Shown piece by piece: positions 1 through 64,000 of a DNA stretch of 64,000 nt. Source of the stretch: Christensenellaceae bacterium. Its GTDB lineage: Bacteria; Bacillota; Clostridia; Christensenellales; SZUA-584. Positions within the stretch are counted from its first letter, which is position 1. The number at the start of each line of letters is the position of its first letter. Under the pieces are notes generated by a model, which had not been told where the DNA came from, searched no databases, and was given only the letters and a program-made list of their open reading frames with translations. Both the position numbers and the translations under genes were made by a program. The DNA lies in contig CAXXTQ010000001.1 in the NCBI GenBank assembly GCA_963665005.2, forward strand, positions 1,496,382-1,560,381, written 5' to 3'.

Positions 1-811
1 CGAAGCATATATTTTTAAGTTGCAGCAACGGTTCGCCTGATTTTCTTTCGTTTTTCTCTTTTGGGAGTTTGTCAATATGAATGGATCGGAGCCCGATACG
101 GTTCAAAGATTCATTTGTTTGCTTTCGAAATTCGCGACCCGACAATTCCCTGTCGATCTTGCCGTTTTTGATAATAATCACTCTGCCACAAAGGTCTTTC
201 AAGTAGTGAATCCTGTGTTCAGACACAACGATCGTATGCCCCTGGTCTTTCAGTTTGTGCAGGCTATCTTTAAGCTTGTCTATGGCGTTGTTATCGAGAT
301 TTGCAGACGGCTCATCAAAAACCATGACCTTTGGCTGTCTGGCATAAACCGACGCGATCGCAATCATCTGCTTTTCCCCGCTGGAAAGTTCGAATACCGA
401 TTTGCCGAGCAGCTTTTCTATTTCAAACAGTTCAATCGCATTTTGTATCCGTGAAACCGTTTCTTCTCTTTTCAACCCCGCGTTCTCGCAGGAAAACGCT
501 ATCTCTGCAGTCGTATCCATCGCAAAGAACTGGCTTCTCGGGTCCTGAAAAACACTCCCAACCGTATGCGACAACTCCTGGATCGTATGCTCGGCAGTGT
601 TTTTTCCGTCAATCACAATATCACCAGTGAGCATACCCTCGTAGAAATCCGGCACCAGAACATTAATCAGTCTCGTAATAGTTGTCTTGCCGCATCCACT
701 GGCTCCAAGAAGCAGCACAAACTCACCGTTTTCGATATGCAGACTAACGTCTTTGAGTGTATCTTCTTCCGATGAGGCATACCTAAACGTAACATTCTTT
801 GTATCTATCAA
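1..811 (-). CDS. ECF/ABC transporter ATP-binding protein, 5' part only (gene runs off the left edge)
   Basis: Absent from the ORF track because no stop lies in the window. My minus-strand translation from TTG 811..809 reads LIDTKNVTFRY...LLLGASGCGKTT (Walker A), LSSGEKQ (signature), VMVFDEPSANLD (Walker B), VVSEHR (H-loop). It then continues beyond one cassette, as in fused double EcfA ATPases. The TTG overlaps the upstream TGA (TTGA). Confidence 0.85.
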   Translation of the reverse strand, partial: MIDTKNVTFRYASSEEDTLKDVSLHIENGEFVLLLGASGCGKTTITRLINVLVPDFYEGMLTGDIVIDGKNTAEHTIQELSHTVGSVFQDPRSQFFAMDTTAEIAFSCENAGLKREETVSRIQNAIELFEIEKLLGKSVFELSSGEKQMIAIASVYARQPKVMVFDEPSANLDNNAIDKLKDSLHKLKDQGHTIVVSEHRIHYLKDLCGRVIIIKNGKIDRELSGREFRKQTNESLNRIGLRSIHIDKLPKEKNERKSGEPLLQLKNICF

Positions 812-1548
812 ACAAACTCTCCTTTTAGTTTAGAGCCAAATATACTTGCCGATACGATAGCGGCAATAAATAAGAGTGTGATTAGAACATCCGATGTTTT
901 GATTTTCACCTCATGGTAAGAGACTCTTTTTGTCTCCAGATCAAGCCCCCTTGTCATTGCAGAAGCAGCCAGTTCATCGGCTATGGTAAAGCAGCGTATC
1001 ACTAAGGGCACAATGGAATATTCAATCGTTTTTAACGGACGTATTATTACATTTTTGAAATTAAGCCCGACACCTCTTAACCTCATTGTCTTTTTGATGT
1101 AACCAAACTCCTGTCTGACGGTTGGCATATATCTGAATGTAACCGCCATGGTAATTGTTATCCCTTTTGGCATGTGCATATTCTCTATAGCCGTTACAAA
1201 ATCCCCCACTTTCAATCTCGAAGCCATCCATATTCCCATAATCACAAATGCGGATATCCGCTGCAGGAACTGAAAGATCATGCAAAAAACATTTTGAAAT
1301 TGGTCATTTTGAATCAATTCTCCCGCTTCTGCGACCAGTGTCAAAGCCATGATGTAGAGTAACACCTTTAAGCCTTTTAAATACAGCCTGCTCGAAAAAA
1401 ACAATATTAGTATCAAGATATAATTAAGCATCAGTACAAAGTTATCAGGCGACAAAAAAGTAAACGCAGTAAAAACGACCACAAGAAGCAGTTTCATTCG
1501 CGGATCCAGCTCTTCTATAATGTTGCCCCTGCCGACATCCAAATCCAT
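808..1548 (-). CDS. ecfT: ECF transporter transmembrane (T) component, CbiQ/EcfT family
   Basis: 246-aa polytopic membrane protein sitting between an S-like component and the ATPase. It has the C-terminal R-rich coupling-helix region (TMRLRGVG ... ASAMTRGLD) typical of EcfT. It is tightly packed with its neighbours. Confidence 0.75.
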   Translation of the reverse strand: MDLDVGRGNIIEELDPRMKLLLVVVFTAFTFLSPDNFVLMLNYILILILFFSSRLYLKGLKVLLYIMALTLVAEAGELIQNDQFQNVFCMIFQFLQRISAFVIMGIWMASRLKVGDFVTAIENMHMPKGITITMAVTFRYMPTVRQEFGYIKKTMRLRGVGLNFKNVIIRPLKTIEYSIVPLVIRCFTIADELAASAMTRGLDLETKRVSYHEVKIKTSDVLITLLFIAAIVSASIFGSKLKGEFV

Positions 1549-1550
1549 GT

Positions 1551-2153
1551 TTAAACGATTCCAGCCTTTTTAAAATGCTTTTTAAGCAGCAGTTTCCCTA
1601 AAAATGCTCCCGCTATACAGCAGGCGATAACAGCGGCAAGCCCTGCAAAAAACATCGAGCCCGAAGCGAAGTTTTTCAGCTCTGTATATAATTCAACATA
1701 TTGGTCCGGCAGAATTTTTGTTGCATTAGCAAAGAGAATCAGAGGCACTATGATCCCCAGATACCAGGAAGTAATCTGTATTGTAAAGCATATCGCCATG
1801 GTTTTAAACTTCTTTCTGTCCATCCTCTGCCAAATGATCTCGCCAATTGCGCCGCCCGCAGCCAAGAATGCGCTCAACGGCCAGAAGTTTATAACCTGTA
1901 TAAGCGCAAGTACGATGCCGAATATCAGTACAGTCCACTTTTTGTTCACCTTTGAATAAAGCAGCAGGAATACTGTACCCCATAGCAGCGCGCACGCTGC
2001 TTGCGCAAATAGATTGCCGGCTATTGTCAGACCGATAGGTATAGCTATAGCAGCATTCACAATATATACCAGAACCAGTGCCAGCGCAATTGTAATATAG
2101 TCCCTTACCGAAAGCTTGTTTTTGTTTTTTTCCTTTAAATTTGCCTTGCTCAT
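1551..2153 (-). CDS. Small integral membrane protein, putative ECF substrate-capture (S) component (Trep_Strep/MptD-like)
   Basis: 200 aa with a K-rich N-terminus followed by about 6 hydrophobic segments. It lies immediately upstream of EcfT, separated by a 2-nt gap. The family assignment is from memory of TIGR02185-type proteins, not from a search. Confidence 0.55.
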   Translation of the reverse strand: MSKANLKEKNKNKLSVRDYITIALALVLVYIVNAAIAIPIGLTIAGNLFAQAACALLWGTVFLLLYSKVNKKWTVLIFGIVLALIQVINFWPLSAFLAAGGAIGEIIWQRMDRKKFKTMAICFTIQITSWYLGIIVPLILFANATKILPDQYVELYTELKNFASGSMFFAGLAAVIACCIAGAFLGKLLLKKHFKKAGIV

Positions 2154-2168
2154 TTAACGACCTCCTGA

Positions 2169-3914
2169 TTATATATTCCAGCCTTCTGCTGTTTTTCTGA
2201 TATCAATAAATCTTTTATATACACCGTCTGCCTTCACCAGATCGTCATGCTTGCCCTGCTGTGAAATCTGCCCTTCCTTCATGACGATGATATTGTCAGC
2301 GTTGCTGACCGTTGACAGCTTATGCGCAATCACAATAACTGTCTTACCTTTTGTTAACTCGTTGATCGCGCTTTGTATGAAATGCTCGTTTTCCGGGTCG
2401 ATGCTCGCGGTTGCTTCATCCAGTATCACAATAGGCGCATTCTTTAGCATTGCCCTTGCAATGGATATGCGCTGTTTTTCGCCGCCGGATAATGTACTCC
2501 CGCCTTCGCCGACGATCGTTTCATACCCTTGCGGCAATTCAGAGATAAACTCATGGCAGCGAGCCTTTTTTGCGGCTGATATCACCTCGTCCTCCGTGGC
2601 TTTTGGATTGCCTAATTTAATATTGTTTGCTACGGTATCGTGGAAAAGATAAACGTTTTGAAATACCATGCTGATATTTTTCAGCAGGCTGTCGCAGGTA
2701 AGCTCACGTACACTGTGTCCGCCGATCTTTACAGCCCCGCTCTTCACGTCATAAAATCGTGCAATAAGATTACAAAGAGTTGTTTTCCCGCTGCCGGACG
2801 GCCCGACGATTGCTGTCATACTGTTTTCAGGTATGGTGAAGGATATATTTTTTATGACCTCCATATTGTCATATGCAAATGTGACATTTTCAAACTCAAT
2901 GCTGTAATCCGTAAGCTTTATGTCTTTACCATCCTCGTCGATGAACGCGCTTTGCTTCAGACTATTCAGATTATTAATATTACTGTCAATAATGTTGAGT
3001 AGATGAGTACCTCCGCAAGCTGATTCTATAGAGGCGAAAATCGAGAAGGTAAACATCAGCATCATAACAGAATAAAGCAGGCTCATACCGCCGTTAATTG
3101 TTAGCAGCGAGACAACAAAAATTATGCCGCCCGCAGCCAGCTTCAATGATAACCCGTACAAAGCATCAATAGGCGCATAGCTTATCTCGGCTTTAATGCT
3201 GACATCCCGGCTGTCCCTGAATGCTTTTCGTATAGAGTTTAATGCCTTACCCTCATTGCCGTATGATTTTATCTGACTAAGGCCATGCAAATATTCGATC
3301 ACGCTTCGGGTCATATCCTCTTGAGCCCTGTGAACCTTAGGTACAACCCTTTTCCCAAGCTTGCTGACAATGTTTATAAATATAAGGGATACGGATACAC
3401 CCAAAAGGCCAATCAAAGCCGTAACAGGATTAAAAAACGCAAGGCAAAGCAGTATTGCAGCCGTGGCGATATATCCCTCGACTATGATGTTCACCGATTT
3501 CATTCCAATGCCTTCCAGTAAAGTTAGCTCAGATGAAACCGTTGCGGTAATATCTCCAGTTTTGTGTTTTTCAAAGTATCCCAAGGGCACGCGCTTGAGA
3601 ATATTCCCCACATCTATACGCTCATCCGCCGTCGCTTTGTAGCCGATGGTATCCAGCGTTGAATAACGCAGATAATTAAACAGGGAATTAAGCAGTATTG
3701 CAAGCCCTATGCCAAGTGCCATATAAAGCGCAAGATGTTCCGGCAGAGGCGATTCTCCCTTTGCGGCAAGAATAATATAATGCACCGAATATGCGCCGAG
3801 CATAAGAGGGAGTATTTTAAAAATCGTGGCGAAAAACGCGCATACAAGACCTAAGTACATCGTTTTTTTATATTTACCCATCCAACGTATAACAGTTCTT
3901 AATGTTTTAAACAT
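2169..3914 (-). CDS. ABC exporter, fused permease/ATPase (heterodimer partner 2)
   Basis: N-terminal 6-TM domain, then GPSGSGKTT, LSGGEKQRISIARA and IVILDEATASID. I place the start at ATG 3914 (MFKTLRTV...) rather than the track's 4007. This gives an ATGTTTAA overlap with the upstream gene's stop. Confidence 0.9.
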   Translation of the reverse strand: MFKTLRTVIRWMGKYKKTMYLGLVCAFFATIFKILPLMLGAYSVHYIILAAKGESPLPEHLALYMALGIGLAILLNSLFNYLRYSTLDTIGYKATADERIDVGNILKRVPLGYFEKHKTGDITATVSSELTLLEGIGMKSVNIIVEGYIATAAILLCLAFFNPVTALIGLLGVSVSLIFINIVSKLGKRVVPKVHRAQEDMTRSVIEYLHGLSQIKSYGNEGKALNSIRKAFRDSRDVSIKAEISYAPIDALYGLSLKLAAGGIIFVVSLLTINGGMSLLYSVMMLMFTFSIFASIESACGGTHLLNIIDSNINNLNSLKQSAFIDEDGKDIKLTDYSIEFENVTFAYDNMEVIKNISFTIPENSMTAIVGPSGSGKTTLCNLIARFYDVKSGAVKIGGHSVRELTCDSLLKNISMVFQNVYLFHDTVANNIKLGNPKATEDEVISAAKKARCHEFISELPQGYETIVGEGGSTLSGGEKQRISIARAMLKNAPIVILDEATASIDPENEHFIQSAINELTKGKTVIVIAHKLSTVSNADNIIVMKEGQISQQGKHDDLVKADGVYKRFIDIRKTAEGWNI

Positions 3915-5664
3915 ATGCCTCACCTCTCTTGGGCGTCCAGCTTTTTGAGTCAATGTGCGCTCGCCACATACTGTGATATACTTCACTTTCTTCAAGAAGC
4001 CTTTCATGACTATTCATGGCCTTTATTTCACCCTTGTCGATTAAAATGATTTTATCGGCGCGGGTAATCGTTGAAAGCCGGTGTGCGATAACCACTAAGG
4101 TTTTTCCCTTTGCCAGAGCTGAAATAGACTTTTGTATTTCCCATTCATTTTCAGGGTCTGTGTATGTTGTGGCTTCGTCTAAAATAACGATAGGCGCATT
4201 TTTCAAAATCGCCCGCGCTATACTGATTCGTTGCTTTTCTCCGCCGGACAGTCGGTTCCCCGCTTCTCCGGCCGTTGTGTTATATCCGTTTTCAAGCGCG
4301 CTTATAAAGTCATGGCAGCGTGCCTTCTTTGCCGCTTGGATGTCGGCTTCGTCACTGGCCTTCGGATTTCCCATTCGGATATTTTCGAGCAGAGAACAAT
4401 CAAACAGGAAATTATCCTGAGTCACAAAGCTTATGGTCTGTGCCAGCTGTTTTAAAGGTATGTTCCGAAGGCTTGTACCGCCGATGGTGATATCACCTGA
4501 GGAAACGTCCCAAAAACGCGCAATCAGCCGCGCCATGGTGGATTTACCGCTTCCCGACGGTCCAACTAATGCGCAAAACGTATCTTGACCCATCTTCAAA
4601 TTTATATTTTTCAGCACTTGTGCTTCCCCGTTATAAGAGAAGGAAACATCTTTAAATTCAATGCTATGATTTTTTATTACCACATCAGTTTCGCTGTTGT
4701 GCAGCTGCTCCACATTCAGGAACTCACTTGTATCGTCTACCGCATACTGAATCATCTTTATGTCGTTAACAAAAACGGAAAGGTTCATCAAAGGAGGAGC
4801 TATGCCGATTCCCAAAGCTACGCAAAGCACAAATTCCGCAGGAGTAAGCGCGCCGGTTTGACTCAGAATAATTCCGACGGGGACAATTCCTAACAGTGTC
4901 GTGGGCAGCAGCGCCATCATAAGGCCAAGCGGTGCCATAACGCTTTTGCCCCAATCAAGTATGTGATTTTTAAAGCCGTTTACGGCTTTTTCAAACTTTT
5001 TATAGGATGTATCCGTCTGGTTAAACATTTTTATCTCTTTTATACCCTCGGCATACTCAACAATAACGCTGTTGATATTGTCGCTTATTTTCATGGCGTT
5101 TTGATATTTTGCGGTATAGTTACTGAGGGTGATCAATCCGATAGCCAGTGCTATAGGTACGGGAATCATTGCCGCAAGCGCCATTCTGTAATCAACGCTG
5201 ATCAAATATACAAAAACGCTGACAGAAATCAAAATATTGGACAAGCCTTCAGGTATCATATGTGCTATGGGAAGCTCAATAACCTCAACTCTGTCTATTA
5301 CGGCGTTTTTAATTCGCCCGACCTTTTCGTTTATTACTACTCCGAGAGGCGCATCCATCAGCTTCTCGCATATTTTCAGCCTGAGATTATTTAAAATGGT
5401 ATACGCCGATATGTGGGACAATGCTGTGGACAAGGCGTGAAAAACAAGTTTTATTACATAGCCCGCAAGACAAACCAGCACCCACGGCAGCACATCACCA
5501 AATACTGGTGCATCACCGGTCAATATGATTACAAGATTGTATATGCCGTAATAGGGAACCAAGCCGCCTAATACGCCGATTATGGCGAACAGGACAGACG
5601 CAATCATCTTGCCTCTGCAGTGTCTTGTATGCCGTAAAACTGTTTTACTCCAATGCTCTTTCAT
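3907..5664 (-). CDS. ABC exporter, fused permease/ATPase (heterodimer partner 1)
   Basis: 585 aa with a TM domain plus GPSGSGKST, LSGGEKQRISIARA and IVILDEATTYTD. A GGGAG RBS overlaps the AraC stop codon. Confidence 0.9.
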   Translation of the reverse strand: MKEHWSKTVLRHTRHCRGKMIASVLFAIIGVLGGLVPYYGIYNLVIILTGDAPVFGDVLPWVLVCLAGYVIKLVFHALSTALSHISAYTILNNLRLKICEKLMDAPLGVVINEKVGRIKNAVIDRVEVIELPIAHMIPEGLSNILISVSVFVYLISVDYRMALAAMIPVPIALAIGLITLSNYTAKYQNAMKISDNINSVIVEYAEGIKEIKMFNQTDTSYKKFEKAVNGFKNHILDWGKSVMAPLGLMMALLPTTLLGIVPVGIILSQTGALTPAEFVLCVALGIGIAPPLMNLSVFVNDIKMIQYAVDDTSEFLNVEQLHNSETDVVIKNHSIEFKDVSFSYNGEAQVLKNINLKMGQDTFCALVGPSGSGKSTMARLIARFWDVSSGDITIGGTSLRNIPLKQLAQTISFVTQDNFLFDCSLLENIRMGNPKASDEADIQAAKKARCHDFISALENGYNTTAGEAGNRLSGGEKQRISIARAILKNAPIVILDEATTYTDPENEWEIQKSISALAKGKTLVVIAHRLSTITRADKIILIDKGEIKAMNSHERLLEESEVYHSMWRAHIDSKSWTPKRGEAYV

Positions 5665-5674
5665 GTATTACTCC

Positions 5675-6640
5675 CTAAACAATGACGTTATTTACTTTGC
5701 GTTTCCTGTACTCGTTCGGCAGTGCTCCGATTACCTGCTTAAATGCGGCGGAAAACTTGCTGGGATTGGTATATCCGACAGACAGCGCAGCCTCGGCAAC
5801 AGACAGATCCGATTGCAGGAGTGCATTTGCGGTATATTGCATGCGGTATTTACGCATATATGCGTATATCGTATTCCCGTATACACCCTTAAAACAGCTT
5901 GTCATCGGGGTCAGCGGTATATCAAATTTTCTGGATAATTCTTCAAGGGTATAATGATGCTCCAAATCATTGATCAGCATCTCGTGCATCTTCTTGATCT
6001 TGGCCACATGGGATTTATAGAAATACTCGTTCTTTATTTCAAGGTCGTCCGTGCTCATTGAGTCTAAATACAACAGCAGCTCAAAGATTTTTATTTTTAT
6101 ATATGCTTGCTTGTTTTTTTCTTTGGCATTTTTTATGTCTTTGAAGATAGTATCCAATTCGGGATTGTTCCGGATTAAATACGGATAGGGCTCGGTTGTG
6201 AATTTCTCTTTGAGCTTCCTGATATCGACCGGGAAGCTTTTTAAATTCTCCTGTGTCGACTCCTGTGCCTGGGGGAGGAAAAATGAGACGGTTACCGCGT
6301 GATAGTGATTAAGCGGAAGAAAGTAACTGCTGGTAACGTATTGTCTATCATCCATACTTAAATCCCCAGCTTGCTGGTAGAAGCATGACCCGTTATTCAG
6401 TGACCATTCCAGCCTGCCCACATAGCAGTAGTCCAGGCAAAACACTTCCGCGTTGTGGCGGATTTCGCTGACCATGCTTTTCATATGAACATCGTCGTAC
6501 ATCACATAGACGCCATCCATAATCTCATATGATGTCATAACGCACTCGCCAGTCTCGTTTCGGATAACATATACCTGACAGTCGTCGTTTTCTGTAACAG
6601 ATACAGATGTACCCATGTTTATTTGCTCAATCCCTGCCAT
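5675..6640 (-). CDS. AraC-family transcriptional regulator
   Basis: The C-terminus carries a double HTH of AraC type (YTLEELSRKFDIPLTPMTSCFK...; SVAEAALSVGYTNPSKFSAAFKQVIG). It is the first gene of the same-strand six-gene block. Confidence 0.85.
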   Translation of the reverse strand: MAGIEQINMGTSVSVTENDDCQVYVIRNETGECVMTSYEIMDGVYVMYDDVHMKSMVSEIRHNAEVFCLDYCYVGRLEWSLNNGSCFYQQAGDLSMDDRQYVTSSYFLPLNHYHAVTVSFFLPQAQESTQENLKSFPVDIRKLKEKFTTEPYPYLIRNNPELDTIFKDIKNAKEKNKQAYIKIKIFELLLYLDSMSTDDLEIKNEYFYKSHVAKIKKMHEMLINDLEHHYTLEELSRKFDIPLTPMTSCFKGVYGNTIYAYMRKYRMQYTANALLQSDLSVAEAALSVGYTNPSKFSAAFKQVIGALPNEYRKRKVNNVIV

Positions 6641-6939
6641 AATAACTCCCTTGCAGTAAGTTAGTTTACGCTAACCTATTTGTTATAGTATACCACATGT
6701 TTAATATGTTCCACTCCGTTAAGTTGGATCATGCTCCGTTTTGTTGGGAATGTTACTGGACAATAAGCTAAAGAAAAATAACAAGTTAATAGTGTCTCCT
6801 TAGAAAAAAATTTACTTGAAAGATATTCTTAACTGATATTAAAAGAGAAATGATATATGTAAATACAAAAATTTGGTTATATAACGGAAATACTTTCACC
6901 GTTACAGGATCCTTGTTTTTTTGATGAAAAAGTCCTTGA

Positions 6940-7767
6940 CAATTCGTTTCCGGGAAAACCGCAAAATCAATTTTAGTTGCGTGCGCTGTACGGCTTGCGG
7001 CTTTTAATTTGCAACAGATACGGGATATAACGAGTGATGACGAACTGGATATAGCGAGTTTGGGGAAGAAAAAGAGAGCTCTATTTGCAGTGATACCCGA
7101 TAATGATACGACATTTAATTTCCTAATTGGAATTCTGTATACACAAATTTTTCAAAAGCTATATTACGAGGCAGACCATAAGTATGAAGGCAGATTACCG
7201 ATGCACGTTCATTTTATGCTTGATGAGTTTCCGAACGTCGCCCTACCGGAGGATTTCGACAAATGCCTTGCTACAATGCGGTCAAGAGGTATATCAGCAA
7301 GCATTATTATTCAGAATCTGGCACAGCTAAAAAGCATGTTCAAGGGTGACAATCATATGTGGGAAAATATCGGAGGAAATTGTGACAGCATGCTTTTTCT
7401 AGGCGGGAATGAGCCGAATACACATGAGTATATTTCAAAAATGTTAGGCAAGGCAACAATTGAAACAAGGACATATGGACACAACAAAGGGCGTAATGGC
7501 TCATATTCGACTAACAGGCAGATTGTTGGCAGAGAGTTAATGCTGCCGAATGAAGTCAGAGAGTTTGATAACGATTACGGATTGCTTTTTATTCGTGGAG
7601 TAAAGCCCGTATTGGACAAAAAGTACGACATAAAGAAACACAGAAATAACCATTTAACGACCAATGGAAAAGGTGAACCATATGTTCACGTTCACTACCA
7701 AATTGAAACTATTGCATTTAAAGATTTTGATTTTGAGCGTGCCGGCGATTACATAATTTTAGAATAG
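6940..7767 (+). pseudogene. VirD4/TraG-type coupling protein, C-terminal ~275 codons only
   Basis: The frame is open from 6940 (QFVSGKTAKSILVACAVRLAAFNL...) into the 7009 ORF (LFAVIPDNDTTFNFL...HFMLDEFPNVALPEDF...SRGISASIIIQNLAQLK). It lacks the N-terminal TM and Walker A parts. In-frame stops lie just upstream at 6922..6927 and 6937..6939. Confidence 0.8.
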
Positions 7768-7846
7768 GATTGCATTCCATTTAACTCATATTAAAGGCTT
7801 ATAGGTTAGCCTAAAATAACCTAAAATATGAATTTAGGAGTTAATT

Positions 7847-8152
7847 ATGAAACGTAAAAAGAATATTAAGAGAATTATCGCTGTAACCGCTGTAATGGCG
7901 GTTTTTTTAATGACGGCTACTACGGCATATGCTGATGGTGACCCACTTCAGGTTGTAAATAACTTAAGTGATTTTATATTCAGTATGATTCGAGCTATTG
8001 GCGTTATCCTGCTTGGTTTTGGCATAGTGCAGATTGGTATGAGCTTAAAATCCCATGATCCATCACAGAGAAGCAACGGTTTTCTCACCTTTTTCGGCGG
8101 TGTTGTCATAATGTTTGCAAAAGAGATATTGACCCTTATTACCGGAGGATGA
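7847..8152 (+). CDS. Maff2-family small membrane protein (conjugative element)
   Basis: 101 aa with a signal/TM segment, an ADG..., and a second hydrophobic hairpin (AIGVILLGFGIVQIGMSLKSHDPSQRSNG). Size and position after the coupling protein fit Maff2. Confidence 0.7.
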   Translation: MKRKKNIKRIIAVTAVMAVFLMTATTAYADGDPLQVVNNLSDFIFSMIRAIGVILLGFGIVQIGMSLKSHDPSQRSNGFLTFFGGVVIMFAKEILTLITGG

Positions 8153-8229
8153 CAGCTATTGAAACTCGAATCCCACTGTCTCCTTAGAGATAGGGGGATT
8201 CGTTATTTAAATCAAGGAGGTGAATATTT

Positions 8230-9051
8230 TTGTGGATAATAGATAACTTAGAAAACGCACTCAAAACATGGAATGAGAAATTAGCAGAAATATGGAGTCT
8301 GATTACGCAGTCCCCACAAACTTTTCGTGGCGGTAATATCTGGGATGTCATCGTAGGGATAAATGGAGCATTGCAAGCAATAGGGTATGCTTTGTTAGTC
8401 TTGTTTTTTGTTGTGGGCATGGTAAAGAGCACGGCCAATTTGCAGGAAATAAAAAGGCCCGAAGTGGCTTTGCGTCTTTTCATTCGCTTTGCTCTGGCAA
8501 AGGCGGCTGTTACGTGGGGAATGGAAATACTCACAAGTATATTTCAAATATGCCAAGGTATTGTGCAGACCGCCGCAGGTAGTATGGGCATCGCTACGGA
8601 AGTTACATTGCCTGCTGAGATGGTAGACGCAGTTAGCAATTTGGGATTTTTTGAAAAAATACCGATATGGGCAGTCAGCTTAATCGGTTCGCTGTTTATA
8701 ATCATCTTGTCATTCATCATGCTGATGACTGTTTACGGCAGATTTTTTAAACTATATTTGTACACAGCCATCGCCCCGATACCCTTATCCAGTTTTGCAG
8801 GAGAAGGAACATCAAGTATGGGTAAAGCATTCTTAAAGAGTTATGCAGGCGTTTGCTTAGAAGGCGCAATTATAGTCCTTGCTTGTGTAATATTTTCCGT
8901 ATTTGCAGCTTCGCCGCCCAATGTTGATATGGATATGTCAGCTTCAAAGATCGTTTGGGCGTACATGGGTGAAATGATATTTAATTTATTGGTACTTGTA
9001 GGAACGGTAAAAATGGCAGACAAGATCGTGAAAGAGATGTTAGGATTTTGA
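8230..9051 (+). CDS. VirB6/TrbL-like polytopic T4SS membrane protein
   Basis: 273 aa with multiple TM segments, a TTG start about 10 nt after AAGGAGG, and the expected position in the T4SS module. Confidence 0.6.
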   Translation: MWIIDNLENALKTWNEKLAEIWSLITQSPQTFRGGNIWDVIVGINGALQAIGYALLVLFFVVGMVKSTANLQEIKRPEVALRLFIRFALAKAAVTWGMEILTSIFQICQGIVQTAAGSMGIATEVTLPAEMVDAVSNLGFFEKIPIWAVSLIGSLFIIILSFIMLMTVYGRFFKLYLYTAIAPIPLSSFAGEGTSSMGKAFLKSYAGVCLEGAIIVLACVIFSVFAASPPNVDMDMSASKIVWAYMGEMIFNLLVLVGTVKMADKIVKEMLGF

Positions 9052-9114
9052 TTTTTATATAAGAAATCAAAAAATAAGCAATTGCACCTATTGGTGCTTT
9101 TTTTGGAGGAAAAA

Positions 9115-9594
9115 ATGGAAATTAAAATACCCCGTGAGGTTAGAAAATATAAGGAAACAATTTTCTTCGGACTGTCCATGCGGCAGTTTTTTTGCAGCGC
9201 AATAGCAGTTGGTATAGCTGTACTTGCATATTTTGCATTACGTGAGACTCTAGGGAATGAAGGCGTATCATGGATATGCATATTGGTTGCCCTGCCCATA
9301 GCATTAATAGGCTTTGTAACCTATCACGAAATGACACTTGAACATTTTATTATGGTATGGATTAAGTCTGAATGGTTAATGCCAAAACGCCTGTATTTCA
9401 AATCAGATAACTATATGTACACGGCATATGAAAAATTAAAAGTAGATAAAAAACAGCAACAGAAAACACAAAAGCGAATAGAAACAATTGAACGTTTGAA
9501 AAACGGGGTTAAGAAAATTCAAGCTATGATTGTAAAATATTTTGCTTTAGCAAAACGATATATTCAAAATCGAATAAATTGGAGGAAAAAATAG
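9115..9594 (+). CDS. PrgI/TcpE-like small T4SS membrane protein
   Basis: The N-terminus MEIKIPREVRKYKETIFFGLSMRQFFCSAIAVG matches the PrgI-family pattern. The start is taken at ATG 9115, behind GGAGGA, rather than the track's TTG 9082. Confidence 0.7.
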   Translation: MEIKIPREVRKYKETIFFGLSMRQFFCSAIAVGIAVLAYFALRETLGNEGVSWICILVALPIALIGFVTYHEMTLEHFIMVWIKSEWLMPKRLYFKSDNYMYTAYEKLKVDKKQQQKTQKRIETIERLKNGVKKIQAMIVKYFALAKRYIQNRINWRKK

Positions 9595-9595
9595 A

Positions 9596-11311
9596 ATGTT
9601 TAATACGTTTAGGAGGATAAAGCAAGCTGAAAAAGAGGGATTGAACATTCCAAAGAGCGTGCAACAAGCCATTCCCATCACAAAGGTGTATGAGGATGGT
9701 ATTTTTAAAGTGGGCAATAACTTCTCAAAAACCCTACGGTTTACGGATATAAATTATCGTGTTGCCAGTAAAGATGATCAGATGGATATGTTTATGAGAT
9801 TCTGCGATTTAATTAACAGCATTGAGAGCGAAGCAGTAACAAAAATCACCATCAACAACAGGCGATTAAACCGCAAAGATTTTAAGCAGCGGATACTGCT
9901 GCCTGAAAAGGACGATTTCTTAGAAAAATACAGACATGAGTATAATGAGATGCTGATGGATAAGGCGACAAAATCAAGCAACTCTATGGTACAGGAGAAA
10001 TACATTACGGTTTCCTCTGCTAAAAAGAATGTAGTTGAAGCGAGAGCGTTGTTTTCAAGGTTCACTACGGATATTTCATCCTACCTGTCCAAGCTATCCA
10101 GCAGGTCGCAAGAGCTTGATGCTGTTGAAAAACTACGTATATTCCACGATTTCTATAGACTGGGCGAAGAAACCCATTACCACTTTGACTTGAAACAAGC
10201 AATACGTAAAGGGCATGATTTTAGGGATTATATCTGCCCGGACAGTATGGAGTTTAATAAAAACTATCTAAAGATTGGCGATAAGTATTGCAGGACATTT
10301 TATATGCGTGAATTTGCAAGTTTCATTAAGGATACTATGATAACCGAATTTATGGACTTGCTAAAGAATATGATGTTGTCCATTGATATGCTTCCCATTC
10401 CTACAGACGAAGCGGTGCAGATTATTAACAAGCTCATATTGGGGGTAGAAACAGATAAGGCGAGGTTTACTAGAAAGCAGTCTCAAAACGGCAACTTCAC
10501 AGCAGATATACCGTATGACCTTGAACAACGTTCAAAGGAACTCCATGAGTTTATGGATGACCTTACTTCTCGTGATCAAAGAATGTTGCTTGCAACAATA
10601 ACCATCGTTTTAGTTGCAGATAATTTGGAAGAGCTGGACGAGGATACCGAGAGCGTTTTGTCCATTGGCAGAAAGCATATTTGCCAATTTGCTTCTCTCA
10701 CTTTTCAGCAAGAGGAAGGGTTATATACGGTTTTGCCATTCGGTATGCACAAACTACCGTTTAAATGGCGTACTTTGACAACAGAGTCCACGGCTGTATT
10801 GATGCCATTCAATACAATGGACATACAGGATGAAAGTGGTATTTATTACGGTCTTAACGTCATTTCAAAGAACATGATAATAGCGGACAGGCGAAAACTG
10901 CTCAATGCAAATGGTTTTATTTTGGGAGTAAGCGGAAGCGGTAAATCGTTCAAAGCTAAAGAAGAAATGATTGCTTTGATGCTCCGTGGTGATGTAGATA
11001 TTATTTGTATCGACCCTGAGAACGAGTATGCAAACCTCTTTAGAGCCATGAATGGCGAAGTAATTAAAATATCCGCAGGAAGCAATAATCATATCAATGC
11101 CATGGATTTGAGCCGTGAGTATGGCGGAGATGAAAATCCCATCATTTTAAAGAGTGAGTTTATACTTTCGCTTATTGAACAGCTTGTAGGAACAGGTAAG
11201 CTGAACGCAAAGGAAAAGAGCATTATTGACCGTTGTACGGCTAATGTATACAGAGAGTACATAAATAATAATTTTGAAGGCTTACCGCCAACATTAAAAG
11301 ACTTTAGGCAG
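9596..11311 (+). pseudogene. VirB4-like conjugation ATPase, 5' fragment (through Walker A), disrupted by insertion
   Basis: Walker A is ILGVSGSGKSFKAKEE. VirB4-like sequence ends at ...PPTLKDFRQ (codon 11309..11311). The remaining 47 codons of the ORF (to 11452) read into inserted DNA. The missing C-terminal part is at 37486..38103. Confidence 0.85.
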
Positions 11312-11312
11312 G
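11307..11312. repeat. GGCAGG at the left junction of the virB4 insertion (copy 1)
   Basis: The same hexamer abuts the right junction at 37480..37485. Confidence 0.6.
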
Positions 11313-11315
11313 ATA

Positions 11316-11342
11316 TGCCATACTTGTTCGTGAAGAGTTCAG
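11316..11342 (+). repeat. Left terminal inverted repeat of the insertion
   Basis: TGCCATACTTGTTCGTGAAGAGTTCAG matches the reverse complement of 37456..37483 (TGCCATATTGTCAAGTGATGAGTTCGAG). I counted 23 matches over 29 hand-aligned columns. Confidence 0.7.
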
Positions 11343-11607
11343 TTGCCCATAAAATTCACGAACAGGGACACGATCAACTGGACTTTTCTTTAATTAATCG
11401 GAAAGTTTGGGCTAGAGGTGTTATGGAAAATTCTATAATGCTAATAAGCTGAGCTAAGTAGCGAAAGCAATGGAGTATAGGGGAAGACATCCATGCACTC
11501 TCCATACATACACTACCTAAAAGGCGTTTTTGAATTATGGGAGCATTAAAAATTTTAATATAATAAGGAAAATTATTAAAGTTGATGTTGTGCTAATTAA
11601 ATAAAGG

Positions 11608-11672
11608 TTGTATGATACAAAAGTAGAACATGATCTAAGAATACAAAACGAATGTTTTAATATGTATATACA
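11608..11672. promoter_or_regulatory. Two palindromes upstream of the GntR-type regulator gene (candidate operators)
   Basis: TTGTAT-G-ATACAA at 11608..11620 and TGTATATACA at 11663..11672. Both fit the loose GntR-family GT-N-AC palindrome type. Confidence 0.35.
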
Positions 11673-11687
11673 AAAGGAGTTAATAGT

Positions 11688-12764
11688 ATGAGTGAGGGAC
11701 CCAAATATCAGAAACTTGCAGGTATAATTAGAGATAATATTGAGAAAGGACTATATATCGATGGTCATGTACTGGATACTGAAAATGAGCTTGCAAAAAA
11801 ATATGATATGAGTCGGCAGACTGTACGTCAGGCGCTTGGACTTTTAGAATCAGAAGGGATACTAGAGAGAAGAAGGGGCAGTGGTACTTATGTAAAACAA
11901 AAGACAGTATCTCGGGAAAAAACGATGACCGTTGGTCTCATTATGTCATACATGACTGAGTATATATATCCAACAGTTGTGCAGGGCATAGAGGCTGAAC
12001 TCGCGCTAAACGGGTATTCTATGAAGCTGTCTTTTACGGCAAATAACGTGGGAAATGAACGTAATTTATTAAAAAGTTACCTTAAGAACCCCGTTGATGG
12101 GGTGATAGTGGAGACAACAATGCCCAGCTTACCTAATCCAAACTTATCAATTTATCAAGAACTATCTAATATGGGGATACCATATATATTTATTAACGGA
12201 TACTATCCACAACTTCACGGTGCGGCATATGTTATTTTAGATAGCTATACGGCTGGAAAGAAAGCTACTGAATACCTAATAAAAAAAGGACATAAACACA
12301 TAGCTGGTATATTTAAAGCGGATGCAATAAATGGTATGGAGCGTTATCAAGCTTATTTAGAGAGTTTACTGGAACATAAGTTGACTGTCCGTAATGAACG
12401 CATATTTTGGTACAGGAAGGACAATCAGGATTATATTTTTGAGGGTACTTATAAATCTAAGTTTTTGGAAGCAATAGAGGACTGCAGCGCAATTGTTTGC
12501 TATAACGATGAAATTGCCGTCAGCATTGTTGAACTTCTAAAAAAAGCAGGTAGAAAGGTTCCGGAGGATATTTCAATTATAAGCTTTGACAACAGTGCAT
12601 ACAGCGATGTCTGTAGTGTAAAGTTAACTTCATTAAACCATCCGAAAGAAGAACTTGGCAGGGTAGCCGCAAGACAGTTATTAAATATGATTAATGGTAG
12701 GCATGGAGAGCAAATTAAAATGCCCATGGAGATAATTGAAAAGGAAAGCATTATTAAAATCTAG
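11688..12764 (+). CDS. GntR-HTH / LacI-type sugar-binding hybrid regulator (AraR-like architecture)
   Basis: The N-terminus is a GntR winged helix (ELAKKYDMSRQTVRQALGLLESEGILERRRGSGTYV). It is followed by a periplasmic-binding-protein-like domain of about 280 aa (VDGVIV..., AIVCYNDEIA). Confidence 0.8.
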   Translation: MSEGPKYQKLAGIIRDNIEKGLYIDGHVLDTENELAKKYDMSRQTVRQALGLLESEGILERRRGSGTYVKQKTVSREKTMTVGLIMSYMTEYIYPTVVQGIEAELALNGYSMKLSFTANNVGNERNLLKSYLKNPVDGVIVETTMPSLPNPNLSIYQELSNMGIPYIFINGYYPQLHGAAYVILDSYTAGKKATEYLIKKGHKHIAGIFKADAINGMERYQAYLESLLEHKLTVRNERIFWYRKDNQDYIFEGTYKSKFLEAIEDCSAIVCYNDEIAVSIVELLKKAGRKVPEDISIISFDNSAYSDVCSVKLTSLNHPKEELGRVAARQLLNMINGRHGEQIKMPMEIIEKESIIKI

Positions 12765-12786
12765 TGGAATAGAAGCTTTATTTAGA

Positions 12787-12800
12787 ATGTGTACGCACAT
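12787..12800. promoter_or_regulatory. Palindrome ATGTGTACGCACAT (candidate operator)
   Basis: Inverted arms ATGTG/CACAT around TACG, about 70 nt upstream of the promoter of the catabolic genes. Confidence 0.3.
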
Positions 12801-12868
12801 ATAAACAAATATATATTAGAAATAAAGACAAATCAAAAACAAATATATAAAAATCGGACAAAAAAGTA

Positions 12869-12896
12869 TTGACAAATCCTTTAATTTAATTATACT
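12869..12896 (+). promoter_or_regulatory. Sigma-A-type promoter for the catabolic operon
   Basis: TTGACA (12869..12874), a 16-nt spacer, then TATACT (12891..12896). It lies about 65 nt upstream of the DapA-family gene. Confidence 0.55.
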
Positions 12897-12959
12897 ATAC
12901 ATATAAATTAAGTACCTTTACTGAAAACATGTTTTCGAAATTTTCAACTAAGAAAGGAT

Positions 12960-13871
12960 ATGAAAATACTTATGAAGAAACCCGAAGGAATTTTCCCGCC
13001 AATGTTTACGGTGTGGGATAAAAATGAGGCTTATGATCTAAAAGGTCAGGAGCGTTACATGAGGTGGCTTATCGACAATGGCGCTCAGTCGCTTGTTGCA
13101 TGCGGAAGCACTGGAGAAAATATGGCCATGAGGACGGCCGACCAGCAGCAGGTTATCGAACATGCGGTTAAGGCAGTAGCCGGCGAAGTTCCGATTTATG
13201 CCGGCACAGGCAAATACTCCACTATTGAAACACTTGAATTGAGCCAGTTTTCCAAGAAAGCTGGCGTAGATGGGCTCATGGTATTGCTTCCCTTCTACTT
13301 CAAACCATATAAGGAAGCGGCCATGAATCATCTGCGCACGATCTATAAAGAAACAAGTCTGCCGATCATTCTGTACAATAACCCGTGGTTTGCCGGTTAT
13401 GAACTGACCGCCCATGAGACTTCCGTTCTTGCCAAAGAAGGCGTACTGATCGGCGTTAAGGCTGCGCATGGTGACGCGAACCGCGTATCAGATATGCGCT
13501 ACTTTTGCGGTGAAGATTTCATCATATTCTATGGACACGACTATGCGGCGCTTCAGGGAATTGCATCGGGTGCAAACGGCTGGTTATCCGGTTTTCCGTC
13601 CACGTTCCCGAAACAGTGCAGAGAGCTGCAGGATGCGATACTTGTTGACAAAGACCTCGTAAAAGCACAGAAGATTTGGAATAAATTCATACCATTTGTG
13701 GACACGTTCATGGCCCCCGAAGTCAACGCAAAAGTCCACTGGCTTGAAATGCTGAAATGGTGCGTCTGTGAACAGGGCTGCGACGTAGGTGTTCCGAGAA
13801 GGCCGCTGAAAGAGCTTGATAATAACTATAAGAAACTTCTGAAAAAACCGCTTGAAATTTTGCTGGGTTAA
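12960..13871 (+). CDS. Dihydrodipicolinate synthase/N-acetylneuraminate lyase family (class I aldolase/dehydratase)
   Basis: GSTGENMAM, IYAGTG, ILYNNP and GVKAA (Schiff-base Lys context). The start may be ATG 12972 instead. Confidence 0.8.
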   Translation: MKILMKKPEGIFPPMFTVWDKNEAYDLKGQERYMRWLIDNGAQSLVACGSTGENMAMRTADQQQVIEHAVKAVAGEVPIYAGTGKYSTIETLELSQFSKKAGVDGLMVLLPFYFKPYKEAAMNHLRTIYKETSLPIILYNNPWFAGYELTAHETSVLAKEGVLIGVKAAHGDANRVSDMRYFCGEDFIIFYGHDYAALQGIASGANGWLSGFPSTFPKQCRELQDAILVDKDLVKAQKIWNKFIPFVDTFMAPEVNAKVHWLEMLKWCVCEQGCDVGVPRRPLKELDNNYKKLLKKPLEILLG

Positions 13872-14113
13872 GCACCTGTAAACTAGAAGGTGAAGGTGCA
13901 GCGGCTACAAAAAAATCATTAGTTTGGATTCAATGAAATGATCTGACAGCTTGAAAAGGACAATCGACGCTGCACTTTACCCTTCCCTTAAGGTAACGTA
14001 AACGAAAAAAGAATAATTTTTATTAAAAGAAAAATGAAATAGGAGTAAGTGCATTAATTGTATTTGTAAAGAAAGGGTAGATATACTGCTTCGTCTTAAA
14101 GAAGGAAAGATAC

Positions 14114-15315
14114 ATGAAAGATATTAAATCTATAACAAATGCATCGGGGAAATATGATATCATCGTGATAGGTGGGGGAATCGCTGGAGTAAGCGCGGCA
14201 GTATCAGCAAAACGACAGGGAATGAAAGTTCTGAGCGTTGAAAAGAGCATCATGTTAGGTGGACTTGCTACACTTGGCAATATTGCTTTCTACCTGCCTC
14301 TTTGTGATGGAAGAGGGAATCAAGTGGTGGGAGGACTCGCCGAAGAATTACTGTATGAATCAATTAGGTATGGCTATGGGAATTTAGATGATCACTGGAA
14401 TAAAAAAACAGAGAAACGTGCTGAGAAATGGAACGCCAGATATAAAACAATATTTTCACCACCAGAGTTTGTTATTGCACTTGATGAGTTGATAGTGCGG
14501 GAAGGCATTGATTTATTATTTGATACGGTATTCAGCGAACCTGTTATGGATGGAGGGCTTTGTAGAGGTATTTTTGTAGAAACAAAGCTAGGTCGAAAAT
14601 ATTATGAGGCATCAGCATTCGTTGACGCGACAGGTGATGGAGATTTATTTAGAAGAGCCGGTGCTGATTTTGAGTTTGAAAAAAATTGGCCTGTTTGTTG
14701 GGGCTATTCAGTAAGTATAGACAGTATTAAGAATGCGATAGAAAAGCGAGATGTAAAATACGCTGTAAAACTTGAAACACGAGCCGAATTGCATAGCGGT
14801 ATAAATCCGAAAGATTGGGTTTATACTTTGAAGGATATAACTAAATTCATACTTGATGGTAGACAGATACTTAAAAAAGATATCCTATCAGATAAAAAGC
14901 AAAAAACACTGGTCAATCTTCCGGGCATGCCACAATTTCGGACAACTTACCGGTTAATAGGTGCATACGATCTTGCTGATGCCGATGTAAATAAGAAATT
15001 TGATGATTCAATAGGGGTAATAAGTGATTGGCGGCCATCGGGTAATTACTGCGAGATCCCCTATCCTTCTTTGATATCACCTAAATTAGATAATATTTTA
15101 GTGGCAGGGAGATGTATTGCTGCTAAAGGAGAAGCAAGTGAAATAACACGACCGATCCCAGGAGTCGCGTAGATGGGCGAAGCCGTAGGGATTCAGCTGC
15201 AGAGATTATCAAACAAAAGAAGACAGTTCAAGAGTTGAATGTGTTGGACGTGCAACGGAAAATCGAAAAAGCAGGTGGCAGAATACATATTGAACAAAAT
15301 ACGTTTTGCTATTGA
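14114..15315 (+). pseudogene. FAD-dependent oxidoreductase, disrupted near the 3' end
   Basis: GxGxxG motif (DIIVIGGGIAGVSAAV). There is an in-frame TAG at 15170..15172 inside the conserved ...IPGVA*MGEAVG... segment. The expected C-terminus (AAEIIKQKKTVQELNVLDVQRKIEKAGGRIHIE) continues in the -1 frame from about 15190 to the stop at 15313..15315. Confidence 0.65.
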
Positions 15316-15506
15316 TTTCATTTTAATAAACGTTTCTTTGGGTCCGGAACCAAAGGATCAGTATTAATGAAGAAAGGAGTCGCTGCAAAATAATAGTGGA
15401 GTTTTTTATTTTCAAAATAAAACGGAAAATTGAAAAGGTAATCTGCGCCTTAACAGCCAATCGGCAGTTGTGTAAGCAGATAATCAAAAATAAAAGGAGA
15501 GAAAAT

Positions 15507-16628
15507 ATGAAGAAATTGTTGTGCATAGTACTTGCGATGATTATGGTGTGTGGTTTGGCAGCATGCTCAACATCGGGTGAAACAGTGACAGAAACGGCAG
15601 GAACCGAAGCAACGACAGAAGCTTCGCCGGAGACGACGGAAGCGGTTTCTGCTGAGACGACAAGCGAAGAATATACGGGTGAAGAGATTACTTTGACGTT
15701 TACAACTACTGCCATAGAAACCGATATTATCGGGCAAGGTCTTTTGCTTTATAAAGATTTTATTGAAGACGCAACCAACGGAAAGGTGACATTAGAAATA
15801 TATTTCAATTCTTCACTTGTTTCCAGCGCTGATGAGAGAGAGTATGTGATGAAGGGAAATGTTGATATGAATTTTGGCTATCCTGACTCATGGGGGGACT
15901 ATATCCCAGCTTTTGATACCTTTACAGTCCCTTTCTTATTCAAGAATAGTGATCATTATCTTGCATTTTATAATGGTGATTTGTTTCAGCAATTTTATGA
16001 CAGCGCTAACGTAGAAGATATTATGGGAGTGCATATGTTAACTAGTTCTTCTTTTTATAGAGGAGGACGAACCATAAATCTAACAATGGATAAAAAAGTT
16101 ACTAGTAGGGCTGACCTTGAGGGGATAAAGGTAAGGTTTCCAACAAGTGATGTGTGGTCATTTATTGGTGAATCAATGGGCGCAAATTCTGTTCCTTTAG
16201 CATGGAGTGAGGTTTATCTTGCTCTTCAGACCGGAACTCTTGAAGGACAGGATAATGGACTTTCATTAATAAGAAGTCAAAGTATATATGAAGTGACGAA
16301 AAGTGTAACATTAACAAATCATATGATATCAACGGGTTGCTTTGAAATAAATGACGAAAAGTGGGAGAGTTTATCTCCAGAGCTACAGGAAATACTAACG
16401 GAAGGGGCACAAGAAGCGGCTAATTATATTACTGAACAGCATTTGGCAACCGAAGCTGAAGACATCGCATTCTTAGAAGAAAATGATGTAAACGTATACC
16501 AATTGACCGATGAGGAATTCGCCAGCTATAGTCAGGAAGTGCTGGACTATTATTTTGCAAATGGTGGAGTTGAGGTTGAAAATATCGACATGGACTTATA
16601 TCAACAGATTAGTGATATGTCATATTAA
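15507..16628 (+). CDS. dctP: TRAP transporter substrate-binding lipoprotein (DctP family)
   Basis: Start at ATG 15507 behind AAAGGAGAG. Lipobox LAAC. A T/E-rich linker is followed by a DctP-like domain. DctQ and DctM genes follow. Confidence 0.8.
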   Translation: MKKLLCIVLAMIMVCGLAACSTSGETVTETAGTEATTEASPETTEAVSAETTSEEYTGEEITLTFTTTAIETDIIGQGLLLYKDFIEDATNGKVTLEIYFNSSLVSSADEREYVMKGNVDMNFGYPDSWGDYIPAFDTFTVPFLFKNSDHYLAFYNGDLFQQFYDSANVEDIMGVHMLTSSSFYRGGRTINLTMDKKVTSRADLEGIKVRFPTSDVWSFIGESMGANSVPLAWSEVYLALQTGTLEGQDNGLSLIRSQSIYEVTKSVTLTNHMISTGCFEINDEKWESLSPELQEILTEGAQEAANYITEQHLATEAEDIAFLEENDVNVYQLTDEEFASYSQEVLDYYFANGGVEVENIDMDLYQQISDMSY

Positions 16629-16633
16629 TGAGG

Positions 16634-16666
16634 TTTATGGGCGGATACAACGTATCCGCCCATAAA
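16634..16666 (+). terminator. Perfect 15-bp stem / 3-nt loop between dctP and dctQ (intercistronic attenuator or stabiliser)
   Basis: TTTATGGGCGGATAC-aac-GTATCCGCCCATAAA. There is no downstream T-tract, so it is not a classical strong terminator. Confidence 0.5.
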
Positions 16667-16709
16667 TTGTGGATGTTGAATACTGGATTGGTTATTATGG
16701 AGAGTAAAT

Positions 16710-17216
16710 ATGAGAGGATTATTAAAAAAAGTTTACAATAAAACAGCTGATTTTTTTGAGTTATATATACCCGGAGTATTTTTTATTATCATGTTTATTT
16801 TTTATATTGTTATGATTGCATATAGATATATATTTTATAAACAAATTAGTTCTATATTTGAGCTCAGTGTGATACTTTTTCTTTGGATTTGTGTACTATC
16901 TGCTTCTTACGGCGGACGTTCGAAAAAACATATAATGTTCGCAATATTGTATGACAAAGTATCCGAAAAAATTAAGCTGATATTCAGGCTTATTGGAAAT
17001 CTGGTTATTATAATAACTTTTATAATATTAATTCCATTTACATATGAATCAAATTGCTTTTATGCAATAAAAAAATCATCTATGCTAAAGATACCGTTTA
17101 ATGTTATTTATTTTCCTTTTATATTATTTTTAATTAGCACATTGATTCATTATTTTATTCTATTTATTAAAGATATCAAATTAATCAAGAACTTGTGGAA
17201 GGGACAACAGAAATAA
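16710..17216 (+). CDS. dctQ: TRAP transporter small permease (DctQ family)
   Basis: 168 aa with four hydrophobic segments, lying between the DctP and DctM genes. Confidence 0.8.
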   Translation: MRGLLKKVYNKTADFFELYIPGVFFIIMFIFYIVMIAYRYIFYKQISSIFELSVILFLWICVLSASYGGRSKKHIMFAILYDKVSEKIKLIFRLIGNLVIIITFIILIPFTYESNCFYAIKKSSMLKIPFNVIYFPFILFLISTLIHYFILFIKDIKLIKNLWKGQQK

Positions 17217-17217
17217 A

Positions 17218-18504
17218 ATGAATACGTTTTTAATTTTTTTGCCTCTTATAATTTTGGCAATAAGCCTTATAATACGTATGCCAATAGGGATTAGTATGAT
17301 ATGCGGTGGTGTAATTTATTTTTTGGCAACGGGGCAAGATATGGGGTTGATTTTAGACACTACAATGAGTTCATTATTCTCTAATAGTGTGCTCGTGGCC
17401 ATACCATTATTTATTTTTACTGCAAACATCATGAATTCAGGAAAAGTTACTGAGTATATGTTTACTTTTGTTAAGTCATTAGTTGGAAAGAAAAAAGGGG
17501 CGATGGCTTATATAAATATTATTATTTCTTTGATTTTTTCTGGGATGTCTGGAGCCGCACTAGCTGATGTATCAGGTATCGGGATATTAGAGATAGAGGA
17601 AATGAAAAAAGACGGGTATGATATGCCTTTTTCTTGTGCACTGACTGCTACCACTTCCGTTGTTGGTCCAATTTTCCCACCAAGTATCCCATTAGTTGTA
17701 TATGGTATGATTGCCGGTGTATCCGTTGGAAAATTATTTTTAGGTGGAATGGTTCCTGCGATCATGATCGGTTTAATACTTTGTATATATGTGCGGTATA
17801 TATCTAAAAAAAGGAATTATCCAACGGGATACAGGTTCACATTTAAGCAATTTATAAAATATACATTAAAGGCATTGCCTGCGCTTATTACTCCAGTTAT
17901 CTTACTCGGCGGTATTTACAGCGGTATCGTAACTCCGACTGAGGCAGGAGCACTGGCTGCATTATATACAATAATTATTTCTGTATTTGCATACAGAATC
18001 CTCCGCTTCAAAGATTTTATAAAGGCTGTAAAGGATACTGTTATTCAGACGGGGGTCATTGCAGCGATTGTTATCGGAGCATATGTAATGCAACATGAAG
18101 TAACAACATCAGGACTATCAAACATAATTGGGAGTTGGTTTTATAGTATAACCGATAATAAATATATTTTCTTATTTTTTATCAATATAATATTTTTAAT
18201 ATTTGGTATGTTTTTTGATGTTGGAGTTACTTCTTTAGTTTTTGTACCGCTTGTTATTCCGATAGCAACACAATTGGGAATTGACTTGGTTCATTTAGGT
18301 GTTGTTATTGTTGTAAATATGATGTTAGGTGGGTGTACTCCACCATACGGTATTCTTTGCTATGTTACCAGCGGTATGACGGAGACACCGCTTCAGAAAG
18401 TGTTTAAAGAAGCTATACCAATGATTTTGTTAATGTTTATAGTATTATTGCTGATAACATACATCCCAGAATTGGTAACAGGGATTGCAAGTTTGATATC
18501 TTAA
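17218..18504 (+). CDS. dctM: TRAP transporter large permease (DctM family)
   Basis: 428-aa polytopic protein starting 2 nt after the dctQ stop. Confidence 0.85.
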   Translation: MNTFLIFLPLIILAISLIIRMPIGISMICGGVIYFLATGQDMGLILDTTMSSLFSNSVLVAIPLFIFTANIMNSGKVTEYMFTFVKSLVGKKKGAMAYINIIISLIFSGMSGAALADVSGIGILEIEEMKKDGYDMPFSCALTATTSVVGPIFPPSIPLVVYGMIAGVSVGKLFLGGMVPAIMIGLILCIYVRYISKKRNYPTGYRFTFKQFIKYTLKALPALITPVILLGGIYSGIVTPTEAGALAALYTIIISVFAYRILRFKDFIKAVKDTVIQTGVIAAIVIGAYVMQHEVTTSGLSNIIGSWFYSITDNKYIFLFFINIIFLIFGMFFDVGVTSLVFVPLVIPIATQLGIDLVHLGVVIVVNMMLGGCTPPYGILCYVTSGMTETPLQKVFKEAIPMILLMFIVLLLITYIPELVTGIASLIS

Positions 18505-18531
18505 ACAAAAAGATAATTAGCAAAGAGAGGA

Positions 18532-19329
18532 ATGATTATGATAATTAAATCATTGACAGATAATATAGCATTATCTGATGATTTTGTTTCGGAACATGGA
18601 TTAAGTCTATATATTGAAACAAATAGGCAAAAAATACTATTTGATGTTGGTAAAAGTGATATATTCATTGAAAATGTTAAAAAACTTGGCATAGATATTG
18701 AAGATATAGATATTGTTGTTATATCGCATGGCCATGATGACCATGGAGGTGGAATTAAATATTTTCTAAAAAGGAATAAAAAAGCGCTTATATATATTAA
18801 ACAAAGCGCATTTGAGCTGCTATACGATGTAAACGGTTTAGTTGGTAATGAAGAAGTATATAAGCAAAAAGAGCGGTTTGTTTTTACCAATGATCGTTTT
18901 ATTATTAAAGAAGGTATTGAAACATTTTCAGAAGTTTCCAGCAAGCATCTGCTATCGGAAAATAAAGTGATTATTACTTTAAAAGATGGAAGATCATTTG
19001 AAGATAAATTTGAACATGAGCAAAATCTCGTGATATTTGAAAATGGTTTTAAGTTTTTATTTACAGGTTGTGCTCATAATGGAATTTTAAATATCATAGA
19101 TAAAACAATTCAGCTTTATGGTGGCTCAATAGATTATATAATCGGTGGTTTCCATTTATTAAATGAATCATCATGTTTAATAGATCAAATAGGTAATAGG
19201 TTAAAGGAGGAAAATACACAATGCGCAACTTGCCATTGTACGGGTATTGATGCATATAAACAGCTAAAGAATATAATGGAGGATCAGATTGAGTATTTAT
19301 ATGCAGGGAAAATTATTAAACTGGCATAA
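18532..19329 (+). CDS. MBL-fold metallo-hydrolase
   Basis: HGHDDHGGG (HxHxDH) motif at about residue 66. Confidence 0.7.
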   Translation: MIMIIKSLTDNIALSDDFVSEHGLSLYIETNRQKILFDVGKSDIFIENVKKLGIDIEDIDIVVISHGHDDHGGGIKYFLKRNKKALIYIKQSAFELLYDVNGLVGNEEVYKQKERFVFTNDRFIIKEGIETFSEVSSKHLLSENKVIITLKDGRSFEDKFEHEQNLVIFENGFKFLFTGCAHNGILNIIDKTIQLYGGSIDYIIGGFHLLNESSCLIDQIGNRLKEENTQCATCHCTGIDAYKQLKNIMEDQIEYLYAGKIIKLA

Positions 19330-19351
19330 TGAAAAAGACAGGAGTTAGATA

Positions 19352-20377
19352 ATGAGAGCAGCATTTATAGATAAGCCTATGTCTATTTTATATACTGACG
19401 TAGAAGAGCCGCAGATAAAAAAGAAGGATGAAGTAAAGATTCAAGTCAAAGTGACAGGCATATGCGGATCTGAAGTCCACGCATATCATGGGACTCACGC
19501 CTATCGGATACCGCCAATTGTGTCAGGGCATGAATGTGCGGGAGAAGTGGTTGAAGTGGGTGCAAAGATTACAAAATATAAAATCGGCGATCGCGTTACA
19601 GTAGCACCTCAGTATGGGTGTGGCAATTGTTATTACTGTAAAAATGGGCAATACAATGTTTGTAAGAACAAGATTGTACTTGGGTCAAACAAATGGAGTG
19701 GATCCTTCGGGGAATATATTGTGGCGCCTGAAGAAACTGTTATATCGATTCCAGACAATATGACATATGAACAGGCGGCATTAATTGAACCGCTTGCGGT
19801 AGGTATGCATCTGGTGAGACTTAGCCAATTGAAGGTTGGGCAGACTGCGGCGATTATTGGTGTTGGCACAATTGGTCTTGGGATACTGGAATGCGCTAGA
19901 CTGGCTGGCGCAAGAAATATTATTGTATCTGACATGGTTAAATTCAATCTGGAAAAAGCAAGGGACTTGGGCGCAGATCATTGTATTAATTCTGCAACTG
20001 AAGATGCCGTTGCAAAATATAGGGAGTATTCAGCGGGTACAGGAATTGATGTCGTTTTTTTGGCAGTTGATGCAAACGTAGCTTTCCAGGCTGCTTTAGA
20101 TATCGTAGCTCCTCACGGAACGATCGCGGCCGTCATAACACCGCGAAATGCACAAGGTTGCGATACGATTGAGATAACCAATAAGGAACTTCATATCGTC
20201 GGTTCATACATGTATGTGTGTGAAGAATTCGAAATCGTTCGGGATATGATATCGGGCGGAAAAATTGACGTTGCCCCGTTTATCAGTAAGGTCTTCTCTA
20301 TAGAAGATGCTGCAAAGGCGATGGAACTTGCGGATAAAAAAACAGGTGGAGTAATTAAAGTATTAATGAGGTTTTGA
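19352..20377 (+). CDS. Zinc-dependent alcohol/polyol dehydrogenase (MDR family)
   Basis: GICGSEVH, GHECAGEV, a structural-Zn cysteine cluster (CGNCYYCKNGQYNVC) and the Rossmann motif GVGTIGLG. Confidence 0.85.
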   Translation: MRAAFIDKPMSILYTDVEEPQIKKKDEVKIQVKVTGICGSEVHAYHGTHAYRIPPIVSGHECAGEVVEVGAKITKYKIGDRVTVAPQYGCGNCYYCKNGQYNVCKNKIVLGSNKWSGSFGEYIVAPEETVISIPDNMTYEQAALIEPLAVGMHLVRLSQLKVGQTAAIIGVGTIGLGILECARLAGARNIIVSDMVKFNLEKARDLGADHCINSATEDAVAKYREYSAGTGIDVVFLAVDANVAFQAALDIVAPHGTIAAVITPRNAQGCDTIEITNKELHIVGSYMYVCEEFEIVRDMISGGKIDVAPFISKVFSIEDAAKAMELADKKTGGVIKVLMRF

Positions 20378-20421
20378 ACAACGGAGAAATTTACATAATC
20401 TAAGACTTAGGGGTGATATAG

Positions 20422-21258
20422 ATGACAGATGAAATAAAGATGCTGAAGAAAAAAGCAAATACGATACGTAAAGACATTATTGATATGGTATATCAGTGCG
20501 GATGTGTTGCACACATGGGGCCTTCCTTGTCATGCGCTGATATTGTCACGACGCTATACTTTAAATTTATGCGAATTGATCCGGAGAATCCGAAATGGGA
20601 AGACAGAGACCGATTTATCATGTCAAAGGGACATGCATATACGGTGCTGTATGCCGTGCTCAGTGAACGTGGATATTTTGATAAACAGGAACTGAAAACA
20701 CTGCGCCATATTGGCAGCATGTTGCAGGGGCATCCCGTTATTAACAAAACGCCGGGTGTTGATATGACGAGCGGCTCTCTCGGCAACGGACTTGGTATCG
20801 GAATTGGCATGGCGTATTACCTAAAGCTCAAGGGTAAGGACAGTAAGGTGTTTGTGATACTCGGAGACGGAGAGAGCAACGAAGGCTCCGTATGGGAAGC
20901 AGCTATGCAGGCACCCGTAAGAAAGGTGGACAACCTGATTGCATTCGTGGATCACAACCATCTGCAAAGCAGCGGTAGCTGTGAGGATATTCTCCCGATG
21001 GGATGCCTTGCGGATAAATGGAAGGCGTTTGGATGGAATGTGCTTGAGATGAACGGACACGATATGGCAGATATCGTGAGTAAAATTAATATCGCAGTTA
21101 ATTTCCGTGGTGCTCCAACAGTGCTTATCGCTCATACGATCAAGGGTAAGGGGATCAGCTTTATGGAGAACACAAATGTATGGCATGCTGCGCGGTTGCC
21201 GCAGGACAAGTATGAGATTGCCATTAACGAACTGGAGGAGGAAGCAAAATGGCTGTAG
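20422..21258 (+). CDS. Transketolase, N-terminal subunit
   Basis: GHMGPSLS, SKGH and ILGDGESNEGSVWEA (ThDP-binding GDG motif). Overlaps the next gene by 10 nt. Confidence 0.85.
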   Translation: MTDEIKMLKKKANTIRKDIIDMVYQCGCVAHMGPSLSCADIVTTLYFKFMRIDPENPKWEDRDRFIMSKGHAYTVLYAVLSERGYFDKQELKTLRHIGSMLQGHPVINKTPGVDMTSGSLGNGLGIGIGMAYYLKLKGKDSKVFVILGDGESNEGSVWEAAMQAPVRKVDNLIAFVDHNHLQSSGSCEDILPMGCLADKWKAFGWNVLEMNGHDMADIVSKINIAVNFRGAPTVLIAHTIKGKGISFMENTNVWHAARLPQDKYEIAINELEEEAKWL

Positions 21259-22238
21259 AATTTGATAAGATTACAAACCGAGACGCTTTTGGCAATGTTG
21301 TGGCGGAGCTTGCAGAGAAGAACGAAGATATTATGTTCTTGTTTGGAGATACATCATCAGTTGGTGGAAAGAAGATCCATAATCTATTCCCCAAGCGCGC
21401 GCTCAATGTGGGTATTGCGGAGCAGAACATGACATTGATGGGCGCGGGCATGGCAGCTTGCGGTGCAAAAGTGTTTGTAGCAACGTATGCGGTCTTTGCC
21501 GCAATGCGTATGCTGGAACAGGTGAGAACCTTTGTGGCGTATTCCGATATGGATGTGAAAGTTATTGCGGGTATGGGCGGTATCTCTGCCGGTGAAGAAG
21601 GGGTCACGCATCAGGGAACAGAAGCCGTGAATATCATGAGATGCATCCCAAACATGGTTGTGGTTGTTCCTGCTGACGCGGTATCCACGGAAGTGATTAC
21701 AAGAGCCATTACGGAGTATGTTGGGCCTGTATATATGAGCCTTGGGAAGAACAAATTTCCTAAAGTGTTTGACGATAATTATAAGTTTGAAATTGGTAAA
21801 GCAAACATCATGGAGGCAAACGGGGAGGATGCTGCGATTATCTGCAATGGCCTAGTCGTTTCTGAATGCATACAGGCGCAGCAATTGTTGTGCGAAGCCG
21901 GATATGGCGTGAAACTGATAGAAATGCCCTGCGTAAAGCCGATTGATCGAGATGCGATCAGTTGGGCCGCAAAAGAGTGTGGCTTGATCATCACGGTAGA
22001 GGATAACAACATTATGGGCGGTCTTGGCGGTGCAGTAGCGGAAGTGTTGAGCGAAACCTATGAAGCGAAGCTGTGCCGTATGGGGCTCAATGATCGGTTC
22101 GCTGAATCCGGTAACGAATTTGAATTGCTGGACAAGTATGGCCTGCGCGCTGCTGCGATTGTGGATAAAGTTGAAACAATGATTAAGCATAGAGGTAGCG
22201 CATCAATGCCAATGATCGACATGCCTTTAGAGGAATAA
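21249..22238 (+). CDS. Transketolase, C-terminal subunit (3' end runs into a remnant of another gene)
   Basis: Pyrimidine-binding and C-terminal domains (GIAEQNM ..., THQGTEA). The last 11 codons (MPMIDMPLEE*) copy the start of the esterase gene at 23641. Confidence 0.8.
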   Translation: MAVEFDKITNRDAFGNVVAELAEKNEDIMFLFGDTSSVGGKKIHNLFPKRALNVGIAEQNMTLMGAGMAACGAKVFVATYAVFAAMRMLEQVRTFVAYSDMDVKVIAGMGGISAGEEGVTHQGTEAVNIMRCIPNMVVVVPADAVSTEVITRAITEYVGPVYMSLGKNKFPKVFDDNYKFEIGKANIMEANGEDAAIICNGLVVSECIQAQQLLCEAGYGVKLIEMPCVKPIDRDAISWAAKECGLIITVEDNNIMGGLGGAVAEVLSETYEAKLCRMGLNDRFAESGNEFELLDKYGLRAAAIVDKVETMIKHRGSASMPMIDMPLEE

Positions 22239-22345
22239 ATATGGCAATATAAAAAATAAACCCATGCACAGACGATATTGATGCGTCTTGGGATGAAGCG
22301 AATGTTGAAATAAAAGCAGTTAAGCCTAAAATCAAATATATAATT
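22206..22345 (+). pseudogene. Degenerate duplicate of the first ~47 codons of the CE7 esterase gene
   Basis: MPMIDMPLEE (22206..22235) and, in another frame, PCTDDIDASWDEANVEIKAVKPKIKYI (22262..). These parallel MPMIDMPLEELRQYKGVSLCPDDIDEFWDEAVDEMKAVDSKVELI of 23641... Confidence 0.7.
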
Positions 22346-22373
22346 CGTAAAACATATTAGGAGAATAGTTAAC

Positions 22374-23627
22374 ATGCGATTAACTTCTAGAGAGAGAGTT
22401 CGTAAAGCAATTAATTTTGAAGAACCCGATCGCGTTCCAGTAGGAATCGGCTCAACATTTGTAACCGGCATTCATATGGATGCATATGTCCAATTGGTTA
22501 ACAACATTGGGTTGGATCTCGTGCCTCCTAAAGTGATTGATCAGGGAATGATGGTGATACGACCTGACCTGCAGATAATGGAATGGCTGGGGAGCGATGT
22601 TGTCGGTATTGATAACATAGTACATTGGTGTAATGATTATGCAAATGAAAATTGGAAAGTTTGGAAAAACAATAAGGGAAATGATGTATTGGTGCCCGGA
22701 GGTTTTAACACAGTTAGAGATGACAAGGGCTATACTTATGCAATAGGCAAAGACGGTAAGCCATATGCATATATGAGCCCATACGGTCAATACTTTGAAA
22801 ACACTATTGGAACCAACTTTTCAGATGAAATAGTTTTTGCAGACCCTAAAGAATGGAAGGCCTCACTCCCAGTTTATAAGCAAGAGCATTTGAAATTGCT
22901 TGAAAAGAGAGCCAAGTTTTATCATGAGTATACTAAATACTCGATTAACGGGGGATTCACAAGAAAGCATTTGTTTGGAGCCTCAGGAATAGCAGGGCAT
23001 ACCTATTCCGACCTGCTATGTCTGATAGCTACTGAACCGGAATATCTTGCCTCGATAGTAATGACTCAGACAGAATGGCAATTGGAACAATTAGAGATGT
23101 ATTTACAAGCAGTTGGACCGTATATTGATACCATTCTTATGTCAACAGCTGATTTCGGTGGACAGAATTGCGAGCTATTTAATCCGGAACAATTTAAAAC
23201 AATATATATGCCTGCATTTAAAATACTAAATAATTATGTGCATGGGCATAGCCATGCAAAAACCATGTATCACAGCTGTGGTTCTATTAGAAACATTTTA
23301 AAATATTTTATAGAAGCAGGGGTTGATATTATCAATCCCGTGCAGACATCAGCTAGCGGGATGAACCCTGTAGAACTAAAAAAGGAATTTGGAGATAAGC
23401 TTGTTTTTTGGGGTGGAGGAGTAGATACTCAACAAACATTACCCAATGGGACGCCAGAAGAAGTCCGGCAGGAGGTAAAAGAACGTATTCAGACCTTTGC
23501 ACCAGGCGGAGGGTTCATTTTTTCACCAGTTCATAACTTACAAAGCGATGTTTCTTATAAAAATGTTAAAGCCATGGTAGACGCTGTAAGGGATTTTGGC
23601 GCGTATCCAATCAGCAATAAAAAATAA
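22374..23627 (+). CDS. Uroporphyrinogen-decarboxylase (URO-D) family protein (MtaA/CmuA-like)
   Basis: 417 aa. The C-terminal half (MYHSCGSIRNIL..., GVDIINPVQ, LVFWGGGVDTQ, GGGFIFSPVHN) looks URO-D-like. Confidence 0.65.
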   Translation: MRLTSRERVRKAINFEEPDRVPVGIGSTFVTGIHMDAYVQLVNNIGLDLVPPKVIDQGMMVIRPDLQIMEWLGSDVVGIDNIVHWCNDYANENWKVWKNNKGNDVLVPGGFNTVRDDKGYTYAIGKDGKPYAYMSPYGQYFENTIGTNFSDEIVFADPKEWKASLPVYKQEHLKLLEKRAKFYHEYTKYSINGGFTRKHLFGASGIAGHTYSDLLCLIATEPEYLASIVMTQTEWQLEQLEMYLQAVGPYIDTILMSTADFGGQNCELFNPEQFKTIYMPAFKILNNYVHGHSHAKTMYHSCGSIRNILKYFIEAGVDIINPVQTSASGMNPVELKKEFGDKLVFWGGGVDTQQTLPNGTPEEVRQEVKERIQTFAPGGGFIFSPVHNLQSDVSYKNVKAMVDAVRDFGAYPISNKK

Positions 23628-23640
23628 AGGTGGAGACAAC

Positions 23641-24603
23641 ATGCCAATGATAGATATGCCTCTTGAGGAACTGAGGCAGTACAAAGGGGTTAGCCTATGC
23701 CCGGATGATATTGATGAATTCTGGGATGAAGCCGTTGATGAGATGAAAGCTGTTGATTCAAAAGTAGAACTTATTCCGGCTGAGTTTCAATGTAGCTTTG
23801 CGGAATGCTATCATATGTATTTCTGCGGCGTTGGCGGCGCAAAGATATACGCCAAATATGCAAGGCCGAAGAAGCAAGCGGAGATGCAGCCTGCATTGGT
23901 AAAATTTCATGGATATAGCAGGTCGAGTGGAGACTGGTTCGACTTATTACCATATGCCGCTGAGGGCTTTCATATTGCAGCCATGGACTGCAGAGGTCAA
24001 GCGGGGAAGTCTCAGGATACAGGTGTCGTTAACGGTAATACGCTCGAAGGCCATATTATCAGGGGGCTGGAAGACGGGTCGCGAAAGTTGCTATATCGTT
24101 CTATATTTTTGGACGCCGCACAGCTTGCAGTTATACTTATGGACATGCCCGAAGTCGATGAAGAGAGAGTCGGGTGCTTCGGGCTGAGCCAGGGCGGCGC
24201 GCTGACGTTAGCTTGCGCAAGCTTGGAACCGCGGATAAAGCTCGCGGCAGCGCAATATCCGTTTCTATGTGACTTCAGGCGTGTTTGGGAAATGGATCTT
24301 GATATTAATGCTTATCGGGAAATACAGAACTGGTTTAAGAAAACTGATCCGCTGCATGAACGTGAAAAGGAGCTTTTTGAAACACTAAGCTATATTGATA
24401 TTCAGAATATCATTCATCGAATCAAGGGGCGTGTTTTGATGATTACAGGACTCATGGATGAAATATGCCCGCCCTCTACGCAGTTTGCGGCATATAACAA
24501 GATAGAATCAAAAAAGGAGATGCTCATTTACCCGGATTTTGGGCATGAGTATTTATTTAAGGTCAGCGACAAGATTTTTGAATTTATGTTAAATTTGAAA
24601 TAA
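23641..24603 (+). CDS. Acetyl xylan esterase / cephalosporin-C deacetylase (CE7)
   Basis: Start at ATG 23641 behind AAAGGTGGAG. GxSQGG nucleophile elbow (GLSQGG), and a C-terminal D...H (GLMDEICPP, FGHE). Confidence 0.8.
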   Translation: MPMIDMPLEELRQYKGVSLCPDDIDEFWDEAVDEMKAVDSKVELIPAEFQCSFAECYHMYFCGVGGAKIYAKYARPKKQAEMQPALVKFHGYSRSSGDWFDLLPYAAEGFHIAAMDCRGQAGKSQDTGVVNGNTLEGHIIRGLEDGSRKLLYRSIFLDAAQLAVILMDMPEVDEERVGCFGLSQGGALTLACASLEPRIKLAAAQYPFLCDFRRVWEMDLDINAYREIQNWFKKTDPLHEREKELFETLSYIDIQNIIHRIKGRVLMITGLMDEICPPSTQFAAYNKIESKKEMLIYPDFGHEYLFKVSDKIFEFMLNLK

Positions 24604-24613
24604 GAGGATCATT

Positions 24614-25567
24614 ATGATAAAAGAAAAAAAGATACTTGTCGTCGGTAGCATGAATATGGATTTGATTGTAACCACTAATCGTTTCCCGGCGGAAGGAGAG
24701 ACGGTGCTGGGATGCAATTTCAATACCGCCCCGGGAGGTAAAGGCGCGAATCAGGCTGTACAGGCAGCAAAGCTTGGTGCGCAGGTCGATATGGTCGGGT
24801 GCGTGGGGAAAGACCTGTATGGGCAAACGTTATTACAGTCTGTTAAAGATCAAGGAGTCGGTATTGATAATGTACAGACCGATGAAACAATACCAACAGC
24901 GGTTGCAAATATACTCATCGAGACGAAGGCTGACGGCAAGAGCCAGAATAGGATTATTGTTGTACCGGGTGCCAATATGGCATTAACACCCGTTTCAGTA
25001 TCGTTTCTCAAAGAAAGTATCAGCGAATACGATATGATTCTTCTGCAAATGGAAATATCGATGGATGTCAATGAAGCTGTCATTGATATTGCCGCAGATG
25101 CTGGTATCCCTGTATTGCTCAATCCGGCTCCTGCGAATCCGATTAAAGATAAGGTGCTGCAAAAACTTACATATTTAGTGCCTAACGAAACTGAGGCAAC
25201 CGTACTTACAGGCATTCGTATACGGGATGAGGAGGAGAGGATATGCCTTGAGTCTGCCGAAAGAGCAGCAAAAGCATTACTTTCCCGTGGTGTCAAAAAC
25301 GTCATTATCACGCTTGGCGATGCTGGTGCAATCTGCGTAGCTAAAGATAGTATGGACTATTGTCCAAGTGTAGAGAATATTACAGCAGTCGACCCGACCG
25401 CAGCTGGTGATTCATTTATAGGAGCTTTTGCAGTTGCTAAGTGTGAAGGCATGTCAAATTATGAGGCTATGCGCTTTGCCTGTCGTGCAGCTGCAATCAC
25501 TGTATCCCGAAAGGGCGCTCAGCCGTCACTACCAACAAAGGAGGAAGTACTTCAATTTAACGCATAG
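24614..25567 (+). CDS. rbsK: Ribokinase (PfkB family)
   Basis: GGKGANQAV and DPTAAGDSFIGAF motifs; 317 aa. Confidence 0.85.
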   Translation: MIKEKKILVVGSMNMDLIVTTNRFPAEGETVLGCNFNTAPGGKGANQAVQAAKLGAQVDMVGCVGKDLYGQTLLQSVKDQGVGIDNVQTDETIPTAVANILIETKADGKSQNRIIVVPGANMALTPVSVSFLKESISEYDMILLQMEISMDVNEAVIDIAADAGIPVLLNPAPANPIKDKVLQKLTYLVPNETEATVLTGIRIRDEEERICLESAERAAKALLSRGVKNVIITLGDAGAICVAKDSMDYCPSVENITAVDPTAAGDSFIGAFAVAKCEGMSNYEAMRFACRAAAITVSRKGAQPSLPTKEEVLQFNA

Positions 25568-25723
25568 ATACAAAACACATGAAGGAACAAACGATCTGTC
25601 TTTGCTCCCTTCTATATATTTATATGATAAGGGCAAACTTGCCAAAAGGCAAGGACGCAAAGCCACAGGGTCTAAGATGCGAATGCATTATGACAGCCTG
25701 GCCACCGCCAAAAGATTATGTTG

Positions 25724-25750
25724 ACCTGCCCTGATGCGGCAGGTTTTCTT
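25724..25750 (+). terminator. Hairpin plus T-tract at the AT-rich to GC-rich transition
   Basis: ACCTGCC-ctgatgc-GGCAGGT followed by TTTCTT. Confidence 0.45.
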
Positions 25751-26158
25751 GTCATAGGCTAGTACATAGGCGCTACCCGTCAAAGAAAAAAACGTAAGAT
25801 TGGCGGGCCTTTTTTCCATGCTTGAATAACGAACATAGCCCTTCGAGCTTACGGGTTTGGCGGGTATTTTCATGTGCATCCTTCGTGCCGAAAAACCAGT
25901 AAAGCCGTTACTTAATGGCGGCGCGGCGTGATGAAGCGGACTTCATCTTTTGTATCGCTATAATCGGTAAACAAAGCTGTTCTGAGCCTATAATTTACTA
26001 TACCCTTTCATGTAAATTTACGGATAATATAAGATATCTCCACCCATTTCCCCGGTTGACAATTGTCCAGCCGGGTTTTTTTGTACCCGTATTTTCACGT
26101 TGCCGTTCGCCTCCTGCTCTTTCTGAATTTACCAAAACATTCAGAAAGGACAGAAGCC

Positions 26159-26593
26159 ATGCAAATATATATTAAAATCAATGAGCGAACCGTGTCGGTG
26201 GATGTTTCCGTTGAAGTGTACGAATACATTGATCAAGCCAATCATAAAACCGAAAACTTAACCCATGAAAAGCGGCGGCATTGGGATGATCGAGAATATG
26301 ACGAAGCCACAATATTTCACGAATGCAATCGAAGCTACACCGAAACGCCGGAGCAATGGCTTATCCGCAAGGAAACCTTCCAGGAAATCGCGGAAGCGCT
26401 GGAGAGCTGTACAGAAGTACAGCGTCGGCGCTTTTTACTTTTTGCGTTGGAAGGGTTGAGCTATTCCGAGATTGCAAAGCGCTGCGACTGCTCCAAGGGC
26501 GCCGTGCAGGACAGCATAGAAGCGGTACGAAAAAAGTGCAAAGATTTTTTGAATAGAGACCCTACGAAACGCGATTTTCGGGCTATACAGTGA
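26159..26593 (+). CDS. Sigma-70 region-4-like HTH protein
   Basis: Start at ATG 26159 behind AAAGGA. The C-terminus reads RRRFLLFALEGLSYSEIAKRCDCSKGAVQDSIEAVRKK. Confidence 0.6.
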   Translation: MQIYIKINERTVSVDVSVEVYEYIDQANHKTENLTHEKRRHWDDREYDEATIFHECNRSYTETPEQWLIRKETFQEIAEALESCTEVQRRRFLLFALEGLSYSEIAKRCDCSKGAVQDSIEAVRKKCKDFLNRDPTKRDFRAIQ

Positions 26594-26679
26594 GGGGCTT
26601 TTTGCCCTATCACATTCGCGAGAGGGACAGGCAGTTTTCCAAGCTGCACTGTCCCTCTTGCTGTTTGGAGGTTTAGCCC

Positions 26680-27111
26680 ATGCAAATCATCAATCTGCGC
26701 AAACAGTACCCTGGTCTCTATACCGAGGACGTGTTTTTGGAAGTCTCCGACGACGTGGCCGAGGACATACTGTTGGCGACCCGTCAGGAGAACAACTACC
26801 GCCAACGCACATTCCGGCATAAGGCATACTACTCTCTTGACCGAGGCGACGGTATTGAAAACGATGCGCTTCATTTTACACCTTCGCCCGAAGAAATCTT
26901 TCTCCGGCAGGTATCGCTGGAACAGCTTCAGGAAGCCATCAACCACCTACCGCCTATCCAGATGCGGCGCGTTTACGCACATTACATTCTTGGAATGAAG
27001 AAGGTGGACATCGCCCGCGCCGAAGGCGTGTGCGGCAGTGGCGTATGTTCCACAATTCAGGCGGGCTTGAAGAATCTTCGGCGCTATTTTGAGAAGAAAA
27101 AATGGAAATAA
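26680..27111 (+). CDS. Sigma-70 region-4-like HTH protein (second copy type)
   Basis: LPPIQMRRVYAHYILGMKKVDIARAEGVCGSGVCSTIQAGLKNL, with a GGAGG RBS. Confidence 0.6.
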   Translation: MQIINLRKQYPGLYTEDVFLEVSDDVAEDILLATRQENNYRQRTFRHKAYYSLDRGDGIENDALHFTPSPEEIFLRQVSLEQLQEAINHLPPIQMRRVYAHYILGMKKVDIARAEGVCGSGVCSTIQAGLKNLRRYFEKKKWK

Positions 27112-27123
27112 AGGAGGATGACA

Positions 27124-27360
27124 ATGGAAAAGTACAAAGAACAAATTGAGTCGGTTCAGGAGAAAATCCGACAGCTTAAAAACCGCCAGAAGGTATTGCT
27201 GAGAAAGCAATCCGACGCCGAACGTAAGGCGCGGACGCGCCGCCTCATTGAGCGCGGAGCCATTTTGGAGAGCGTTTTCCCCGAAGTCGTATCCATGACG
27301 AACGAAAAGGTGAAGGCGTTTTTGGAGAAAATGCGGCGTCCTAATGAGAGCATGGAGTAG
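27124..27360 (+). CDS. Small coiled-coil protein (DUF3847-like)
   Basis: MEKYKEQIESVQEKIRQLKNRQKVLLRKQSDAERKARTRRLIERGAILES. This protein type commonly precedes MobA/MobL relaxases; the assignment is from memory. Confidence 0.5.
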   Translation: MEKYKEQIESVQEKIRQLKNRQKVLLRKQSDAERKARTRRLIERGAILESVFPEVVSMTNEKVKAFLEKMRRPNESME

Positions 27361-27374
27361 CTGCCGGTTCCGTA

Positions 27375-27399
27375 GGCGCACTTATGCACCCTTACGGGT
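27375..27399 (-). other. Putative oriT core (MobQ-type nick region preceded by a small hairpin)
   Basis: The minus strand reads ACCCgtaaGGGT-gca-TAAGTGCGCC. TAAGTGCGCC matches the RSF1010/R1162-type nick-region core (AAGTGCGCCCT, recalled from memory). It lies about 155 nt upstream of the relaxase gene. Confidence 0.45.
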
Positions 27400-27551
27400 T
27401 CGTGCGCTCTGCGAGGCTTGCGCTCTGACGAGCGCGATGGGGAGCTACACTCCCCAAACCTCTTGTGTCCTCACAGCCGGGCGCATCCTCTCTGCGGAGA
27501 ATACGTCCGGCATGAGGTCTATCGCCCGCCGCTACGAAGGAAGGTAAACGT

Positions 27552-28985
27552 ATGGCGATCTATCATTGCAGCATCAAAATCATAAAACGCAGCCAAGGCC
27601 GGAGCGCCGTGGCGGCGGCCGCCTACCGAAGCGGAAAAAAGCTGACCAACGAGTGGGACGGTATGACCCATGATTACACCCGCAAAGGTGGCGTTGTTCA
27701 TACGGAAATACTATTGCCCAGATATGCGCCCCCGGCGTTTCAAGACCGCTCCGCTCTTTGGAACAGAGTGGAGGTAATTGAGAAAAGCCGTAATGCCCAG
27801 CTCGCTCGCGAGATTGAAATCGCCCTGCCGGTGGAACTGAGCCGAAAAGAACAAATCAGTCTTGTCCGTGACTATATCCAAAATACTTTTGTGTCAGTGG
27901 GAATGTGCGCGGACGTGGCCATTCACGACAAAGGCGACGGCAATCCGCACGCACATATTCTGCTGACCATGCGCCCATTCAAGGAGGACGGCTCATGGGA
28001 CGCAAAGTGCATGAAGGAATATGATCTCGACAAACATGGGCAGCGTATCCGGCTGAAAAGCGGCGTGTTCAAAAGCCATCGAGTGGATACCACCGACTGG
28101 AACGAATCGACCAAAGCCGAAGCATGGCGAGCGGCATGGGCCGTATATGCCAATCGCATTTTTGAGGAAAAAGGGCTGTCGGAGCGTATCGACCACCGCA
28201 GCTATGAACGTCAGGGCGTAGAGCAGATGCCGACCGCCCACATGGGCGTGGCCGCGACGCAGATGGAACGCCGGGGCATTCATACCGATAAGGGCGGCGT
28301 CAATCGGGAGATTGCCGCTCAGAACAAATTGCTGAAAAAAATCAAGGCGCGTCTGACCCGGCTTTATAACTGGTCAAAGGAGCAAGCCGCACAGCCTGGC
28401 AAAAAGCGCAGTGTTTTGGAACAACTCCGGCAGGCACAAAACACGATACAAACCGCTCCTACCTATGGCAAGGCCAGGGCGCGCAATGAGGACGTGGCGC
28501 TGTTCAATCTTCTGCAAGAGAGAAAGATATCGTCTATACCGATACTACATGAAAAAATCTCCGATATGAACCGCGAGTATTACTCTCTGCGGGGAAAGAT
28601 TGCGAGCATCGAGCGCGAGCTTGGCAAACTCAATGAGCGACTTTCAATGTGGGAGCAGTACGAGGAAAACAAGAATGTATATCAGCAGCTTGCAACCTTG
28701 AAACCGGGTGTGCGGGATTCCTTCTCAGAAAAGCACCGTGTTGAACTGATCCTATTTGATTCCGCAGCCAACTACTTTGATGAGATGAAAGCCTTGGTCG
28801 AGGCCATTGAGCCGAAGAAATGGCGGGCGGAAATTGAACGATTGACAGCTCATAAGGATTCTCTTTTCCAGCAGGTAAAAGACATGCGCGGAGACATTGC
28901 GCTTTTGGAGAAATTTCGCAAGTCCGCCGAGGGTATTCCAAGCGGCAGAAAACCAATGACTAAGGAGTCTGAATATGAACGTTAA
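27552..28985 (+). CDS. MobA/MobL-family (MobQ-type) relaxase
   Basis: N-terminus MAIYHCSIKIIKRSQGRSAVAAAAYRSG and the His motif GNPHAHILLT, with a coiled-coil C-terminal half. Confidence 0.85.
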   Translation: MAIYHCSIKIIKRSQGRSAVAAAAYRSGKKLTNEWDGMTHDYTRKGGVVHTEILLPRYAPPAFQDRSALWNRVEVIEKSRNAQLAREIEIALPVELSRKEQISLVRDYIQNTFVSVGMCADVAIHDKGDGNPHAHILLTMRPFKEDGSWDAKCMKEYDLDKHGQRIRLKSGVFKSHRVDTTDWNESTKAEAWRAAWAVYANRIFEEKGLSERIDHRSYERQGVEQMPTAHMGVAATQMERRGIHTDKGGVNREIAAQNKLLKKIKARLTRLYNWSKEQAAQPGKKRSVLEQLRQAQNTIQTAPTYGKARARNEDVALFNLLQERKISSIPILHEKISDMNREYYSLRGKIASIERELGKLNERLSMWEQYEENKNVYQQLATLKPGVRDSFSEKHRVELILFDSAANYFDEMKALVEAIEPKKWRAEIERLTAHKDSLFQQVKDMRGDIALLEKFRKSAEGIPSGRKPMTKESEYER

Positions 28986-29171
28986 AATACACCTCAAAAT
29001 GATACCGAAAGAGAACATTCGCATATCCATCTATCCTATCCCTATCCATCCATCTCCCGTTCTTGAAAAGGAGCCTACAATGACGAAATACCCTAAGAAT
29101 GATACCGAAAAGCGACAGAAAATCCGTGATGCCGTTATATGCCTCCGTCACGGTTCAAAGGAGTGTTTGCT

Positions 29172-29357
29172 ATGCCGAGGATGAGCAAGAAGCGGAAGCT
29201 GGAATGGGCGTACTTTCTCAATCATCGGAACCGCATCAACTACAACGAACTGTGCCGGAAATGCGTTCATAGCTGCAAGCAGAGCTTTCGGGCTGAGGTG
29301 ATGGCATGCCCGCGCTATCAGTCCAAGCGCGCCAAGGAGGGCCGTCATGAATCATGA
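29172..29357 (+). CDS. Small cysteine-rich hypothetical protein
   Basis: MPRMSKKRKLEWAYFLNHRNRINYNELCRKCVHSCKQ...ACPRY, with ATG 29172 behind AAAGGAG. Confidence 0.45.
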   Translation: MPRMSKKRKLEWAYFLNHRNRINYNELCRKCVHSCKQSFRAEVMACPRYQSKRAKEGRHES

Positions 29358-29532
29358 TAACAGCCAAAAGATAAAAGGGTTAGTACCAGCCGGAAAAAGA
29401 AAAGGTAATACGCGGTTCGTCGTGGTGCGTGAATACCAAGGGAACCAAAGTATGCAATCCGCTTTCCGGCAGGTCGTCGAAAACCGTGTATGCGAGCAGT
29501 ATGAGCAATGGATGGAGCGAAAATCCGAATAG
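29347..29532 (+). CDS. Small hypothetical protein (TnpW-like size and position)
   Basis: 61 aa, overlapping the previous gene by 11 nt and lying directly upstream of the recombinase. The family call is tentative. Confidence 0.35.
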   Translation: MNHDNSQKIKGLVPAGKRKGNTRFVVVREYQGNQSMQSAFRQVVENRVCEQYEQWMERKSE

Positions 29533-29603
29533 CGGAATTGAAAAAACGACGGGGACATGGTATAATTCCGGTATCGTGTCCCTGTTCATTTAAGGAGAAC
29601 CAA

Positions 29604-31244
29604 ATGAACAGGAAAATCAAATCTATCCATCCCATCACCGCCCTGTATTGCCGTCTTTCCATTGAGGACGGGCGCGACAACGAAAGCATGAGTATATCCA
29701 ATCAGAAATCTATGCTCAAGGACTACGCAGAAAAGAACGGTATGCGCGAGTACGCCTACTACGTTGACGACGGGTACACGGGCCGGAATTTCAACCGTCC
29801 CGGTTTCCAGCGCATGATTTCGGATATAGAATCTGGTAAGATCAATTGTGTGATCACCAAAGACCTGTCCCGCCTTGGCCGCAACTACATTGAAGCAGGC
29901 AGCTACATTGAGATATTCTTTCCGCGTCATAACGTTCGGTACATTGCCGTTGCGGATAATGTGGACAGTTCGAATCGACAGGAAATGGACATTACGCCGT
30001 TCAAGAATATTTTGAACGATATGTATAGCCGGGATATCTCCAAGAAGGTTTTAGCTGGACGTATGGCGCAATCCCGTCAAGGAAAATTCGGCGGTGGTCC
30101 AACGCCTTACGGCCTGATGCGTGACCCGAAGAACAGAGGGCATTTGATCATTGATCCCAAAACTGCGCCAACCGTTAAGCTGGTCTATGACCTTGCGTCG
30201 AATGGATATGGCGCGATGCGGATTGCCAAGCATCTTCTCGAACATAGGATACCGATCACGCGGAGCAGAACCGCGAAGACCGATGTGAATTATTACTCAT
30301 GGAGCGGTAACGTCATCTGCAAGATGCTCAGGAATCCGGTTTACCGGGGCGCGCATGTGGTCTGTAAAACCCATCAGAAGGCGATCCGTTCCAACACGTT
30401 CAATTTCATTCCCCGCGACCAATGGGAGATCGTCGAGGACAGCCATGAGGCTATTGTCCCGAAAGAGCAATGGGAACAGGTACAAAAGCTCATAGACCGT
30501 CGCCCGCCCATCATGCAGGGAAACGACTGCCCATTCTACAATCTGTTTCACGGGTTGATATGCTGCGCGACCTGTGGGAGATCAATGCAGGTGCGATATG
30601 AGAAGGTTGGCCGCGCTGATATTAACCGTACAACGAAACAAAAGCGGGAGCCGATTGATAAGGCATATTATATCTGTCAGACGTATAATCGGCTGGGGAA
30701 GAACGCCTGCACCAGCCACAAGATCGAAGCCCGCGACCTGTATAATCTTGTGCTGGCTGATATCCGGGAACACGCGAAAAAAGCTCTAAGGGACTCCGAT
30801 AGCTTCTATGTTCAGCTCGCCAAAAAGCTGGAGTTGCGGCACAGCGTTGACGAAAGAACACTTAAGAAAGAATTGGACACCTTAGCCGAACGGAGTAAAG
30901 AAATTGACGCGCTATTCATGAGTCTGTATGAGGATAAGGCGAAGGGCATTCTGACTGAGCAGCGGTTCGTAATGATGACGGATAAGCTGGAGCGGGAACA
31001 AACGCAGGGCAAGGCGCGGATACAGGAGATCATGGACGAGCTTGGTTGTGCCGATGACCGGAGTCGGGATGTACGAAGCTTCATAGAGGAAGTTGGTCAA
31101 TATTCTGCCATTGAGGAACTGGACGAGATGATTGTGCATCGGCTGATTGACAAAATCGTTGTGAGCCATGCCCATATTGAAAACGGCGAAAAGGTTCAGG
31201 AGGTCAGGCTCGTATATAACTTTGTAGGTGAGCTGGAGAAATAA
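29604..31244 (+). CDS. Large serine recombinase
   Basis: Start at ATG 29604 behind AAGGAGA. Resolvase catalytic domain (ALYCRLSIEDG...NQKSML...YVDDGYTGRNFNRPGFQRM...VITKDLSRLGRN). It also has a recombinase domain, a Cys-rich zinc ribbon (CCATCGRSM...C..Y.....C.SH) and a coiled coil. Confidence 0.9.
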   Translation: MNRKIKSIHPITALYCRLSIEDGRDNESMSISNQKSMLKDYAEKNGMREYAYYVDDGYTGRNFNRPGFQRMISDIESGKINCVITKDLSRLGRNYIEAGSYIEIFFPRHNVRYIAVADNVDSSNRQEMDITPFKNILNDMYSRDISKKVLAGRMAQSRQGKFGGGPTPYGLMRDPKNRGHLIIDPKTAPTVKLVYDLASNGYGAMRIAKHLLEHRIPITRSRTAKTDVNYYSWSGNVICKMLRNPVYRGAHVVCKTHQKAIRSNTFNFIPRDQWEIVEDSHEAIVPKEQWEQVQKLIDRRPPIMQGNDCPFYNLFHGLICCATCGRSMQVRYEKVGRADINRTTKQKREPIDKAYYICQTYNRLGKNACTSHKIEARDLYNLVLADIREHAKKALRDSDSFYVQLAKKLELRHSVDERTLKKELDTLAERSKEIDALFMSLYEDKAKGILTEQRFVMMTDKLEREQTQGKARIQEIMDELGCADDRSRDVRSFIEEVGQYSAIEELDEMIVHRLIDKIVVSHAHIENGEKVQEVRLVYNFVGELEK

Positions 31245-31257
31245 TTGATAACCTCCG

Positions 31258-31303
31258 ACAGCCCTCCTCCTCAGTGTGAGTTGGAGAGCTGTTTTTCTTT
31301 TTT
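31258..31303 (+). terminator. Rho-independent terminator after the recombinase gene
   Basis: ACAGCCCTCC...GGAGAGCTGT (one mismatch) followed by TTTTTCTTTTTT. It marks the GC-rich to AT-rich switch. Confidence 0.65.
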
Positions 31304-31327
31304 ATGCTTGTTTAAAGAATGTATAAA

Positions 31328-31356
31328 GTTGAATAATGGGAAAATTTGTAGTAGAA
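31328..31356 (+). promoter_or_regulatory. Sigma-A-like promoter in front of the three-gene operon
   Basis: TTGAAT (31328..31333), a 17-nt spacer, then TAGAAT (31351..31356). Confidence 0.45.
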
Positions 31357-31674
31357 TGGATTTAAGATTCTAGAAAATGCTCGTATTTGAAGCGAGAAAT
31401 CAGCAGTTCAAAGCAGTCGAAGTAAAGCTGACAACCATAATAATCCACTTATGCCCTAAAGGGAAAGACAAACTTATGAAGATTGCAATTGCATTGGGTG
31501 GTTTAAGTAGGTAAAGGGGCGATTGTTACGGGACATGAGCGTATTGGTTTTTTACCCCATACAAAACAATGGAGGGCGATTATTAATCAACTCGTCCAGT
31601 TTAGTGACGGCGAAATCCCCGTTACACAGATTACTAACGGTACGCTTAATGCTGTTAAAAATACATATGAAAAA

Positions 31675-32307
31675 ATGCCATATGATGAATCTATTATAAA
31701 AGCCCTCTCCTTCATTACTACACTTTCCTTTTCAGCAAAACTTGAGAATCAAGTTGATTTCTTGAATGAACATGGCTATTCTGTAGATTCTCAGTTATCA
31801 TTAATCTCATTAATGGTCAGCGCACAAAATTACATTACAACCGATTATGGCTCTTTAGAAGTAAATAAGTTAGCTAAGGATGCCGCAATGCAAGCGGTTA
31901 TTGATTACCAACAACGGCATGAGTCTAATCAACTTTCTATGTTTTCAGAGCAATCACAAAATGTCTGGGAAAGTGTTGGGACTGGAGCGGCTTTTTGTGA
32001 AATGGCGCGAACTTTTTTTGCATCATTTACAGAAAGACAATTAAAGTATTACATAGAACGGGCAGCCGCTAGCAATATAGATAACTACGAAACCTTAAAA
32101 ACGTTCAATCAAGAGTTATCTTTGCAGTCAAAAGCTATTGCCGACCATACCTTTGAAATCTCTAAATTAACTCAATCCTTTGCCGCTGCTTGGTTTAATA
32201 AAAATGCTATTGATTCTATACCAAACGAAAAGCAGGTAGAAAATTTCCTTAGAATGTCCTTTGGTAAATTACGCGAGGAATTCCGAAGGGAGGCTGATGG
32301 GCAATGA
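31675..32307 (+). CDS. Hypothetical protein A of the candidate defence operon (start uncertain)
   Basis: At least 210 aa with no motif I recognise. The frame is open upstream to 31507. The stop overlaps the start of gene B (ATGA). Confidence 0.6.
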   Translation: MPYDESIIKALSFITTLSFSAKLENQVDFLNEHGYSVDSQLSLISLMVSAQNYITTDYGSLEVNKLAKDAAMQAVIDYQQRHESNQLSMFSEQSQNVWESVGTGAAFCEMARTFFASFTERQLKYYIERAAASNIDNYETLKTFNQELSLQSKAIADHTFEISKLTQSFAAAWFNKNAIDSIPNEKQVENFLRMSFGKLREEFRREADGQ

Positions 32308-34187
32308 TCCAACAGACTCCTACTATGATTCGTGTTAATTGTGGGGAAATTTGTACAACCACTGAATGTACAGCATCTGAAATCAATCTACTTCACACCG
32401 ATATGGGTGACTTAACTTCGAATATTACCATTGGTTACGAAAGATTTGTTAAAAATCCTGATGAATTACCGGGTAGAATTCTTGATTTGTTACAGATTGC
32501 TGCTTATATATTTTGTGGCGATCGAATGGCTAATCGTGGTAAACGGGATAGCCTAAACAACGATTCATGGGCACGTACTTTTGAATTCCATATTCCTGTG
32601 CTAGATATAGAATTTTGGAACAGTGAAAAAACCAAAAAAGTACTAACTGATGTCTTAACGTTTTTAACAGGGGACCGTAGTTTTAGCTTTATCTTTTCAA
32701 AATCGGACAAGAACCCCGCAGAAATAAAGAACAAACAATTGTCATTGTTTTCAGAAGAATATAGCGATCCGATCGAGGCCCAAAAAACAGATATTATGCT
32801 TTTTTCTGGAGGACTTGATTCTTTAGCGGGAGCCATTCAAAGACTCAATGAACACAGAAATCGGTTCTTATGTGTTGTTAGTCATAAGTCCAATAAATCT
32901 GTGATGCATACACAAGATATGCTTATTTCCACCTTGAATATAAAATATGATAACAGAGCAAAGAAATACGGATTTGAATGCTGCAATCACAATGGATTGA
33001 AAAGTAAAGAAGAGACGCAACGCACAAGAATATTTCTTTTTTCAGCAATTGCTTTTTCATTATGCCATTGTTATGGTAAGCATGAGTTTTATGTTTACGA
33101 AAATGGTATTACGAGTTTAAATTTATCAAAGCAAGCTGATGTAATTAATGCTCGTGCCAGTAGAACAACGCATCCAAAAACATTAGGGATGCTCCGTATA
33201 TTTTATAGATTATTAGATTCTTCATTTGATATAAAAGCGCCTTATTATAATCAGACAAAAGCAGAAATTATGGAAGTGTTTAGAAAATATAATGAAGAAC
33301 ACTTGATTTCAAGTTCGGTTTCATGCAGTTCCTCCAGAACAAAGCCTGGACAAGTCCCCCATTGTGGATGCTGTTCACAATGTATTGACCGACGGTTTTC
33401 TATATTCGCGTCAGGCTTAGACGAATATGATGCCCCATATGCCAACGATTTTATTAATGCATTTCCAGATGATGACAACAATGAAACAAAGCAGCGGATT
33501 TATATTACTATGCGGTTAGCAAATCTTGAAGATATTTCGACTAAGGATGACTTTGTTAAAAAATATCCCTCTGATGTGATGGATATGATTCAATACTGGC
33601 AAGGTTCAAATAACGCTGACGATAAATTGGATGAAATATATTCATTGGTTTGTCGATATGGAAAATCTGTTATTAACGCTGCAACCAGAATGCGGAATAA
33701 ATATGATGACTTAACTCGGCCAATAAATAAAAATTCTTTGCTTGGGATAATATCGGAACGCAAATATATGAAAACGCCATGTTTCAATCGTGTTGCTGAA
33801 ATTGATATGATCCTTAAAAAAGCTATTCCAGACATTTTTCAGAGAGAAAAGCCTAAGAACGAAAATGATTTCAATGACAAGTTACATGGTATTCTTAGTA
33901 CTCGTGGAGAATTTACAAGAGAATATCCTGTGCTCCTATTTGGATTGTCTTCTTACAAAGCAGATCAAGCACAAGGAGACTTAATCATTGAGAGCAAATA
34001 TATTAGAGGGAAAACATCGCCAAGTGTCGCCAGTGAGGGTATTTCTGCAGATATAATAAAAATACCAGAGGGTTATGGTGTGATGTTTGTAGTATATGAT
34101 CCTGAAGGAAGTATAACTGATTCCTTGAAATTTTCGTCAACATTTGAGACAAAACGCAAGGATTGTTATGTACGAGTATATAGATGA
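32304..34187 (+). CDS. QueC-like PP-loop ATPase with N-terminal (~165 aa) and C-terminal (~240 aa, PD-(D/E)xK-like) extensions
   Basis: SGGLDS at 32805..32822. QRTRIFLFSAIAF, VYENGITS and APYYNQTKAEI parallel E. coli QueC blocks (GRNILFLTLAAIYA, ETDFSGYPDC, PLMWIDKAET). Cys cluster SCSS...HCGCCSQC at about 33324..33383. The C-terminus has ...YKADQAQGDLIIESKY (33960..33998). Confidence 0.8.
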   Translation: MIQQTPTMIRVNCGEICTTTECTASEINLLHTDMGDLTSNITIGYERFVKNPDELPGRILDLLQIAAYIFCGDRMANRGKRDSLNNDSWARTFEFHIPVLDIEFWNSEKTKKVLTDVLTFLTGDRSFSFIFSKSDKNPAEIKNKQLSLFSEEYSDPIEAQKTDIMLFSGGLDSLAGAIQRLNEHRNRFLCVVSHKSNKSVMHTQDMLISTLNIKYDNRAKKYGFECCNHNGLKSKEETQRTRIFLFSAIAFSLCHCYGKHEFYVYENGITSLNLSKQADVINARASRTTHPKTLGMLRIFYRLLDSSFDIKAPYYNQTKAEIMEVFRKYNEEHLISSSVSCSSSRTKPGQVPHCGCCSQCIDRRFSIFASGLDEYDAPYANDFINAFPDDDNNETKQRIYITMRLANLEDISTKDDFVKKYPSDVMDMIQYWQGSNNADDKLDEIYSLVCRYGKSVINAATRMRNKYDDLTRPINKNSLLGIISERKYMKTPCFNRVAEIDMILKKAIPDIFQREKPKNENDFNDKLHGILSTRGEFTREYPVLLFGLSSYKADQAQGDLIIESKYIRGKTSPSVASEGISADIIKIPEGYGVMFVVYDPEGSITDSLKFSSTFETKRKDCYVRVYR

Positions 34188-34280
34188 TGGGACTAAAAAA
34201 TAAGTAATGTATACAAATAAACTTGGATTTACTGCATTTTTATTAGACCATTAAACAAAAGTATTGTGGGAGTTGGTAAT

Positions 34281-37256
34281 ATGAAAATTATCAAATATAA
34301 AGTCGGTAATAATAAAGTAGCACAAATACAATCAGCTCCTAACGCAGGAATGTTGGAAGTTGATGCTGTGTTATCCTCATGGAAAAATGCAGTATCATAT
34401 AACACTCAGGACGAAGGTTCTCCTGGATTTCGGCCAGCACAGCTCGGGGCACTTTTTTCGATAAAAGCTCACTGGATTGTTTCAGACGAACCAGCTACTG
34501 TTGTTATGCCAACTGGTACAGGTAAAACAGAAACAATGATTGCTACTATTGTATCCGAAATGCTTGGGCGTACCTTAATTATTGTTCCAAATAGCTTACT
34601 AAGAGAGCAAACCGCTGAAAAATTTCTGACATTTGGTATTTTGCAAAAGATTAGTGTAATTAACGATAGCGCAATCAAACCAACTGTTACAACATTGCGT
34701 ACAACCCCCAAGGAACTTACTGATCTGCGAGAGATTTTTGATAAGTCTAATATAGTAGTTACCACAATGTCATTGTTGCAAAGATTTTCTGACGATTATT
34801 TGATGGCAATTACCGAAATCTGCAATACGTTAATTGTGGACGAAGCTCACCATATTGCGGCGAATAAATGGGCAACAGTAAAGTATAAATTAAGAAAATT
34901 GAAATGCCTGCAATTTACTGCAACACCCTTTAGAAACGATGGGAAAAAAGTCGACGGAAAAATAATTTACAATTTTCCTTTAGCAATGGCTCAGAAACAA
35001 GGATATTTTCAGCAAATCAATTTTCTTCCTATTTGGGAGTTTGATGAAGAAAAAGGCGATCTTGCTATTGCTTCAGCTGCCATCAACCAACTTGATAGTG
35101 ATTTGAAAGCTGGGTACAATCACATAATTCTTGTACGTGTTAAGAGCAAGATTTCTGCTGATCATTTGTACAGAAGCATTTATCGACAACATTTTGAAAA
35201 ATATAATCCAGTATTGGTGCATAGTGATATTTCTGCAACTGACAGGGCTAAGGCAATAGCGGCTCTTAACAATGGGAGTTCGCGAATAGTTGTTTGCGTG
35301 GATATGTTTGGAGAAGGAATTGATATTCCCAGTTTGAAAATAGCGGCTGTACATGACAAATATAAATCGCTTCCAATAACATTGCAATTCATTGGACGTT
35401 TTGCAAGGTCGAGCGAGGGGCTTGGTACAGCAACAGTGATTACCAACATAGCTAATGATGAATTAAACGAATCACTACGAGAGCTTTATACTCAAGATTC
35501 AGACTGGAATGTTTTGCTTCATGTTATGGCTAGTCGCGAGATTGATAAGGAACTATCATTACAAGAACTTGCCGAAGGATTTGATGTATCCTCTTTAAGC
35601 GGAATGACTATTCAGCAATTACGTCCAAAAGTAAGTATGATAGCTTACAGCACAAATGATAAAAACTGGAATCTAAGTGCTCTAAATAATTTCTTCGATC
35701 CTGATAAGTGTTATTTCACTGTCAACCATGACAATAAAGTAATAGTTATAATTGAAAAAATTGATTCGAATATTGAATGGTCTACCTTCAAAGGAATTAA
35801 CGATATAAATTGGAATTTGCATTTGGTCTATTGGAATCCCGAAATAAAAATGTTCTTCATAAACAGTACAAACAAAAGTATTTCTGACACTATAGCCGAT
35901 GCATTGTTTACTCAATCAATTAGAATAAGTGGTGAAAATGTATTCCGCTGTTTGCACGGCATTAAGCGTTTAATGCTCGGTACAGTTGGCCTAAAATCAG
36001 CTTTTGATGGTCCTATTCGTTATCGAATGTTTGCTGGAATTGATATTGCTAATGGTATTACTGAATCACAAAAAGAATCTTCCTTTAAATCAAATCTATT
36101 TGGGGTTGGATATGATGGGAGTGGCAAAGTAAGTATTGGATGTTCATATAAAGGTCGCATTTGGTCTAGGTGGGTCGAGAGTATTGATTTTTGGATGAAC
36201 TGGTGTGATAATATAGCTGCCCGACTACAAAATCAAGAAATTGACACTTCAAGAATATTTGAGGGAGCATTAGTACCTGAAATAATATATGAACGCCCCT
36301 CGTCTGTTCCCTACGAAATTGAATGGCCCATCGATATGGATTTGATAAATGATCGTAGTATCCTCATAACTCATGGACCTAACGATTATCCTGTTTATGC
36401 AATGGATATTAAACTTTCTGATTATAATGAAACTGGGCCGATACGATTTTCTGTCGGAAATAATAAAATTCGTGAAGAGTATGAATTACACATTTCTAAC
36501 CGAAAATATGAATTTAAGACAATTAAGCCGACGGGATTGATTATAAAGAGAAGTAAACGTGAATATAAGGTAGCAGAGTTTTTTAACGAATTTCCACCGC
36601 GCATTAAATTTGTTGACCAATCAATGCTAGAAGGAAATCTTCTGGTTAAAATAACCGCTATTCCTCCATCGTTTAATAGAGAACGCATACAGATTTGGAA
36701 TTGGAAAGGAATAGATATTCATAAAGAATCACAGGGCGCTGAGCGCAATAAACAAAGTATTCAATATCGTGTGATCCAGAACCTTGTGTCTACTGATCGT
36801 TTCAGCGTGATTTTTGACGATGATGATGCTGGCGAAATAGCAGATGTAGTTAGTATTGCCGATGACAAAAATAAAATTTCTATTCAGTTCTATCACTGCA
36901 AATATGCTCATGGAGATAATCCTGGTGCTAGAGTTGCTGATTTATACGAAGTATGCGGACAAGCAGAGAAATCAATAAAGTGGTGCCAAGAACCAACCGC
37001 AATCATTGATCGTCTTATAAAACGTGAATCTTCCCGTATACATTTGGGAGGAACAAGATTTGAAGTTGGAAGTCTGCGCAAACTTCGAGAAATTAAGAAT
37101 AAAATGCGTGTATTCCCAACACATATTCAAATTTTCATTGTACAACCTGGGATTGATTCCACAGCATTAACAGATGATATGATTCGTATACTTAGTGGAA
37201 CAGCATCATACTTAATGGATACCTATAGTGTAAAGCTACAAGTCATTTGTAGCTAA
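34281..37256 (+). CDS. SF2 DEAH-box helicase fused to a ~580-aa C-terminal region ending in a restriction-endonuclease-like module
   Basis: Start taken at ATG 34281 behind GGGAG (the track uses GTG 34266). Motif I is MPTGTGKTE (34509..), II is IVDEAHHI (34836..), III is TATP (34917..), V is MFGEGIDIP and VI is QFIGRFARS (35385..). The C-terminus reads DDDDAGEIADVVSI-x11-IQFYHCKY (36816..36902). Confidence 0.85.
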   Translation: MKIIKYKVGNNKVAQIQSAPNAGMLEVDAVLSSWKNAVSYNTQDEGSPGFRPAQLGALFSIKAHWIVSDEPATVVMPTGTGKTETMIATIVSEMLGRTLIIVPNSLLREQTAEKFLTFGILQKISVINDSAIKPTVTTLRTTPKELTDLREIFDKSNIVVTTMSLLQRFSDDYLMAITEICNTLIVDEAHHIAANKWATVKYKLRKLKCLQFTATPFRNDGKKVDGKIIYNFPLAMAQKQGYFQQINFLPIWEFDEEKGDLAIASAAINQLDSDLKAGYNHIILVRVKSKISADHLYRSIYRQHFEKYNPVLVHSDISATDRAKAIAALNNGSSRIVVCVDMFGEGIDIPSLKIAAVHDKYKSLPITLQFIGRFARSSEGLGTATVITNIANDELNESLRELYTQDSDWNVLLHVMASREIDKELSLQELAEGFDVSSLSGMTIQQLRPKVSMIAYSTNDKNWNLSALNNFFDPDKCYFTVNHDNKVIVIIEKIDSNIEWSTFKGINDINWNLHLVYWNPEIKMFFINSTNKSISDTIADALFTQSIRISGENVFRCLHGIKRLMLGTVGLKSAFDGPIRYRMFAGIDIANGITESQKESSFKSNLFGVGYDGSGKVSIGCSYKGRIWSRWVESIDFWMNWCDNIAARLQNQEIDTSRIFEGALVPEIIYERPSSVPYEIEWPIDMDLINDRSILITHGPNDYPVYAMDIKLSDYNETGPIRFSVGNNKIREEYELHISNRKYEFKTIKPTGLIIKRSKREYKVAEFFNEFPPRIKFVDQSMLEGNLLVKITAIPPSFNRERIQIWNWKGIDIHKESQGAERNKQSIQYRVIQNLVSTDRFSVIFDDDDAGEIADVVSIADDKNKISIQFYHCKYAHGDNPGARVADLYEVCGQAEKSIKWCQEPTAIIDRLIKRESSRIHLGGTRFEVGSLRKLREIKNKMRVFPTHIQIFIVQPGIDSTALTDDMIRILSGTASYLMDTYSVKLQVICS

Positions 37257-37419
37257 TTGTTTGTTTCAAGATAAATGACAGTGACATTTCCGATTACCTC
37301 ATCTATCGTTGTTCTACTCAAACCGTTTATTTTCCCATAGAATACACTTTGCTTATTTCTAAAGTGAGTTCCAAGTATGAGTATAATTGTGCTGTGACCT
37401 AAAGATGGCTATATGATAT

Positions 37420-37455
37420 AAAACTGTGTTCCTGTAGGGCACAGTTTTTGTTTTT
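37420..37455 (+). terminator. Rho-independent terminator closing the three-gene operon
   Basis: AAAACTGTG-ttcctgtaggg-CACAGTTTT followed by TGTTTTTC. It abuts the right inverted repeat. Confidence 0.65.
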
Positions 37456-37483
37456 CTCGAACTCATCACTTGACAATATGGCA
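37456..37483 (-). repeat. Right terminal inverted repeat of the insertion
   Basis: The reverse complement TGCCATATTGTCAAGTGATGAGTTCGAG pairs with 11316..11342. Confidence 0.7.
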
Positions 37484-37485
37484 GG
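37480..37485. repeat. GGCAGG at the right junction of the virB4 insertion (copy 2)
   Basis: Identical to 11307..11312. Confidence 0.6.
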
Positions 37486-38103
37486 GAGCTATTAAAGCAG
37501 GACGAACCCGAAGCAAGAGAAGTAGCTCTAGCCATTGAGTTATTTACCGATGGCAGCTTAAACACCTTTGCACAGCAGACCAATGTGGATGTAAATAGCC
37601 AATACCTTGTCTATGACATAAAGGATTTAGGCAAGCAGCTACGCACAATTGGTATGCTTGTGGTGCTTGATAACATATTCAATCGTATTACTGAAAACAG
37701 GGCGAAAGGACGTATCACTTTTATCTATATTGACGAGATCTATCTGCTTTTTCAAAATGAGTATTCCTCTAACTTTTTGTTCGAATTATGGAAGCGTGTC
37801 AGAAAGTACGGAGCTTGTGCGACAGGGATTACCCAAAATGTTTCCGACCTTTTAGTATCACATACGGCTAGGACAATGCTTGCTAACAGCGAGTTTCTTT
37901 TGATGATGAATCAAGCTCCGACAGACAGGATTGAGCTTGCTAATCTAATCAACATCAGTGAAGCACAGCTATCCCACATAACGGATAATGAAAAAGCAGG
38001 TATAGGGCTTTTGAAATATGCAGGGAGCATCGTGCCTTTTGAAGATGATTTTCCACGACATACAAGGCTTTATAACTTGATGAATACAAAAATTGGTAAA
38101 TAA
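37486..38103 (+). pseudogene. VirB4-like conjugation ATPase, 3' fragment (Walker B onward)
   Basis: In frame from 37486: ELLKQDEPEAREVALAIELFTDGSLNTFAQQTNVDVNSQYLVYDIKDLGKQL...RITFIYIDEIYLLF (Walker B)...GITQNVSD. There is no start codon or N-terminal domain of its own. Confidence 0.85.
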
Positions 38104-38215
38104 AATAGATTCATAGGCAGGGTATTTTTCCCCCTATCTATGAATCCTACATCTTTAATTAAAAAATTAACAACAATAAGGCTTTTGCTTTCAGAAGTCT
38201 TTTTTTGTACAAAAA

Positions 38216-40108
38216 ATGAAAGGAGAGCCTATGGACAGACCAAAAACCAAACCCGTAAATACCACCCCAAGAGTGCTTAAAAAGACAGTACGAACAGTTA
38301 AAGGATTGAAAAGTGGTGTTGAAAAAACGGTAGGTACAGTAAATATGGCTAAAAAAGCTCATCACAAGCTAACGGAGCATATGCCAAGTGAAAATGAACA
38401 TCACAGGCCCGAAGAATATATGACTGATAAAATCAGCGAAAAAGCATCATATTCGGCAAGAAAGGTCGGCGGCAAAGCTACGGAAGGAGCAAAAAAACTC
38501 GCTAAAAAGGGTGTTAAGAAAGCATTGGACAACAGCCGTGTAAAGAAAAAAGCAAAAAATGATGAAAAGTTTAATGCGGATGTAAAAAAAGAAAAGCAAG
38601 CTAAAACTAAAGATTCATATAAAACAGCAAGAGATACTCATAAATCCAATGTTTCAGCAAAAACAAGTCAAAAACATAATGCGGAAATAAACATGCTGCA
38701 TACTACCGATAATTCTAAGAGAATCGCTAAGGATGCTATACATACGGGAAAAAAGACCAATAAGACAGTAAAAGCATCTAAAAAAACCATGAAATCAACC
38801 AAGAAAGCAGTGAAGACAACAAAAAAAGGCGTAAAGACTGCTGCTAAAACTGCTAAGATATCAGCAAAAGCGGCAAAAAAAGCGGCTGTGATTGCAAAAC
38901 GTGCGGCCGTATTGACAGCAAAAGCAATTAAGTACACAGTAAAGGCGGTTATTGTTGCAGTAAAAGTTGCAATAGCGGCTATAAAAGGGTTAATCGCTTT
39001 AATTGCCGCAGGCGGCTGGATTGTGATTATTATTATACTGATTATTGCTGTTATTATGCTAATTATATCCTCGCCCTTTGGCGTATTTACCAATGATACG
39101 GATGGAACAACGCCGACCATTTCAGAAGTTGTACAGGAAATCAATGAAGAGTATATAACTACAATCAACAATATTGTCATTAGTGCTGGGGATGTGGATG
39201 AAGTTATTGTTGAAGGGGAAACGGCATCATCAGACTTTACTCCGACCAATTGGATAGATGTTTTGGGTGTGTTTTCCGTTAAGTCAACCATGAATGATAA
39301 TCCAGATGAATATATGGATGTCCTGTTTATGGATGATATAAAGATTGAATCGTTAAAGGAAATATTTTGGCAAATGAATAGCATTTCATATGAGATACAA
39401 GAAGAAATGGTACCAATGCCCACATCTACACCAAGTCCAATACCAAACCTTAATACTACATCTATGCCCAAAACATCTTTGGCCCATGCACCAACACCCG
39501 AAATTATACGCACACTGATTGTCACAATGGAGGGCAAAACCTATGAGCAGGGAGCAGAAATTTATAGTTTTACTGATGAACAACAAGAAATCCTTGAAGA
39601 ATTAATGTCGCCATATTATATATCCTTGTACATGGAACTATGCGGCATGGATACATTCAACGGATTGACATCTGAGCAATTGTCGAAATTGGTAAAAGAT
39701 TTACCACAAGGAGAATTAGGTTCTGTTATTGTAGAATATGCTTCAACGAGGTTGGGACACCCATATAGCCAAGAAAAACGCGGACAAGGTAATTATGTGG
39801 ACTGCTCGTATTTCGCACGTTGGTGTTATCAGCAAGTGGGCATCACTACTCTGCCCGGAACAGCAGCAGCACAAGCACGATATTGTATTGATAACGGATT
39901 AACTATTGCAAAGTCTGACTTACAGATAGGCGACCTTATTTTTTGGTCGTTCAATACCAATGGACGATTTATGAATGTAACACATGTTGGAATCTATGCT
40001 GGGGCTGGATATGTGATAGATGCGTCATCTTCTAGGGGAATGGTTGTTTATAGGCCAATTTTCGGTGAACGAAGTATTGTAGCCTGTGGTAGACCACATG
40101 TTAAATAG
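38216..40108 (+). CDS. Conjugative-element cell-wall hydrolase (K-rich N-terminus, TM segment, C-terminal NlpC/P60 domain)
   Basis: The catalytic context is NYVDCSYFARW (Cys) and VTHVGIYAG (His). A long Lys/Ala-rich region and a TM segment (GGWIVIIIILIIAVIMLII) precede it. The start may be ATG 38231. Confidence 0.8.
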   Translation: MKGEPMDRPKTKPVNTTPRVLKKTVRTVKGLKSGVEKTVGTVNMAKKAHHKLTEHMPSENEHHRPEEYMTDKISEKASYSARKVGGKATEGAKKLAKKGVKKALDNSRVKKKAKNDEKFNADVKKEKQAKTKDSYKTARDTHKSNVSAKTSQKHNAEINMLHTTDNSKRIAKDAIHTGKKTNKTVKASKKTMKSTKKAVKTTKKGVKTAAKTAKISAKAAKKAAVIAKRAAVLTAKAIKYTVKAVIVAVKVAIAAIKGLIALIAAGGWIVIIIILIIAVIMLIISSPFGVFTNDTDGTTPTISEVVQEINEEYITTINNIVISAGDVDEVIVEGETASSDFTPTNWIDVLGVFSVKSTMNDNPDEYMDVLFMDDIKIESLKEIFWQMNSISYEIQEEMVPMPTSTPSPIPNLNTTSMPKTSLAHAPTPEIIRTLIVTMEGKTYEQGAEIYSFTDEQQEILEELMSPYYISLYMELCGMDTFNGLTSEQLSKLVKDLPQGELGSVIVEYASTRLGHPYSQEKRGQGNYVDCSYFARWCYQQVGITTLPGTAAAQARYCIDNGLTIAKSDLQIGDLIFWSFNTNGRFMNVTHVGIYAGAGYVIDASSSRGMVVYRPIFGERSIVACGRPHVK

Positions 40109-40550
40109 GGAAGGTAGAGATGTATAAAAAGAGAAAAAAATAATGGCTATGGTTATTGTGACCTATGCCATTATTTTTATTATAGTAATTGGATTAATAT
40201 CATGGCTTAGTTGAGACAAATAAAAAAACATAAAGATACAAAATAATTGGGCATACGCCAATAACATATTTGAGTTGCAGATTAAAAAACTATAAATAAT
40301 ATGCAAATTCAAACTGGGCAACCAACATAATATGATATAAATAGTTATAATTGTTTTGTAAGACATAAAAACTTTTTTTGTCTGTTCCGAATGAAAGGGA
40401 AATTATGTTGCTACTATTGATTATTGGATTGAATAAGGAAGAAATTGAAGAAATTACAAAAAGTATTATGAATATCGTAGCTTAATGAGGATTATTGCAA
40501 TGAAGTATGTAAAGAAGGAAAACTTCTGATTTTGATTAAAAAATAATTTA

Positions 40551-40583
40551 TCGTCATATTTTTCTCTGTTTGTGTGTCTATAT
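40551..40583 (+). promoter_or_regulatory. Conserved 33-nt promoter-like motif, copy 1 (upstream of the sigma factor gene)
   Basis: TCGTCATATTTTTCTCTGTTTGTGTGTCTATAT is 28/33 identical to 42655..42687, with the same 25-nt offset between TCGTCA and GTCTA. Confidence 0.5.
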
Positions 40584-40710
40584 TTATATAAAGAGTTTTA
40601 AATAACGCTCAAGATTAAGCATAAGTTACATAAAAAGTATGCAAATCTATATTAACGTGTGGTAAAATATGTATGAGAGGGTGAAAGGCAAACAAATTGG
40701 GGGTTAATAA

Positions 40711-41238
40711 TTGCATAACGATAATAAACTCATTGATGTATTTGCAGCAAAATATACAACACTTTCGAAGTACGCTATTATGATCGTGAAAGATACAAAT
40801 GCGGCTTTGGATGTCATGCAGAATGTGGCGTTAGTTATCGCAACAAAACCATATAAGCTAGATGAAATAAATAAACCAACAGCATTCCTGATAACCTGTG
40901 TACGCCGGGCAGCTCTAAATTATTTAAGAGATGAGTCAAGGGCATATCCAACGGATCCTGCAATACTTGAAGAGATTCATGGCGATGAATATTCATCTGC
41001 CGCCTTAGACTACTTGGAATGGATAATGTTTCTTAATAAATATCTGGAGTCCTATTCTCCTCAACTACAAAGTGCATTTTTCAAGCATTATGTTGATGGG
41101 TATTCATTAGATATGATGGCCAAGGAATTAAATATGACATCAAATGCTTTAGCGCAGCAGTTCAGACGCATGAGAAAGAAAATAGCACAGAGGGCACCTG
41201 GGTATAAAATGCTTTTGATATTTTTATCTTATTTATGA
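40711..41238 (+). CDS. Sigma-70 family (ECF-like) RNA polymerase sigma factor
   Basis: 175 aa with a TTG start. Region-2-like segment (AFLITCVRRAALNYLRDE) and region-4 HTH (GYSLDMMAKELNMTSNALAQQFRRMRKKI). Confidence 0.6.
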   Translation: MHNDNKLIDVFAAKYTTLSKYAIMIVKDTNAALDVMQNVALVIATKPYKLDEINKPTAFLITCVRRAALNYLRDESRAYPTDPAILEEIHGDEYSSAALDYLEWIMFLNKYLESYSPQLQSAFFKHYVDGYSLDMMAKELNMTSNALAQQFRRMRKKIAQRAPGYKMLLIFLSYL

Positions 41239-41261
41239 GAATTGTACGGGAGATGTAGTTT

Positions 41262-42119
41262 ATGTGGTGGCGGTTAGAAAAAAAGATTTTATTTGATCAT
41301 CCTTATTTCGAATGTAATCCTGAGGTTGTATTATCTCGTAAAGAAGCTGAGAAAATGTTCAGTGCTGGATTTCCTTCTTTTACCAAAATGATTGATGGAG
41401 CAAAAGAGCGGTTTGATGTGCCTCAAAACACTTGGGATAAGTTTGATGAAGTTGTTCAGTCAAAGGATAACAAATCTCGTCCTAGTTTTATTGCAGGACA
41501 TAAGCGATTAGCTATAGCCTTAATGGTCATACTCCTTGTGATTTCGTTTTTCGCACTTATACCATTTGGCAGAGCTCTTGCAATCGACTTTTTTGATATG
41601 ATCATGAAGATAATTGATGGACGGATTGAAATCACTTCTGAAAATCCTGACTATGAAAGGTATGAGTATTTCAATTTGGTTGCGGAGCAATACAATCAAG
41701 ATAATGAAAGCGTATCTGATTCAGATGATAATGAACCGGTATTTTATCCTGATATAGATAAATTTGCATCAGAGACCGGATTTACTCCAGTCACGATTTC
41801 TGCGGATTGGCTTAAATGTCAGACGATCCAAAGCTTAGATAATGAAGAACAGGGGTTGATAATAACAATCCAATATTTAACACTGGACGGTTTTCTCGTT
41901 GTGGTTACACAACGTTGGGATACGCAGCAAAACATCGCTTTTCAGACTGAAAATTCAACATATAATAAAGCGACGATATTTGGGAACACAGAATTTCTTT
42001 ATGCAATAGACCCTGTCGATGGTTCCTTTTCTGGAACCGCAGTATTAGATAGCGCATTATTAATCATTGGCGCAGAGAAGGGTGTCGATATTGAGGAATT
42101 GTTAAAAATTTTAAATTGA
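41262..42119 (+). CDS. Single-pass membrane protein, putative anti-sigma factor
   Basis: Follows the sigma gene after 23 nt. It has a cytoplasmic N-terminus, one TM segment (LAIALMVILLVISFFALIPF) and an extracellular C-terminal domain. Confidence 0.45.
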   Translation: MWWRLEKKILFDHPYFECNPEVVLSRKEAEKMFSAGFPSFTKMIDGAKERFDVPQNTWDKFDEVVQSKDNKSRPSFIAGHKRLAIALMVILLVISFFALIPFGRALAIDFFDMIMKIIDGRIEITSENPDYERYEYFNLVAEQYNQDNESVSDSDDNEPVFYPDIDKFASETGFTPVTISADWLKCQTIQSLDNEEQGLIITIQYLTLDGFLVVVTQRWDTQQNIAFQTENSTYNKATIFGNTEFLYAIDPVDGSFSGTAVLDSALLIIGAEKGVDIEELLKILN

Positions 42120-42128
42120 GTTATTTTA

Positions 42129-42151
42129 GCGCCCTGCATTAAGCAGGGCGC
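42129..42151. terminator. Bidirectional terminator hairpin between convergent genes
   Basis: GCGCCCTGC-attaa-GCAGGGCGC, a perfect 9-bp stem. Confidence 0.65.
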
Positions 42152-42163
42152 CTTCTAATGGCA

Positions 42164-42550
42164 TTAAGAAATGGAATAGTATTTGTTTGTTCCATCTGAT
42201 TGTGTTTCGCCTATATACCAGGCATATAATTTATAATATCCTGGGCTTAACGTAACAGTTCTTCGCGCTATAACATAAGTTCCATAATCACTTGCGCTTC
42301 CTGACGTCACATAGGTATAAGACCCATTTACATATTTATATAGTGTAAAACCAACAGTAACATTTTCCGGCAGCGATGCGGTTGCGCTCGCCCAAGGACG
42401 ATAAGTTGTACCGGATACATGGGTCAGACCGCTCGAGAGCCCTACCATAGCACGTGTTGCGATCTTTTCGTCTGTTGCGGCAAAAGCAGTACCAGTGAAC
42501 GATAGACAAAGCAATAGGACTAATGTTAAACAAATTAAACGTTTCTTCAT
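42164..42550 (-). CDS. Small secreted Tyr/Ser/Thr/Gly-rich protein, unknown function
   Basis: 128 aa with signal peptide MKKRLICLTLVLLLCLSFTGTAFA and a beta-rich-looking mature part. Confidence 0.6.
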   Translation of the reverse strand: MKKRLICLTLVLLLCLSFTGTAFAATDEKIATRAMVGLSSGLTHVSGTTYRPWASATASLPENVTVGFTLYKYVNGSYTYVTSGSASDYGTYVIARRTVTLSPGYYKLYAWYIGETQSDGTNKYYSIS

Positions 42551-42654
42551 TTTAAGTCTCCTTAGTATATTTATAATAATTACCCCTAATTAATAAGACA
42601 CGTCAGCAAGAGGAAATATGACGCTGAAATTAAAATTATAAAAATTTATTTTTT

Positions 42655-42687
42655 TCGTCATATTATTCTGTTTTGTTGTGTCTATAT
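42655..42687 (+). promoter_or_regulatory. Conserved 33-nt promoter-like motif, copy 2
   Basis: TCGTCATATTATTCTGTTTTGTTGTGTCTATAT. It points toward the gene at 43102 through a leader of about 400 nt. Confidence 0.5.
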
Positions 42688-42798
42688 ATTAGGGTAAAAG
42701 AAATTGAAATTAATTTAAACAAATGATGAAAAGCGGCGATACTAAATGATTATATTTAGGAGAGTAATTTTGAAATAAGTATCAGTAGAATTTTAAAT

Positions 42799-43087
42799 GC
42801 AGGCTGCATGTAAGTGTACCCCCATACACAACCATGCAGTCTGCCATCTCCTATATAAGGGAAACGGAGTAAAACTCCTATTCAGGAGATTTACGATATG
42901 GACAAGCTCTTTTTAAAAAAGGCAGGTGAGGCTTAATGAAGGTATAAAAAAGTCCTTGCAAAAACCAATGGTGTCAACCCTACCGTAGTGCTACGGTAGC
43001 AGGCTTAGCAAGGACTATAAGCATGATGATAGCACATTTTAAAGTAAAAAACAAAAGACGATATTCACAAATAGTTTAATTTGTGAA
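42799..43087 (+). promoter_or_regulatory. Highly structured 5' leader with a 12-codon ORF
   Basis: Hairpins at 42799..42844, nested 42951..43016 (inner perfect 9-bp stem 42980..42999) and 43064..43087. Mutually exclusive GGAGT/ACTCC and CTCCT/AGGAG stems lie at 42866..42888. The ORF MDKLFLKKAGEA is at 42898..42936. Confidence 0.45.
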
Positions 43088-43101
43088 AGAAAGGATATAT
43101 T

Positions 43102-43509
43102 ATGAAAAAGTCTAGATTAGGAAAAATGATGATACTCGTATTGGCTGTTGTTATGGTGTTTGCATTTGCAACGACGGCGTTTGCAGCAGTCTACGATGAA
43201 TACAAGTACAATGAAGATGTAACGGGTGGCGCGTCGGATTATCAGTATGGTGCTAACAGAGACGAGTACAATTCGATGGATGTGTATCCGATTGCCATTG
43301 ATTGGAATGGTCAAAGCGGCTGGAAGTTTAGAGGATATTGCTCTTCTGATGGCTCTTATGGCACTGTGTTGAAATCAATATACTCTACGGCTACTTATTG
43401 TGCCAGTTACACTTCAGGATCTTATGGTGACCGCTACTATATGAAAATGAGCATTGCTAGCCCTAGTAGTAGCGATAAATTGACATATTCGGGGTACTTG
43501 TACTTCTAG
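43102..43509 (+). CDS. Small secreted Tyr/Ser/Gly-rich protein, unknown function
   Basis: 135 aa with a signal peptide ending AFAAV. Confidence 0.6.
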   Translation: MKKSRLGKMMILVLAVVMVFAFATTAFAAVYDEYKYNEDVTGGASDYQYGANRDEYNSMDVYPIAIDWNGQSGWKFRGYCSSDGSYGTVLKSIYSTATYCASYTSGSYGDRYYMKMSIASPSSSDKLTYSGYLYF

Positions 43510-43634
43510 TCATCAAATGCTCTGATATGATCTAACAACGGTATATATGCTTGCGGTTATGTGGTAAAACCTATATAGCCGCAAGTAATTTCCTCTATGA
43601 TGTGGGGACTTGAACTTTGAAATAGGAGAAAAAT

Positions 43635-45056
43635 ATGGATAAATTGAAATTGAAAGTAAAGAATCTAATCATTATTTCTCTATTAATGGTAACGTTGATT
43701 CTTATGACTGCGTGCCAGCCAACACCTAAAATCCAGCCTGTTGTTGGGGTTAATGACGAAACTATGAAACAAATCTTATCTAGTGGCGTTGACTATAACG
43801 ATTTCGATGAACACGGAAACCAATATGCTTTCAAGGAAATCAAAGTGCCGGATCACATAACAACCGACTATAAAGAATGCGGCAAAATGAATCTGGTGTT
43901 TAATGCAGATGTCATCATACCAAACACGACTGCATATCCCGTAGTTGAAGCCGGAAAACGGGTTTTTTCAGATGAACAACTTCTCGATCTAATTGAAAGG
44001 TTTGCTGGAAGTAGTGATGAATTGTATTCCACGTGGAATTTGACTAAACAAGATTGGTTAGATAAGCAAATACAGTTCAAAGAAAAAGACCCTGAAGGGA
44101 AGCTGGCGCCATATTACTTAGAGTATTTGCAGCAGATGTACGATGATGCTGATGAAGAAGTTTATAACGAAGTCGTTGAAATCTCGGATTTGCCAACAGA
44201 AACAACTTCACAAATATTTGTTAGACAAGATAACGGTACAGTGGCATTCTTTAGAATAGCAAGAGATGATAATAGCTTCGTATATTATAGAGATATGTTT
44301 ATGAGTCCCGCTACGGCTAGTCTATATAAAGATGAAAACTTCAATCCGGAGTTTGATACAATCGAGCAATTCAGTTGGCGACAATCAAAGGAACCAGAAA
44401 TATCGCAAGAGGACGCATATGTGCAAGCATTAAAATACATTGATGAGCTAGAAATCGATTTAGATTTGTTGGAGGCTGAGACATGTGCGTTTCTAGTTGA
44501 TGTCGTAGGCAAAAGTGTTGGATGGACATTTACCTTTACACGCAAATTGTCGAATGCACAAGTTCAATTCGACAGTCGCGGATTCATTGTTGATGATGAA
44601 GCGATGCCGAGTTATGGAGCGCCTTGGGATGTAGAATTATGTAAGATAGGCATTGATAAAAATGGGCTCTGTTTTCTTGAATACTATGGGGCATCTCAAA
44701 TAAACAAAGTGGTTATGGATACTGTTGAATTGGAACAGTTCGATACGATACAAAAAAGAGTCGAGAACCAACTCAACTATATCTACGGAACATCGACTCG
44801 TGGTAATGATGTTGGACTTGATATCAAAATATCAGATATTAAATTAGGGACAAGCCTCATATCGGTAAAGGATCAAACTGAAAAAGGGATATATATTCCG
44901 ACTTGGTATGTAGACTATTATATAAAGTGGAGCGACGCAGATGAAGATGAATGGGAGTTGAATACGATTATATTCAACGCTATTGATGGTAGCTATATTG
45001 AACCAAGAGTCACGAATCAAAAAATAATGAGTATTGTTTTGAAACAACGTTCGTAG
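43635..45056 (+). CDS. Lipoprotein, unknown function (paralogous to the extracellular domain of 45604..48162)
   Basis: Lipobox LMTAC followed by QPTP. It shares ACQPTP, F(S/T)(D/Q)E(Q/D)L and YIP(T/V)W blocks with the BlaR1-like protein. Confidence 0.6.
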   Translation: MDKLKLKVKNLIIISLLMVTLILMTACQPTPKIQPVVGVNDETMKQILSSGVDYNDFDEHGNQYAFKEIKVPDHITTDYKECGKMNLVFNADVIIPNTTAYPVVEAGKRVFSDEQLLDLIERFAGSSDELYSTWNLTKQDWLDKQIQFKEKDPEGKLAPYYLEYLQQMYDDADEEVYNEVVEISDLPTETTSQIFVRQDNGTVAFFRIARDDNSFVYYRDMFMSPATASLYKDENFNPEFDTIEQFSWRQSKEPEISQEDAYVQALKYIDELEIDLDLLEAETCAFLVDVVGKSVGWTFTFTRKLSNAQVQFDSRGFIVDDEAMPSYGAPWDVELCKIGIDKNGLCFLEYYGASQINKVVMDTVELEQFDTIQKRVENQLNYIYGTSTRGNDVGLDIKISDIKLGTSLISVKDQTEKGIYIPTWYVDYYIKWSDADEDEWELNTIIFNAIDGSYIEPRVTNQKIMSIVLKQRS

Positions 45057-45130
45057 TATTTAATGCGCGAACTGCGAAAATCTGGGCATAAAGAAAATTA
45101 CTAAAATGTTACGATTTTATTAAAAAACCC

Positions 45131-45181
45131 TTGACAAATAGAATTACGTGTTGTAACGTAAAAATAGCTACAATGCGTAAC
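45131..45181 (+). promoter_or_regulatory. Promoter with dyad operator upstream of the BlaI-family gene
   Basis: TTGACA at 45131..45136. Dyad TTACGT-gttgta-ACGTAA at 45144..45161. A related half-site TACAATGCGTAAC is at 45169..45181. Confidence 0.5.
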
Positions 45182-45204
45182 TAAATCAAAAAGGGGTTTG
45201 GAAT

Positions 45205-45600
45205 ATGAGCGAATACGATACGATATCCGAAAACGAATGGCTGGTCATGGAAATACTATGGCGGGACGGCGAAGTGAAAAGTTCAACGGTAACGGCTGAG
45301 CTAAAAGAGAGTAAGGGCTGGGCGAATGAAACAGTTCGTACCTTCTTAAATCGGCTGATCAAAAAAGGAGTTGCGGCTGCAAGACGGGATAAAAGGGCTA
45401 AAAGAACGTACTGGTACTATGCTGCCATATCCAAAGAAGATTATATCGCCTATCAGACCAAGGGACATTTGAGGCGCTATTATAGCGGACAATTACCGCA
45501 ATTAGTCGCAGGACTCTTAAAAGATGAGCATGTCAGTGAGAAGGAGCTTCATGAGATCGAAAACATACTTAAACGCCATGCGAACAAAAACGAGGATTAG
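45205..45600 (+). CDS. BlaI/MecI/CopY-family transcriptional repressor
   Basis: The N-terminal winged helix begins ISENEWLVMEILW..., with TVRTFLNRLIKKG further in. The protein is 131 aa, and the gene is 3 nt upstream of the M56 sensor gene. Confidence 0.85.
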   Translation: MSEYDTISENEWLVMEILWRDGEVKSSTVTAELKESKGWANETVRTFLNRLIKKGVAAARRDKRAKRTYWYYAAISKEDYIAYQTKGHLRRYYSGQLPQLVAGLLKDEHVSEKELHEIENILKRHANKNED

Positions 45601-45603
45601 ATA

Positions 45604-48162
45604 ATGGATACTGTTATACAGCTTTTTAAAAGCATATTGGGAATATCGCTGTTTGCATCCGCAATGATTATCATTGTGTTGCTGATAAGAGCGATAGCAA
45701 AAAATCGGGTCAATATAAATATAGCATCTTTCCTTTGGCTTCTCGTGATCCTTCGGCTGTGCCTTCCTGGAATGTTGGAAAGCCCGGTGCATATCGATGG
45801 ATTGTTTCCCGGAGAGGAAGCGACAATAGAACAATCTGCTTTATCAAATTTTTCACCAACATACGAAGAAGATATTGATATAAACAATGCGCCTAATCTC
45901 ACATTGCCAGACAAAGAACTTGTATCCTTAGAAAACGATGGCGTTTCAAATGGTTTATACGTTTCTGATTCAAATGACATTACTTTTTGGGATAAGGCAG
46001 CAAACTTTATCCAGTCTCTAGACCTATGGGGTGTGGCTTCTATCATATGGATTGCAGGCAGTTTAATTGTCCTGTTATTAGCCATTAAGGAAAGCATCGT
46101 ATTTGGTTTGCATATTAAAAAGAATAGCGAACTTATAAAAAATCAAGCAATACTTGATATCATAAATGCGCATAAGGCTGCAAATCGAATTAAACGTACG
46201 ATTCGTGTATCAGCCTGTCCATCCATTCAGATGCCGATGATGATTGGCGTATTCAATCCGCATATACTCTTGCCTGCTTACATGATCGATAAATTTGAAC
46301 GCAAGTATCTTGACCCCATCTTGCTTCACGAAGTATGCCATATTAAGAGAAATGACATTTTAAAGAGCTATCTTTATATAATGGCCAAAGCATTGCACTG
46401 GTTTAATCCTCTCGTTTGGGTTGGCATCAAAAAAATGAAGGAAGATATGGAGTTTGCCTGTGATCAACATGTACTCAGGCTGCTAGGTAAAAAGCAGGGA
46501 ATTGAGTATTGTGAATCGCTAATCCAAGCAACACGATTTTTGAAAGCAATAAGAATACCTCAATTTGCATCATCATTATGCGAAAAAAAATCAAATTTGA
46601 AGGAGAGAGTCATCAAAATGATTAATCCACAGAAAAAATCAAAAAAGGCTGCGACGATATCATTAGTTCTTGCTATGGTTATGGTTATAACATGCTTTAC
46701 GACAGCGTGCCAGCCGACGCCGGAGGAAGATGTCGTTATAGGAAAAGGAGACGGTTTAAGCGACTTAATTCAATCAACCCCGGATACTTCCGGCAGTGTT
46801 TCTCCAAGCAGCACATCGAAGCAGACCAATGACGTGCTATACACAAAGCTGGAAGCGCCGAAACACTGGAGTCTTGAAACAACGGCGCTGGGTGACAAAC
46901 TCAACATTACGGCGGATGTGGATATAGAGCTACCCGGTGTATCTCAGCTTCCGGCTGCGACAGCATCGCTCAGTGAGTTTACACAAGAGGATTTAGACAA
47001 AATTGCGCAAGTGATCGGTGTTGACGGTGCAATTTGGACTGAGCGTAGCAGTATTACAAAAGAAAACCTCGAACAGAGTATAATTGAAACTAAAGCATGG
47101 ATTGCTGAGCTAGAGGCTGGAGATGAGCCAGATGCCGCTGCAATGATTAAGAAAGAGAAAGAATGGCTAGAATCCGCTGAGCAAATGTTTATTGATGCGC
47201 CGTATAAGAGTGAGCTGAAAAAGCTTGATTTTAAAATTGACGTGATGGATTCCAATGAAGATCAATCGCACATCGGATTTGAGGGCACAACGCAAGTAGA
47301 TGATCAGCCGTTTTACTTTCTTGCGATCAACGCATATTCCAGCGATGTTGTCAACAGGGTTTATGCGAATTATGGATCAAACTTGGTTTGGTTCGGAGGG
47401 GTGAATATTGATGCACCTTATGGTGTATCTCTGACGAAAGAGCAGGCAGCCGCGCAGGCAAGCGAGATTGCGAAGCAGTTGACGGATGAACTATCGCTTT
47501 GCTATATCACACCAGCCGCATCAGGCCAAGATGATGTATCCCGAAATTGGGGTTGGGCTTGCGTGTTCATGCGTGAGATAAACGGGTGCCCGACAGCCTA
47601 TGAGACAGCGAGGAGGCCCTCAGGCTTAGAAGCAGTCAACGTGCCGGTAGACTATGAAAAAATGATTATCGTAATGGATGACACAGGAATGGTGAGTTTC
47701 ATCTGGGATATTCCACTGACGATTGAATCGATCGACAACCCCGATGTTTCTCTAGCATCGTTTGATGAGATTTCGCAGCGCGCAATCGAACAAGTCGCAC
47801 AGAGAGAAGCGGACATGGTGGGTGAAAAAATTGATGATCGGACCGGGATCGACTGGGGCGACCCCGGATGTACCGCAGATATTGTAAAGGTTGAGCTGGG
47901 ATTAATGCGGGTGGACAAGGTGAACAGCAATGACTATTACTATATACCGGTATGGAAATTCTTCGTCAATGTTATACACACCGACGAATATTATGAGAGA
48001 ATGGGGATAGAACCCCGAAAACCGGTTTCGGTGGCAGATATTGAATTTAGAATTGAGAATGGATATTCTATAAATATTAATGGCGAGTATTCGCTGGGGT
48101 ATGACGTGATTACACTAAACGCTCTTGACAGCAGCACCATTGACAGTGATTTAGGATTTTGA
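45604..48162 (+). CDS. BlaR1-like M56 peptidase sensor with a large non-canonical extracellular domain
   Basis: HEVCHIKRND (HExxH) in the TM/M56 part. After a further TM segment, about 490 aa resemble the neighbouring lipoprotein rather than a PBP-like sensor, as judged by eye. Confidence 0.75.
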   Translation: MDTVIQLFKSILGISLFASAMIIIVLLIRAIAKNRVNINIASFLWLLVILRLCLPGMLESPVHIDGLFPGEEATIEQSALSNFSPTYEEDIDINNAPNLTLPDKELVSLENDGVSNGLYVSDSNDITFWDKAANFIQSLDLWGVASIIWIAGSLIVLLLAIKESIVFGLHIKKNSELIKNQAILDIINAHKAANRIKRTIRVSACPSIQMPMMIGVFNPHILLPAYMIDKFERKYLDPILLHEVCHIKRNDILKSYLYIMAKALHWFNPLVWVGIKKMKEDMEFACDQHVLRLLGKKQGIEYCESLIQATRFLKAIRIPQFASSLCEKKSNLKERVIKMINPQKKSKKAATISLVLAMVMVITCFTTACQPTPEEDVVIGKGDGLSDLIQSTPDTSGSVSPSSTSKQTNDVLYTKLEAPKHWSLETTALGDKLNITADVDIELPGVSQLPAATASLSEFTQEDLDKIAQVIGVDGAIWTERSSITKENLEQSIIETKAWIAELEAGDEPDAAAMIKKEKEWLESAEQMFIDAPYKSELKKLDFKIDVMDSNEDQSHIGFEGTTQVDDQPFYFLAINAYSSDVVNRVYANYGSNLVWFGGVNIDAPYGVSLTKEQAAAQASEIAKQLTDELSLCYITPAASGQDDVSRNWGWACVFMREINGCPTAYETARRPSGLEAVNVPVDYEKMIIVMDDTGMVSFIWDIPLTIESIDNPDVSLASFDEISQRAIEQVAQREADMVGEKIDDRTGIDWGDPGCTADIVKVELGLMRVDKVNSNDYYYIPVWKFFVNVIHTDEYYERMGIEPRKPVSVADIEFRIENGYSININGEYSLGYDVITLNALDSSTIDSDLGF

Positions 48163-48283
48163 GTTATAAAAGGTTTTAAAGCAGGTTGAATAACAATTGT
48201 AGATTGTGCCATACCTGCTTTAATATTGCCAAAATATGCTTTAAGATGCATACACAATGGGCGAGATATATGGAGACTCACGT

Positions 48284-49132
48284 ATGAACCATTCGAAAAA
48301 AAAGTTGCCGCGAAGGTACAAGCTTAACAAAAAAAGATTCGCAGCAACATTATTAATACTTGGCTGCACAGCAATGATTATTGTGGTCGTAGTAGAGTCG
48401 CTGGTAAACGCAGTCGATGCCGGGGTTGTGGATGCCCGGGCTATGGTAGATACCGACGACAAGGTATGGGAAAGCGATATTTCATCGCCGCCATTGGAAT
48501 CGACACTCGCATCACAGAAACCCATTACGCCCAAGGCAGAAGGCCTACTGATATTGGTTAATTGGGATAATCCTGTTCCCTATGATCGCCCGGATAACCT
48601 TGTAATGCTATCAGAAGTATTTGGTGATGAAGTGATTTGCGTCAATACTGATGGTAGTATCAATGCCGAGGCGGGCGCAATGGCAAAAGAAATGTTTCTG
48701 GCGGCTCAGGCAGAAGGAATCGGGAAATATGAGCTGTCAAGCGCATACCGATCAATCGTATACCAAGATACTCTATGGCAGGCGCGCATTGCGGAAGACA
48801 CTGACTATGGCAGCAATCCGTATGAAAACCCTGTGAAAGTTATGCCGGGCAAGATGAGCGAACACACCACAGGATTGGCGCTTGATATTCTTGCGGAAAG
48901 CTATGAAAGCTCAGATGAAGGGTATGCGGACACGCCGGAAGGAATATGGCTGGCTGAAAATGCATGCAAGTTCGGTTTTATCCTGCGTTATCCCAAAGAT
49001 AAGGAAAACATCACAGGTGTGATCTTTGAACCGTGGCACTATCGGTATGTCGGCAAAGAAGCAGCAAGAGAGATATTTAAACGCAGTATATGTCTTGAAG
49101 AATATTTGGGCGTTGCAGAAAGCACATCCTAA
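48284..49132 (+). CDS. VanY-type D-alanyl-D-alanine carboxypeptidase (M15B)
   Basis: SAYRS, SEHTTGLALD and EPWHYRYVG motifs with an N-terminal TM anchor. Start taken at ATG 48284. Confidence 0.8.
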   Translation: MNHSKKKLPRRYKLNKKRFAATLLILGCTAMIIVVVVESLVNAVDAGVVDARAMVDTDDKVWESDISSPPLESTLASQKPITPKAEGLLILVNWDNPVPYDRPDNLVMLSEVFGDEVICVNTDGSINAEAGAMAKEMFLAAQAEGIGKYELSSAYRSIVYQDTLWQARIAEDTDYGSNPYENPVKVMPGKMSEHTTGLALDILAESYESSDEGYADTPEGIWLAENACKFGFILRYPKDKENITGVIFEPWHYRYVGKEAAREIFKRSICLEEYLGVAESTS

Positions 49133-49162
49133 TAATCGATGAAAAGAATGAGGCTTTGATTA

Positions 49163-49939
49163 ATGGAAGACATGAAGAAATATACAATTTCATCAGACAT
49201 CAAACGGGCACTGACCGGAAAAGGCTTTCTCATCGGCATGGCAGGGATGGTACTTGTCATTGCGCTTTCATCGCTGGAAAGCATTATTGGGGTAACGAGA
49301 AGCACACAGCCATTGCAAAATGGATTTCACGCACAGCTCATCATGAACGCGCTATCGTCCGACTGGGTGACACTGGCACTGCCCATCCTGTGCACTCTGC
49401 CTTTCACCACGGCATTTGTAGATGATATCAAAAGCGGCTTCATTAAGCAGTATCTGCACCGCTCGGGCACGAAACCGTATATAAAAGCGAAGCTCATCGC
49501 CTGCGGATTATCGGGCGGCCTGGTATTGTTCTTTGGTATCGTGATTGCCTATGCGCTGAGCTCGCTTATATTTATACCAATGGAGCTGGCTTTGAGTGAG
49601 GGTGAGATGACGCAGCCGTATTTCGCACAAGTACTTATGATAGCCGCAACACTTTTCCTATCGGGCGCGTTCTGGTCGCTGGTCGGGTTCACATTCGCCT
49701 CGCTGACGATGAGCAAATACATGGCGTATGCCTCGCCGTTCATAATCTATTATGTCCTCATAATCTTACATGAACGGTATTTTGAGAACCTATATGTGTT
49801 GTATCCCAAAGAATGGCTTTTCCCATCAGATGCATGGGTACTGGGGAGCTGGGGTGTCATACTGCTGCTTACTGAACTGACGGCGATCATATTGCTTGCT
49901 TTTACCATTGCTGCAAAAAGGAGGCTCACCAATGTCTAA
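49163..49939 (+). CDS. Polytopic membrane protein (ABC-2-type permease candidate)
   Basis: 258 aa with about 6 hydrophobic segments, upstream of a second membrane protein and an ABC ATPase. Confidence 0.4.
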   Translation: MEDMKKYTISSDIKRALTGKGFLIGMAGMVLVIALSSLESIIGVTRSTQPLQNGFHAQLIMNALSSDWVTLALPILCTLPFTTAFVDDIKSGFIKQYLHRSGTKPYIKAKLIACGLSGGLVLFFGIVIAYALSSLIFIPMELALSEGEMTQPYFAQVLMIAATLFLSGAFWSLVGFTFASLTMSKYMAYASPFIIYYVLIILHERYFENLYVLYPKEWLFPSDAWVLGSWGVILLLTELTAIILLAFTIAAKRRLTNV

Positions 49940-50825
49940 GTTAAGACAGATTGGTTCCGTTACCGCATACAACTTTCGGCAATGGCGGGCGAATCCGCGC
50001 ATAATCATCACATTTGCACTCGCATTTATTCTTTGTTTTCTGCTTTCGGATAAAGCGGTGCGTTTTGCAAGGGAATATGAAACGACAATGCAGATAGTCG
50101 AGGCGTTCGTCTGGACGTTTGGGGACAGCAATTCAATATTACTTTCGTCATTGCTGCTGGTGCTGTTGTTTGCGGATATGCCATTCCTCTCCGCAGGAAC
50201 ACCGTATTATCTAATGCGTATAGACCGTAAAACGTGGCTGGCTGGACAGGCGGTGTATATCGTACTTGCTACCGGCATTTATATGGCGTTCATACTTCTT
50301 TCTACGTCCGTGGTGTGCATGAGTCAGTCGTTCATCGGAGATATGTGGAGCGAGACGGCGGCAATCCTCGGATACTCCGGCGCAGGAAAGGCCGTGGCGC
50401 TGCCCGCGCTCGTGAAGACGCTGGAGATGAGCACGCCGTATGCTTGCATGGGCACGATATTTCTTTTGATGCTGCTTTATACTCTGCTCATGGCGTTTAT
50501 TATGTTGACGTTCAATATTCGCAAAGGACAGATTGCAGGTGTGGTCAGCGTCTTTGTGTTCAGCCTGTTTGGGTTTCTTTTGAATCCGCAGTTGTTCAAA
50601 ACGATGTTCCAGCTGCCGGATGAACTAATGTATAAGGCAAATGTAGCAGTAGGCTGGCTATCGCCGCTTAACCATGCCACGTATCATATGCACAATTTTG
50701 GTTATGATCTGCTTCCGCGGCTGTGGCAGACGTATGTAATTTTCGGCGTACTGATCATACTTTGCTTCATATTGGCATTACGCTCTGTGCGAAAATACAA
50801 CTTTAACTTTTCAGGAACGGAGTAA
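49932..50825 (+). CDS. Polytopic membrane protein (ABC-2-type permease candidate)
   Basis: Start at ATG 49932 behind AAAGGAGG, overlapping the upstream stop (ATGTCTAA). Confidence 0.4.
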   Translation: MSKLRQIGSVTAYNFRQWRANPRIIITFALAFILCFLLSDKAVRFAREYETTMQIVEAFVWTFGDSNSILLSSLLLVLLFADMPFLSAGTPYYLMRIDRKTWLAGQAVYIVLATGIYMAFILLSTSVVCMSQSFIGDMWSETAAILGYSGAGKAVALPALVKTLEMSTPYACMGTIFLLMLLYTLLMAFIMLTFNIRKGQIAGVVSVFVFSLFGFLLNPQLFKTMFQLPDELMYKANVAVGWLSPLNHATYHMHNFGYDLLPRLWQTYVIFGVLIILCFILALRSVRKYNFNFSGTE

Positions 50826-50829
50826 AAAC

Positions 50830-51474
50830 ATGGATTTAGCCATCAGCGTTCAAAACGTGACAAAGAGATTTGGAGATGAAACGGTACTGACCGACGTTTC
50901 CCACGATTTTGAAGAAGGGAAAATACACGGCATCGTGGGCAACAACGGCAGCGGCAAGACTGTGCTCATGAAATGCATTTGCGGTTTTTTACTGCCAACA
51001 AAAGGCAAGATATTTGTGAACTATAAGCAGGTAGGAAAGGATATGGATTTTCCTGACGATATGGGAATCATTATCGAAACACCCGGTTTTTTGCCGACAG
51101 TATCTGGCATGAAGAATCTTCAAATACTGGCGTCGCTTAAAAGAAAAATCGATAACGATACCATTTGGAAAACGATAAAGCTCGTGGGACTTGATCCTGC
51201 CATGAAAAAACACGTCGGCAAATATTCGCTCGGTATGCGCCAGCGTCTCGGTATAGCACAGGCAATTATGGAGGATCCGTCCATAATGATACTTGATGAA
51301 CCGCTCAACGGCCTCGACAAAAGCGGCGTGGCTCAGATGCGCGAGCTGATCAAAGGGCTTCGGGTAAAGGGCAAAACGATTATTCTAGCAAGCCATAACC
51401 AGATTGATATCGACGAGCTTTGCGACACGGTGTGTGAGATGGATGCCGGGATATTAACGGTGGTGCGGTCATGA
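50830..51474 (+). CDS. ABC transporter ATP-binding protein
   Basis: GNNGSGKT, YSLGMRQR and IMILDEPLNGLD. Confidence 0.85.
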   Translation: MDLAISVQNVTKRFGDETVLTDVSHDFEEGKIHGIVGNNGSGKTVLMKCICGFLLPTKGKIFVNYKQVGKDMDFPDDMGIIIETPGFLPTVSGMKNLQILASLKRKIDNDTIWKTIKLVGLDPAMKKHVGKYSLGMRQRLGIAQAIMEDPSIMILDEPLNGLDKSGVAQMRELIKGLRVKGKTIILASHNQIDIDELCDTVCEMDAGILTVVRS

Positions 51475-52145
51475 ACGAAGTTATACGGATGGAAAATGTA
51501 ATCAAGATGGCAGATGGTAACCGGCGTACCATTAATGACGTGAGTATGAGTATTTATGAAAAAGAGTTTGTTGCGATTTGCGGCGTGCCCGGCAGCGGGA
51601 AGAGTACGCTTATGCGATTGATTGCTAGCATGGAAAAACCGAGCGCTGGGAAAGTCTTTGTAACAGACAAGGCGGTTCATGAGATGGATGCTGATACGGC
51701 AGCAGATCTTCGAAATCAGAATATAGGGATCATACAACGAGAGCCAGGATTTATGGAGCGGCTTACTGTGCTTGAAAACGTAGCTCTGCCGCTTATGATT
51801 CAGGGTATGGCGCTGTCTCGGCGGAAACAGATAGCAAAGGAACAGCTGAAAACGCTGGGAATCTCGCATGTCGCACATGCTTATCCGGTGCAACTTTCAG
51901 CTTATGAAGCACTCATAGCATCCATCGCACGAGCGCTCATTACTCAGCCGAAAATACTGCTGTTGTATGAGGTGACGGCCGCGCTTTCTGAAAGAGAGAC
52001 GGAGCAATTTGACGGCGTTATAAACGCAATATCCAAATACGGTGATTATACAGTTTTATCATTCAGCGTCATTCCAAACAGCCGATTGCGCATGGATAGA
52101 ACGATACAATTAGACCATGGGAAGATTCAGGAGGAAAGATTATGA
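51471..52145 (+). CDS. ABC ATPase-like protein with degenerate signature, Walker B and H-loop
   Basis: Walker A is intact (GVPGSGKST). LSAYEALIASIARAL replaces LSGGQ..., LLLYEVTAAL replaces hhhhDEP, and SFSV sits where the H-loop is expected. Confidence 0.7.
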   Translation: MNEVIRMENVIKMADGNRRTINDVSMSIYEKEFVAICGVPGSGKSTLMRLIASMEKPSAGKVFVTDKAVHEMDADTAADLRNQNIGIIQREPGFMERLTVLENVALPLMIQGMALSRRKQIAKEQLKTLGISHVAHAYPVQLSAYEALIASIARALITQPKILLLYEVTAALSERETEQFDGVINAISKYGDYTVLSFSVIPNSRLRMDRTIQLDHGKIQEERL

Positions 52146-53581
52146 AAAAACTAAGCATTTTGTTTGTGGCGATGGCGCTGATTTTCATATTGCCTGTGAC
52201 GGCGCTGGCGGAAGGAGAAACAGAAACAGAAACACCTTCCCCGACTCCATCAGATACAGAGACTGTGGTATTGACGAATTTTGAAATAGATAATGCACAT
52301 ATATATGAGGGTATGGACAAAGCCTATAAAGACGGTTATACCCCGACCGTGAAAGACGGGACGGCAACAATCATGCTTCCGCTGATTACAGACGGCGAGA
52401 TTATGAACAATGCCATTACGGTCACACCTGGTCTTGGGGATACAGCATCTTCTCCTTTTGTATTTAAAAATTATCAGAAAACAGTGAATTTGGCGGACAA
52501 TGCCGTAAGCGGGGGAAGCACGGTTACATCGTATCTTGTTCGCTTCAATCTTTCGCTTGCTTCGCAAAGGTTTAACGGCGTATTTCCGGTGACGGTTGAT
52601 GTGCAGGCGCAGTCGGCGGACGGCAGCCCGATACAACAGGTCTTTACTACATATGTGACCATCACGGACGGCAAAGATCCGAATGCTGCGGAGCCAACGC
52701 CAGAGCCAGAGAAACTTACATCCCAGCCCAAGATCATCGTCAGCGGCTATAGCGTAAACCCTTCACCTGCAACGGCGGGGGAGGAATTCACCGCGGCGAT
52801 AACGCTGAAAAACACCAGCGAAAGAAAATCGGTGCAGAACATGGCGGTAACGGTATCGTGCGATTGCCCGAATTTCTCTCTGCAAAACGAAAGCAGCACC
52901 ATATATATTGGTAAACTCGGCAAGGGTAAAACAACGGAAATCGTGCTTGACTATAAGACCGATCTCGAAACGCCCGCGCTTCGCTATAACATAATGCTGG
53001 CCATAGAATACGATAATTCAGATGCAATGACGCTCTCTTCTTCGGGAACGGTCTCTGTCACGGTCAGCCAGCCTTTGCGGGTAGAAATGGAAGTGCCGCA
53101 GATACCCGGAGAGTCCAACGCCGGCGATACCATGCCGCTTTCGTTTCAAGTCATGAACATGGGACGAAGCAAAGTTTTTAACGTGCGGATTGAGCTTTCT
53201 GCGCCCGGCCTTATACCGTCCGAGACTGCGTTTATCGGCAACATGGAAGCCGGAACCGCCATGCCCGGGGATATGGATGTGTTTATCGGCACTAAAGATA
53301 TGAGCGAAGGATATGAAGGTGAAGAGAAATATGGATATACAAACGGCAAGATCACGCTAATTTATGAGGACGAGACCGGTCAGGAATTTACTCAGGAAAC
53401 TGAATTTTCTACAATGATAAACCCTCCGGTGATAACTCAAACAGCCGCTGAACCGGAAGAGGAGCCCGAGAAGGCCGGACAATGGTGGATATCGCTCATT
53501 ATCGGCGGCGTTGTTATTGCCGCCCTTACGGCATGGCTGATTATACGCAAAAAAAAGGGGATGCAGCATGAAGATAATTAA
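52142..53581 (+). CDS. Secreted, C-terminally membrane-anchored protein of unknown function
   Basis: Signal peptide, a T/E/P-rich linker, beta-rich repeats and a C-terminal TM segment plus basic tail (WWISLIIGGVVIAALTAWLIIRKKKG). Confidence 0.45.
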   Translation: MKKLSILFVAMALIFILPVTALAEGETETETPSPTPSDTETVVLTNFEIDNAHIYEGMDKAYKDGYTPTVKDGTATIMLPLITDGEIMNNAITVTPGLGDTASSPFVFKNYQKTVNLADNAVSGGSTVTSYLVRFNLSLASQRFNGVFPVTVDVQAQSADGSPIQQVFTTYVTITDGKDPNAAEPTPEPEKLTSQPKIIVSGYSVNPSPATAGEEFTAAITLKNTSERKSVQNMAVTVSCDCPNFSLQNESSTIYIGKLGKGKTTEIVLDYKTDLETPALRYNIMLAIEYDNSDAMTLSSSGTVSVTVSQPLRVEMEVPQIPGESNAGDTMPLSFQVMNMGRSKVFNVRIELSAPGLIPSETAFIGNMEAGTAMPGDMDVFIGTKDMSEGYEGEEKYGYTNGKITLIYEDETGQEFTQETEFSTMINPPVITQTAAEPEEEPEKAGQWWISLIIGGVVIAALTAWLIIRKKKGMQHEDN

Positions 53582-54695
53582 TCTGCTTAGTATTGCCGCA
53601 AAGAATTTAAAAGGTAAGTGGGCGGTATTGCCCGTGGCTGGAATAGCCATCAGCATGTTTTGTTTTTGCTTTGCAGGAGCGATTCTTACTACTGTGCAGG
53701 AAGAAAAATCCCTGCCGTATGAGTTGAATATAGCATCTGGAACCACAAACCTTTCGGATAGTATTATAGCTAAAATATCTGCGAATCCTAACGTAACGGC
53801 GGCTACGCCCATACTTGAGGTTCCTGCCGTCATCAAGACAGGCGAATATTCCGCGCAGCTGACGCTGACAGGGATCGATGCGGCTTATATTGAGACATCT
53901 GTATCTGAAGGAAGCTTTTTCCCCGATGACAGCATCATGCCTTATATTGTATTGAACGAAGCGGCGTGTAAGATGTTTGCAAACGATGAGAAGATTGCGG
54001 ATGATGAAGTGCCCGAAATCTACTGGTTGGGCACGGGCTTTTATGTACAAATGGGAGAAGATGAAAAGGCCATAGCATCAAAGGTTTGCGGGATATTATC
54101 TGATGACGAAGAAACAGAGGAAGAGCAGAGATCTGCTGCGTATGTCAGCTTGTCCATAGCAAAAGAGCTGCTGCGTCAAAACGGGCAGGAGACGGATTAC
54201 ACCGGTGTCAATGTGCGCGTTAAAAATATTGGAAGTGCGAACAGCGTATCCAAGGCTATTGCCGTACTTGGCCTTACCGTTACTAACTCAACCGAAGAAT
54301 TACAAAGCGGATGGGACGCAGATAATAAAGAAATGACATACCTCATTGTGATAGGTGCATTCGGGTTGATGTGCGCATCCATATTATTAATTGCATGGAG
54401 ACAAAATACTTTACTTAAACAAAGGATGGCGTGGGAGGCCATGCGGTGGATGGGGTTGAAAGCAAGTGATATGCGCAAATTGTTTGCCATACAGGCCATT
54501 TTGCTCTCGATATTGGGAATTGCGCTTGGCCTTTTAGTTGCATTATCGCTGCCCTCTTTTCTTTTAACAGGAGAAATGGAAACAACAAATTTTATGCTGT
54601 CTATTTCCTTCAAATCTGTATTTGTAAGCGTAGTCATATGTATTGCAGCAGGATTAATACCCATCTTTGGTAAGCGCAAACAGATAAAAAATTGA
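53568..54695 (+). CDS. FtsX/MacB-like ABC permease
   Basis: An N-terminal TM segment, a large extracytoplasmic domain and three C-terminal TM segments. Overlaps the previous gene by 14 nt. Confidence 0.6.
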   Translation: MKIINLLSIAAKNLKGKWAVLPVAGIAISMFCFCFAGAILTTVQEEKSLPYELNIASGTTNLSDSIIAKISANPNVTAATPILEVPAVIKTGEYSAQLTLTGIDAAYIETSVSEGSFFPDDSIMPYIVLNEAACKMFANDEKIADDEVPEIYWLGTGFYVQMGEDEKAIASKVCGILSDDEETEEEQRSAAYVSLSIAKELLRQNGQETDYTGVNVRVKNIGSANSVSKAIAVLGLTVTNSTEELQSGWDADNKEMTYLIVIGAFGLMCASILLIAWRQNTLLKQRMAWEAMRWMGLKASDMRKLFAIQAILLSILGIALGLLVALSLPSFLLTGEMETTNFMLSISFKSVFVSVVICIAAGLIPIFGKRKQIKN

Positions 54696-55440
54696 TAGGA
54701 GATAATCATATAGTTATATAAAAGAATATATTTAAGAGAAAACAGAGATCACAGTTCTGATAACCGGATGCTTGGCTCAATTAAAATCAGTTACATTAGT
54801 GGTAAAATGCTCTTTGCCGTTTGGTAATGGCAAAAATATATTATTCAAATCTAAAAACTAATTCATAGAAATTTTTGTTTCTGCGATTTTATATACAGAA
54901 GGGTAAAACAGTATTTTAATTCCCCCTCTTTTTGGTTATATTCTCGTAACAGGCGTAAAAAAAAATTCCTCAAATGTATTTGAAGAAATGAAGCTTATTA
55001 TGTTTATTTAGCTTGATTTAGGAGCAATTCACCAACCTTTATTCGGCGTAGTAGAAGAGGCAAGCAATCATGCTGAGTCCTCTTGAGACAATCAGAAAGC
55101 AATAATACATCACACACTTTTTTTTAAGAAAACGAGAGCATTCATCATGTGCAATAAAATGAAAACAAGCACAGATTTTAAAACAATCAATAATTTAGCA
55201 AGCATCATTGAATACACATCTGAAGTATTGATTGAAAAAATCTGTCAATAATTAGAGCTTTTATATAGTGGAATAATGCTGAGAATGCTTATAGCTATAA
55301 AATAAGAGACAATCATACAAGGCAATATGTTTATGAATTTTCTTGCCTTAGTACGCAATGGAGTTACGTATTTTTTAACGTATCTCCTTTTTATTTTGCC
55401 CAAAACACCTCATTAATTCAAATAATATGTCGTTCCCCTC

Positions 55441-55481
55441 CCTTTCAGATTTATTGGTTATTGCACTCGAAATCTGAAAGG
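55441..55481 (+). promoter_or_regulatory. Perfect 12-bp hairpin occluding the RBS of 55491
   Basis: CCTTTCAGATTT, a 17-nt loop, then AAATCTGAAAGG. The right arm contains the GAAAGG of the Shine-Dalgarno sequence. Confidence 0.45.
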
Positions 55482-55490
55482 AGAATACAA

Positions 55491-55976
55491 ATGACAATCA
55501 AATATAAAGTAAGTTACTTATCGGACGGAACTAAAGTAAAAATAACAAGTAAACTTTATAACCAATTTAAACAATGGAAAATGCAAGGCATACATATCCC
55601 CATGCGATTTAAAAATGAACTAAAGATACAGGATAACGATTGGCTGAATAGTTATCGTCAGTATTATCGGCACAACACATCTTTAGATTTGTTTAAGGAG
55701 AAAAACATTATATTTGAGTCTATATTAAAAGTCAAAAACGAATCCATTGAAAGAATAGCTATTCGCAGGGAACTTATTGTAATTGTTTTGAATGCACTTG
55801 ACAAGTGTACGAAAGCACAAAAAAGAAGATTCATTAAACACTTTGCATATTGCATGAGCTATGAAGCGATTGCAAAACAAGAGAATTGCACAAAAAGAGC
55901 TGTTGAAAAATCAATAAAAGCAGCAGAGCAAATGTTAATAAACTGTGAACAATTGCTCTGGAGGGTACACGATTAG
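55491..55976 (+). CDS. Sigma-70 region-4-like HTH protein
   Basis: AQKRRFIKHFAYCMSYEAIAKQENCTKRAVEKSIKAAEQ. Same protein type as 26159..26593. Start at ATG 55491. Confidence 0.55.
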   Translation: MTIKYKVSYLSDGTKVKITSKLYNQFKQWKMQGIHIPMRFKNELKIQDNDWLNSYRQYYRHNTSLDLFKEKNIIFESILKVKNESIERIAIRRELIVIVLNALDKCTKAQKRRFIKHFAYCMSYEAIAKQENCTKRAVEKSIKAAEQMLINCEQLLWRVHD

Positions 55977-56405
55977 CCTTTCCCACGGCTTTATAGTGTA
56001 GGGGTTTTTTCTGATAGGAGAAATCCGAAGCGTTTTTTAACGCAAAATGAACATTGAAAACTTAATAAAAGGCATTTCAAGTACGAACCCTCTATAACTG
56101 TTAAAAGCAGTAGCGACGAAAAGAACGCCACGACTACCTGCAACGATGACAAGTTGTATGAAGATGACATCAAAGGTGCGAGCGGTTAATTCTTTTTGGG
56201 GACTGACAATCCTAAATCAGAAGATGAATGATATTCGCCATGACCTATAGAGGGCAGATACTTACTAACCGTTGGTCGGTCATACGATAGAACATAGAAG
56301 TCCTTAAAAATGAGCGGGTGAAATTCCATGTGGTGGGCAATCTCCACCAGCTTGAAATGCCGGACAAGTATATTGCAAATAAATCTGAAAGATTTTGAAC
56401 GTATC

Positions 56406-56438
56406 TATGCGGACTGATCCATCGAGTTAGTCCGCATA
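56406..56438 (+). promoter_or_regulatory. Perfect 10-bp inverted repeat upstream of 56468
   Basis: TATGCGGACT, a 13-nt loop, then AGTCCGCATA, ending 30 nt before the ATG. Confidence 0.35.
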
Positions 56439-56467
56439 CATATATTCTAAAAAAGAGGAGGACATAA

Positions 56468-56677
56468 ATGAACAGGATTATAGGTATTGCTGAATTGAAG
56501 GATATTAAAGACATCAACATTGACATGTCCTTACCGCTTGAAGAACGCAAAAAAGAATTTGTCAAACAAATAGGCAATCCATATCATTTTAAGTGCGGTA
56601 AGGTAAAAGTAAATGTTGCATATAACGGTAAATCGACACTGGAAGACAGGCTTGTGGACTGCTTGATAAAAAAATAA
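56468..56677 (+). CDS. Small hypothetical protein preceding the recombinase pair
   Basis: 69 aa behind the RBS AGAGGAGG. Similar small genes often precede clostridial serine recombinases; this is from memory and unverified. Confidence 0.5.
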   Translation: MNRIIGIAELKDIKDINIDMSLPLEERKKEFVKQIGNPYHFKCGKVKVNVAYNGKSTLEDRLVDCLIKK

Positions 56678-56774
56678 GCCTCAAATTTTGTTACTGAGGA
56701 AATCCATGCTACATTTAAATCGGTGCTTAGAACATCCTGCTGTATGAAGTGATTTACAGATTGGAGAAACCGAT

Positions 56775-58484
56775 ATGGCAAGAAAGAAATTTTACGTTGC
56801 AAATGAAACTAAACAGCAAGAAAATGATAATCAATGGAATGTCGCTCTATATATTCGGCTTTCCCGTGAAGATGGCGATAAGGCTGAAAGCGACAGCGTA
56901 GCAAATCAAAAAAAACTGCTTAATAACTATGTTGAAGAACATGAGGAATTTGTTTCGGCAAGTTTTTTTGTAGATGAGGATGAAACTGGAACAAACTTTA
57001 ATCGTCCGGCATTTCAAAGAATGATGGATGATATTGAAAGCAATAAAATAAATTGCGTGATAATCAAAGATTTATCTCGTTTTGGCAGAGATTATATTGG
57101 AGCAGGCAATTATCTTGAGCATGTGTTCCCGAGATATAATTGCAGATTTATTTCCATCATTGATGGACTTGATAGTTTTACCAATGCTGAAGAAATCAAT
57201 GGATTAATGGTAAGAATAAAAAGCCTTATTCATGATAAAAACAGTCAGGATATATCCAAGAAAGTTCGTGCTACAAAAGACATGCAGCGAAGTGATGGAA
57301 AATACATATCACCTTATGCTCCATTTGGATATAAGAAAGACCCCTATAATAGATACAAGTTGATTATTGAAAAAGAAGCAGCTCCCATTGTAATTGATAT
57401 ATTCAATTGGTACTTAGAAGGGCTGGGTATGATTAGAATTGCTCAAAAATTAAACTATCTGGGAGTAATGACAAGAGCGGAATACAGAAAAACAGGATCG
57501 TTATACGAAAACGACACTTTGGTATCAGACTACAAAGGGTGGCATCCAAATGCTATCAGACAAACACTAACCAACAAGGCATATGTTGGAGCAGTTGATC
57601 AAAGGCGCAGAACAACTCGTAATTACAAAGATAGAAAGGCCGTCTTTCTTGATGATAAGAATCATTTCATTGTATATGATATGCATGAGCCTATAATAAG
57701 CAAATCAATATTTGATGAAGTGCAGAAAATCATTAATTGCCGATGCGTGAAGACCTCAAACAAAAAAGATAAAATATATGTTTTTTCTGGATTGCTTCGA
57801 TGCAATGACTGCAATTCATCTTTAATACGCAACAGTACTTTTCAAAAGGGAAGATACTACACTTACTACAAATGTAGAGCATACAACCAAAGAGGAATCA
57901 ACGTGTGCCCTCATTCCCACAGTATTAAGGAAGAAAAACTCTATTCGATCGTTCTTACAACCATGAATATGCAGATACAATCTCTTGTTAATATAAAAAG
58001 AGTTTTAAAGCGAATCAACAAAAATAACAGGATTGCGAAACTATCAATGGATTATACAAAGCTAATTTGCAATAAGAAAGAAAAGTGCGAGAAACTGCAA
58101 GGATTGAAACTCAATATTTATTCCGATTGGAAAAGTGATGAAATATCGAAAGATGATTATATCTTTATGCGTGACAAGTTGGATAACAAGGTTCAGAAAT
58201 TGAATGCTGAAATTACTTGCCTTGAAAAAGAAAAGCAAATTGAAGAAGATATACGTAATAATGAATTCAGTTGGCTTGAAAATATCATACAGCATGGTTT
58301 TTTAAAGGAACTAACAAGAGAGATAACAACAGCTTTAATCGAGAATATTTTTGTCAGCCAAGATAGCAATGTCAAGATTGTGTTTAAATATCAAGACGAA
58401 TATAACCGGTTGATAGATTATATAGAAAAGTATTCTAATACCGTATACGGCGTGGAAGGGGCTATAAATCATGCTGCACAATAA
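56775..58484 (+). CDS. Large serine recombinase 1
   Basis: ALYIRLSREDG..., NRPAFQRMMDDIESNKINCVIIKDLSRFGRD, a recombinase domain, a Cys zinc ribbon (CNDCNSSL...YYKC) and a coiled coil. Confidence 0.9.
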   Translation: MARKKFYVANETKQQENDNQWNVALYIRLSREDGDKAESDSVANQKKLLNNYVEEHEEFVSASFFVDEDETGTNFNRPAFQRMMDDIESNKINCVIIKDLSRFGRDYIGAGNYLEHVFPRYNCRFISIIDGLDSFTNAEEINGLMVRIKSLIHDKNSQDISKKVRATKDMQRSDGKYISPYAPFGYKKDPYNRYKLIIEKEAAPIVIDIFNWYLEGLGMIRIAQKLNYLGVMTRAEYRKTGSLYENDTLVSDYKGWHPNAIRQTLTNKAYVGAVDQRRRTTRNYKDRKAVFLDDKNHFIVYDMHEPIISKSIFDEVQKIINCRCVKTSNKKDKIYVFSGLLRCNDCNSSLIRNSTFQKGRYYTYYKCRAYNQRGINVCPHSHSIKEEKLYSIVLTTMNMQIQSLVNIKRVLKRINKNNRIAKLSMDYTKLICNKKEKCEKLQGLKLNIYSDWKSDEISKDDYIFMRDKLDNKVQKLNAEITCLEKEKQIEEDIRNNEFSWLENIIQHGFLKELTREITTALIENIFVSQDSNVKIVFKYQDEYNRLIDYIEKYSNTVYGVEGAINHAAQ

Positions 58485-60081
58485 CCTTGCATTAAAGACT
58501 GTGGATTGGAATACCGCCATCTATGTCAGAATATCCGAAGAAGAAAGAATAAAGTCGCTGGGTGATAGCATAACAAATCAAAAGCAAATATTAAATAGAT
58601 ATGCTATAAAGAACGAGTTGAGTGTAGTAAAAGTTTTTACCGATGAAGGACAAAAAGGCGGTAACTTTAACAGGCCTGCGTTTCAGGCAATGTTAAAAGA
58701 AATTGAGAATGGTACAATAAACTGTGTTCTTGTGAAAGACCTATCCAGGTTTGGAAGAGAGCATATCGAAGGCGATTATTACCTTGAAAAACTCTTTCCT
58801 TCAAAAGGAGTAAGGTTCATATCAATGCTTGAAAGGATAGACAGTGTTACCGACCCTGAACGCATGAACAGCATTGAAGTACCGATTATAAATCTATTTA
58901 ACGAGCAATATTTAAGACAGGTATCAAACTCAACAAAAGCCAGCCTAATGATAAAACGCAAAGAAGGGAAATGTGTTACCCCAATCGTTCCATATGGCTA
59001 CAGGCGCTCTCCTGAGGACAAATATAAGCTGATAGTGGATGAATATGCAAGACCTGTTGTAGAGGATATATTCAAGCATTATTTGAATTATGTGAGTATA
59101 ACTGAGATAGCGAAAATTATTGATGCCAGAGATATACTAAACCCTGTTTCTTATAGACGTAACCTGAAAGGCAAGCCTATAAATCCTGATTCACATTGGA
59201 GCAATACTACGGTTAGAAGCATTCTTACCAATCCGATTTATACAGGTGACATGGTGCAAGGCAGAACTAAATCATACAGCCATAAAGTTAATAAACGAGT
59301 ACCCTTGCCTAAAAATCAATGGATTATTGTGCCTGAAACACATGAGCCAATAATAAATAAAGATGATTTTGAAATGGCACAATCACTTATCAATTATCAG
59401 GCAAGACCTGTAAAAAGAAAGCATCATACAAAACCTTCAATACTTGCGGGATTCCTTGTCTGTGCAGATTGCGGAAAGAAAATGCAACGCCGGATAACAA
59501 CAATTGAAGACAAAAACTATTACAATTTCTCGTGTTCAACATATAAGAAGCTGGGAAAGAATACATGCTCTTCCCATTTGATCAGAGAGGATGTTGTCCT
59601 TGATGTGTTGTTAATTACAATCAATACAATTATTCAAAGCATGATTGATGTTGAACAAGCGATCCTAAACAATCGGAAAAATAAAATAAGCAAAATGGTT
59701 ACAAAATTAAACCATGAGATTTATACGCTAAAAGCAGAGATTGAGAAAACAGAAAAAATACAGGCTGGATTATATAGTGATTATAAAACGGATATTATAT
59801 CACTTGATGATTATAAGGGTATGAAGAAACGCTTTGGAGATAAACTCGTTTTATTAAACCAAAAAGTTAGTGAAATTGAAGAACAAATTAAGGTTATAAG
59901 CTGTGATGGGCTTATGAGCGATGCGGTTAAGCTGTTCAGACAATACGAAGGAATAAAGAAGCTTGACCGGGAGATAATCGGAGCCTTGGTCAATAAAATT
60001 ATTGTTGACTGTGACCGAAATATCACCATTGACTTCAAATTTCAGGATGAGATAAAAAAATACTGTTCATATTTTAACTAA
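58471..60081 (+). CDS. Large serine recombinase 2
   Basis: AIYVRISEEE..., NRPAFQAMLKEIENGTINCVLVKDLSRFGRE and a zinc ribbon (CADCGKKM...FSC). Overlaps recombinase 1 by 14 nt. Confidence 0.9.
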   Translation: MLHNNLALKTVDWNTAIYVRISEEERIKSLGDSITNQKQILNRYAIKNELSVVKVFTDEGQKGGNFNRPAFQAMLKEIENGTINCVLVKDLSRFGREHIEGDYYLEKLFPSKGVRFISMLERIDSVTDPERMNSIEVPIINLFNEQYLRQVSNSTKASLMIKRKEGKCVTPIVPYGYRRSPEDKYKLIVDEYARPVVEDIFKHYLNYVSITEIAKIIDARDILNPVSYRRNLKGKPINPDSHWSNTTVRSILTNPIYTGDMVQGRTKSYSHKVNKRVPLPKNQWIIVPETHEPIINKDDFEMAQSLINYQARPVKRKHHTKPSILAGFLVCADCGKKMQRRITTIEDKNYYNFSCSTYKKLGKNTCSSHLIREDVVLDVLLITINTIIQSMIDVEQAILNNRKNKISKMVTKLNHEIYTLKAEIEKTEKIQAGLYSDYKTDIISLDDYKGMKKRFGDKLVLLNQKVSEIEEQIKVISCDGLMSDAVKLFRQYEGIKKLDREIIGALVNKIIVDCDRNITIDFKFQDEIKKYCSYFN

Positions 60082-60437
60082 AAAACATCTAAGCGAATTT
60101 TGAAAAACAGTATAAAGGGTGATAAAATAGAAGCACGTCATCAAACGATGATGTGCTTTACTCATTAAGGAGCAAAAATTTTGTCCTATTGAATGTAATG
60201 GCGGAGAGAGAAGACGCACTAACAAGGTACTCAAAATGAATTGCAGCAGTTTAAAGTAGCTTAGCTAATAAATATGAGAAATTATGAATAATAAAATATA
60301 GTGAGTTCTATTATTTGTTATATCATGATCTTGCAGTATAAAAATTTTTTTAAAGTATTGTTAATATACACCAATTAACAACGGTTAGCGAAGATATACT
60401 GCATTATTAGTATAGAGCGTTGAAACTAAATATGTTT

Positions 60438-60531
60438 GTAATCGCCGCGTCCAACTCACGGGGCATGGTGGTGTACCGGCCTGTTTTTGGAGAAAGCAGG
60501 AATATTGGTCTGTGGCAGGCCAAACATATAA
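60438..60531 (+). pseudogene. Orphan 3' fragment of a second NlpC/P60 hydrolase gene
   Basis: VIAASNSRGMVVYRPVFGE, then in the +1 frame ILVCGRPNI*. Compare VIDASSSRGMVVYRPIFGERSIVACGRPHVK* at the end of 38216..40108. The nucleotide sequences differ strongly and the fragment is more G+C-rich. Confidence 0.7.
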
Positions 60532-60661
60532 TGAAGATGAAGTCTCATTTTATCGTAATGGCTATCGAAGTAAATAGCAGTCATTAAATAGCTGGTTCCA
60601 ATGCAAACACTCTTTAAAGTTTTATTTTACTAACATAATTTAACTTACAAGTATATTAATA

Positions 60662-60717
60662 TTGACATGTACATAAGCTTTATGATAAATTTATATAGGT
60701 GACATTAACGTTAATGT
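60662..60717 (+). promoter_or_regulatory. Promoter plus perfect 16-bp palindromic LacI-type operator
   Basis: TTGACA at 60662..60667, a 17-nt spacer ending in TG, then ATAAAT (extended -10). ACATTAACGTTAATGT at 60702..60717. Confidence 0.55.
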
Positions 60718-60882
60718 ATTTAAGGACGAGTGGCATTGAATGATTATGTACTATTCCACCCACTTCTGTAGGAGTGGGTGGAATAGTATAAGAGATTTTT
60801 GATGGGTTGTGACAGCGAAATACTATTGAAAATAATATATTTTAAATGATAAAGACACCTAATATACAGGGAGATAAGGATT

Positions 60883-61941
60883 TTGAAAAATAGCAAAGAG
60901 AATAAACGTGCAACATTAAAAGATATTTCGGCGAAGACCGGATATAGTGTCAATACTATATCAAGAGCCTTGAGAAGTAAAGATGATATTGCGGAAGAAA
61001 CTATCAAGCTTATAAAAAATACAGCCAAAGAGATGGGGTATATTAGCAATACTGTTGCATCTTCGCTGCGATCCGGATATACCAATACAATAGCTATATT
61101 GTACGGTGATATTGCGAACCCGTTTTTTGCGAACATGATGAAAAAAATCGAACGATTTTCGAACGCCAAAGGTTATTTTGCGTATTTGGCAAATACCGAA
61201 GAGAATGAAGAAATTGAATTAAAAACGATTCAACAAATGATCAATAAAAATGTAGATGGATTTATCATTTGTCCAACGCAGCATTCTTTGAACAACATTA
61301 AGTATCTTAAAAAAACCGGGATACCCTATGTGCTGATTGGCAGGCGTTTCCCGGAGTATGAAAACGACTATGTAATTTGGGATGACGAACGAGGAGGATA
61401 TTTAGCAACTAAGCATTTACTTTCACTTGGACATAAAAGAATTCTTATGCTAAACGGTCCTTCATACATATCAAGCGCGAAAGAACGCCTGGCAGGTTAT
61501 AAGCGGGCGCATGAGGAGTCTGGGGTAAAAATAATTCCGGATCTGATTCGGCAGGTATCCATTATTTCAGAAGAAGAAAACAAAAAGGTTGTTAGTGAAC
61601 TTATAGAAGAACGTATACAATGCACGGCAATTTTTACTTTCAGTGACCTTATTGCCTGGCAGGTTTGGTCGAATCTGCGCGAAGAAGGGTATGATATTCC
61701 AAAGGATTATTCGCTGATAGGATTTGATAATATTCAACAGGAAATTGCGTTACCATTTGGAATGAGTTCAATAAAAGCTGAAGGGGGAAATACTATGCCA
61801 GACTTTGCATTGCAGTTTTTATTTGACCGCATTGAAGGGAACATATCGACAAAGCCCTTAATTCAAGTTATAAAGACAGAGCTTTTCGACGGTGGTACAA
61901 CATTACCTGTAGCGAATTACATAACTTCGAATAATGTCTAA
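60883..61941 (+). CDS. LacI-family transcriptional regulator
   Basis: HTH ATLKDISAKTGYSVNTISRALR and a sugar-binding domain; TTG start. Confidence 0.85.
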   Translation: MKNSKENKRATLKDISAKTGYSVNTISRALRSKDDIAEETIKLIKNTAKEMGYISNTVASSLRSGYTNTIAILYGDIANPFFANMMKKIERFSNAKGYFAYLANTEENEEIELKTIQQMINKNVDGFIICPTQHSLNNIKYLKKTGIPYVLIGRRFPEYENDYVIWDDERGGYLATKHLLSLGHKRILMLNGPSYISSAKERLAGYKRAHEESGVKIIPDLIRQVSIISEEENKKVVSELIEERIQCTAIFTFSDLIAWQVWSNLREEGYDIPKDYSLIGFDNIQQEIALPFGMSSIKAEGGNTMPDFALQFLFDRIEGNISTKPLIQVIKTELFDGGTTLPVANYITSNNV

Positions 61942-62044
61942 ACATTCATAATCACTTAGCGCATTCTATTGATCAAATATTGCCATTATGTTCGATTGGT
62001 AAATTTTAATTAAGTATTTGTTTTAATATTATAAAGAAAATGCC

Positions 62045-62102
62045 TTGACAAAACAATATATATATATTATATTAACATTAACGATAATGTTAACGATAAT
62101 GT
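62045..62102 (+). promoter_or_regulatory. Promoter plus two overlapping operator-like repeats in front of the glycyl-radical operon
   Basis: TTGACA-17-TATATT. ACATTAACGATAATGT at 62075..62090 and ATGTTAACGATAATGT at 62087..62102 (tandem TAACGATAATGT). Each is one or two mismatches from the 60702 palindrome. Confidence 0.5.
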
Positions 62103-62142
62103 AGAGTATATTAACAAGAAATTCAACAAGTTAGGGCTGCTT

Positions 62143-62985
62143 ATGAAAGATGGGGTCATATTCGATATTAAGGAATTCGCAATAAACGATGGACCGGGGA
62201 TAAGACTAACTATATTTCTTAAAGGTTGTCCTATGAGATGCAACTGGTGCCATAATCCCGAAGGATTACGTATGGAACCGGAGCTTATGGTCAGCGCAGG
62301 TTGTACGAACTGCGGACGATGCAAAGAGGTGTGTAAGAATGACGAGTGTTTAGCCTGTGGAGATTGCATCGAGGTTTGTCCCAACCGATTACGGAAAATA
62401 AGCGGGACTAACATGACATCACAGGAATTGATATCGCTGATTTTAGAACGGAACAGCTATTATGCGCGTTATGGCGGGGGAGTGACTTTCTCAGGCGGAG
62501 AACCTCTATTTCAACCGGACTTTCTGATCGAGGTACTGGATGGGGTGCCGGGTGTACACCGGGCGTTGGAGACATCGGGTTACGCATCTCAAAGCGTATT
62601 TAAAAATGTCTGTAACAGAATTGACTTTATCATGATGGATGTAAAGATCATAGATGATGCGTTGCATCAGGAGATGACGGGAGTGAGCAACAAGCCCATA
62701 CTGAAAAATCTTGAACAGCTTTGCGCAGGCAGCAAGCCTTTTGTTATCCGTATCCCCCTGATACCGGGTATAAACGACAATCAAATTAATTATAAAGAGA
62801 CTGCAAAGTTATTGCAGCATGCCCCGATGCTTCAAAAAGTAGAGTTGCTTCCTTACCATAAAACAGCAGGCGTAAAATACAAAATGCTGGGGAAAAAGTA
62901 CGATCCTAAATTTGATGTTAATCGGGCGGTCATGGTTTCTCAGGAAGCATTTGATGAGTATGGGATAAGGAGCAGTGTACTATGA
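62143..62985 (+). CDS. Glycyl-radical enzyme activating protein (radical SAM)
   Basis: CPMRCNWCHNPE (CxxxCxxC) plus two ferredoxin-like Cys clusters (CTNCGRCKEVC and CLACGDCIEVCP). Confidence 0.85.
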   Translation: MKDGVIFDIKEFAINDGPGIRLTIFLKGCPMRCNWCHNPEGLRMEPELMVSAGCTNCGRCKEVCKNDECLACGDCIEVCPNRLRKISGTNMTSQELISLILERNSYYARYGGGVTFSGGEPLFQPDFLIEVLDGVPGVHRALETSGYASQSVFKNVCNRIDFIMMDVKIIDDALHQEMTGVSNKPILKNLEQLCAGSKPFVIRIPLIPGINDNQINYKETAKLLQHAPMLQKVELLPYHKTAGVKYKMLGKKYDPKFDVNRAVMVSQEAFDEYGIRSSVL

Positions 62986-64000
62986 CGGAACGGGTCAGAA
63001 AATTATATGATTACATCATATCAGGGAAAAAACATCATCAGTTCCGACAAGCGCCGGTAGATCCTTATATACTTGCACAGGAATTTACTTCCAAGGACAT
63101 GTCTGATGTTGACCGCGCCGCGCAAAGGCTTATTTATGTGTTGGATCAGGAAACGCCTGTGGTGCTTGATTTTGAGAGGGTCACGTTAACGAGAACTATA
63201 CCAAATATACCTGAAATCTATACGCTAGAAGAGATCAAGCAGATTAAAAAAACGCATTATCTGCATGAACAGGGCGATGTCTGCAACATTACTGTAGATT
63301 ACACGATGCTGCTCAGCGTGGGGTTTAATCAAAAACGTGGGCAGCTTAAAACATTAAAGCAAAAGTTTATAGATAAAAATGAAACAAAAAAGGCGCATTA
63401 TCTGCAATTGCAGATTGATATTCTGGATGCGGTTCAGCGTCTGGCGGATCGCTATCGGAAAGCGGCGCTTGATTGCGGGAATGATATCGTGGCTGCCACA
63501 TTGGCCAGAATACCCGCCAAGCCGCCTGAGACTTTTCTGGAAGCGCTGCAGATGTTTCGGTTGATACATTTTACCATGTGGTGCGGGCGGAATTATCATA
63601 ATACGGTGGGCCGTTTCGATCAGTTCATGTACCCATACCTGAAATGGGATCTGGACAACGGACGCTTAACTGAACAAACGGCATTGGAACTGATAGAGGA
63701 ATTCTTTATCTCATTTAACCGTGACAGTGACATGTACCCCGGCGTACAGCAGGGGGACAACGGACAAAGCATCGTGCTGGGAGGCAAAAACCCTGACGGG
63801 AGTGACAGCTTCAATCTGCTTTCCGAGTTATGCCTGCGTGCAAGCGGGGAATTGATGCTGATCGATCCCAAGATCAACCTGCGCGTCAATAAGGATACGC
63901 CGTTAACCCAGTTTGTCATAGGTACTGAACTCACAAAAAAGGGGCTCGGGTTTCCGCAGTATTCAAATGACGATATCATGATTCCAGGGCTGGTCCGGTG
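62982..64000 (+). CDS. Glycyl-radical enzyme (PFL2/glycerol-dehydratase-like family), N-terminal part; gene runs off the right edge
   Basis: Not in the ORF track because there is no stop. ATG 62982 overlaps the activase stop (ATGA). Reads MTERVRKLYDYI...ETFLEALQMFRLIHFTMW...VGRFDQFMYPYL...GDNGQSIVLGG. Confidence 0.75.
   Translation, partial: MTERVRKLYDYIISGKKHHQFRQAPVDPYILAQEFTSKDMSDVDRAAQRLIYVLDQETPVVLDFERVTLTRTIPNIPEIYTLEEIKQIKKTHYLHEQGDVCNITVDYTMLLSVGFNQKRGQLKTLKQKFIDKNETKKAHYLQLQIDILDAVQRLADRYRKAALDCGNDIVAATLARIPAKPPETFLEALQMFRLIHFTMWCGRNYHNTVGRFDQFMYPYLKWDLDNGRLTEQTALELIEEFFISFNRDSDMYPGVQQGDNGQSIVLGGKNPDGSDSFNLLSELCLRASGELMLIDPKINLRVNKDTPLTQFVIGTELTKKGLGFPQYSNDDIMIPGLVR

Follow-up and report, generated by a model that had tools for sequence, protein, structure and literature searches.

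The nesting of IMEs that encode a large serine recombinase (LSR) within the conjugation genes of ICEs is already published, and virB4 is an unusual landing site for such elements. The streptococcal targets of nested serine-recombinase IMEs are traG/virD4, maff2 and snf2 (PMC5357655, PMC5704250), in agreement with a preliminary description of the locus considered here, which pointed to such nesting in streptococci; no report of virB4 as an IME target was found in the literature searched. In C. difficile, Tn6104 and Tn6105 are located in traG of Tn6103. Tn6104 is TnpX-related and has a 2-bp flanking repeat, and its excision from traG of Tn6103 has been demonstrated (PMC3158075). Tn4451 has numerous GA sites as targets (PMC5704250, Table). 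As cited in PMC5704250 and PMC13023037, the work of Lyras et al. 2004 and Lyras & Rood 2000 has TnpX alone sufficing for transposition, and the circular form of a TnpX element making a promoter.

The DNA analyzed here is a window of 64,000 nt from the 3.09-Mb contig CAXXTQ010000001.1 of assembly GCA_963665005.2 (Christensenellaceae bacterium); positions are in window numbering. Its virB4 gene is broken behind codon 572 (position 11311) and picks up again at 37486. On the left, the ORF at 9596..11452 reads ...EGLPPTLKDFRQ up to the codon ending at 11311 and then runs through 46 unrelated codons; the virB4 5' part (codons 1-572, including Walker A) accordingly occupies 9596..11311 on the + strand. 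On the right, the frame from 37486 reads ELLKQDEPEAREVALAIELFTDGSLNTFAQQTNVD...IYIDEIY... to a stop at 38103 (+ strand; codons 573-777 plus stop, including Walker B). This 3' part begins without a start codon: a stop lies 4 codons upstream of 37486, and the first start codon is a GTG at 37585. Joining 11311 to 37486 generates a single ORF of 777 aa (the conceptual rejoined site, attB, reads ...GACTTTAGGCAGGAGCTATTAAAGC...) that scores 981.7 bits against NCBIfam NF045971 (VirB4-like ATPase, CD1110 family; cutoff 325) and matches positions 1-751 of the 752-position profile in one stretch. Many of the intact homologues retrieved by protein search are also 777 aa long, with 100% query coverage and identity up to 90%, and an alignment of 16 VirB4 sequences shows no gap over the join (...TLKDFRQ directly followed by ELL[KR]QDEPEA...).

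Walker A (GVSGSGKS) is at residue 444 of VirB4 and Walker B (IYIDEIY) at residue 652, with the break between them, behind residue 572. As the genome is now arranged, 26.2 kb separate the two motifs and they do not share one polypeptide; only conceptual excision would bring them together on one. Because the insertion parts Walker A from Walker B, the virB4 ATPase is inactivated. The preliminary description had read the locus in this way (an ORF normal through 11311 with unrelated sequence beyond it, a continuation from 37486 lacking its own start, a frame restored by the join, and a T4SS ATPase gene split between its Walker motifs and inactivated by a mobile insertion of 26.2 kb), and that reading stands, intact VirB4/CD1110-family proteins matching from end to end.

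The insert extends from 11312 to 37485, which makes 26,174 bp if the GA present at both junctions is counted once. Every ORF of at least 120 aa in it, 20 in number, was scanned against Pfam; the scans find a complete LSR and a complete MobQ relaxase, and neither VirB4 nor any other T4SS gene. With relaxase and recombinase present and T4SS genes absent, it is therefore an IME whose transfer would need a helper T4SS, much as had first been surmised from its relaxase. Judged from its sequence, it is an IME by the published definition (Coluzzi et al. 2017): its integrase CDS is complete (a 546-aa LSR with four Pfam domains), its relaxase CDS is complete (MobQ profile 1-197 of 197), no VirB4/T4SS gene lies within it, and its boundaries are direct repeats, the 2-bp GA at 11312-13 and 37486-87. 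Other kinds of interrupter were ruled out: a composite of several elements (there is no internal copy of either end motif in 11312..37485), a group II intron (Rfam finds none) and an IS (the insert has no transposase).

All features of the IME lie on the + strand. Its first cargo (11688..25567; Pfam), a carbohydrate/sugar-acid utilization cluster, comprises a GntR/LacI-type regulator, a DHDPS-family lyase, an FAD oxidoreductase, the TRAP transporter DctPQM, an MBL-fold protein, a Zn-ADH, a split transketolase, a URO-D-like protein, an AXE1 esterase and a PfkB kinase; a related IME at locus L179 has similar cargo. A c-di-GMP-I riboswitch aptamer (25622-25709; Rfam RF01051, 78.9 bits against a gathering score of 35) and, behind it, a terminator-like hairpin (25723-25745; terminator scan) lie directly 5' of the core module, a position that an Rfam scan finds kept in the relative L175. 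The core module begins with two sigma-70 region-4-like proteins (26063..26593 and 26680..27111; Pfam) and a DUF3847 protein (27118..27360), in a gene order that is kept in L175 and L174. These are followed by the MobQ-family relaxase with its MobA_MobL domain (27552..28985; Pfam PF03389, 2.8e-96; NCBIfam NF041496 MobQ, 274.6 bits against a cutoff of 200) and by the LSR (29604..31244, P0121), which has an N-terminal YCRLS motif and the TnpX-type domain set Resolvase, Recombinase, Zn_ribbon_recom and DUF4368. The second cargo (31675..37256; Pfam, NCBIfam) is defense-like: a 210-aa protein of unknown family, a QatC-like PP-loop protein whose C-terminus is weakly DpnII/MboI-like, and a 996-aa ResIII/DEAD helicase. 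GC content is mosaic: the stretch at 26-31 kb has ~50% and the flanks have ~35%, a pattern suggesting that cargo was acquired.

The left end of the IME (11312..11393, + strand) starts with the GA crossover dinucleotide at 11312-13, reads GATATGCCATACTTGTTCGTGAAGAGTTCAGTTGCC...GAACAGGGACACGAT, and includes a -10-like CATACT at 11319-24. The right end (37420..37487, + strand) consists of a terminator with a 12-bp stem (37420-48), AACTCATCACTTGACA at 37460-75, which includes a TTGACA -35 box, then 10 nt, and the GA crossover at 37486-87. GA is found at both virB4 junctions, and the same GA is found at all junctions of the family described below. The attP reconstructed from the two ends, GAACTCATCACTTGACAATATGGCAGG-GA-TATGCCATACTTGTTCGTGAAGAGTTC (conceptual circular joint ...CTTGACAATATGGCAGGGATATGCCATACTTG...), is an imperfect dyad centered on GA. 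With GA at both junctions and a dyad attP, the virB4 junctions look like products of a serine recombinase. The recombinase would have acted conservatively at a GA dinucleotide inside virB4; since recombinase and ends are both intact, with exactly one GA per junction, excision would rebuild virB4 in frame and yield a circular IME, which could in turn be mobilized by the MobQ relaxase by way of a T4SS. The circular joint would also create a promoter, predicted as TTGACA, 17 nt and CATACT (CATAAT in many relatives); in the integrated state the left-end CATACT is predicted to lack a -35 box.

Published descriptions provide close likenesses. Tn6104, Tn6105 and Tn6106 in Tn6103 of C. difficile R20291 (PMC3158075; PMC9585547) are likewise mobilizable, with a TnpX-related LSR, a MobA/MobL relaxase, sigma-factor-like genes, regulator and transporter cargo and a 2-bp flanking repeat, and they too reside in conjugation genes of a CTn5/Tn1549-type ICE, several to one ICE. 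The element described here differs in its virB4 target, in its internally placed recombinase gene, which is separated from the right end by ~6 kb of defense-like cargo, and in the absence of tnpV: in TnpX/Tn4451-Tn6104-type elements tnpV is found beside an end, and in L179 it lies right behind a near-identical left end (PF14198), but it is absent from the window. This counts against the explanation that we prefer. With Tn4451/Tn4453 the element shares mobilizability, GA at both ends and at the crossover, and an LSR with a DUF4368-type tail (the likeness to TnpX is one of domains). As in Tn4451/Tn4453, a promoter that is complete only at the circular joint is predicted for it, with the -35 box supplied by one end and the -10 box by the other. 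Unlike that of Tn4451, this joint promoter would have no direct role in expressing the recombinase, whose gene is served by a promoter of its own at a distance of 18 kb. The relaxases also differ: that of the present element is MobQ, and TnpZ of Tn4451 is a Mob/Pre-type protein. Unlike Tn4451 with its numerous GA sites, the family to which the present IME belongs is largely specific to a virD4 codon.

That family was surveyed in GTDB species genomes, where 427 relatives of the LSR were found; the best 80 of these loci were taken further. Within these best 80 of 427, the same left end is present in 34 and the same right end in 61, and the junction is in virD4 for 26 of the 34 left junctions and for at least 47 of 65 right-end matches. 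Within virD4, the family site is at codons 505-507 (...NYQKLGK followed by ELM(S/T)QDE or by ELLTPDEV). By these ends and junctions the element is a member of a large gut-Clostridia family with its preferred attB in virD4 codons 505-507. In L179, a left end that is 98.8% identical to the present one over 82 nt adjoins virD4 at this very site, and relatives at 74-76% identity (L004, L008, L174) are all in virD4. Unlike these relatives, the copy described here is in virB4, and the family virD4 site of the same ICE (around 7534) is empty.

The virB4 site is nevertheless not an arbitrary one. When scored with a position-weight matrix made from family target sites (in which recombinase recognition and VirD4 coding conservation are mixed), it ranks third among the 4,348 GA positions of the insert-free window (~+4 SD), and second for the right half-site; first rank falls to the window's own empty virD4 site. 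A second virB4 insertion of the family is not seen in the best 80 of the 427 loci, and the right-junction virB4::IME pattern has no match in viral contigs and none in metagenome contigs. The left-junction pattern has 89 metagenome matches, in a collection without a family positive control, none of which has the conserved left end beyond the pattern, and these are therefore attributed to chance. A protein search with the chimeric VirB4 tail peptide returned 18 candidates and no VirB4 fusion, and turned up the virD4 fusion P0251 of L179. On the strength of its likeness to the target consensus and of there being no second virB4 insertion in these loci and scans, virB4 is probably a secondary attachment site. 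That the virD4 site of this ICE, which scores higher, should be empty is odd for a secondary-site event.

Taken as a whole, we consider it likely that a TnpX/Tn6104-type IME with virD4 as its preferred attB integrated conservatively at a GA of virB4 in a CTn4/Tn1549-like ICE, inactivating that gene, and that the site is a secondary one. In the same ICE virD4, which specifies the coupling protein, is cut as well, at codon ~311, so that both ATPase genes of the ICE are disrupted. Only the 3' part of virD4 is present (6952..7767, + strand; homology to intact 582-aa VirD4 proteins from residue ~311). The interrupting second element, of which the right-hand part occupies 1..6951 and the left end is outside the window, has minus-strand genes only, for an AraC regulator, two ABC exporters and components of an ECF transporter, and ends on the right with GATGAAAAAGTCCTTGACAATTCGTTTCC. 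Tn6103 is comparable: its coupling-protein gene has two insertion sites, of which one lies between aa 328 and 329. [quoted passage not shown] The 64-kb window shows no ICE relaxase. This last point, the disruption of virD4 and the virD4-targeting habit of the family all lie outside the preliminary description.

It is conceivable, if on balance doubtful, that the insertion arose as described and that the nest is now decaying and immobile, with the ICE dead because both of its ATPase genes are broken and the IME past excising. The absence of an ICE relaxase and of the virD4 5' part from the window and the loss of tnpV from the IME would fit such an outcome, and there are precedents: many hosted IMEs are reported to be decayed, no excision of IME_SNF2/IME_PPI was detected in S. 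suis (PMC7168690), and Tn6103, with its three nested elements, did not transfer (PMC3158075). On the other hand, neither frameshifts nor stops occur in the recombinase, in the relaxase, in either end or in either half of virB4, and the T4SS genes downstream are of normal length relative to intact relatives. Four other genomes have the conserved right end of the second element at this site too, and the second element may therefore also be excisable. Streptococcal serine-integrase IMEs, whose targets are traG, maff2 and snf2 in ICEs of the Tn5252/Tn1549 type (Coluzzi et al. 2017, PMC5357655; PMC7168690), also integrate site-specifically into a conserved conjugation gene, disrupt the gene and would depend on the very T4SS that they disrupt. 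The model published for them, in which excision mends the gene, both elements transfer and the IME re-inserts, fits the present locus, although host clade (gut Clostridia), element family and target (virB4) are different. Replication-type modules (replisome organizer, DnaC) exist in some relatives of the IME, such as L174, and are absent in this copy.

A different reading of the target choice is that the recombinase has diverged into a dedicated lineage for which virB4 codon 572 is the primary target. Its sequence is at most 87% identical to any database entry and at most 78% identical to relatives with usable context, and the contigs of the nearest recombinases (87% and 77-78% identity; P0122, P0123, P0124) end before the element ends. 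With those targets off-contig there is room for a lineage-specific switch to virB4, for which the empty canonical virD4 site can also be cited, as can closely related streptococcal serine integrases that differ in the ICE gene, or the site within a gene, that they use (PMC5357655). We regard such a switch as unlikely: the element ends (attP) match those of the virD4-targeting family, almost to identity in the left end of the virD4-inserted L179; the three relatives at 74-76% are in virD4 without exception; and neither the 80 loci, nor two metagenome scans, the viral scan and the protein search disclose another virB4 junction.

The family might be more than a passive insertion, namely a regulated, reversible lock on ICE transfer. 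We hold this to be quite improbable, but several features point toward it. The riboswitch and terminator precede the core module of sigma-like genes, DUF3847 and MobQ. The predicted sigma-70-type promoter of the recombinase gene (29538..29585, + strand; TTGAAA, 17 nt, TATAAT with a TG extension) is flanked on both sides by the palindrome GGGACA...TGTCCC, a putative operator, and a 15-nt half of it at 29571-85 (ATCGTGTCCCTGTTC) is repeated, exactly and inverted, in the left end at 11359-73; in the relative L039, an identical G-to-A change is found in each of the 15-nt copies. RNA reaching the left-end copy, whether it enters out of the split T4SS gene or starts at the circular-joint promoter, would there be antisense to the recombinase 5' UTR. 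If this were true, IME excision would be linked both with a second-messenger signal and with transcription of the conjugation operon in the ICE, and the range of the family would be widened to both T4SS ATPase genes. Apart from this reading, the split virB4 resembles in principle skin/sigK and the Listeria comK prophage, in which a serine-recombinase element splits a gene that precise excision rebuilds. In those cases the gene is one of the host core genome and excision is regulated or developmental; here it is the ICE, itself a mobile element, to which the split gene belongs.

That the virB4 halves were misjoined in assembly to unrelated DNA across repeats is hardly credible, since both junctions are exact for serine-recombinase products (one GA each, with frame kept), the ends are conserved family termini present in dozens of independent assemblies, and the window lies within a 3.09-Mb contig.

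What the locus presents is a cleanly delimited IME-in-ICE nest, in which the two conjugation ATPase genes of one ICE, virB4 and virD4, have each been struck by a different serine-recombinase element. With it virB4 is recorded as a landing site, where the literature searched names traG/virD4, maff2, snf2, PPI and a few others, and it provides attL, attR, attP and attB at base level for a very widespread IME family of gut Clostridia. These sequences should be useful for annotating split T4SS genes that are otherwise called "defective ICEs", for testing the proposal, already in print, that a host ICE is re-armed when its IME excises, and for work on secondary-site choice by large serine recombinases. 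The IME moves a sugar-acid utilization cluster together with defense-like genes, and is therefore relevant to the flow of traits in gut communities.

The 9596 open reading frame is VirB4-like through ...EGLPPTLKDFRQ (the final matching codon ending at 11311) and then runs on for 46 further codons of unrelated sequence. The missing 3' part lies in a frame that is open from 37474, reads ELLKQDEPEAREVALAIELFTDGSLNTFAQQTNVD...IYIDEIY... from 37486, stops at 38103 and has no start codon ahead of a GTG at 37585. Fusing 11311 to 37486 yields a 777-residue protein whose match to NCBIfam profile NF045971 (VirB4-like conjugal transfer ATPase, CD1110 family) is unbroken over positions 1-751 of 752 and scores 981.7 bits (the cutoff is 325 bits). 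Intact homologues, also 777 residues long, are numerous in the protein database (identity up to 90%, coverage 100% of the fused protein), and an alignment of 16 sequences has no gap at the join, where ...TLKDFRQ is followed directly by ELL[KR]QDEPEA.... In the fused protein the break, after residue 572, separates Walker A (residue 444) from Walker B (residue 652). The preliminary description had virB4 cut between Walker A and Walker B, one frame restored by the 11311-to-37486 join, and a continuation devoid of its own start; each of these holds, and the alignment of the joined fragments with intact homologues that it called for bears them out. A conservative insertion of 26,174 bp, with crossover at GA, split virB4 between its nucleotide-binding motifs.

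Every gene within the insert (11312-37485) is encoded on the plus strand. At 11688-25567 a GntR/LacI-type regulator comes first, with genes for carbohydrate or sugar-acid utilisation clustered behind it (in order: DHDPS-family lyase, FAD oxidoreductase, TRAP DctPQM, MBL-fold protein, Zn-ADH, split transketolase, URO-D-like protein, AXE1 esterase and PfkB kinase). The start of the AXE1 gene recurs, at ~70% identity, in the interval separating the transketolase gene from the URO-D-like one (22182-22341 vs 23617-23774), apparently a remnant of a duplication or rearrangement within this cargo. Next come two sigma-70 region-4-like proteins, a DUF3847 protein, a MobQ relaxase (27552-28985) and a large serine recombinase that ends in a DUF4368 tail (29604-31244; called product 546 aa), with three defence-like genes (31675-37256) last. 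The last stretch, from the recombinase gene to the right end, is an apparent hotspot for defence-like cargo: it encodes a QatC-like protein (PADLOC QatC, 1e-51; no QatA, QatB or QatD partner was detected) and a 996-aa helicase of ResIII/DEAD type, and its counterpart in relatives (L174, L176-L178) holds a reverse transcriptase with PRTase, a Z1-domain protein or a PIN protein. The insert thus has the relaxase of its own that had been reported for it, and there are no type IV secretion system (T4SS) genes among its genes. With integrase, relaxase, no T4SS genes and bounding repeats, it falls under the published definition of an integrative mobilizable element (IME: integrase, relaxase, no VirB4, repeat-bounded; PMC5357655). 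The overall interpretation offered earlier, an IME nested in a conjugation gene of an integrative and conjugative element (ICE), is supported, and the finding is real.

The left junction, attL, reads ...TTTAGGCAG-GA-TATGCCATACTTG... and the right junction, attR, ...CTTGACAATATGGCAGG-GA-GCTATTAAAG.... The sole reconstruction that preserves the virB4 frame places one GA in attB and one GA in attP; the rebuilt attP, GAACTCATCACTTGACAATATGGCAGG-GA-TATGCCATACTTGTTCGTGAAGAGTTC, is an imperfect dyad with GA at its centre. Judged by sequence, these are serine-recombinase junctions. The TnpX-family crossover is GA, and the Tn4451 target is given as "numerous sites (GA)" (PMC5704250 table). The bounding GA is likewise comparable with the 2-bp flanking repeat of the TnpX-related Tn6104, whose excision has been demonstrated (PMC3158075).

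A strong terminator (37420-48) is located just within the right end of the IME, and the virB4 3' part has no evident route to expression. Given the split between motifs, the startless 3' part and this terminator, the VirB4 of the ICE is not makeable as a single polypeptide. Recombinase, relaxase and both IME ends are intact, so excision would rebuild virB4 exactly and release a circular IME. The right end carries a perfect -35 box (TTGACA, 37470-37475) and the left end a -10-like CATACT (11319-11324; CATAAT in many relatives). In the reconstructed circular joint these are brought to a 17-nt spacing that is absent when the element is integrated, and they would create a sigma-70-type promoter exclusive to the excised circle. 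To judge by the title of Lyras & Rood 2000 (cited in PMC13023037), the same joint-promoter design is known for Tn4451 in its circular form. The circle would then be mobilised by its own MobQ relaxase via a T4SS, as has been suggested for IMEs that sit inside ICEs of streptococci (PMC5357655). The intact functions and ends argue against a fossil, that is, a nested IME that no longer excises. That state nevertheless has a real, if lesser, claim: tnpV has been lost, the ICE has been hit twice (in virB4 and in virD4), and non-excising or decayed hosted IMEs have been published (PMC7168690, PMC3158075).

Several further features are possibly relevant to regulation. A c-di-GMP-I riboswitch (RF01051; 25622-25709, plus strand, 78.9 bits) followed by a terminator hairpin (whole feature 25622-25745) lies between the sugar cluster and the core module, directly upstream of the sigma-like/DUF3847/MobQ genes. 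L175, a locus with a 77% identical recombinase, has a riboswitch at the same position (2106-2189); none was found in 21 other related loci scanned. The predicted recombinase promoter (29538-29566: TTGAAA, 17 nt, TATAAT; 11 of 12 consensus matches, with TG extension) has its -10 box flanked by the palindrome GGGACA...TGTCCC. The recombinase gene's 5' UTR/operator also contains 15 nt (29571-85) that recur exactly, in inverted orientation, at left-end 11359-73; this pairing is kept family-wide, and L039 has the same G-to-A change in both copies.

A recombinase search over one genome per GTDB species returned 427 relatives, and the best 80 loci (65-78% identity) stem from Oscillospiraceae, Lachnospiraceae, Flavonifractor, Faecalibacterium, Blautia and others. 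Among these best 80 of 427, the left end of the window element (GATATGCCATAcTTGTTcGTGAAGAGTTCAGTTGCC...ACAGGGACACGA) recurs in 34 and its right end (AATTCATCACTTGACA + 10 nt + GA) in 61; virD4, the coupling-protein gene, adjoins the left end at 26 of the 34 junctions and the right end in at least 47 of 65 matches. The cut falls at virD4 codons 505-507 (numbering of the 582-aa VirD4 of L002), after ...NYQKLGK and before ELM(S/T)QDE(I/L)AVMDGGKC or ELLTPDEVRxLDNRYA. These shared ends place the window IME in a large family that normally targets virD4. Such targeting agrees with the literature, in which traG/virD4 of Tn5252- and Tn1549-type ICEs is a target of serine-integrase IMEs (PMC5357655, PMC5704250, PMC7168690), as does the nesting of serine-recombinase IMEs in ICE conjugation genes that the preliminary description mentioned. 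About one fifth of family ends border something other than virD4; the family therefore does use secondary sites.

The virB4 site is probably one of these. On a position-weight matrix of the family target (22 left and 41 right non-redundant half-sites) it ranks third of 4,348 GA positions in the insert-free window, at about +4 SD, and second by right half-site score; past the crossover virB4 encodes ELLKQDE vs ELMSQDE in virD4. No further virB4 junction was found in the best 80 of 427 loci, one viral scan and two metagenome scans. The chimeric VirB4-tail peptide, used as a protein query, retrieved no other VirB4 fusion and did retrieve P0251, a protein of L179, in which the virD4 5' part is fused to ...DMPYLFVKSSVAHKIHEQGHDQLDFSL. 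A lineage-specific switch of the recombinase to virB4 can still be entertained, since the top-ranked matrix site, the virD4 site of the same ICE, is empty and the recombinases closest to this one (87% and 77-78% identity) sit on contigs that end before their targets, but it is unlikely: relatives with recombinases 74-76% identical (L004, L008, L174) are all in virD4, and so is the left end of L179, which is 98.8% identical over 82 nt and has tnpV and a comparable set of sugar-utilisation genes (IclR, DHDPS, ADH, AXE1, TRAP) behind it.

Only the 3' part of virD4 (6952-7767) is present in the window, its homology to the intact 582-aa VirD4 of L001 and L002 beginning at residue ~311 (window ~6946-6952). 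Directly upstream, GATGAAAAAGTCCTTGACAATTCGTTTCC at 6923-6951 is the right end of a second element; the same terminus adjoins the same virD4 codons (SGKTAKSIL) in L024, L042, L044 and L179, which makes window 1-6951 the right-hand portion of that element (cargo: AraC regulator, ABC exporters, ECF components), its left end being beyond the window. In C. difficile, one Tn6103 insertion separates residue 328 of TraG from residue 329 (supplement of PMC3158075), plausibly the equivalent of the codon ~311 site. Other T4SS genes in the window (TrbC-like, TrbL-like, PrgI, NlpC/P60) are of normal length, and towards the right of the ICE two large serine recombinase genes lie side by side and overlap (56775-60081; products of 569 and 536 aa, with 35% mutual identity), probably forming its own two-integrase module. 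ICE cargo at 45205-49132 comprises a BlaI-type repressor, a BlaR1/M56 sensor fused to DUF6034 and a VanY D-Ala-D-Ala carboxypeptidase, followed by ABC transporter genes. An ABC ATPase gene (50830-51474) contains, at ~51040, the window's second-best match to the IME family's target consensus (GTGAACTATAAGCAGGTAGGAAAG-GA-TATGG...), in the left half-site only and probably by chance. In related ICEs, T4SS genes are interrupted by several kinds of element: virB4 homology is broken at residue ~477 in L065 (17402-21640) and between residues ~288 and ~305 in L027 (15073-18929), by inserts of about 2.3-2.5 kb, and a group II intron reverse transcriptase lies between the trbC-like and trbL-like genes of L001 (5918-7756).

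The arrangement, with a TnpX/Tn6104-type IME inside a conjugation gene of an ICE, is of a kind already known. In four relatives it is virD4 that carries both elements, one at codon 311 and one at codon 505; in this ICE the second hit fell in virB4. What is distinctive is this virB4 location, probably a secondary site, together with the concurrent disruption of virD4 by a second element.

What the first reader, a model, noticed from the sequence alone, without database searches (positions are those of the whole stretch)
31328..37455. Three-gene QueC-like / helicase-nuclease operon: candidate undescribed anti-phage system
A compact, same-strand, visibly AT-rich operon sits between the recombinase terminator and the right end of the 26-kb mobile insertion, a typical position for defence cargo.

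- **Layout:** gene A (31675..32307), gene B (32304..34187, ATGA-coupled to A) and gene C (34281..37256). A TTGAAT-17-TAGAAT promoter lies in front and a hairpin terminator behind.
- **Gene B:** an unmistakable QueC-type PP-loop core.
- **Gene C:** an SF2 DEAH helicase with a nuclease-like tail.
- **Gene A:** no motif I recognise.

QueC-like proteins are known defence components only as QatC (Qat) and Cap9 (type IV CBASS). Cap9 has been reported to attach a 7-deazaguanine to a protein N-terminus. None of the partners that define those systems is present here: no QatA ATPase, no QatD TatD nuclease, no CD-NTase and no Cap10 TGT-like protein. A QueC-like protein paired with a helicase-nuclease and a small protein is not a combination I can name. 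My hypothesis is that B modifies A or C (or a nucleic acid) with a deazapurine-type adduct, and that C and/or the C-terminal domain of B is the effector.
Basis: partly seen in the sequence, partly recalled or inferred. Interest (0 to 1): 0.92.

Follow-up and report, generated by a model that had tools for sequence, protein, structure and literature searches.

The report
QatBC-like pair with fused nuclease
Two of the three genes form an apparently undescribed variant of the Qat anti-phage system in which the QueC-like enzyme carries its own nuclease domain, whereas the helicase gene next to them is an unrelated, independently mobile neighbour.

Summary
The three ORFs are real, but they are not one system.

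**Gene B** is a QatC-family protein (PADLOC QatC 1e-51; PDB QatC 3e-24). It has an extra C-terminal restriction-endonuclease-like domain with invariant D554/E563/K565.

**Gene A** was called too short. It runs from 31528 (259 aa). Its homologues all begin MGH.R.G.LP.T..W, which resembles the essential MGTS…P.W tail of QatB, the proposed substrate of QatC.

**A–B pairing.** An A-like gene overlaps the start of a B-like gene in 73 of 85 loci from many phyla. The exceptions I examined are contig edges, IS-disrupted copies or ORF-calling problems.

**Variable tails.** The tail of B varies between loci: REase-like, TIR, trypsin-like protease, wHTH and unknown classes.

**Surroundings.** The pairs lie on mobile elements and beside other defence genes: Pycsar, Gabija, a UG5 DRT reverse transcriptase and R-M systems.

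**Gene C** (SF2 helicase plus a nuclease-like end) is absent from every B-anchored locus examined. In the closest relative, homology stops exactly at B's stop codon. C homologues occur alone elsewhere.

**Best reading.** A–B is a self-contained, QatBC-like two-gene module with a fused effector, a new variant of a known kind. C is a separate defence candidate.

**Oddity.** In this copy A starts at ACG, not ATG.

The parts
31329..31357 (+). Promoter-like site TTGAAT-17-TAGAAT in front of gene A
   Evidence: 9 of 12 matches. Such matches are not enriched over shuffles in this region. The site is conserved in the 98%-identical leader of L092.
31513..31519 (+). Shine-Dalgarno-like AAAGGGG, 8 nt upstream of the ACG at 31528
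   Evidence: Sequence read. The spacing fits initiation at 31528 and does not fit the ATT at 31522.
31528..32307 (+). Gene A, corrected model (259 codons plus stop). It is a QatB-like partner protein with a non-canonical ACG at the start position.
   Evidence: The AF2 model is all-alpha, pLDDT 85, with residues 1-9 disordered.
31528..31572 (+). Codons for the conserved N-terminal tail (T/M)GHERIGFLPHTKQW
   Evidence: G2, H3 and W15 are invariant, and M1, L9 and P10 at least 90% conserved, in 66 diverse homologues. Within the close Firmicutes family R5, G7, F8, L9 and P10 are also invariant. Against L092 the region shows 5 synonymous and 1 non-synonymous change.
32304..34187 (+). Gene B: QatC-family PP-loop enzyme fused to a restriction-endonuclease-like domain. 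It overlaps A by ATGA.
32304..33773 (+). B residues 1-490: QatC-like N-terminal extension, Rossmann/PP-loop core, Zn ribbon and C-terminal helices. This is the part shared by all B relatives.
   Evidence: PDB QatC 9vlk/9zee align to residues 59-388. Relatives align up to about residues 460-490 and then diverge.
32805..32822 (+). SGGLDS pyrophosphate-binding loop (B 168-173)
   Evidence: Invariant in the family. The equivalent serines are essential in P. aeruginosa QatC (PMC13279940).
33162..33176 (+). RTTHP segment (B 287-291), the QatC-specific replacement of the QueC/Cap9 Tyr/Asp base-recognition residues
   Evidence: PMC13279940; PMC13329287
33363..33395 (+). CGCCSQCIDRR zinc-ribbon motif (B 354-364). 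Together with C341 it forms the Cys4 site.
   Evidence: QatC motif C..CGxCxxRR per PMC13329287.
33774..34184 (+). B residues ~491-627: REase_DpnII-MboI-like PD-(D/E)xK domain, the proposed effector. ESK lies at 33990-33998.
   Evidence: PF18742 scores E 1e-5 here. It is hit in 13 of 61 scanned tails, best E 7.6e-10. E540, D554, E563 and K565 are invariant.
34281..37256 (+). Gene C: a 991-aa SF2 helicase with a beta-rich middle region and a nuclease-like C-terminal domain. It is an independent neighbour, not part of the A-B module.
34428..35480 (+). C helicase core (ResIII plus Helicase_C); Walker A TGTGKT at 34512-34529, DEAH at 34839-34850
   Evidence: ResIII 79.5 bits, Helicase_C 47 bits. 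The nearest PDB sequences are XPB/Rad25, UvrB and chain 7clg_A, deposited as 'Putative helicase' (953 aa). PADLOC also gives weak hits to Type IV methyl-directed restriction enzyme models.
36813..36974 (+). C nuclease-like motif block FDDDD..GEIAD..FYHCK..GQAEKS (C 845-898)
   Evidence: Invariant in 34 homologues. The AF2 model shows an alpha-beta-beta-beta-alpha core there. The domain matches PADLOC candidate PDC-S71 at 3e-8. No PDB fold or sequence hit.
37420..37448 (+). Terminator-like hairpin (12-bp stem) plus T-run after gene C
29508..31244 (+). Context: large serine recombinase of the inserted element. The MobA/MobL relaxase is at 27552-28985.
   Evidence: The same relaxase-recombinase-A-B order is seen in L092.

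Best explanation
Genes A (31528..32307) and B (32304..34187) form a self-contained two-gene defence module related to the QatB-QatC core of the Qat system. Gene C is a separate gene that happens to sit downstream on this element.

**Proposed mechanism (inferred by analogy)**
- A is translated and loses its initiator Met. [quoted passage not shown]
- B uses ATP to adenylate a carboxylate substrate and transfers it to A's N-terminal amine. The substrate is 7-carboxy-7-deazaguanine in Cap9 and unknown for QatC.
- The state of the A-B complex (modified or unmodified, bound or released) controls the PD-(D/E)xK restriction-endonuclease-like domain fused to B's C-terminus. That domain cuts DNA when a phage is sensed.
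- In sister lineages the same A/QatC-like chassis carries a TIR or a trypsin-like protease domain instead. The tail is therefore the interchangeable output.

**Shown here**
- B belongs to the QatC family.
- A and B are coupled almost universally.
- A has an invariant Met-Gly N-terminus.
- B's tail is modular.
- The pair lies in mobile-element and defence-island contexts.
- C is independent.

**Inferred**
- The modification chemistry.
- That the tail is an active nuclease.
- The anti-phage function.

**This copy**
A begins with ACG instead of ATG. This probably gives low-level initiation, because the coding constraint on A is retained.
For: **B is QatC-like**
- PADLOC QatC scores 1.1e-51. NCBIfam QatC scores 4.5e-59.
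- PDB QatC 9vlk/9zee score 3e-24, or 1.5e-32 with a family profile. The match covers the QatC-specific N-terminal extension.
- SGGxDS, RxRxxxF, ExG, RTTHP, P(x)4TK and CGxCxxRR are invariant. These are the motifs listed in PMC13329287.

**A-B are a pair**
- An A-like ORF lies directly upstream of the B-like ORF in 73 of 85 loci from many phyla. The exceptions examined are contig edges, IS-disrupted copies or ORF-calling problems.
- The usual overlaps are -4, -8 and -11 nt.
- No third gene is conserved. The recurrent neighbours are integrases, recombinases, a primase and type I R-M genes.

**A resembles QatB**
- The size is similar (259 aa) and the fold is all-alpha with a disordered tip.
- The N-terminus is invariant MGH plus LP…W. 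QatB has MGTS…P.W, with an essential Gly2 (PMC13279940; PMC13376578; QatB sequences).
- Profile-profile comparison gives E 4.7e-4 over 91 co-linear columns.

**QatBC alone suffices** for defence against some phages (PMC13279940).

**Modular tail**
- REase-type tails occur in 29 loci, TIR in 4, Trypsin_2 in 2 and wHTH in 2. Several further classes are unknown.

**Defence context**
- The pair lies between Pycsar and Gabija and next to a UG5 DRT.
- It also lies next to a large RVT_1-domain protein and a Schlafen-like ATPase, and next to a type II R-M system on a small integrase/Mob element.

**C is independent**
- C is absent from all 85 loci and from the closest relatives.
- Window-L092 homology ends at 34187.
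- C homologues are solitary in other contexts.
Against: - A gives no hit to curated QatB models or to PDB QatB sequences.
- The profile-profile probability is only 32%. Homology of A to QatB is therefore not established.
- The fold comparison was uninformative. No QatB chain appeared among the matches, and the fold library stops at 2026-04-08, so the QatB structures are probably missing from it.
- B scores 200 bits against NCBIfam QatC, below the curated cutoff of 280.
- B's REase tail scores just below Pfam's gathering threshold in this copy (24-25 bits against 27).
- Some sister tails are DNA-binding (wHTH, sigma-70 region 4) rather than obviously toxic.
- Even for canonical QatC the chemistry has not been reconstituted.
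- In this window A lacks a canonical start codon. The nearest relative has an IS element inside B, so this lineage might be decaying.
- A, B and C share strand and composition here, and no terminator-like site was found between B and C. Co-transcription and local functional interplay cannot be excluded.
- There are no experimental data on phage resistance.
Confidence: 0.66

Rival explanations
1. One reading: A, B and C are one three-gene system. The helicase-nuclease C is the effector, or the target, of the QueC-like enzyme.
For: - The three genes lie on the same strand. The B-C gap is only 93 nt, with no terminator-like site between them. They share a low GC content and have a single terminator-like hairpin after C.
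Against: - There is no C homologue, for either the helicase part or the C-terminal part, in 85 B-anchored loci.
- There is none next to the 77-82% identical B relatives.
- In L092, which carries the same relaxase-recombinase-A-B element, similarity stops at B's stop codon and C is absent.
- In all three contexts examined (a defence island, an ICE and a chromosome), members of C's ~990-aa family stand alone without A or B.
- In L005 the slot after B holds an unrelated single-gene defence system, a UG5 DRT.
Confidence: 0.06
2. The A-B pair in this particular window is a decaying, non-functional remnant. The ATG-to-ACG change removed A's start, so only an N-terminally truncated A from the ATG at 31675 could be made, if anything. 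That protein would lack the essential Gly tail.
For: - ACG occupies the start position only here and in L092. Elsewhere the codon is ATG in 63 loci, TTG in 5 and GTG in 2.
- L092's B is interrupted by an IS element.
- Gene callers annotate a 210-aa A (P0127).
Against: - Both copies share the ACG. Since they diverged, the 49 upstream codons have changed 5 times synonymously and once non-synonymously. The rest of A shows 4 synonymous and 1 non-synonymous change. My own binomial estimate gives about p=0.005 for the upstream codons if they were evolving neutrally.
- A good SD sequence sits 8 nt before the ACG.
- B is full length with all invariant residues in the window.
Confidence: 0.17
3. A-B is not an anti-phage system. 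It is instead an addiction/stabilisation or inter-element competition module of integrative elements, for example a toxin-like nuclease kept in check by A.
For: - The pair is consistently located on integrase-, recombinase- or Mob-bearing elements.
- The effector-like tail is fused to a regulator-like enzyme. No phenotype has been measured.
Against: - B is homologous to QatC, whose system is experimentally anti-phage.
- The pair is repeatedly adjacent to bona fide defence systems: Pycsar, Gabija, a UG5 DRT and R-M.
- The two roles are not mutually exclusive.
Confidence: 0.1
4. B is an ordinary queuosine-pathway QueC with accidental neighbours.
For: Weak Pfam QueC hit (25 bits) over the Zn-ribbon end only. 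Some database records name homologues '7-cyano-7-deazaguanine synthase'.
Against: - TIGR00364 QueC scores 19.6 bits against a cutoff of 150.
- No YxQxHxxE, VPxRN or YPDC motif was seen in B. Only the Zn-ribbon end (residues 300-364) matches QueC models, and the QatC-specific motifs are present instead.
- B is 627 aa, with QatC-type extensions and an REase-like tail.
- Canonical QatC does not complement a queC deletion (PMC13329287).
Confidence: 0.01

Closest known systems
QatABCD anti-phage system, specifically its QatB-QatC core (Gao et al. 2020; structures 9vlk/9vll and 9zee/9zef; PMC13279940, PMC13376578, PMC13639016)
   Same: - B shares the QatC architecture: the N-terminal extension, the PP-loop Rossmann core with SGGxDS, the RTTHP segment and the Cys4 zinc site.
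- A small all-alpha partner gene lies immediately upstream and is translationally coupled.
- The partner has an invariant Met-Gly N-terminus on a flexible tip, followed by a conserved Pro and Trp.
- The module sits on mobile elements.
- QatBC alone can protect, so a two-gene version is plausible.
   Different: - There is no QatA (KAP NTPase) and no QatD (TatD nuclease).
- B is ~170 aa longer, with a fused REase-like domain. In sister lineages the fused domain is TIR, a protease, wHTH or of unknown type.
- The partner starts MGH…, not MGTS…. It has only a ~9-residue disordered tip, against 30-90 residues in many QatB proteins. It is not recognised by QatB HMMs.
- B falls below NCBIfam's QatC equivalog cutoff.
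Type IV CBASS Cap9-CdnD deazaguanylation (Wassarman et al. 2025, bioRxiv 10.1101/2025.04.06.647259)
   Same: A QueC-family ATP-dependent enzyme acts on the Gly2 N-terminus of a partner protein to license an immune output. This is the only QueC-like defence reaction whose chemistry is known.
   Different: - There is no CD-NTase, no Cap10 (TGT-like) and no cyclic-nucleotide effector.
- Cap9 is a minimal ~185-aa QueC that keeps the QueC base-binding Tyr/Asp. B has the remodelled QatC-type site, so the group it adds may differ.
Defence proteins with a conserved sensor/enzyme chassis and swappable C- or N-terminal effector domains (for example CBASS effectors, Thoeris ThsA/ThsB, Avs/NLR-like proteins); comparison from general knowledge
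   Same: The same core (A plus the QatC-like domain) occurs with REase, TIR or trypsin-like protease tails. This is the usual signature of an interchangeable output domain.
   Different: Here the chassis is a protein-modifying PP-loop enzyme together with its substrate protein. I found no description of that combination with fused effectors in the searched literature.
For gene C: single-polypeptide helicase-nuclease defence or restriction proteins (Type IV methyl-directed restriction enzyme models in PADLOC; Hna; PADLOC candidate PDC-S71)
   Same: - C has an SF2 motor with a Walker A motif and DEAH, plus a C-terminal alpha-beta-beta-beta-alpha domain with acidic residues and a conserved Lys.
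- It is solitary cargo in defence islands and ICEs.
- Its helicase region resembles Type IV methyl-directed restriction enzyme models (PADLOC 5e-9; PDB 7clg, 2e-7). Its C-terminal domain matches PDC-S71 (3e-8).
   Different: - Outside the helicase region no Pfam domain was detected.
- Hna is an 845-aa DinG/XPD-like protein (PMC13381803), which is a different SF2 lineage.
- The ~400-aa beta-rich middle region has no detectable relatives.
- The motif is HxK rather than (D/E)xK.
- No family name could be assigned.

Membership tests
QatABCD (Qat) system | QatC: QueC-like PP-loop protein with QatC-specific N- and C-terminal extensions and remodelled active-site motifs | tested here: met
   PADLOC QatC 1.1e-51 covers profile positions 59-412 of 453. 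PDB QatC scores 3e-24, or 1.5e-32 with a profile. The motifs are invariant in the family, matching the list in PMC13329287.
QatABCD (Qat) system | Score above NCBIfam's curated QatC equivalog cutoff (NF041925, 280 bits) | tested here: not met
   200.3 bits. RefSeq-style annotation therefore calls the homologues hypothetical or QueC.
QatABCD (Qat) system | QatB: partner protein encoded directly upstream of qatC, with an essential N-terminal Gly2 (MGTS) on a flexible tail | tested here: inconclusive
   Position, coupling, size, all-alpha fold class and the Met-Gly…P…W tail all match. There is no hit to the QatB models in PADLOC or NCBIfam and none to PDB QatB. hhalign gives E 4.7e-4, probability 32%.
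QatABCD (Qat) system | QatA: KAP-family P-loop NTPase in the operon | tested here: not met
   The gene upstream of A is a serine recombinase and the gene downstream of B is the helicase C. Clustering of neighbours found no recurrent family other than mobile-element and R-M genes in 85 loci, although no QatA model was scanned. Canonical loci, by contrast, show the P-loop NTPase.
QatABCD (Qat) system | QatD: TatD-family nuclease in the operon | tested here: not met
   No TatD gene in the window region. Neighbour clustering found no recurrent family other than mobile-element and R-M genes, although no TatD model was scanned.
QatABCD (Qat) system | Confers resistance to phage | not testable with these tools
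   Needs plaque assays. Only guilt by association with Pycsar, Gabija, a UG5 DRT and R-M neighbours is available.
Type IV CBASS (Cap9/Cap10/CD-NTase) | CD-NTase substrate, TGT-like Cap10, and a minimal Cap9 that keeps the QueC base-binding motifs | tested here: not met
   There are no CD-NTase or TGT hits among A, B and C. B carries the QatC-type motifs.
Canonical QueC (7-cyano-7-deazaguanine synthase) | TIGR00364/PF06508 full-length match with YxQxHxxE, VPxRN and YPDC | tested here: not met
   TIGR00364 scores 19.6 bits against a cutoff of 150. The Pfam QueC hit covers only residues 305-364.
PD-(D/E)xK restriction endonuclease, REase_DpnII-MboI (PF18742), for B's tail | Profile match above threshold and conserved catalytic D…(D/E)xK | tested here: inconclusive
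   The window copy scores 24-25 bits against a cutoff of 27. The profile is hit in 13 of 61 scanned tails, best E 7.6e-10. E540, D554, E563 and K565 are invariant in 28 sequences. No structure model of the tail was made and no activity is known.
SF2 helicase (ResIII / Helicase_C), for gene C | Both RecA-like lobes with Walker A and DEAH | tested here: met
   ResIII 79.5 bits, DEAD 56 bits, Helicase_C 47 bits, all above cutoff. The motifs are located.
   None of 85 loci has C. The closest relatives lack C. C homologues lack A and B.
Hna helicase-nuclease, for gene C | DinG/XPD-like SF2 helicase plus C-terminal PD-(D/E)xK domain, ~845 aa | not tested
   No Hna model or sequence was available here. 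The description in PMC13381803 indicates a different SF2 lineage from C's XPB/UvrB-like core.

The most novel reading that the evidence does not exclude
The MGH-type partner protein, together with QatC-like enzymes that carry swappable C-terminal domains, defines a large undescribed class of two-gene immune modules. The swappable domains are REase, TIR, trypsin-like protease and others.

The partner family comprises 733 clusters at 50% identity and is found across many phyla. In this class, QueC-type modification of a partner protein's N-terminal glycine would act as the switch for a covalently attached effector.

This would make an open question directly testable, namely what the QatB-QatC reaction actually controls. 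In these fusions the output domain is physically identified.
Probability: 0.45. Interest if true: 0.78.

Novelty: new variant of a known kind. Interest (0 to 1): 0.6.

Why it matters
Three 2026 structural papers show that QatB-QatC is the minimal functional core of Qat. None could say what reaction QatC performs. Nor could they say how a modified QatB stops a phage.

The family found here keeps the QatC-like enzyme and a QatB-like partner. It dispenses with QatA and QatD and welds a recognisable output domain (nuclease, TIR or protease) onto the enzyme.

If it works as proposed, it would offer a simpler experimental system. A nuclease or NADase read-out could be used to find the trigger and the chemistry of QueC-type protein modification in immunity.

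It also shows that annotation pipelines currently miss these genes. They are labelled hypothetical or '7-cyano-7-deazaguanine synthase', and the partner gene has no family model.

For this scan, the practical lesson is that physical adjacency on a mobile element produced a false three-gene 'operon'.

Tried and rejected
- **Fold search of A against the PDB.** No match below E 0.1. No QatB chain appeared, and the library ends 2026-04-08, so the QatB structures are probably not in it. The result is uninformative, not negative.
- **Sequence and profile searches of A.** The targets were PDB sequences and the PADLOC, NCBIfam and Pfam models. Nothing was found beyond sub-threshold noise (DUF5411, 21.7 bits).
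- **hhalign of the A profile against single QatB sequences.** Not significant. Against an 8-sequence QatB alignment it was only suggestive.
- **Fold search of C's 571-aa C-terminal model.** No hit below E 0.03, probably because the query is multi-domain. A profile of C's last 190 aa against the PDB also gave nothing. Pfam on sub-domains found nothing either.
- **B family profile against the PDB, for the tail.** Only QatC was hit, and no solved REase relative.
- **Rfam scan of the leader and the whole locus at E<=1.** No riboswitch or other RNA family; a preQ1 riboswitch had been considered.
- **Search for shared right-end sequence between the window and L092 beyond B.** None found.
- **Looking for a conserved third gene by clustering all neighbours.** Only mobile-element and R-M genes recur.
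- **Literature searches for QatC/QueC fusions, TIR, helicase partners or PF18742.** No description was found. The held library is not exhaustive.
- **Considered and rejected.** B as a housekeeping QueC, C as Hna, and the 987-aa gene after B in L005 as a C homologue. The last is a UG5 DRT reverse transcriptase.

Full report
**1. What is in the sequence**

- B is at 32304..34187 (627 aa).
- C runs from ATG 34281, behind a GGGAG ribosome-binding site, to 37256 (991 aa).
- The stop of A and the start of B overlap as ATGA (CAATGATC).

The region has 35-37% GC. The relaxase/recombinase genes just upstream have 48-54%. A terminator-like hairpin follows C at 37420-37448. A TTGAAT-17-TAGAAT site precedes A at 31329-31357, but such matches are not enriched over shuffled sequence here.

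The wider context is also as described. A VirB4/TraG-like ATPase gene of a conjugative element is split into 9596-11449 and 37585-38100 by about 26 kb. The inserted DNA carries a MobA/MobL relaxase, a large serine recombinase and then A-B-C.

**2. Gene A was called too short**

Homologues of A in other loci are 259-260 aa and begin MGH(E/V)RIGFLP.TKQW.
- Nearly all full-length family members are about 259 aa (listed range 247-275).
- A profile search of 1.84 billion representative proteins finds 733 clusters. Most full-length matches are about 250-265 aa and align from residue 1; many shorter fragments also match.

The corrected gene is therefore 31528..32307.

The codon at the homologous start position is ACG. 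An AAAGGGG Shine-Dalgarno sequence sits 8 nt upstream of it. In 70 other loci that codon is ATG (63), TTG (5) or GTG (2).

An independent metagenomic contig, L092, is 98% identical over this stretch and has the same ACG.
- Since the two copies diverged, the 49 upstream codons show 5 synonymous and 1 non-synonymous change.
- The rest of A shows 4 synonymous and 1 non-synonymous change.

The extension is therefore still under coding constraint. It is most simply read as translated from a weak, non-canonical start.

**3. Gene B is a QatC-family protein with an added nuclease-like domain**

B matches several QatC references.

| Reference | Score |
|---|---|
| PADLOC QatC model | 1.1e-51 |
| NCBIfam QatC | 4.5e-59 (200 bits, below the 280-bit equivalog cutoff) |
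| Solved QatC chains 9vlk/9zee | 3e-24 |
| Same chains, with a family profile | 1.5e-32 |

The PDB alignment begins in the QatC-specific N-terminal extension.

The QatC signature motifs are listed by Libby et al. (PMC13329287). They are invariant in 28 B-family sequences:
- D(x)4R…WxR
- SGGxDS
- RxRxxxF
- ExG
- HP within RTTHP
- P(x)4TK
- CGxCxxRR

The canonical QueC model scores only 19.6 bits against a cutoff of 150.

Beyond about residue 490, B has an extra domain that canonical QatC lacks.
- It hits REase_DpnII-MboI (PF18742) just under threshold here.
- The same profile is hit in 13 of 61 scanned tails, best E 7.6e-10.
- E540, D554, E563 and K565 are invariant.

**4. A and B are a conserved pair; C is not part of it**

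A scan of one genome per species with a B-family alignment found 456 relatives. I took the best 80 loci and added five from metagenomes.
- An A-like ORF with the MGH…LP…W start ends at or inside the start of the B-like ORF in 73 of 85 loci.
- The usual overlaps are 4, 8 or 11 nt.
- The exceptions I examined are contig ends, IS-disrupted copies or ORF-calling problems. Several loci with no BLAST hit still showed the MGH protein on inspection.

No locus contains a homologue of C, for either the helicase part or the C-terminal part. The closest B relatives (77-82% identity) also lack C.
- One lies between a Pycsar system and a Gabija system.
- One lies next to a large protein with a weak reverse-transcriptase (RVT_1) domain and a Schlafen-like ATPase.
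- One lies next to unknown genes.

L092 carries the same relaxase-recombinase-A-B element at about 90% identity. In L092, similarity to the window ends exactly at B's stop codon (34187). An IS element interrupts B and C is absent.

Conversely, C belongs to a large, uniformly ~990-aa family. Its members stand alone in three contexts:
- in a defence island beside Gabija-like and restriction genes;
- as lone cargo among type IV secretion genes of an ICE;
- beside a UvrD helicase and a methylase.

In L005 the slot after B holds an unrelated 987-aa protein that is a UG5 DRT defence reverse transcriptase (1e-222). Clustering all neighbours of the 85 pairs yields only integrases, serine recombinases, a primase and type I R-M genes as recurrent families.

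**5. The tail of B is interchangeable**

B relatives align with the window protein up to about residue 460-490 and then diverge. Among the 85 loci the tails fall into these classes:

| Tail class | Loci |
|---|---|
| REase-like | 29 |
| Unknown class I | 12 |
| Unknown class II | 9 |
| TIR (Poribacteria; TIR_2 1.6e-13) | 4 |
| Unknown class III | 4 |
| Trypsin-like protease (8.8e-15) | 2 |
| Winged-helix DNA-binding domain | 2 |

Several smaller unknown classes and singletons remain.

The two protease-tailed loci are Bacillota. Their A and QatC-like parts are still about 50% identical to the window's. Swapping of a terminal domain on a conserved chassis is the usual signature of an effector or output domain.

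**6. Relation of A to QatB**

In canonical qatABCD the gene directly upstream of qatC is qatB. QatB is an all-alpha protein whose flexible N-terminus carries a conserved MGTS motif plus a Pro and a Trp.
- After Met removal, Gly2 sits in the QatC active site.
- G2D abolishes defence.
- QatB-QatC alone protects against some phages (PMC13279940; PMC13376578).

I extracted eight canonical QatB sequences from annotated plasmid loci. One example is Planococcus, MGTSKGYLPPTGYLW.

A matches QatB in several ways:
- position and translational coupling;
- size;
- fold class: the AF2 model has pLDDT 85, twelve helices and a disordered tip at residues 1-9;
- the logic of the N-terminus: MGH is invariant, L9 and P10 are at least 90% conserved and W15 is invariant.

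Homology is not proven:
- no A-like protein hits the QatB models or PDB QatB;
- profile-profile comparison gives E 4.7e-4 but only 32% probability, over 91 co-linear columns;
- no QatB chain appeared in the fold search, and the library predates the QatB papers.

I therefore call A QatB-like, not QatB.

**7. Most likely mechanism**

By analogy with Cap9-CdnD and QatC-QatB, B's PP-loop domain would adenylate a carboxylate substrate and join it to A's N-terminal glycine. The fused nuclease-like domain would be the output, controlled by the state of the A-B complex.

Every step of this chemistry is inferred. Even for canonical QatC the reaction has not been reconstituted. What is shown here is the family membership of B, the obligate pairing, the invariant Met-Gly tail, the modular tails, and the mobile-element and defence-island context.

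**8. Gene C**

C has an XPB/UvrB-type SF2 core. PADLOC also gives weak hits to PbeA and to Type IV methyl-directed restriction enzyme models. About 570 further residues follow the core. They model confidently (pLDDT 82) as beta-rich domains plus a terminal alpha-beta-beta-beta-alpha domain.
- That terminal domain carries the invariant block FDDD…GEIAD…HCK…GQAEKS.
- It matches the PADLOC single-gene candidate PDC-S71 at 3e-8.
- It has no PDB relative.

C is a plausible stand-alone helicase-nuclease defence or restriction gene, but it has no assigned family.

**9. Novelty**

The searchable literature contains four 2026 papers on QatB/QatC and the QueC superfamily. None mentions QatC proteins fused to REase, TIR or protease domains, an MGH-type partner, or a two-gene form without QatA and QatD.

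Libby et al. note that only about a third of their QatC cluster is linked to qatA or qatD. That would be consistent with such variants sitting unrecognised in that cluster.

I rate the finding a new variant of a known kind. It is useful nonetheless, because the fused output domain offers a handle on the unresolved Qat mechanism.

Noticed in passing
window 31522-31533: Gene A has ACG where 70 homologous loci have ATG, TTG or GTG. The same ACG is present in an independent, diverged contig (L092). The codons downstream of it evolve mostly synonymously, so this is a probable non-canonical, low-efficiency start codon rather than a dead gene.
   Followed up: partly
window 9596-11449 and 37585-38100: A VirB4/TraG-like conjugation ATPase gene is split by the ~26-kb insertion: 618 + 172 aa, with P-loop_TraG profile positions 26-137 and 213-342. 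The host ICE is therefore probably disabled for transfer. The exact attachment-site repeats were not mapped.
   Followed up: partly
L092:9433-10911 (equivalent to window 33982-33985): In the nearest relative, a DDE_Tnp_1 IS element is inserted into B's REase-like tail. The two flanks overlap by 4 bp on the window coordinates, which looks like a target-site duplication. L001 likewise has an IS21 element truncating A. Disruption by IS elements may point to a cost of carrying the module.
   Followed up: no
L009:6965-9013 and L011:6968-9031: Two Bacillota loci have A and QatC-like parts that are ~50% identical to the window's, yet carry a trypsin-like protease domain in place of the REase-like tail. 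This is domain replacement at short evolutionary distance.
   Followed up: partly
L026, L029, L031, L035 (Candidatus Poribacteria): These QatC-like proteins carry a C-terminal TIR domain (TIR_2 1.6e-13) and are paired with an MGH-type partner.
   Followed up: partly
window 35541-36740 (C residues 421-820): A ~400-aa beta-rich region lies between C's helicase and its nuclease-like end. It models confidently but has no Pfam, PADLOC or PDB relatives, and could be a DNA- or modification-reading module.
   Followed up: partly
L090:7001-9976 (Kineothrix alysoides): A 76%-identical C homologue sits alone, on the opposite strand, between the TrbL/Maff2 and TraG-type coupling-protein genes of an ICE. 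That ICE is of the same general kind as the one in the window, so C-type genes seem to be recurrent ICE cargo.
   Followed up: no
L005:9975-12938; L095:500-3175 and 8206-11998: A-B pairs are flanked by recognised defence systems: a UG5 RT-nitrilase DRT (1e-222) in L005, and Pycsar (PycTM plus cyclases) and Gabija (GajA/GajB-like) in L095. These loci could be mined for further unknown neighbours, for example the 377-aa ORF at L095:3757-4890.
   Followed up: no
window 26000-31300 versus 31300-37500: GC drops sharply from ~50% (sigma-like HTH, relaxase and recombinase genes) to ~36% (A-B-C). The inserted element is therefore a mosaic, and the cargo was probably acquired separately from its mobility genes.
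   Followed up: no

Follow-up and report, generated by a model that had tools for sequence, protein, structure and literature searches.

Three structural papers from 2026 agree that QatB and QatC form the core of Qat immunity, and leave as questions what QatC attaches to QatB and how phage is thereby stopped (PMC13279940, PMC13376578, PMC13639016). Together with a fourth report, they describe QatBC alone as enough for defence against some phages, and both QatB Gly2 and the QatC PP-loop as essential (PMC13279940, PMC13376578, PMC13639016, PMC13434339). The canonical systems add a nuclease, QatD, which is held by the N-terminal tail of QatB (PMC13639016) and is a TatD-family TIM-barrel metal-dependent 3'-5' exonuclease/AP endonuclease (PMC13434339).

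The window analysed here, a stretch of 64,000 nucleotides from a Christensenellaceae bacterium, carries a pair of overlapping genes that recalls this core, with a predicted nuclease domain attached to the QatC-type protein. The QatC-type enzyme and the QatB/QatC pairing are already known; the fused nuclease and the two-gene form appear to be new, and no description of a QueC or QatC fused to a nuclease was found in the literature. The features of the module are as follows (window positions; residue numbers refer to the fusion protein):

31329..31357, + strand: sigma-70-like promoter match TTGAAT-17-TAGAAT from a consensus scan, upstream of the two-gene module
31513..31519, + strand: Shine-Dalgarno-like AAAGGGG, 8 nt before the ACG at the start position of the QatB-like gene
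31528..32307, + strand: QatB-like partner gene, 259 codons from the ACG at 31528
32304..34187, + strand: QatC-nuclease fusion gene, open, ATG start, 627 aa
32304..32780, + strand: QatC-specific N-terminal domain, residues 1-159, with D61, D73-R74, R78, W89-x-R91, D101 and GDR
32781..33470, + strand: PP-loop (QueC-fold) catalytic core, residues 160-389, with SGGLDS 168-173, R240-x-R242-xxx-F246, E266-N-G268, S286-R-T288-T289-H290-P291, P313-xxxx-T318-K319 and the Zn ligands C341, C354, C357 and C360
33471..33608, + strand: helical C-terminal extension common to canonical QatC, residues ~390-435
33609..33848, + strand: helical linker found in the fusion family only, residues ~436-515
33849..34184, + strand: PD-(D/E)xK (REase DpnII-MboI-like) domain, residues ~516-627

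The promoter match is weak evidence, since the scan gave fewer sites than shuffled sequence. The ATG of the fusion gene overlaps the TGA of the QatB-like gene by 4 nt (ATGA), an arrangement that suggests translational coupling and is found identically in loci L001, L002 and L060. The pair of L001, at 7225..9884 of that locus, is likewise from Christensenellaceae and intact.

The QatC-type body of the fusion protein

The first-pass annotation had described the 627-aa frame as a QueC-like protein with two extra domains. The ORF is real, and all the blocks quoted from it are found: LDLLQIAAYIFCGDR at residues 60-74, SGGLDS at the exact position given (32805..32822), QRTRIFLFSAIAF at 239-251, VYENGITS at 264-271, APYYNQTKAEI at 312-322, SCSS at 340-343 and HCGCCSQC at 353-360. 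Judged from its sequence, the region of residues ~58-435 is a QatC-type PP-loop ATP pyrophosphatase whose ATP site, Zn site and QatC-specific active-site motifs are intact. It is matched by the PADLOC QatC profile over residues 58-417 (E 1.1e-51), by NCBIfam NF041925 QatC (E 4.5e-59; 200.3 bits, below the equivalog cut-off of 280 bits) and, in a PDB sequence comparison, by the solved QatC proteins 9vlk and 9zee over residues 60-388 (E 3e-24 and 1e-22, respectively). Identity to canonical QatC is only 26-30%, and the QatC signature residues are all kept in 41 homologues that span 28-75% identity.

Published signature motifs of QatC (the catalytic Asp, D(x)4R...WxR, RxRxxxF, P(x)4TK and HP; PMC13329287) are represented by D61, D73...R78...W89-x-R91, R240-x-R242-xxx-F246, P313...T318-K319 and H290-P291, with the WxR element spaced 3 residues off the published motif. 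The functional roles of the equivalent core residues of P. aeruginosa QatC, whose zinc cysteines are C334, C354, C357 and C360, are described in PMC13279940. Both the PP-loop SGGxDS motif, read as SGGLDS here and kept in the 41 homologues, and the Cys4 zinc site, on whose conservation the earlier assignment hinged, are retained within the family. As in canonical QatC, the CDG-binding Tyr/Asp of QueC and Cap9 gives way to Thr-x-Thr in the RTTHP remodelling; the fusion protein has ASRTTHP for the canonical STRTTHP, so that T288 is retained and the first Thr, T278 in the P. aeruginosa enzyme, becomes the conservative Ser S286.

The resemblance to QatC of QatABCD (9VLK, 9ZEE; PMC13279940, PMC13376578 and PMC13639016) extends over the N-terminal domain, the SGGxDS PP-loop core, the Cys4 Zn site and the helical extension. 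The first ~165 aa, previously taken for an extra domain, are thus the ordinary N-terminal extension of QatC, because QatC profiles and solved structures align from residue ~58 (PMC13279940): the PADLOC, NCBIfam and PDB alignments all begin at residue 58-60, and D61, D73-R74, R78, W89-x-R91, D101 and GDR are invariant or nearly so among the 41 homologues. The last ~240 aa had likewise been regarded as additional, which holds for the ~190 aa beyond residue ~435 and fails for residues ~390-435. The QatC profiles extend to residues 410-417, the C-termini of canonical QatC from Enterococcus (425 aa) and from Planococcus (475 aa) align with residue ~435, and AlphaFold2 (AF2) places helices at 391-407, 414-420 and 422-431 in this shared segment, whose canonical equivalents bind QatB.

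The protein is not the deazapurine-synthesising QueC that the term deazapurine-type enzyme had implied. The match to TIGR00364 reaches 19.6 bits for a cut-off of 150.3 and is confined to the C-terminal Zn segment, and that to Pfam QueC covers residues 305-364 only; canonical QatC itself does not complement a queC deletion (PMC13329287). A housekeeping QueC or a Dpd-like deazaguanine DNA modification enzyme was rejected on the TIGR00364 score (19.6 versus 150), the replacement of the QueC substrate motifs and the lack of a TGT/DpdA neighbour. By analogy, the pair may be likened to Cap9-CdnD of type IV CBASS (9NTO; bioRxiv 10.1101/2025.04.06.647259), in that a QueC-fold PP-loop enzyme would target the N-terminal glycine of a partner encoded next to it. 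Cap9, however, is a minimal QueC of ~185 aa in which the CDG-binding Tyr/Asp is retained, acts on a CD-NTase and works with Cap10 (TGT-like); membership of that system was discarded, the Cap9 structure giving E 0.8 and no CD-NTase or TGT-like neighbour being present.

The C-terminal linker and PD-(D/E)xK domain

Unlike canonical QatC, the fusion protein continues for ~190 residues, first as a helical linker and then as a ~112-aa C-terminal domain. The linker (residues ~436-515; AF2 helices 438-467, 479-484 and 492-514) has no counterpart in canonical QatC by alignment and no Pfam match. It joins the QatC body to a predicted PD-(D/E)xK nuclease domain, which belongs to the DpnII/MboI family of Pfam and whose E...D...ExK set is invariant.

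A PD-(D/E)xK-type C-terminal domain had been proposed from the acidic motif SSYKADQAQGDLIIESKYIRG, and the proposal gains support from Pfam matches, invariant residues and the AF2 model. The motif is present, at residues 549-569 (33948..34010); the span first assigned to it, 33960..33998, covers ADQAQGDLIIESK only. Its first acidic residue is D554, not D553. Among homologues D554, E563 and K565 are invariant, and D559, also put forward as a catalytic candidate, varies. Further invariant positions of the domain are E520, E540 and Y598-D599-P600, and R539, P542, F546 and R568 are kept in at least 90% of the sequences.

Against the Pfam family PF18742 (REase DpnII-MboI; gathering threshold 27 bits), the full-length window protein reaches 24.4 bits and its isolated domain 25.7 bits, both below threshold. 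The family is nevertheless matched at E <= 0.01 by 42 of 42 diverse orthologues, over positions ~32-146 of 150 (best E 6.9e-15); scores range from 26.9 to 55.4 bits, nine of ten tested lying above threshold. The C-terminal motif is not due to chance, since all 42 orthologues scanned match PF18742 in the domain that contains it. Here the domain would be the C-terminal module of a protein-modifying enzyme rather than a free-standing type II restriction enzyme paired with a methylase, and no methylase is conserved near the module.

The AF2 model (pLDDT 83, ~90 in the nuclease core) has helix 520-532, followed by strands 555-557 and 560-566, helix 573-586 and strand 592-598, and its alpha-beta-beta-beta-alpha-beta order is read as that of a nuclease core. 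In the model E520 opens helix 520-532, D554 comes before strand 555-557, and strand 560-566 contains both E563 and K565. Foldseek comparison of the C-terminal model with the PDB ranked OkrAI first (E 0.11, probability 0.75), then BglII, also a type II restriction enzyme, MUS81 and XPF, none significant; against BFVD the best E was 0.007, in a non-significant list with many endonuclease-named entries. A profile of 42 nuclease-domain sequences had no match among PDB sequences. When the C-terminal 228 aa were searched on their own, all proteins retrieved were fragments of this fusion family, and no other domain architecture came up.

The QatB-like partner gene and its ACG start

Directly upstream of the fusion lies a gene that the first-pass annotation overlooked. 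Its ATG-started part is only 210 aa long (31675..32307), while the full gene begins at the ACG at 31528, exactly where orthologues have ATG-GGN-CAT-GAG; relative L065 shows the same start geometry, with AAAGGAG 8 nt before an ATG. Translation from there would give a product that starts (M)GHERIGFLPHTKQW and is helical throughout (AF2 pLDDT 91, about ten helices). Its family comprises 450 clusters at 50% identity, in whose matches residue 2 aligns with G1 of the query, and has the conserved N-terminus MGHERxGxLPxTxxW. Where upstream sequence is available, the gene lies directly upstream in 42 of 42 loci with an intact fusion.

The product is apparently a remote relative of QatB, with a mature N-terminus that would read Gly-His-Glu-Arg. 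Alignment to canonical QatB with hhalign gave a probability of 93.5% and E 2.4e-7 over 218 columns and placed W14 opposite the conserved Trp of QatB; the link is thus one profile-profile comparison of two all-helical families, together with a shared N-terminal logic. QatB is likewise encoded directly upstream of a QatC-type gene, and the two families have in common a length of ~240-260 aa, an all-helical fold of about ten helices, an invariant Met-Gly at the start and, after it, a conserved Leu-Pro ... Trp; from the side of QatC, too, the gene directly follows that of a small helical partner starting with Met-Gly. They differ in that QatB begins MGTS and the partner MGHER, and in the tail before the first helix, ~10 residues in the partner and 30-90 disordered residues in QatB.

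Other searches returned little. Neither phmmer nor a 63-sequence profile found anything relevant among all PDB chains, with no HMMER-level similarity to solved QatB. Nothing meaningful was matched in PADLOC, NCBIfam or Pfam; the Pfam set used lacks PF28083, to which canonical QatB belongs by precomputed assignment, and canonical QatB is also unmatched there. Foldseek of the model against the PDB gave no match, which is uninformative, because the library ends on 8 April 2026 and may lack QatB structures.

Distribution, proposed function and alternative readings

Forty-two of 57 genome loci, spanning more than a dozen phyla, carry an intact copy of the fusion. It thus constitutes a conserved family across many phyla rather than a one-off, which the first-pass annotation missed. 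At present its members are overlooked or mislabelled: they score under the cut-off of the NCBIfam QatC model, the partner is not represented among the models of PADLOC 2.0, and the family is annotated as 'hypothetical protein' (RefSeq, a Leptospira orthologue) or '7-cyano-7-deazaguanine synthase'. Beyond the two genes, no ORF cluster is common to more than seven loci, the larger clusters being antisense artefacts. The helicase at 34266..37256 was considered as a third component and rejected, as it has no counterpart beside the module in 58 loci and is absent from the 96%-identical relative L063, in which the genes downstream of the module differ from those of the window.

No QatA (KAP NTPase) or QatD (TatD nuclease) is encoded in the window, and neither occurs among the neighbour families of 35 related loci; this sets the fusion apart from canonical QatC. 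The earlier suggestion that the fused domain might replace the Qat nuclease is accordingly plausible, no conserved TatD/QatD or QatA standing beside the fusion in related loci. Like QatD, the domain would be a nuclease component tied to a QatBC core, but QatD is a TIM barrel on a separate polypeptide, whereas here a predicted PD-(D/E)xK restriction-endonuclease fold is fused to QatC.

Taken together, we think that the ORF probably encodes the catalytic subunit of a compact Qat relative made of two genes ('QatBC-nuclease'), in which a glycine of the partner would be modified and the tethered nuclease would replace QatD. By analogy with QatBC and Cap9-CdnD, Met1 of the partner would be removed and its N-terminal glycine would enter the QatC active site, where the glycine amine would attack an AMP-activated carboxylate substrate, leaving the partner N-terminus covalently modified. 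The architecture suggests that the tethered nuclease may act as effector, cutting phage DNA or, in abortive infection, host DNA; that the state of the QatB-like/QatC complex may control its activity; and that it may stand in for the separate TatD nuclease QatD, the QatA ATPase being dispensed with. The short tail of the partner (~10 versus 30-90 residues) fits this model, as it would not need to reach a separate QatD. A bolder version, possible but tentative, would make the pair a distinct, self-contained 'type II Qat' immune module, in which the N-terminal mark placed by the QatC-type enzyme on its QatB-like partner directly licenses the nuclease of the same polypeptide; in this lineage the partner would, in addition, be translated from an ACG that selection maintains.

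The genomic setting bears on a different function. In the window a mobile element carries the module as cargo, and its neighbours are conjugation genes, a relaxase and a serine recombinase; the Leptospira pair WP_243818872/WP_243818873 lies on a plasmid beside IS982, and in Pelotomaculum the module adjoins IS21. This mobility, the compactness of two translationally coupled genes and their repeated inactivation (in L063, the closest relative, a frameshift at codon ~469 and an IS within the nuclease domain interrupt the fusion gene, and short or split ORFs occur in several loci) are what one would expect if the pair stabilised mobile elements through addiction, much as toxin-antitoxin modules do, its nuclease being a toxin silenced by the QatB-like protein or by its modification. 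We consider this unlikely, because the homologous QatBC pair has measured phage defence (PMC13279940, PMC13434339) and flanking genes elsewhere, although heterogeneous, are mostly recognised defence genes (GajA, OLD, AriA, R-M methylases, Schlafen-like, PD-T4-6 kinase) rather than plasmid-maintenance genes; the two roles are, moreover, not mutually exclusive.

Less probable still is that the window copy is a decaying, non-functional remnant whose QatB-like gene lacks an ATG. The ACG at 31528 is shared with an independent metagenome contig, and the ACG-bearing relative also carries the frameshift and the IS in the nuclease domain, so that in this lineage expression may be weak or the copy may be in decay. 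In the window, however, the fusion ORF is intact with every invariant residue present, and the ACG is ideally spaced from the Shine-Dalgarno sequence. Furthermore, the QatB-like gene differs from that of the 96%-identical relative by nine synonymous and two non-synonymous changes; the resulting dN/dS of 0.06 since the ACG-bearing copies diverged indicates that it is still translated and, despite its start codon, under purifying selection.

In the PD-(D/E)xK superfamily, the catalytic set is usually lost in binding-only derivatives. The invariance of E520, D554, E563 and K565 in 42 sequences down to 28% identity, as for an active nuclease, speaks against the least probable reading, namely that the domain is a DNA-binding or sensing module for phage DNA or ends that triggers QatC, with the modified QatB-like protein as effector, even though canonical QatBC defends without QatD or another nuclease (PMC13279940), implying that a QatB-based output exists, a DNA-binding activity of QatC was assessed according to the abstract of PMC13376578, and a sensor could also account for the dispensable QatA ATPase.

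If the preferred QatBC-nuclease reading holds in its 'type II Qat' form, the module would be a missing link between QatB modification and effector output, and a two-protein system with DNA cleavage as the readout of QatC chemistry. The family also provides a second, very divergent set of QatB proteins, whose sole shared features with the first (the Met-Gly start, Leu-Pro...Trp and the helical body) would mark what matters. In summary, this variant is natural, widespread and made of two genes, lacks QatA and QatD and bears a predicted classical nuclease domain on QatC; it suggests that QatC chemistry may have DNA cleavage as one of its outputs, if not the only one, and it offers a minimal system for reconstitution, with a nuclease readout and the Gly N-terminus of the partner as the switch.

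QatC body and C-terminal domain of the fusion protein

The fusion gene (32304..34187, + strand) is an open, ATG-started reading frame of 627 aa, in which all sequence blocks listed by the first-pass annotation were found in place, including SGGLDS at residues 168-173 (32805..32822). The PADLOC QatC profile matches residues 58-417 (E 1.1e-51, profile positions 59-412 of 453), NCBIfam NF041925 ("QatC") matches residues 59-410 (E 4.5e-59), scoring 200 bits where the equivalog cut-off is 280, and solved QatC structures 9vlk (E 3e-24) and 9zee (E 1e-22) align with residues 60-388. Matches to the housekeeping models Pfam QueC (residues 305-364) and TIGR00364 (19.6 bits versus 150) are confined to the Zn-binding segment. 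All QatC signature positions are kept across the orthologue set, among them the PP-loop and Cys ligands whose conservation had been named as a check, and S286/T288 align with T278 and T280, the two threonines essential in P. aeruginosa QatC (PMC13279940).

Conserved QatC positions in the fusion protein
N-terminal domain: D61; D73-R74...R78; W89-x-R91
Core: SGGLDS; R240-x-R242-xxx-F246; E266-N-G268; S286-R-T288-T289-H290-P291; T318-K319
Cysteines: C341, C354, C357, C360

Published QatC consists of a QatC-specific N-terminal α/β extension, a QueC-fold core (residues 145-377 in P. aeruginosa) and a C-terminal extension of three QatB-binding helices (PMC13279940); the first ~165 aa, initially taken for an extra domain, are therefore the ordinary N-terminal extension. 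The last ~240 aa had also been called additional, which holds for ~190 of them: the two RefSeq-annotated canonical QatC proteins used for comparison, from Enterococcus (425 aa) and Planococcus (475 aa), end opposite residue ~435, and the truly additional part is a helical linker (~436-515) followed by a C-terminal domain (~516-627).

The whole window protein scores 24.4 bits against Pfam PF18742 (REase_DpnII-MboI), under the threshold of 27. When the last 128 residues of 41 orthologues, drawn from 57 species-level genomes, were aligned with those of the window protein, all 42 sequences matched PF18742 at E <= 0.01 (best E 6.9e-15), and nine of ten diverse members scanned singly passed its gathering threshold (31-55 bits, profile positions ~32-146 of 150). 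Despite an overall identity of only 28-75%, E520, E540, D554, E563, K565 and Y598-D599-P600 are invariant, with R539, P542, F546 and R568 conserved in at least 90% of the sequences. The motif-bearing string assigned to 33960..33998 by the first-pass annotation in fact spans residues 549-569 (33948..34010); the conserved aspartate is D554 rather than the proposed D553, and D559 is not conserved among homologues. AlphaFold2 modelled residues 385-627 with a mean pLDDT of 83 (core ~90 or more, except for one loop), and the α-β-β-β-α-β order of the model's elements, together with the placement of E, D and ExK, is what we take to be the defining PD-(D/E)xK core.

Elements of the AlphaFold2 model
520-532: helix, beginning at E520
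near R539-E540: short strand
555-557: strand, with D554 just before it
560-566: strand bearing E563 and K565
573-586: helix
592-598: strand
607-615: helix
621-626: strand

In Foldseek searches with this model, OkrAI, BglII, MUS81 and XPF rank first against the PDB, but with E >= 0.1, and the viral library returns a similarly nuclease-rich, non-significant list; a search of PDB sequences with the nuclease-domain profile gave no match. The assignment as a predicted PD-(D/E)xK nuclease, which bears out the original proposal, hence rests on how the sequences match the profile and on the invariance of the catalytic residues; the fold agrees but is not decisive. By sequence, the protein joins a complete QatC active-site machinery to the catalytic residues of a PD-(D/E)xK domain.

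The QatC-nuclease fusion is a family and no accident. A database search listed at least 120 full-length proteins (621-633 aa, 51-82% identity), named "hypothetical protein" or "7-cyano-7-deazaguanine synthase" at source, most of which carry both PF18742 and PF06508 in precomputed annotation. An intact fusion ORF of 616-675 aa with SGGxDS at ~161-214 is present in 42 of the 57 genome loci, whose hosts comprise Clostridia, Bacteroidota, Chloroflexota, Actinomycetota, Acidobacteriota, Planctomycetota, Verrucomicrobiota, Desulfobacterota, Pseudomonadota, Spirochaetota, Ignavibacteriota, Gemmatimonadota, Patescibacteria, relatives of Cyanobacteriota and one archaeon; a Leptospira noguchii plasmid bears the pair of genes, both annotated as "hypothetical protein". 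In L023, L024, L030, L040 and L053 (match regions near 8001), the ORF that encodes the nuclease domain has just 199-374 aa instead of ~625 aa; these may be frameshifted pseudogenes, assembly errors or truly split genes.

The partner gene and its start codon

As an ATG-started ORF the partner gene encodes 210 aa (31675..32307), its stop overlapping the fusion ATG (ATGA); its frame is open from 31507, and relatives have 259 codons beginning MGHERIGFLP.TK.W. A jackhmmer search of all collected loci placed the partner directly upstream of the fusion gene wherever upstream sequence was available, with an N-terminus (M-G-H-E-R-x-G-x-L-P-x-T-x-x-W) kept across phyla and a start codon that is sometimes GTG or TTG. 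Searching 1.84 billion representatives exhaustively yielded 450 family clusters (218 at E <= 1e-10), where query residue G1 almost always aligned with residue 2 of the match, so that these proteins begin Met-Gly. In a 63-sequence alignment G1, W14, W221 and K246 are invariant, and H2, R4, G6, L8 and P9 nearly so. The Met-Gly partner is obligatory, and the unit is self-contained with two genes.

An AlphaFold2 model of the partner (pLDDT 91) is all-helical, with ten helices starting from residue 12. HMMER found no link to solved QatB, and Foldseek gave no match in a library ending on 8 April 2026, from which QatB entries may be absent because the QatBC papers appeared later, between April and September 2026. 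In a profile-profile comparison, a set of 16 canonical QatB sequences, which came partly from annotated qatABCD plasmid loci and partly from a database search, matched the partner family at 93.5% probability (E 2.4e-7, 218 aligned columns), with the invariant Trp of one family opposite that of the other. Canonical QatB starts with MGTS and conserves Leu-Pro and Trp inside a disordered tail of 30-90 residues; its Gly2 is required for defence (PMC13279940), and the tail enters the QatC active site (PMC13376578, PMC13639016). The upstream gene is, in our view, a diverged counterpart of QatB whose tail is far shorter.

At the partner's start position the window has ACG (31528-31530), 8 nt after AAAGGGG, at ideal Shine-Dalgarno spacing. 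The ACG recurs (~9225) in L063, an independent metagenome contig whose module is 96% identical, while two more distant relatives have ATG. Between window and L063 the partner differs by nine synonymous and two non-synonymous changes (dN/dS 0.06, strong purifying selection), and over codons 1-471 the fusion gene has a dN/dS of 0.16; translation of the partner therefore seems to persist, with the ACG as its probable start. Near-cognate start codons are weak, and the ACG may be a natural initiation codon or a means of throttling expression. In L063 (10001..13500) a frameshift at codon ~469 disrupts the fusion gene, as does a ~1.6-kb IS (DDE_Tnp_1 transposase) inserted within the nuclease domain at the equivalent of window position ~33985; for the window copy, with its open fusion frame, decay is quite unlikely. 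A 12-codon ORF in another frame (MKIAIALGGLSR and stop; 31476..31514) ends within the partner's Shine-Dalgarno region, and its L063 version has CAA for the stop and reads through to a TGA overlapping the partner start; this short frame may be noise, or else a leader or coupling ORF.

Genomic setting

Genes around the module in the window
27552..28985: MobA/MobL relaxase, before the module
29508..31244: large serine recombinase with DUF4368, before the module
34266..37256, +: SF2 helicase protein, 996 aa, 79 bp downstream of the module
within 37585..40108: TraG P-loop protein fragment (172 aa) and NlpC/P60 protein (630 aa), after the module

At ~31 kb the G+C content declines from ~50% to ~36%, which suggests that two elements of different origin are joined there; with the surrounding mobile-element genes, this makes the module cargo at a mobile-DNA junction. 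L063 shares the upstream relaxase and recombinase and has different genes downstream. The 996-aa protein carries an N-terminal SF2 helicase (ResIII/DEAD/Helicase_C, residues 55-400) resembling PDB 7clg, ~570 C-terminal residues without a Pfam match, and weak PADLOC matches to PbeA and type IV methyl-directed restriction enzymes; since other genomes show no link between it and the module, it may be a defence gene in its own right.

When the ORFs of 58 loci were clustered all against all, a single large cluster emerged, consisting of the two module genes; the others span 7 loci at most, the larger of them being antisense ORFs that lie within the module. Among the 69 closest flanking ORFs, scanned with Pfam and PADLOC, no family recurs as a partner (3 of 69 at most), and neither QatA (KAP NTPase) nor QatD (TatD) turns up. 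The flanking ORFs have a defence-island flavour, with GajA, OLD-family, AriA, type II/III/ISP methylases, HNH, AbiEii-like and Schlafen-like ATPases and a PD-T4-6-type kinase. The neighbours of an 81%-identical module copy (L064 992..5618 / L065 1734..6360) are a Schlafen/AlbA_2 ATPase and a reverse-transcriptase protein of 1026 aa, a setting typical of defence islands.

Proposed mechanism and placement within Qat

By analogy with QatBC and Cap9-CdnD, the partner's Met1 would be removed and the exposed Gly amine, placed in the PP-loop site, would attack an AMP-activated carboxylate; canonical QatC is not stimulated by CDG (PMC13376578). Judging from the architecture, the fused nuclease would be the effector, replacing QatD; that it is a sensor instead, or that the pair serves as an addiction module, appears unlikely. 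Since the long QatB tail holds QatD in canonical systems (PMC13639016), the short tail of the partner fits a system whose nuclease is already tethered, and protection against some phages by QatBC alone (PMC13279940, PMC13434339) makes a QatA- and QatD-free module plausible.

The nuclease fusion is unmentioned in the 2026 Qat papers, the QueC-family survey and the Cap9 preprint, and no description surfaced when the full-text literature was searched for QueC/QatC nuclease fusions or for the name of the Pfam domain. The fusion protein is like QatC in structure and motifs; unlike canonical QatABCD, it scores under the curated equivalog level and its module lacks a QatA/QatD operon context, so that it is best filed as a Qat subtype. 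Only about a third of the QatC cluster in the QueC survey adjoins qatA or qatD (PMC13329287), which leaves room for variants such as this QatC-nuclease module.
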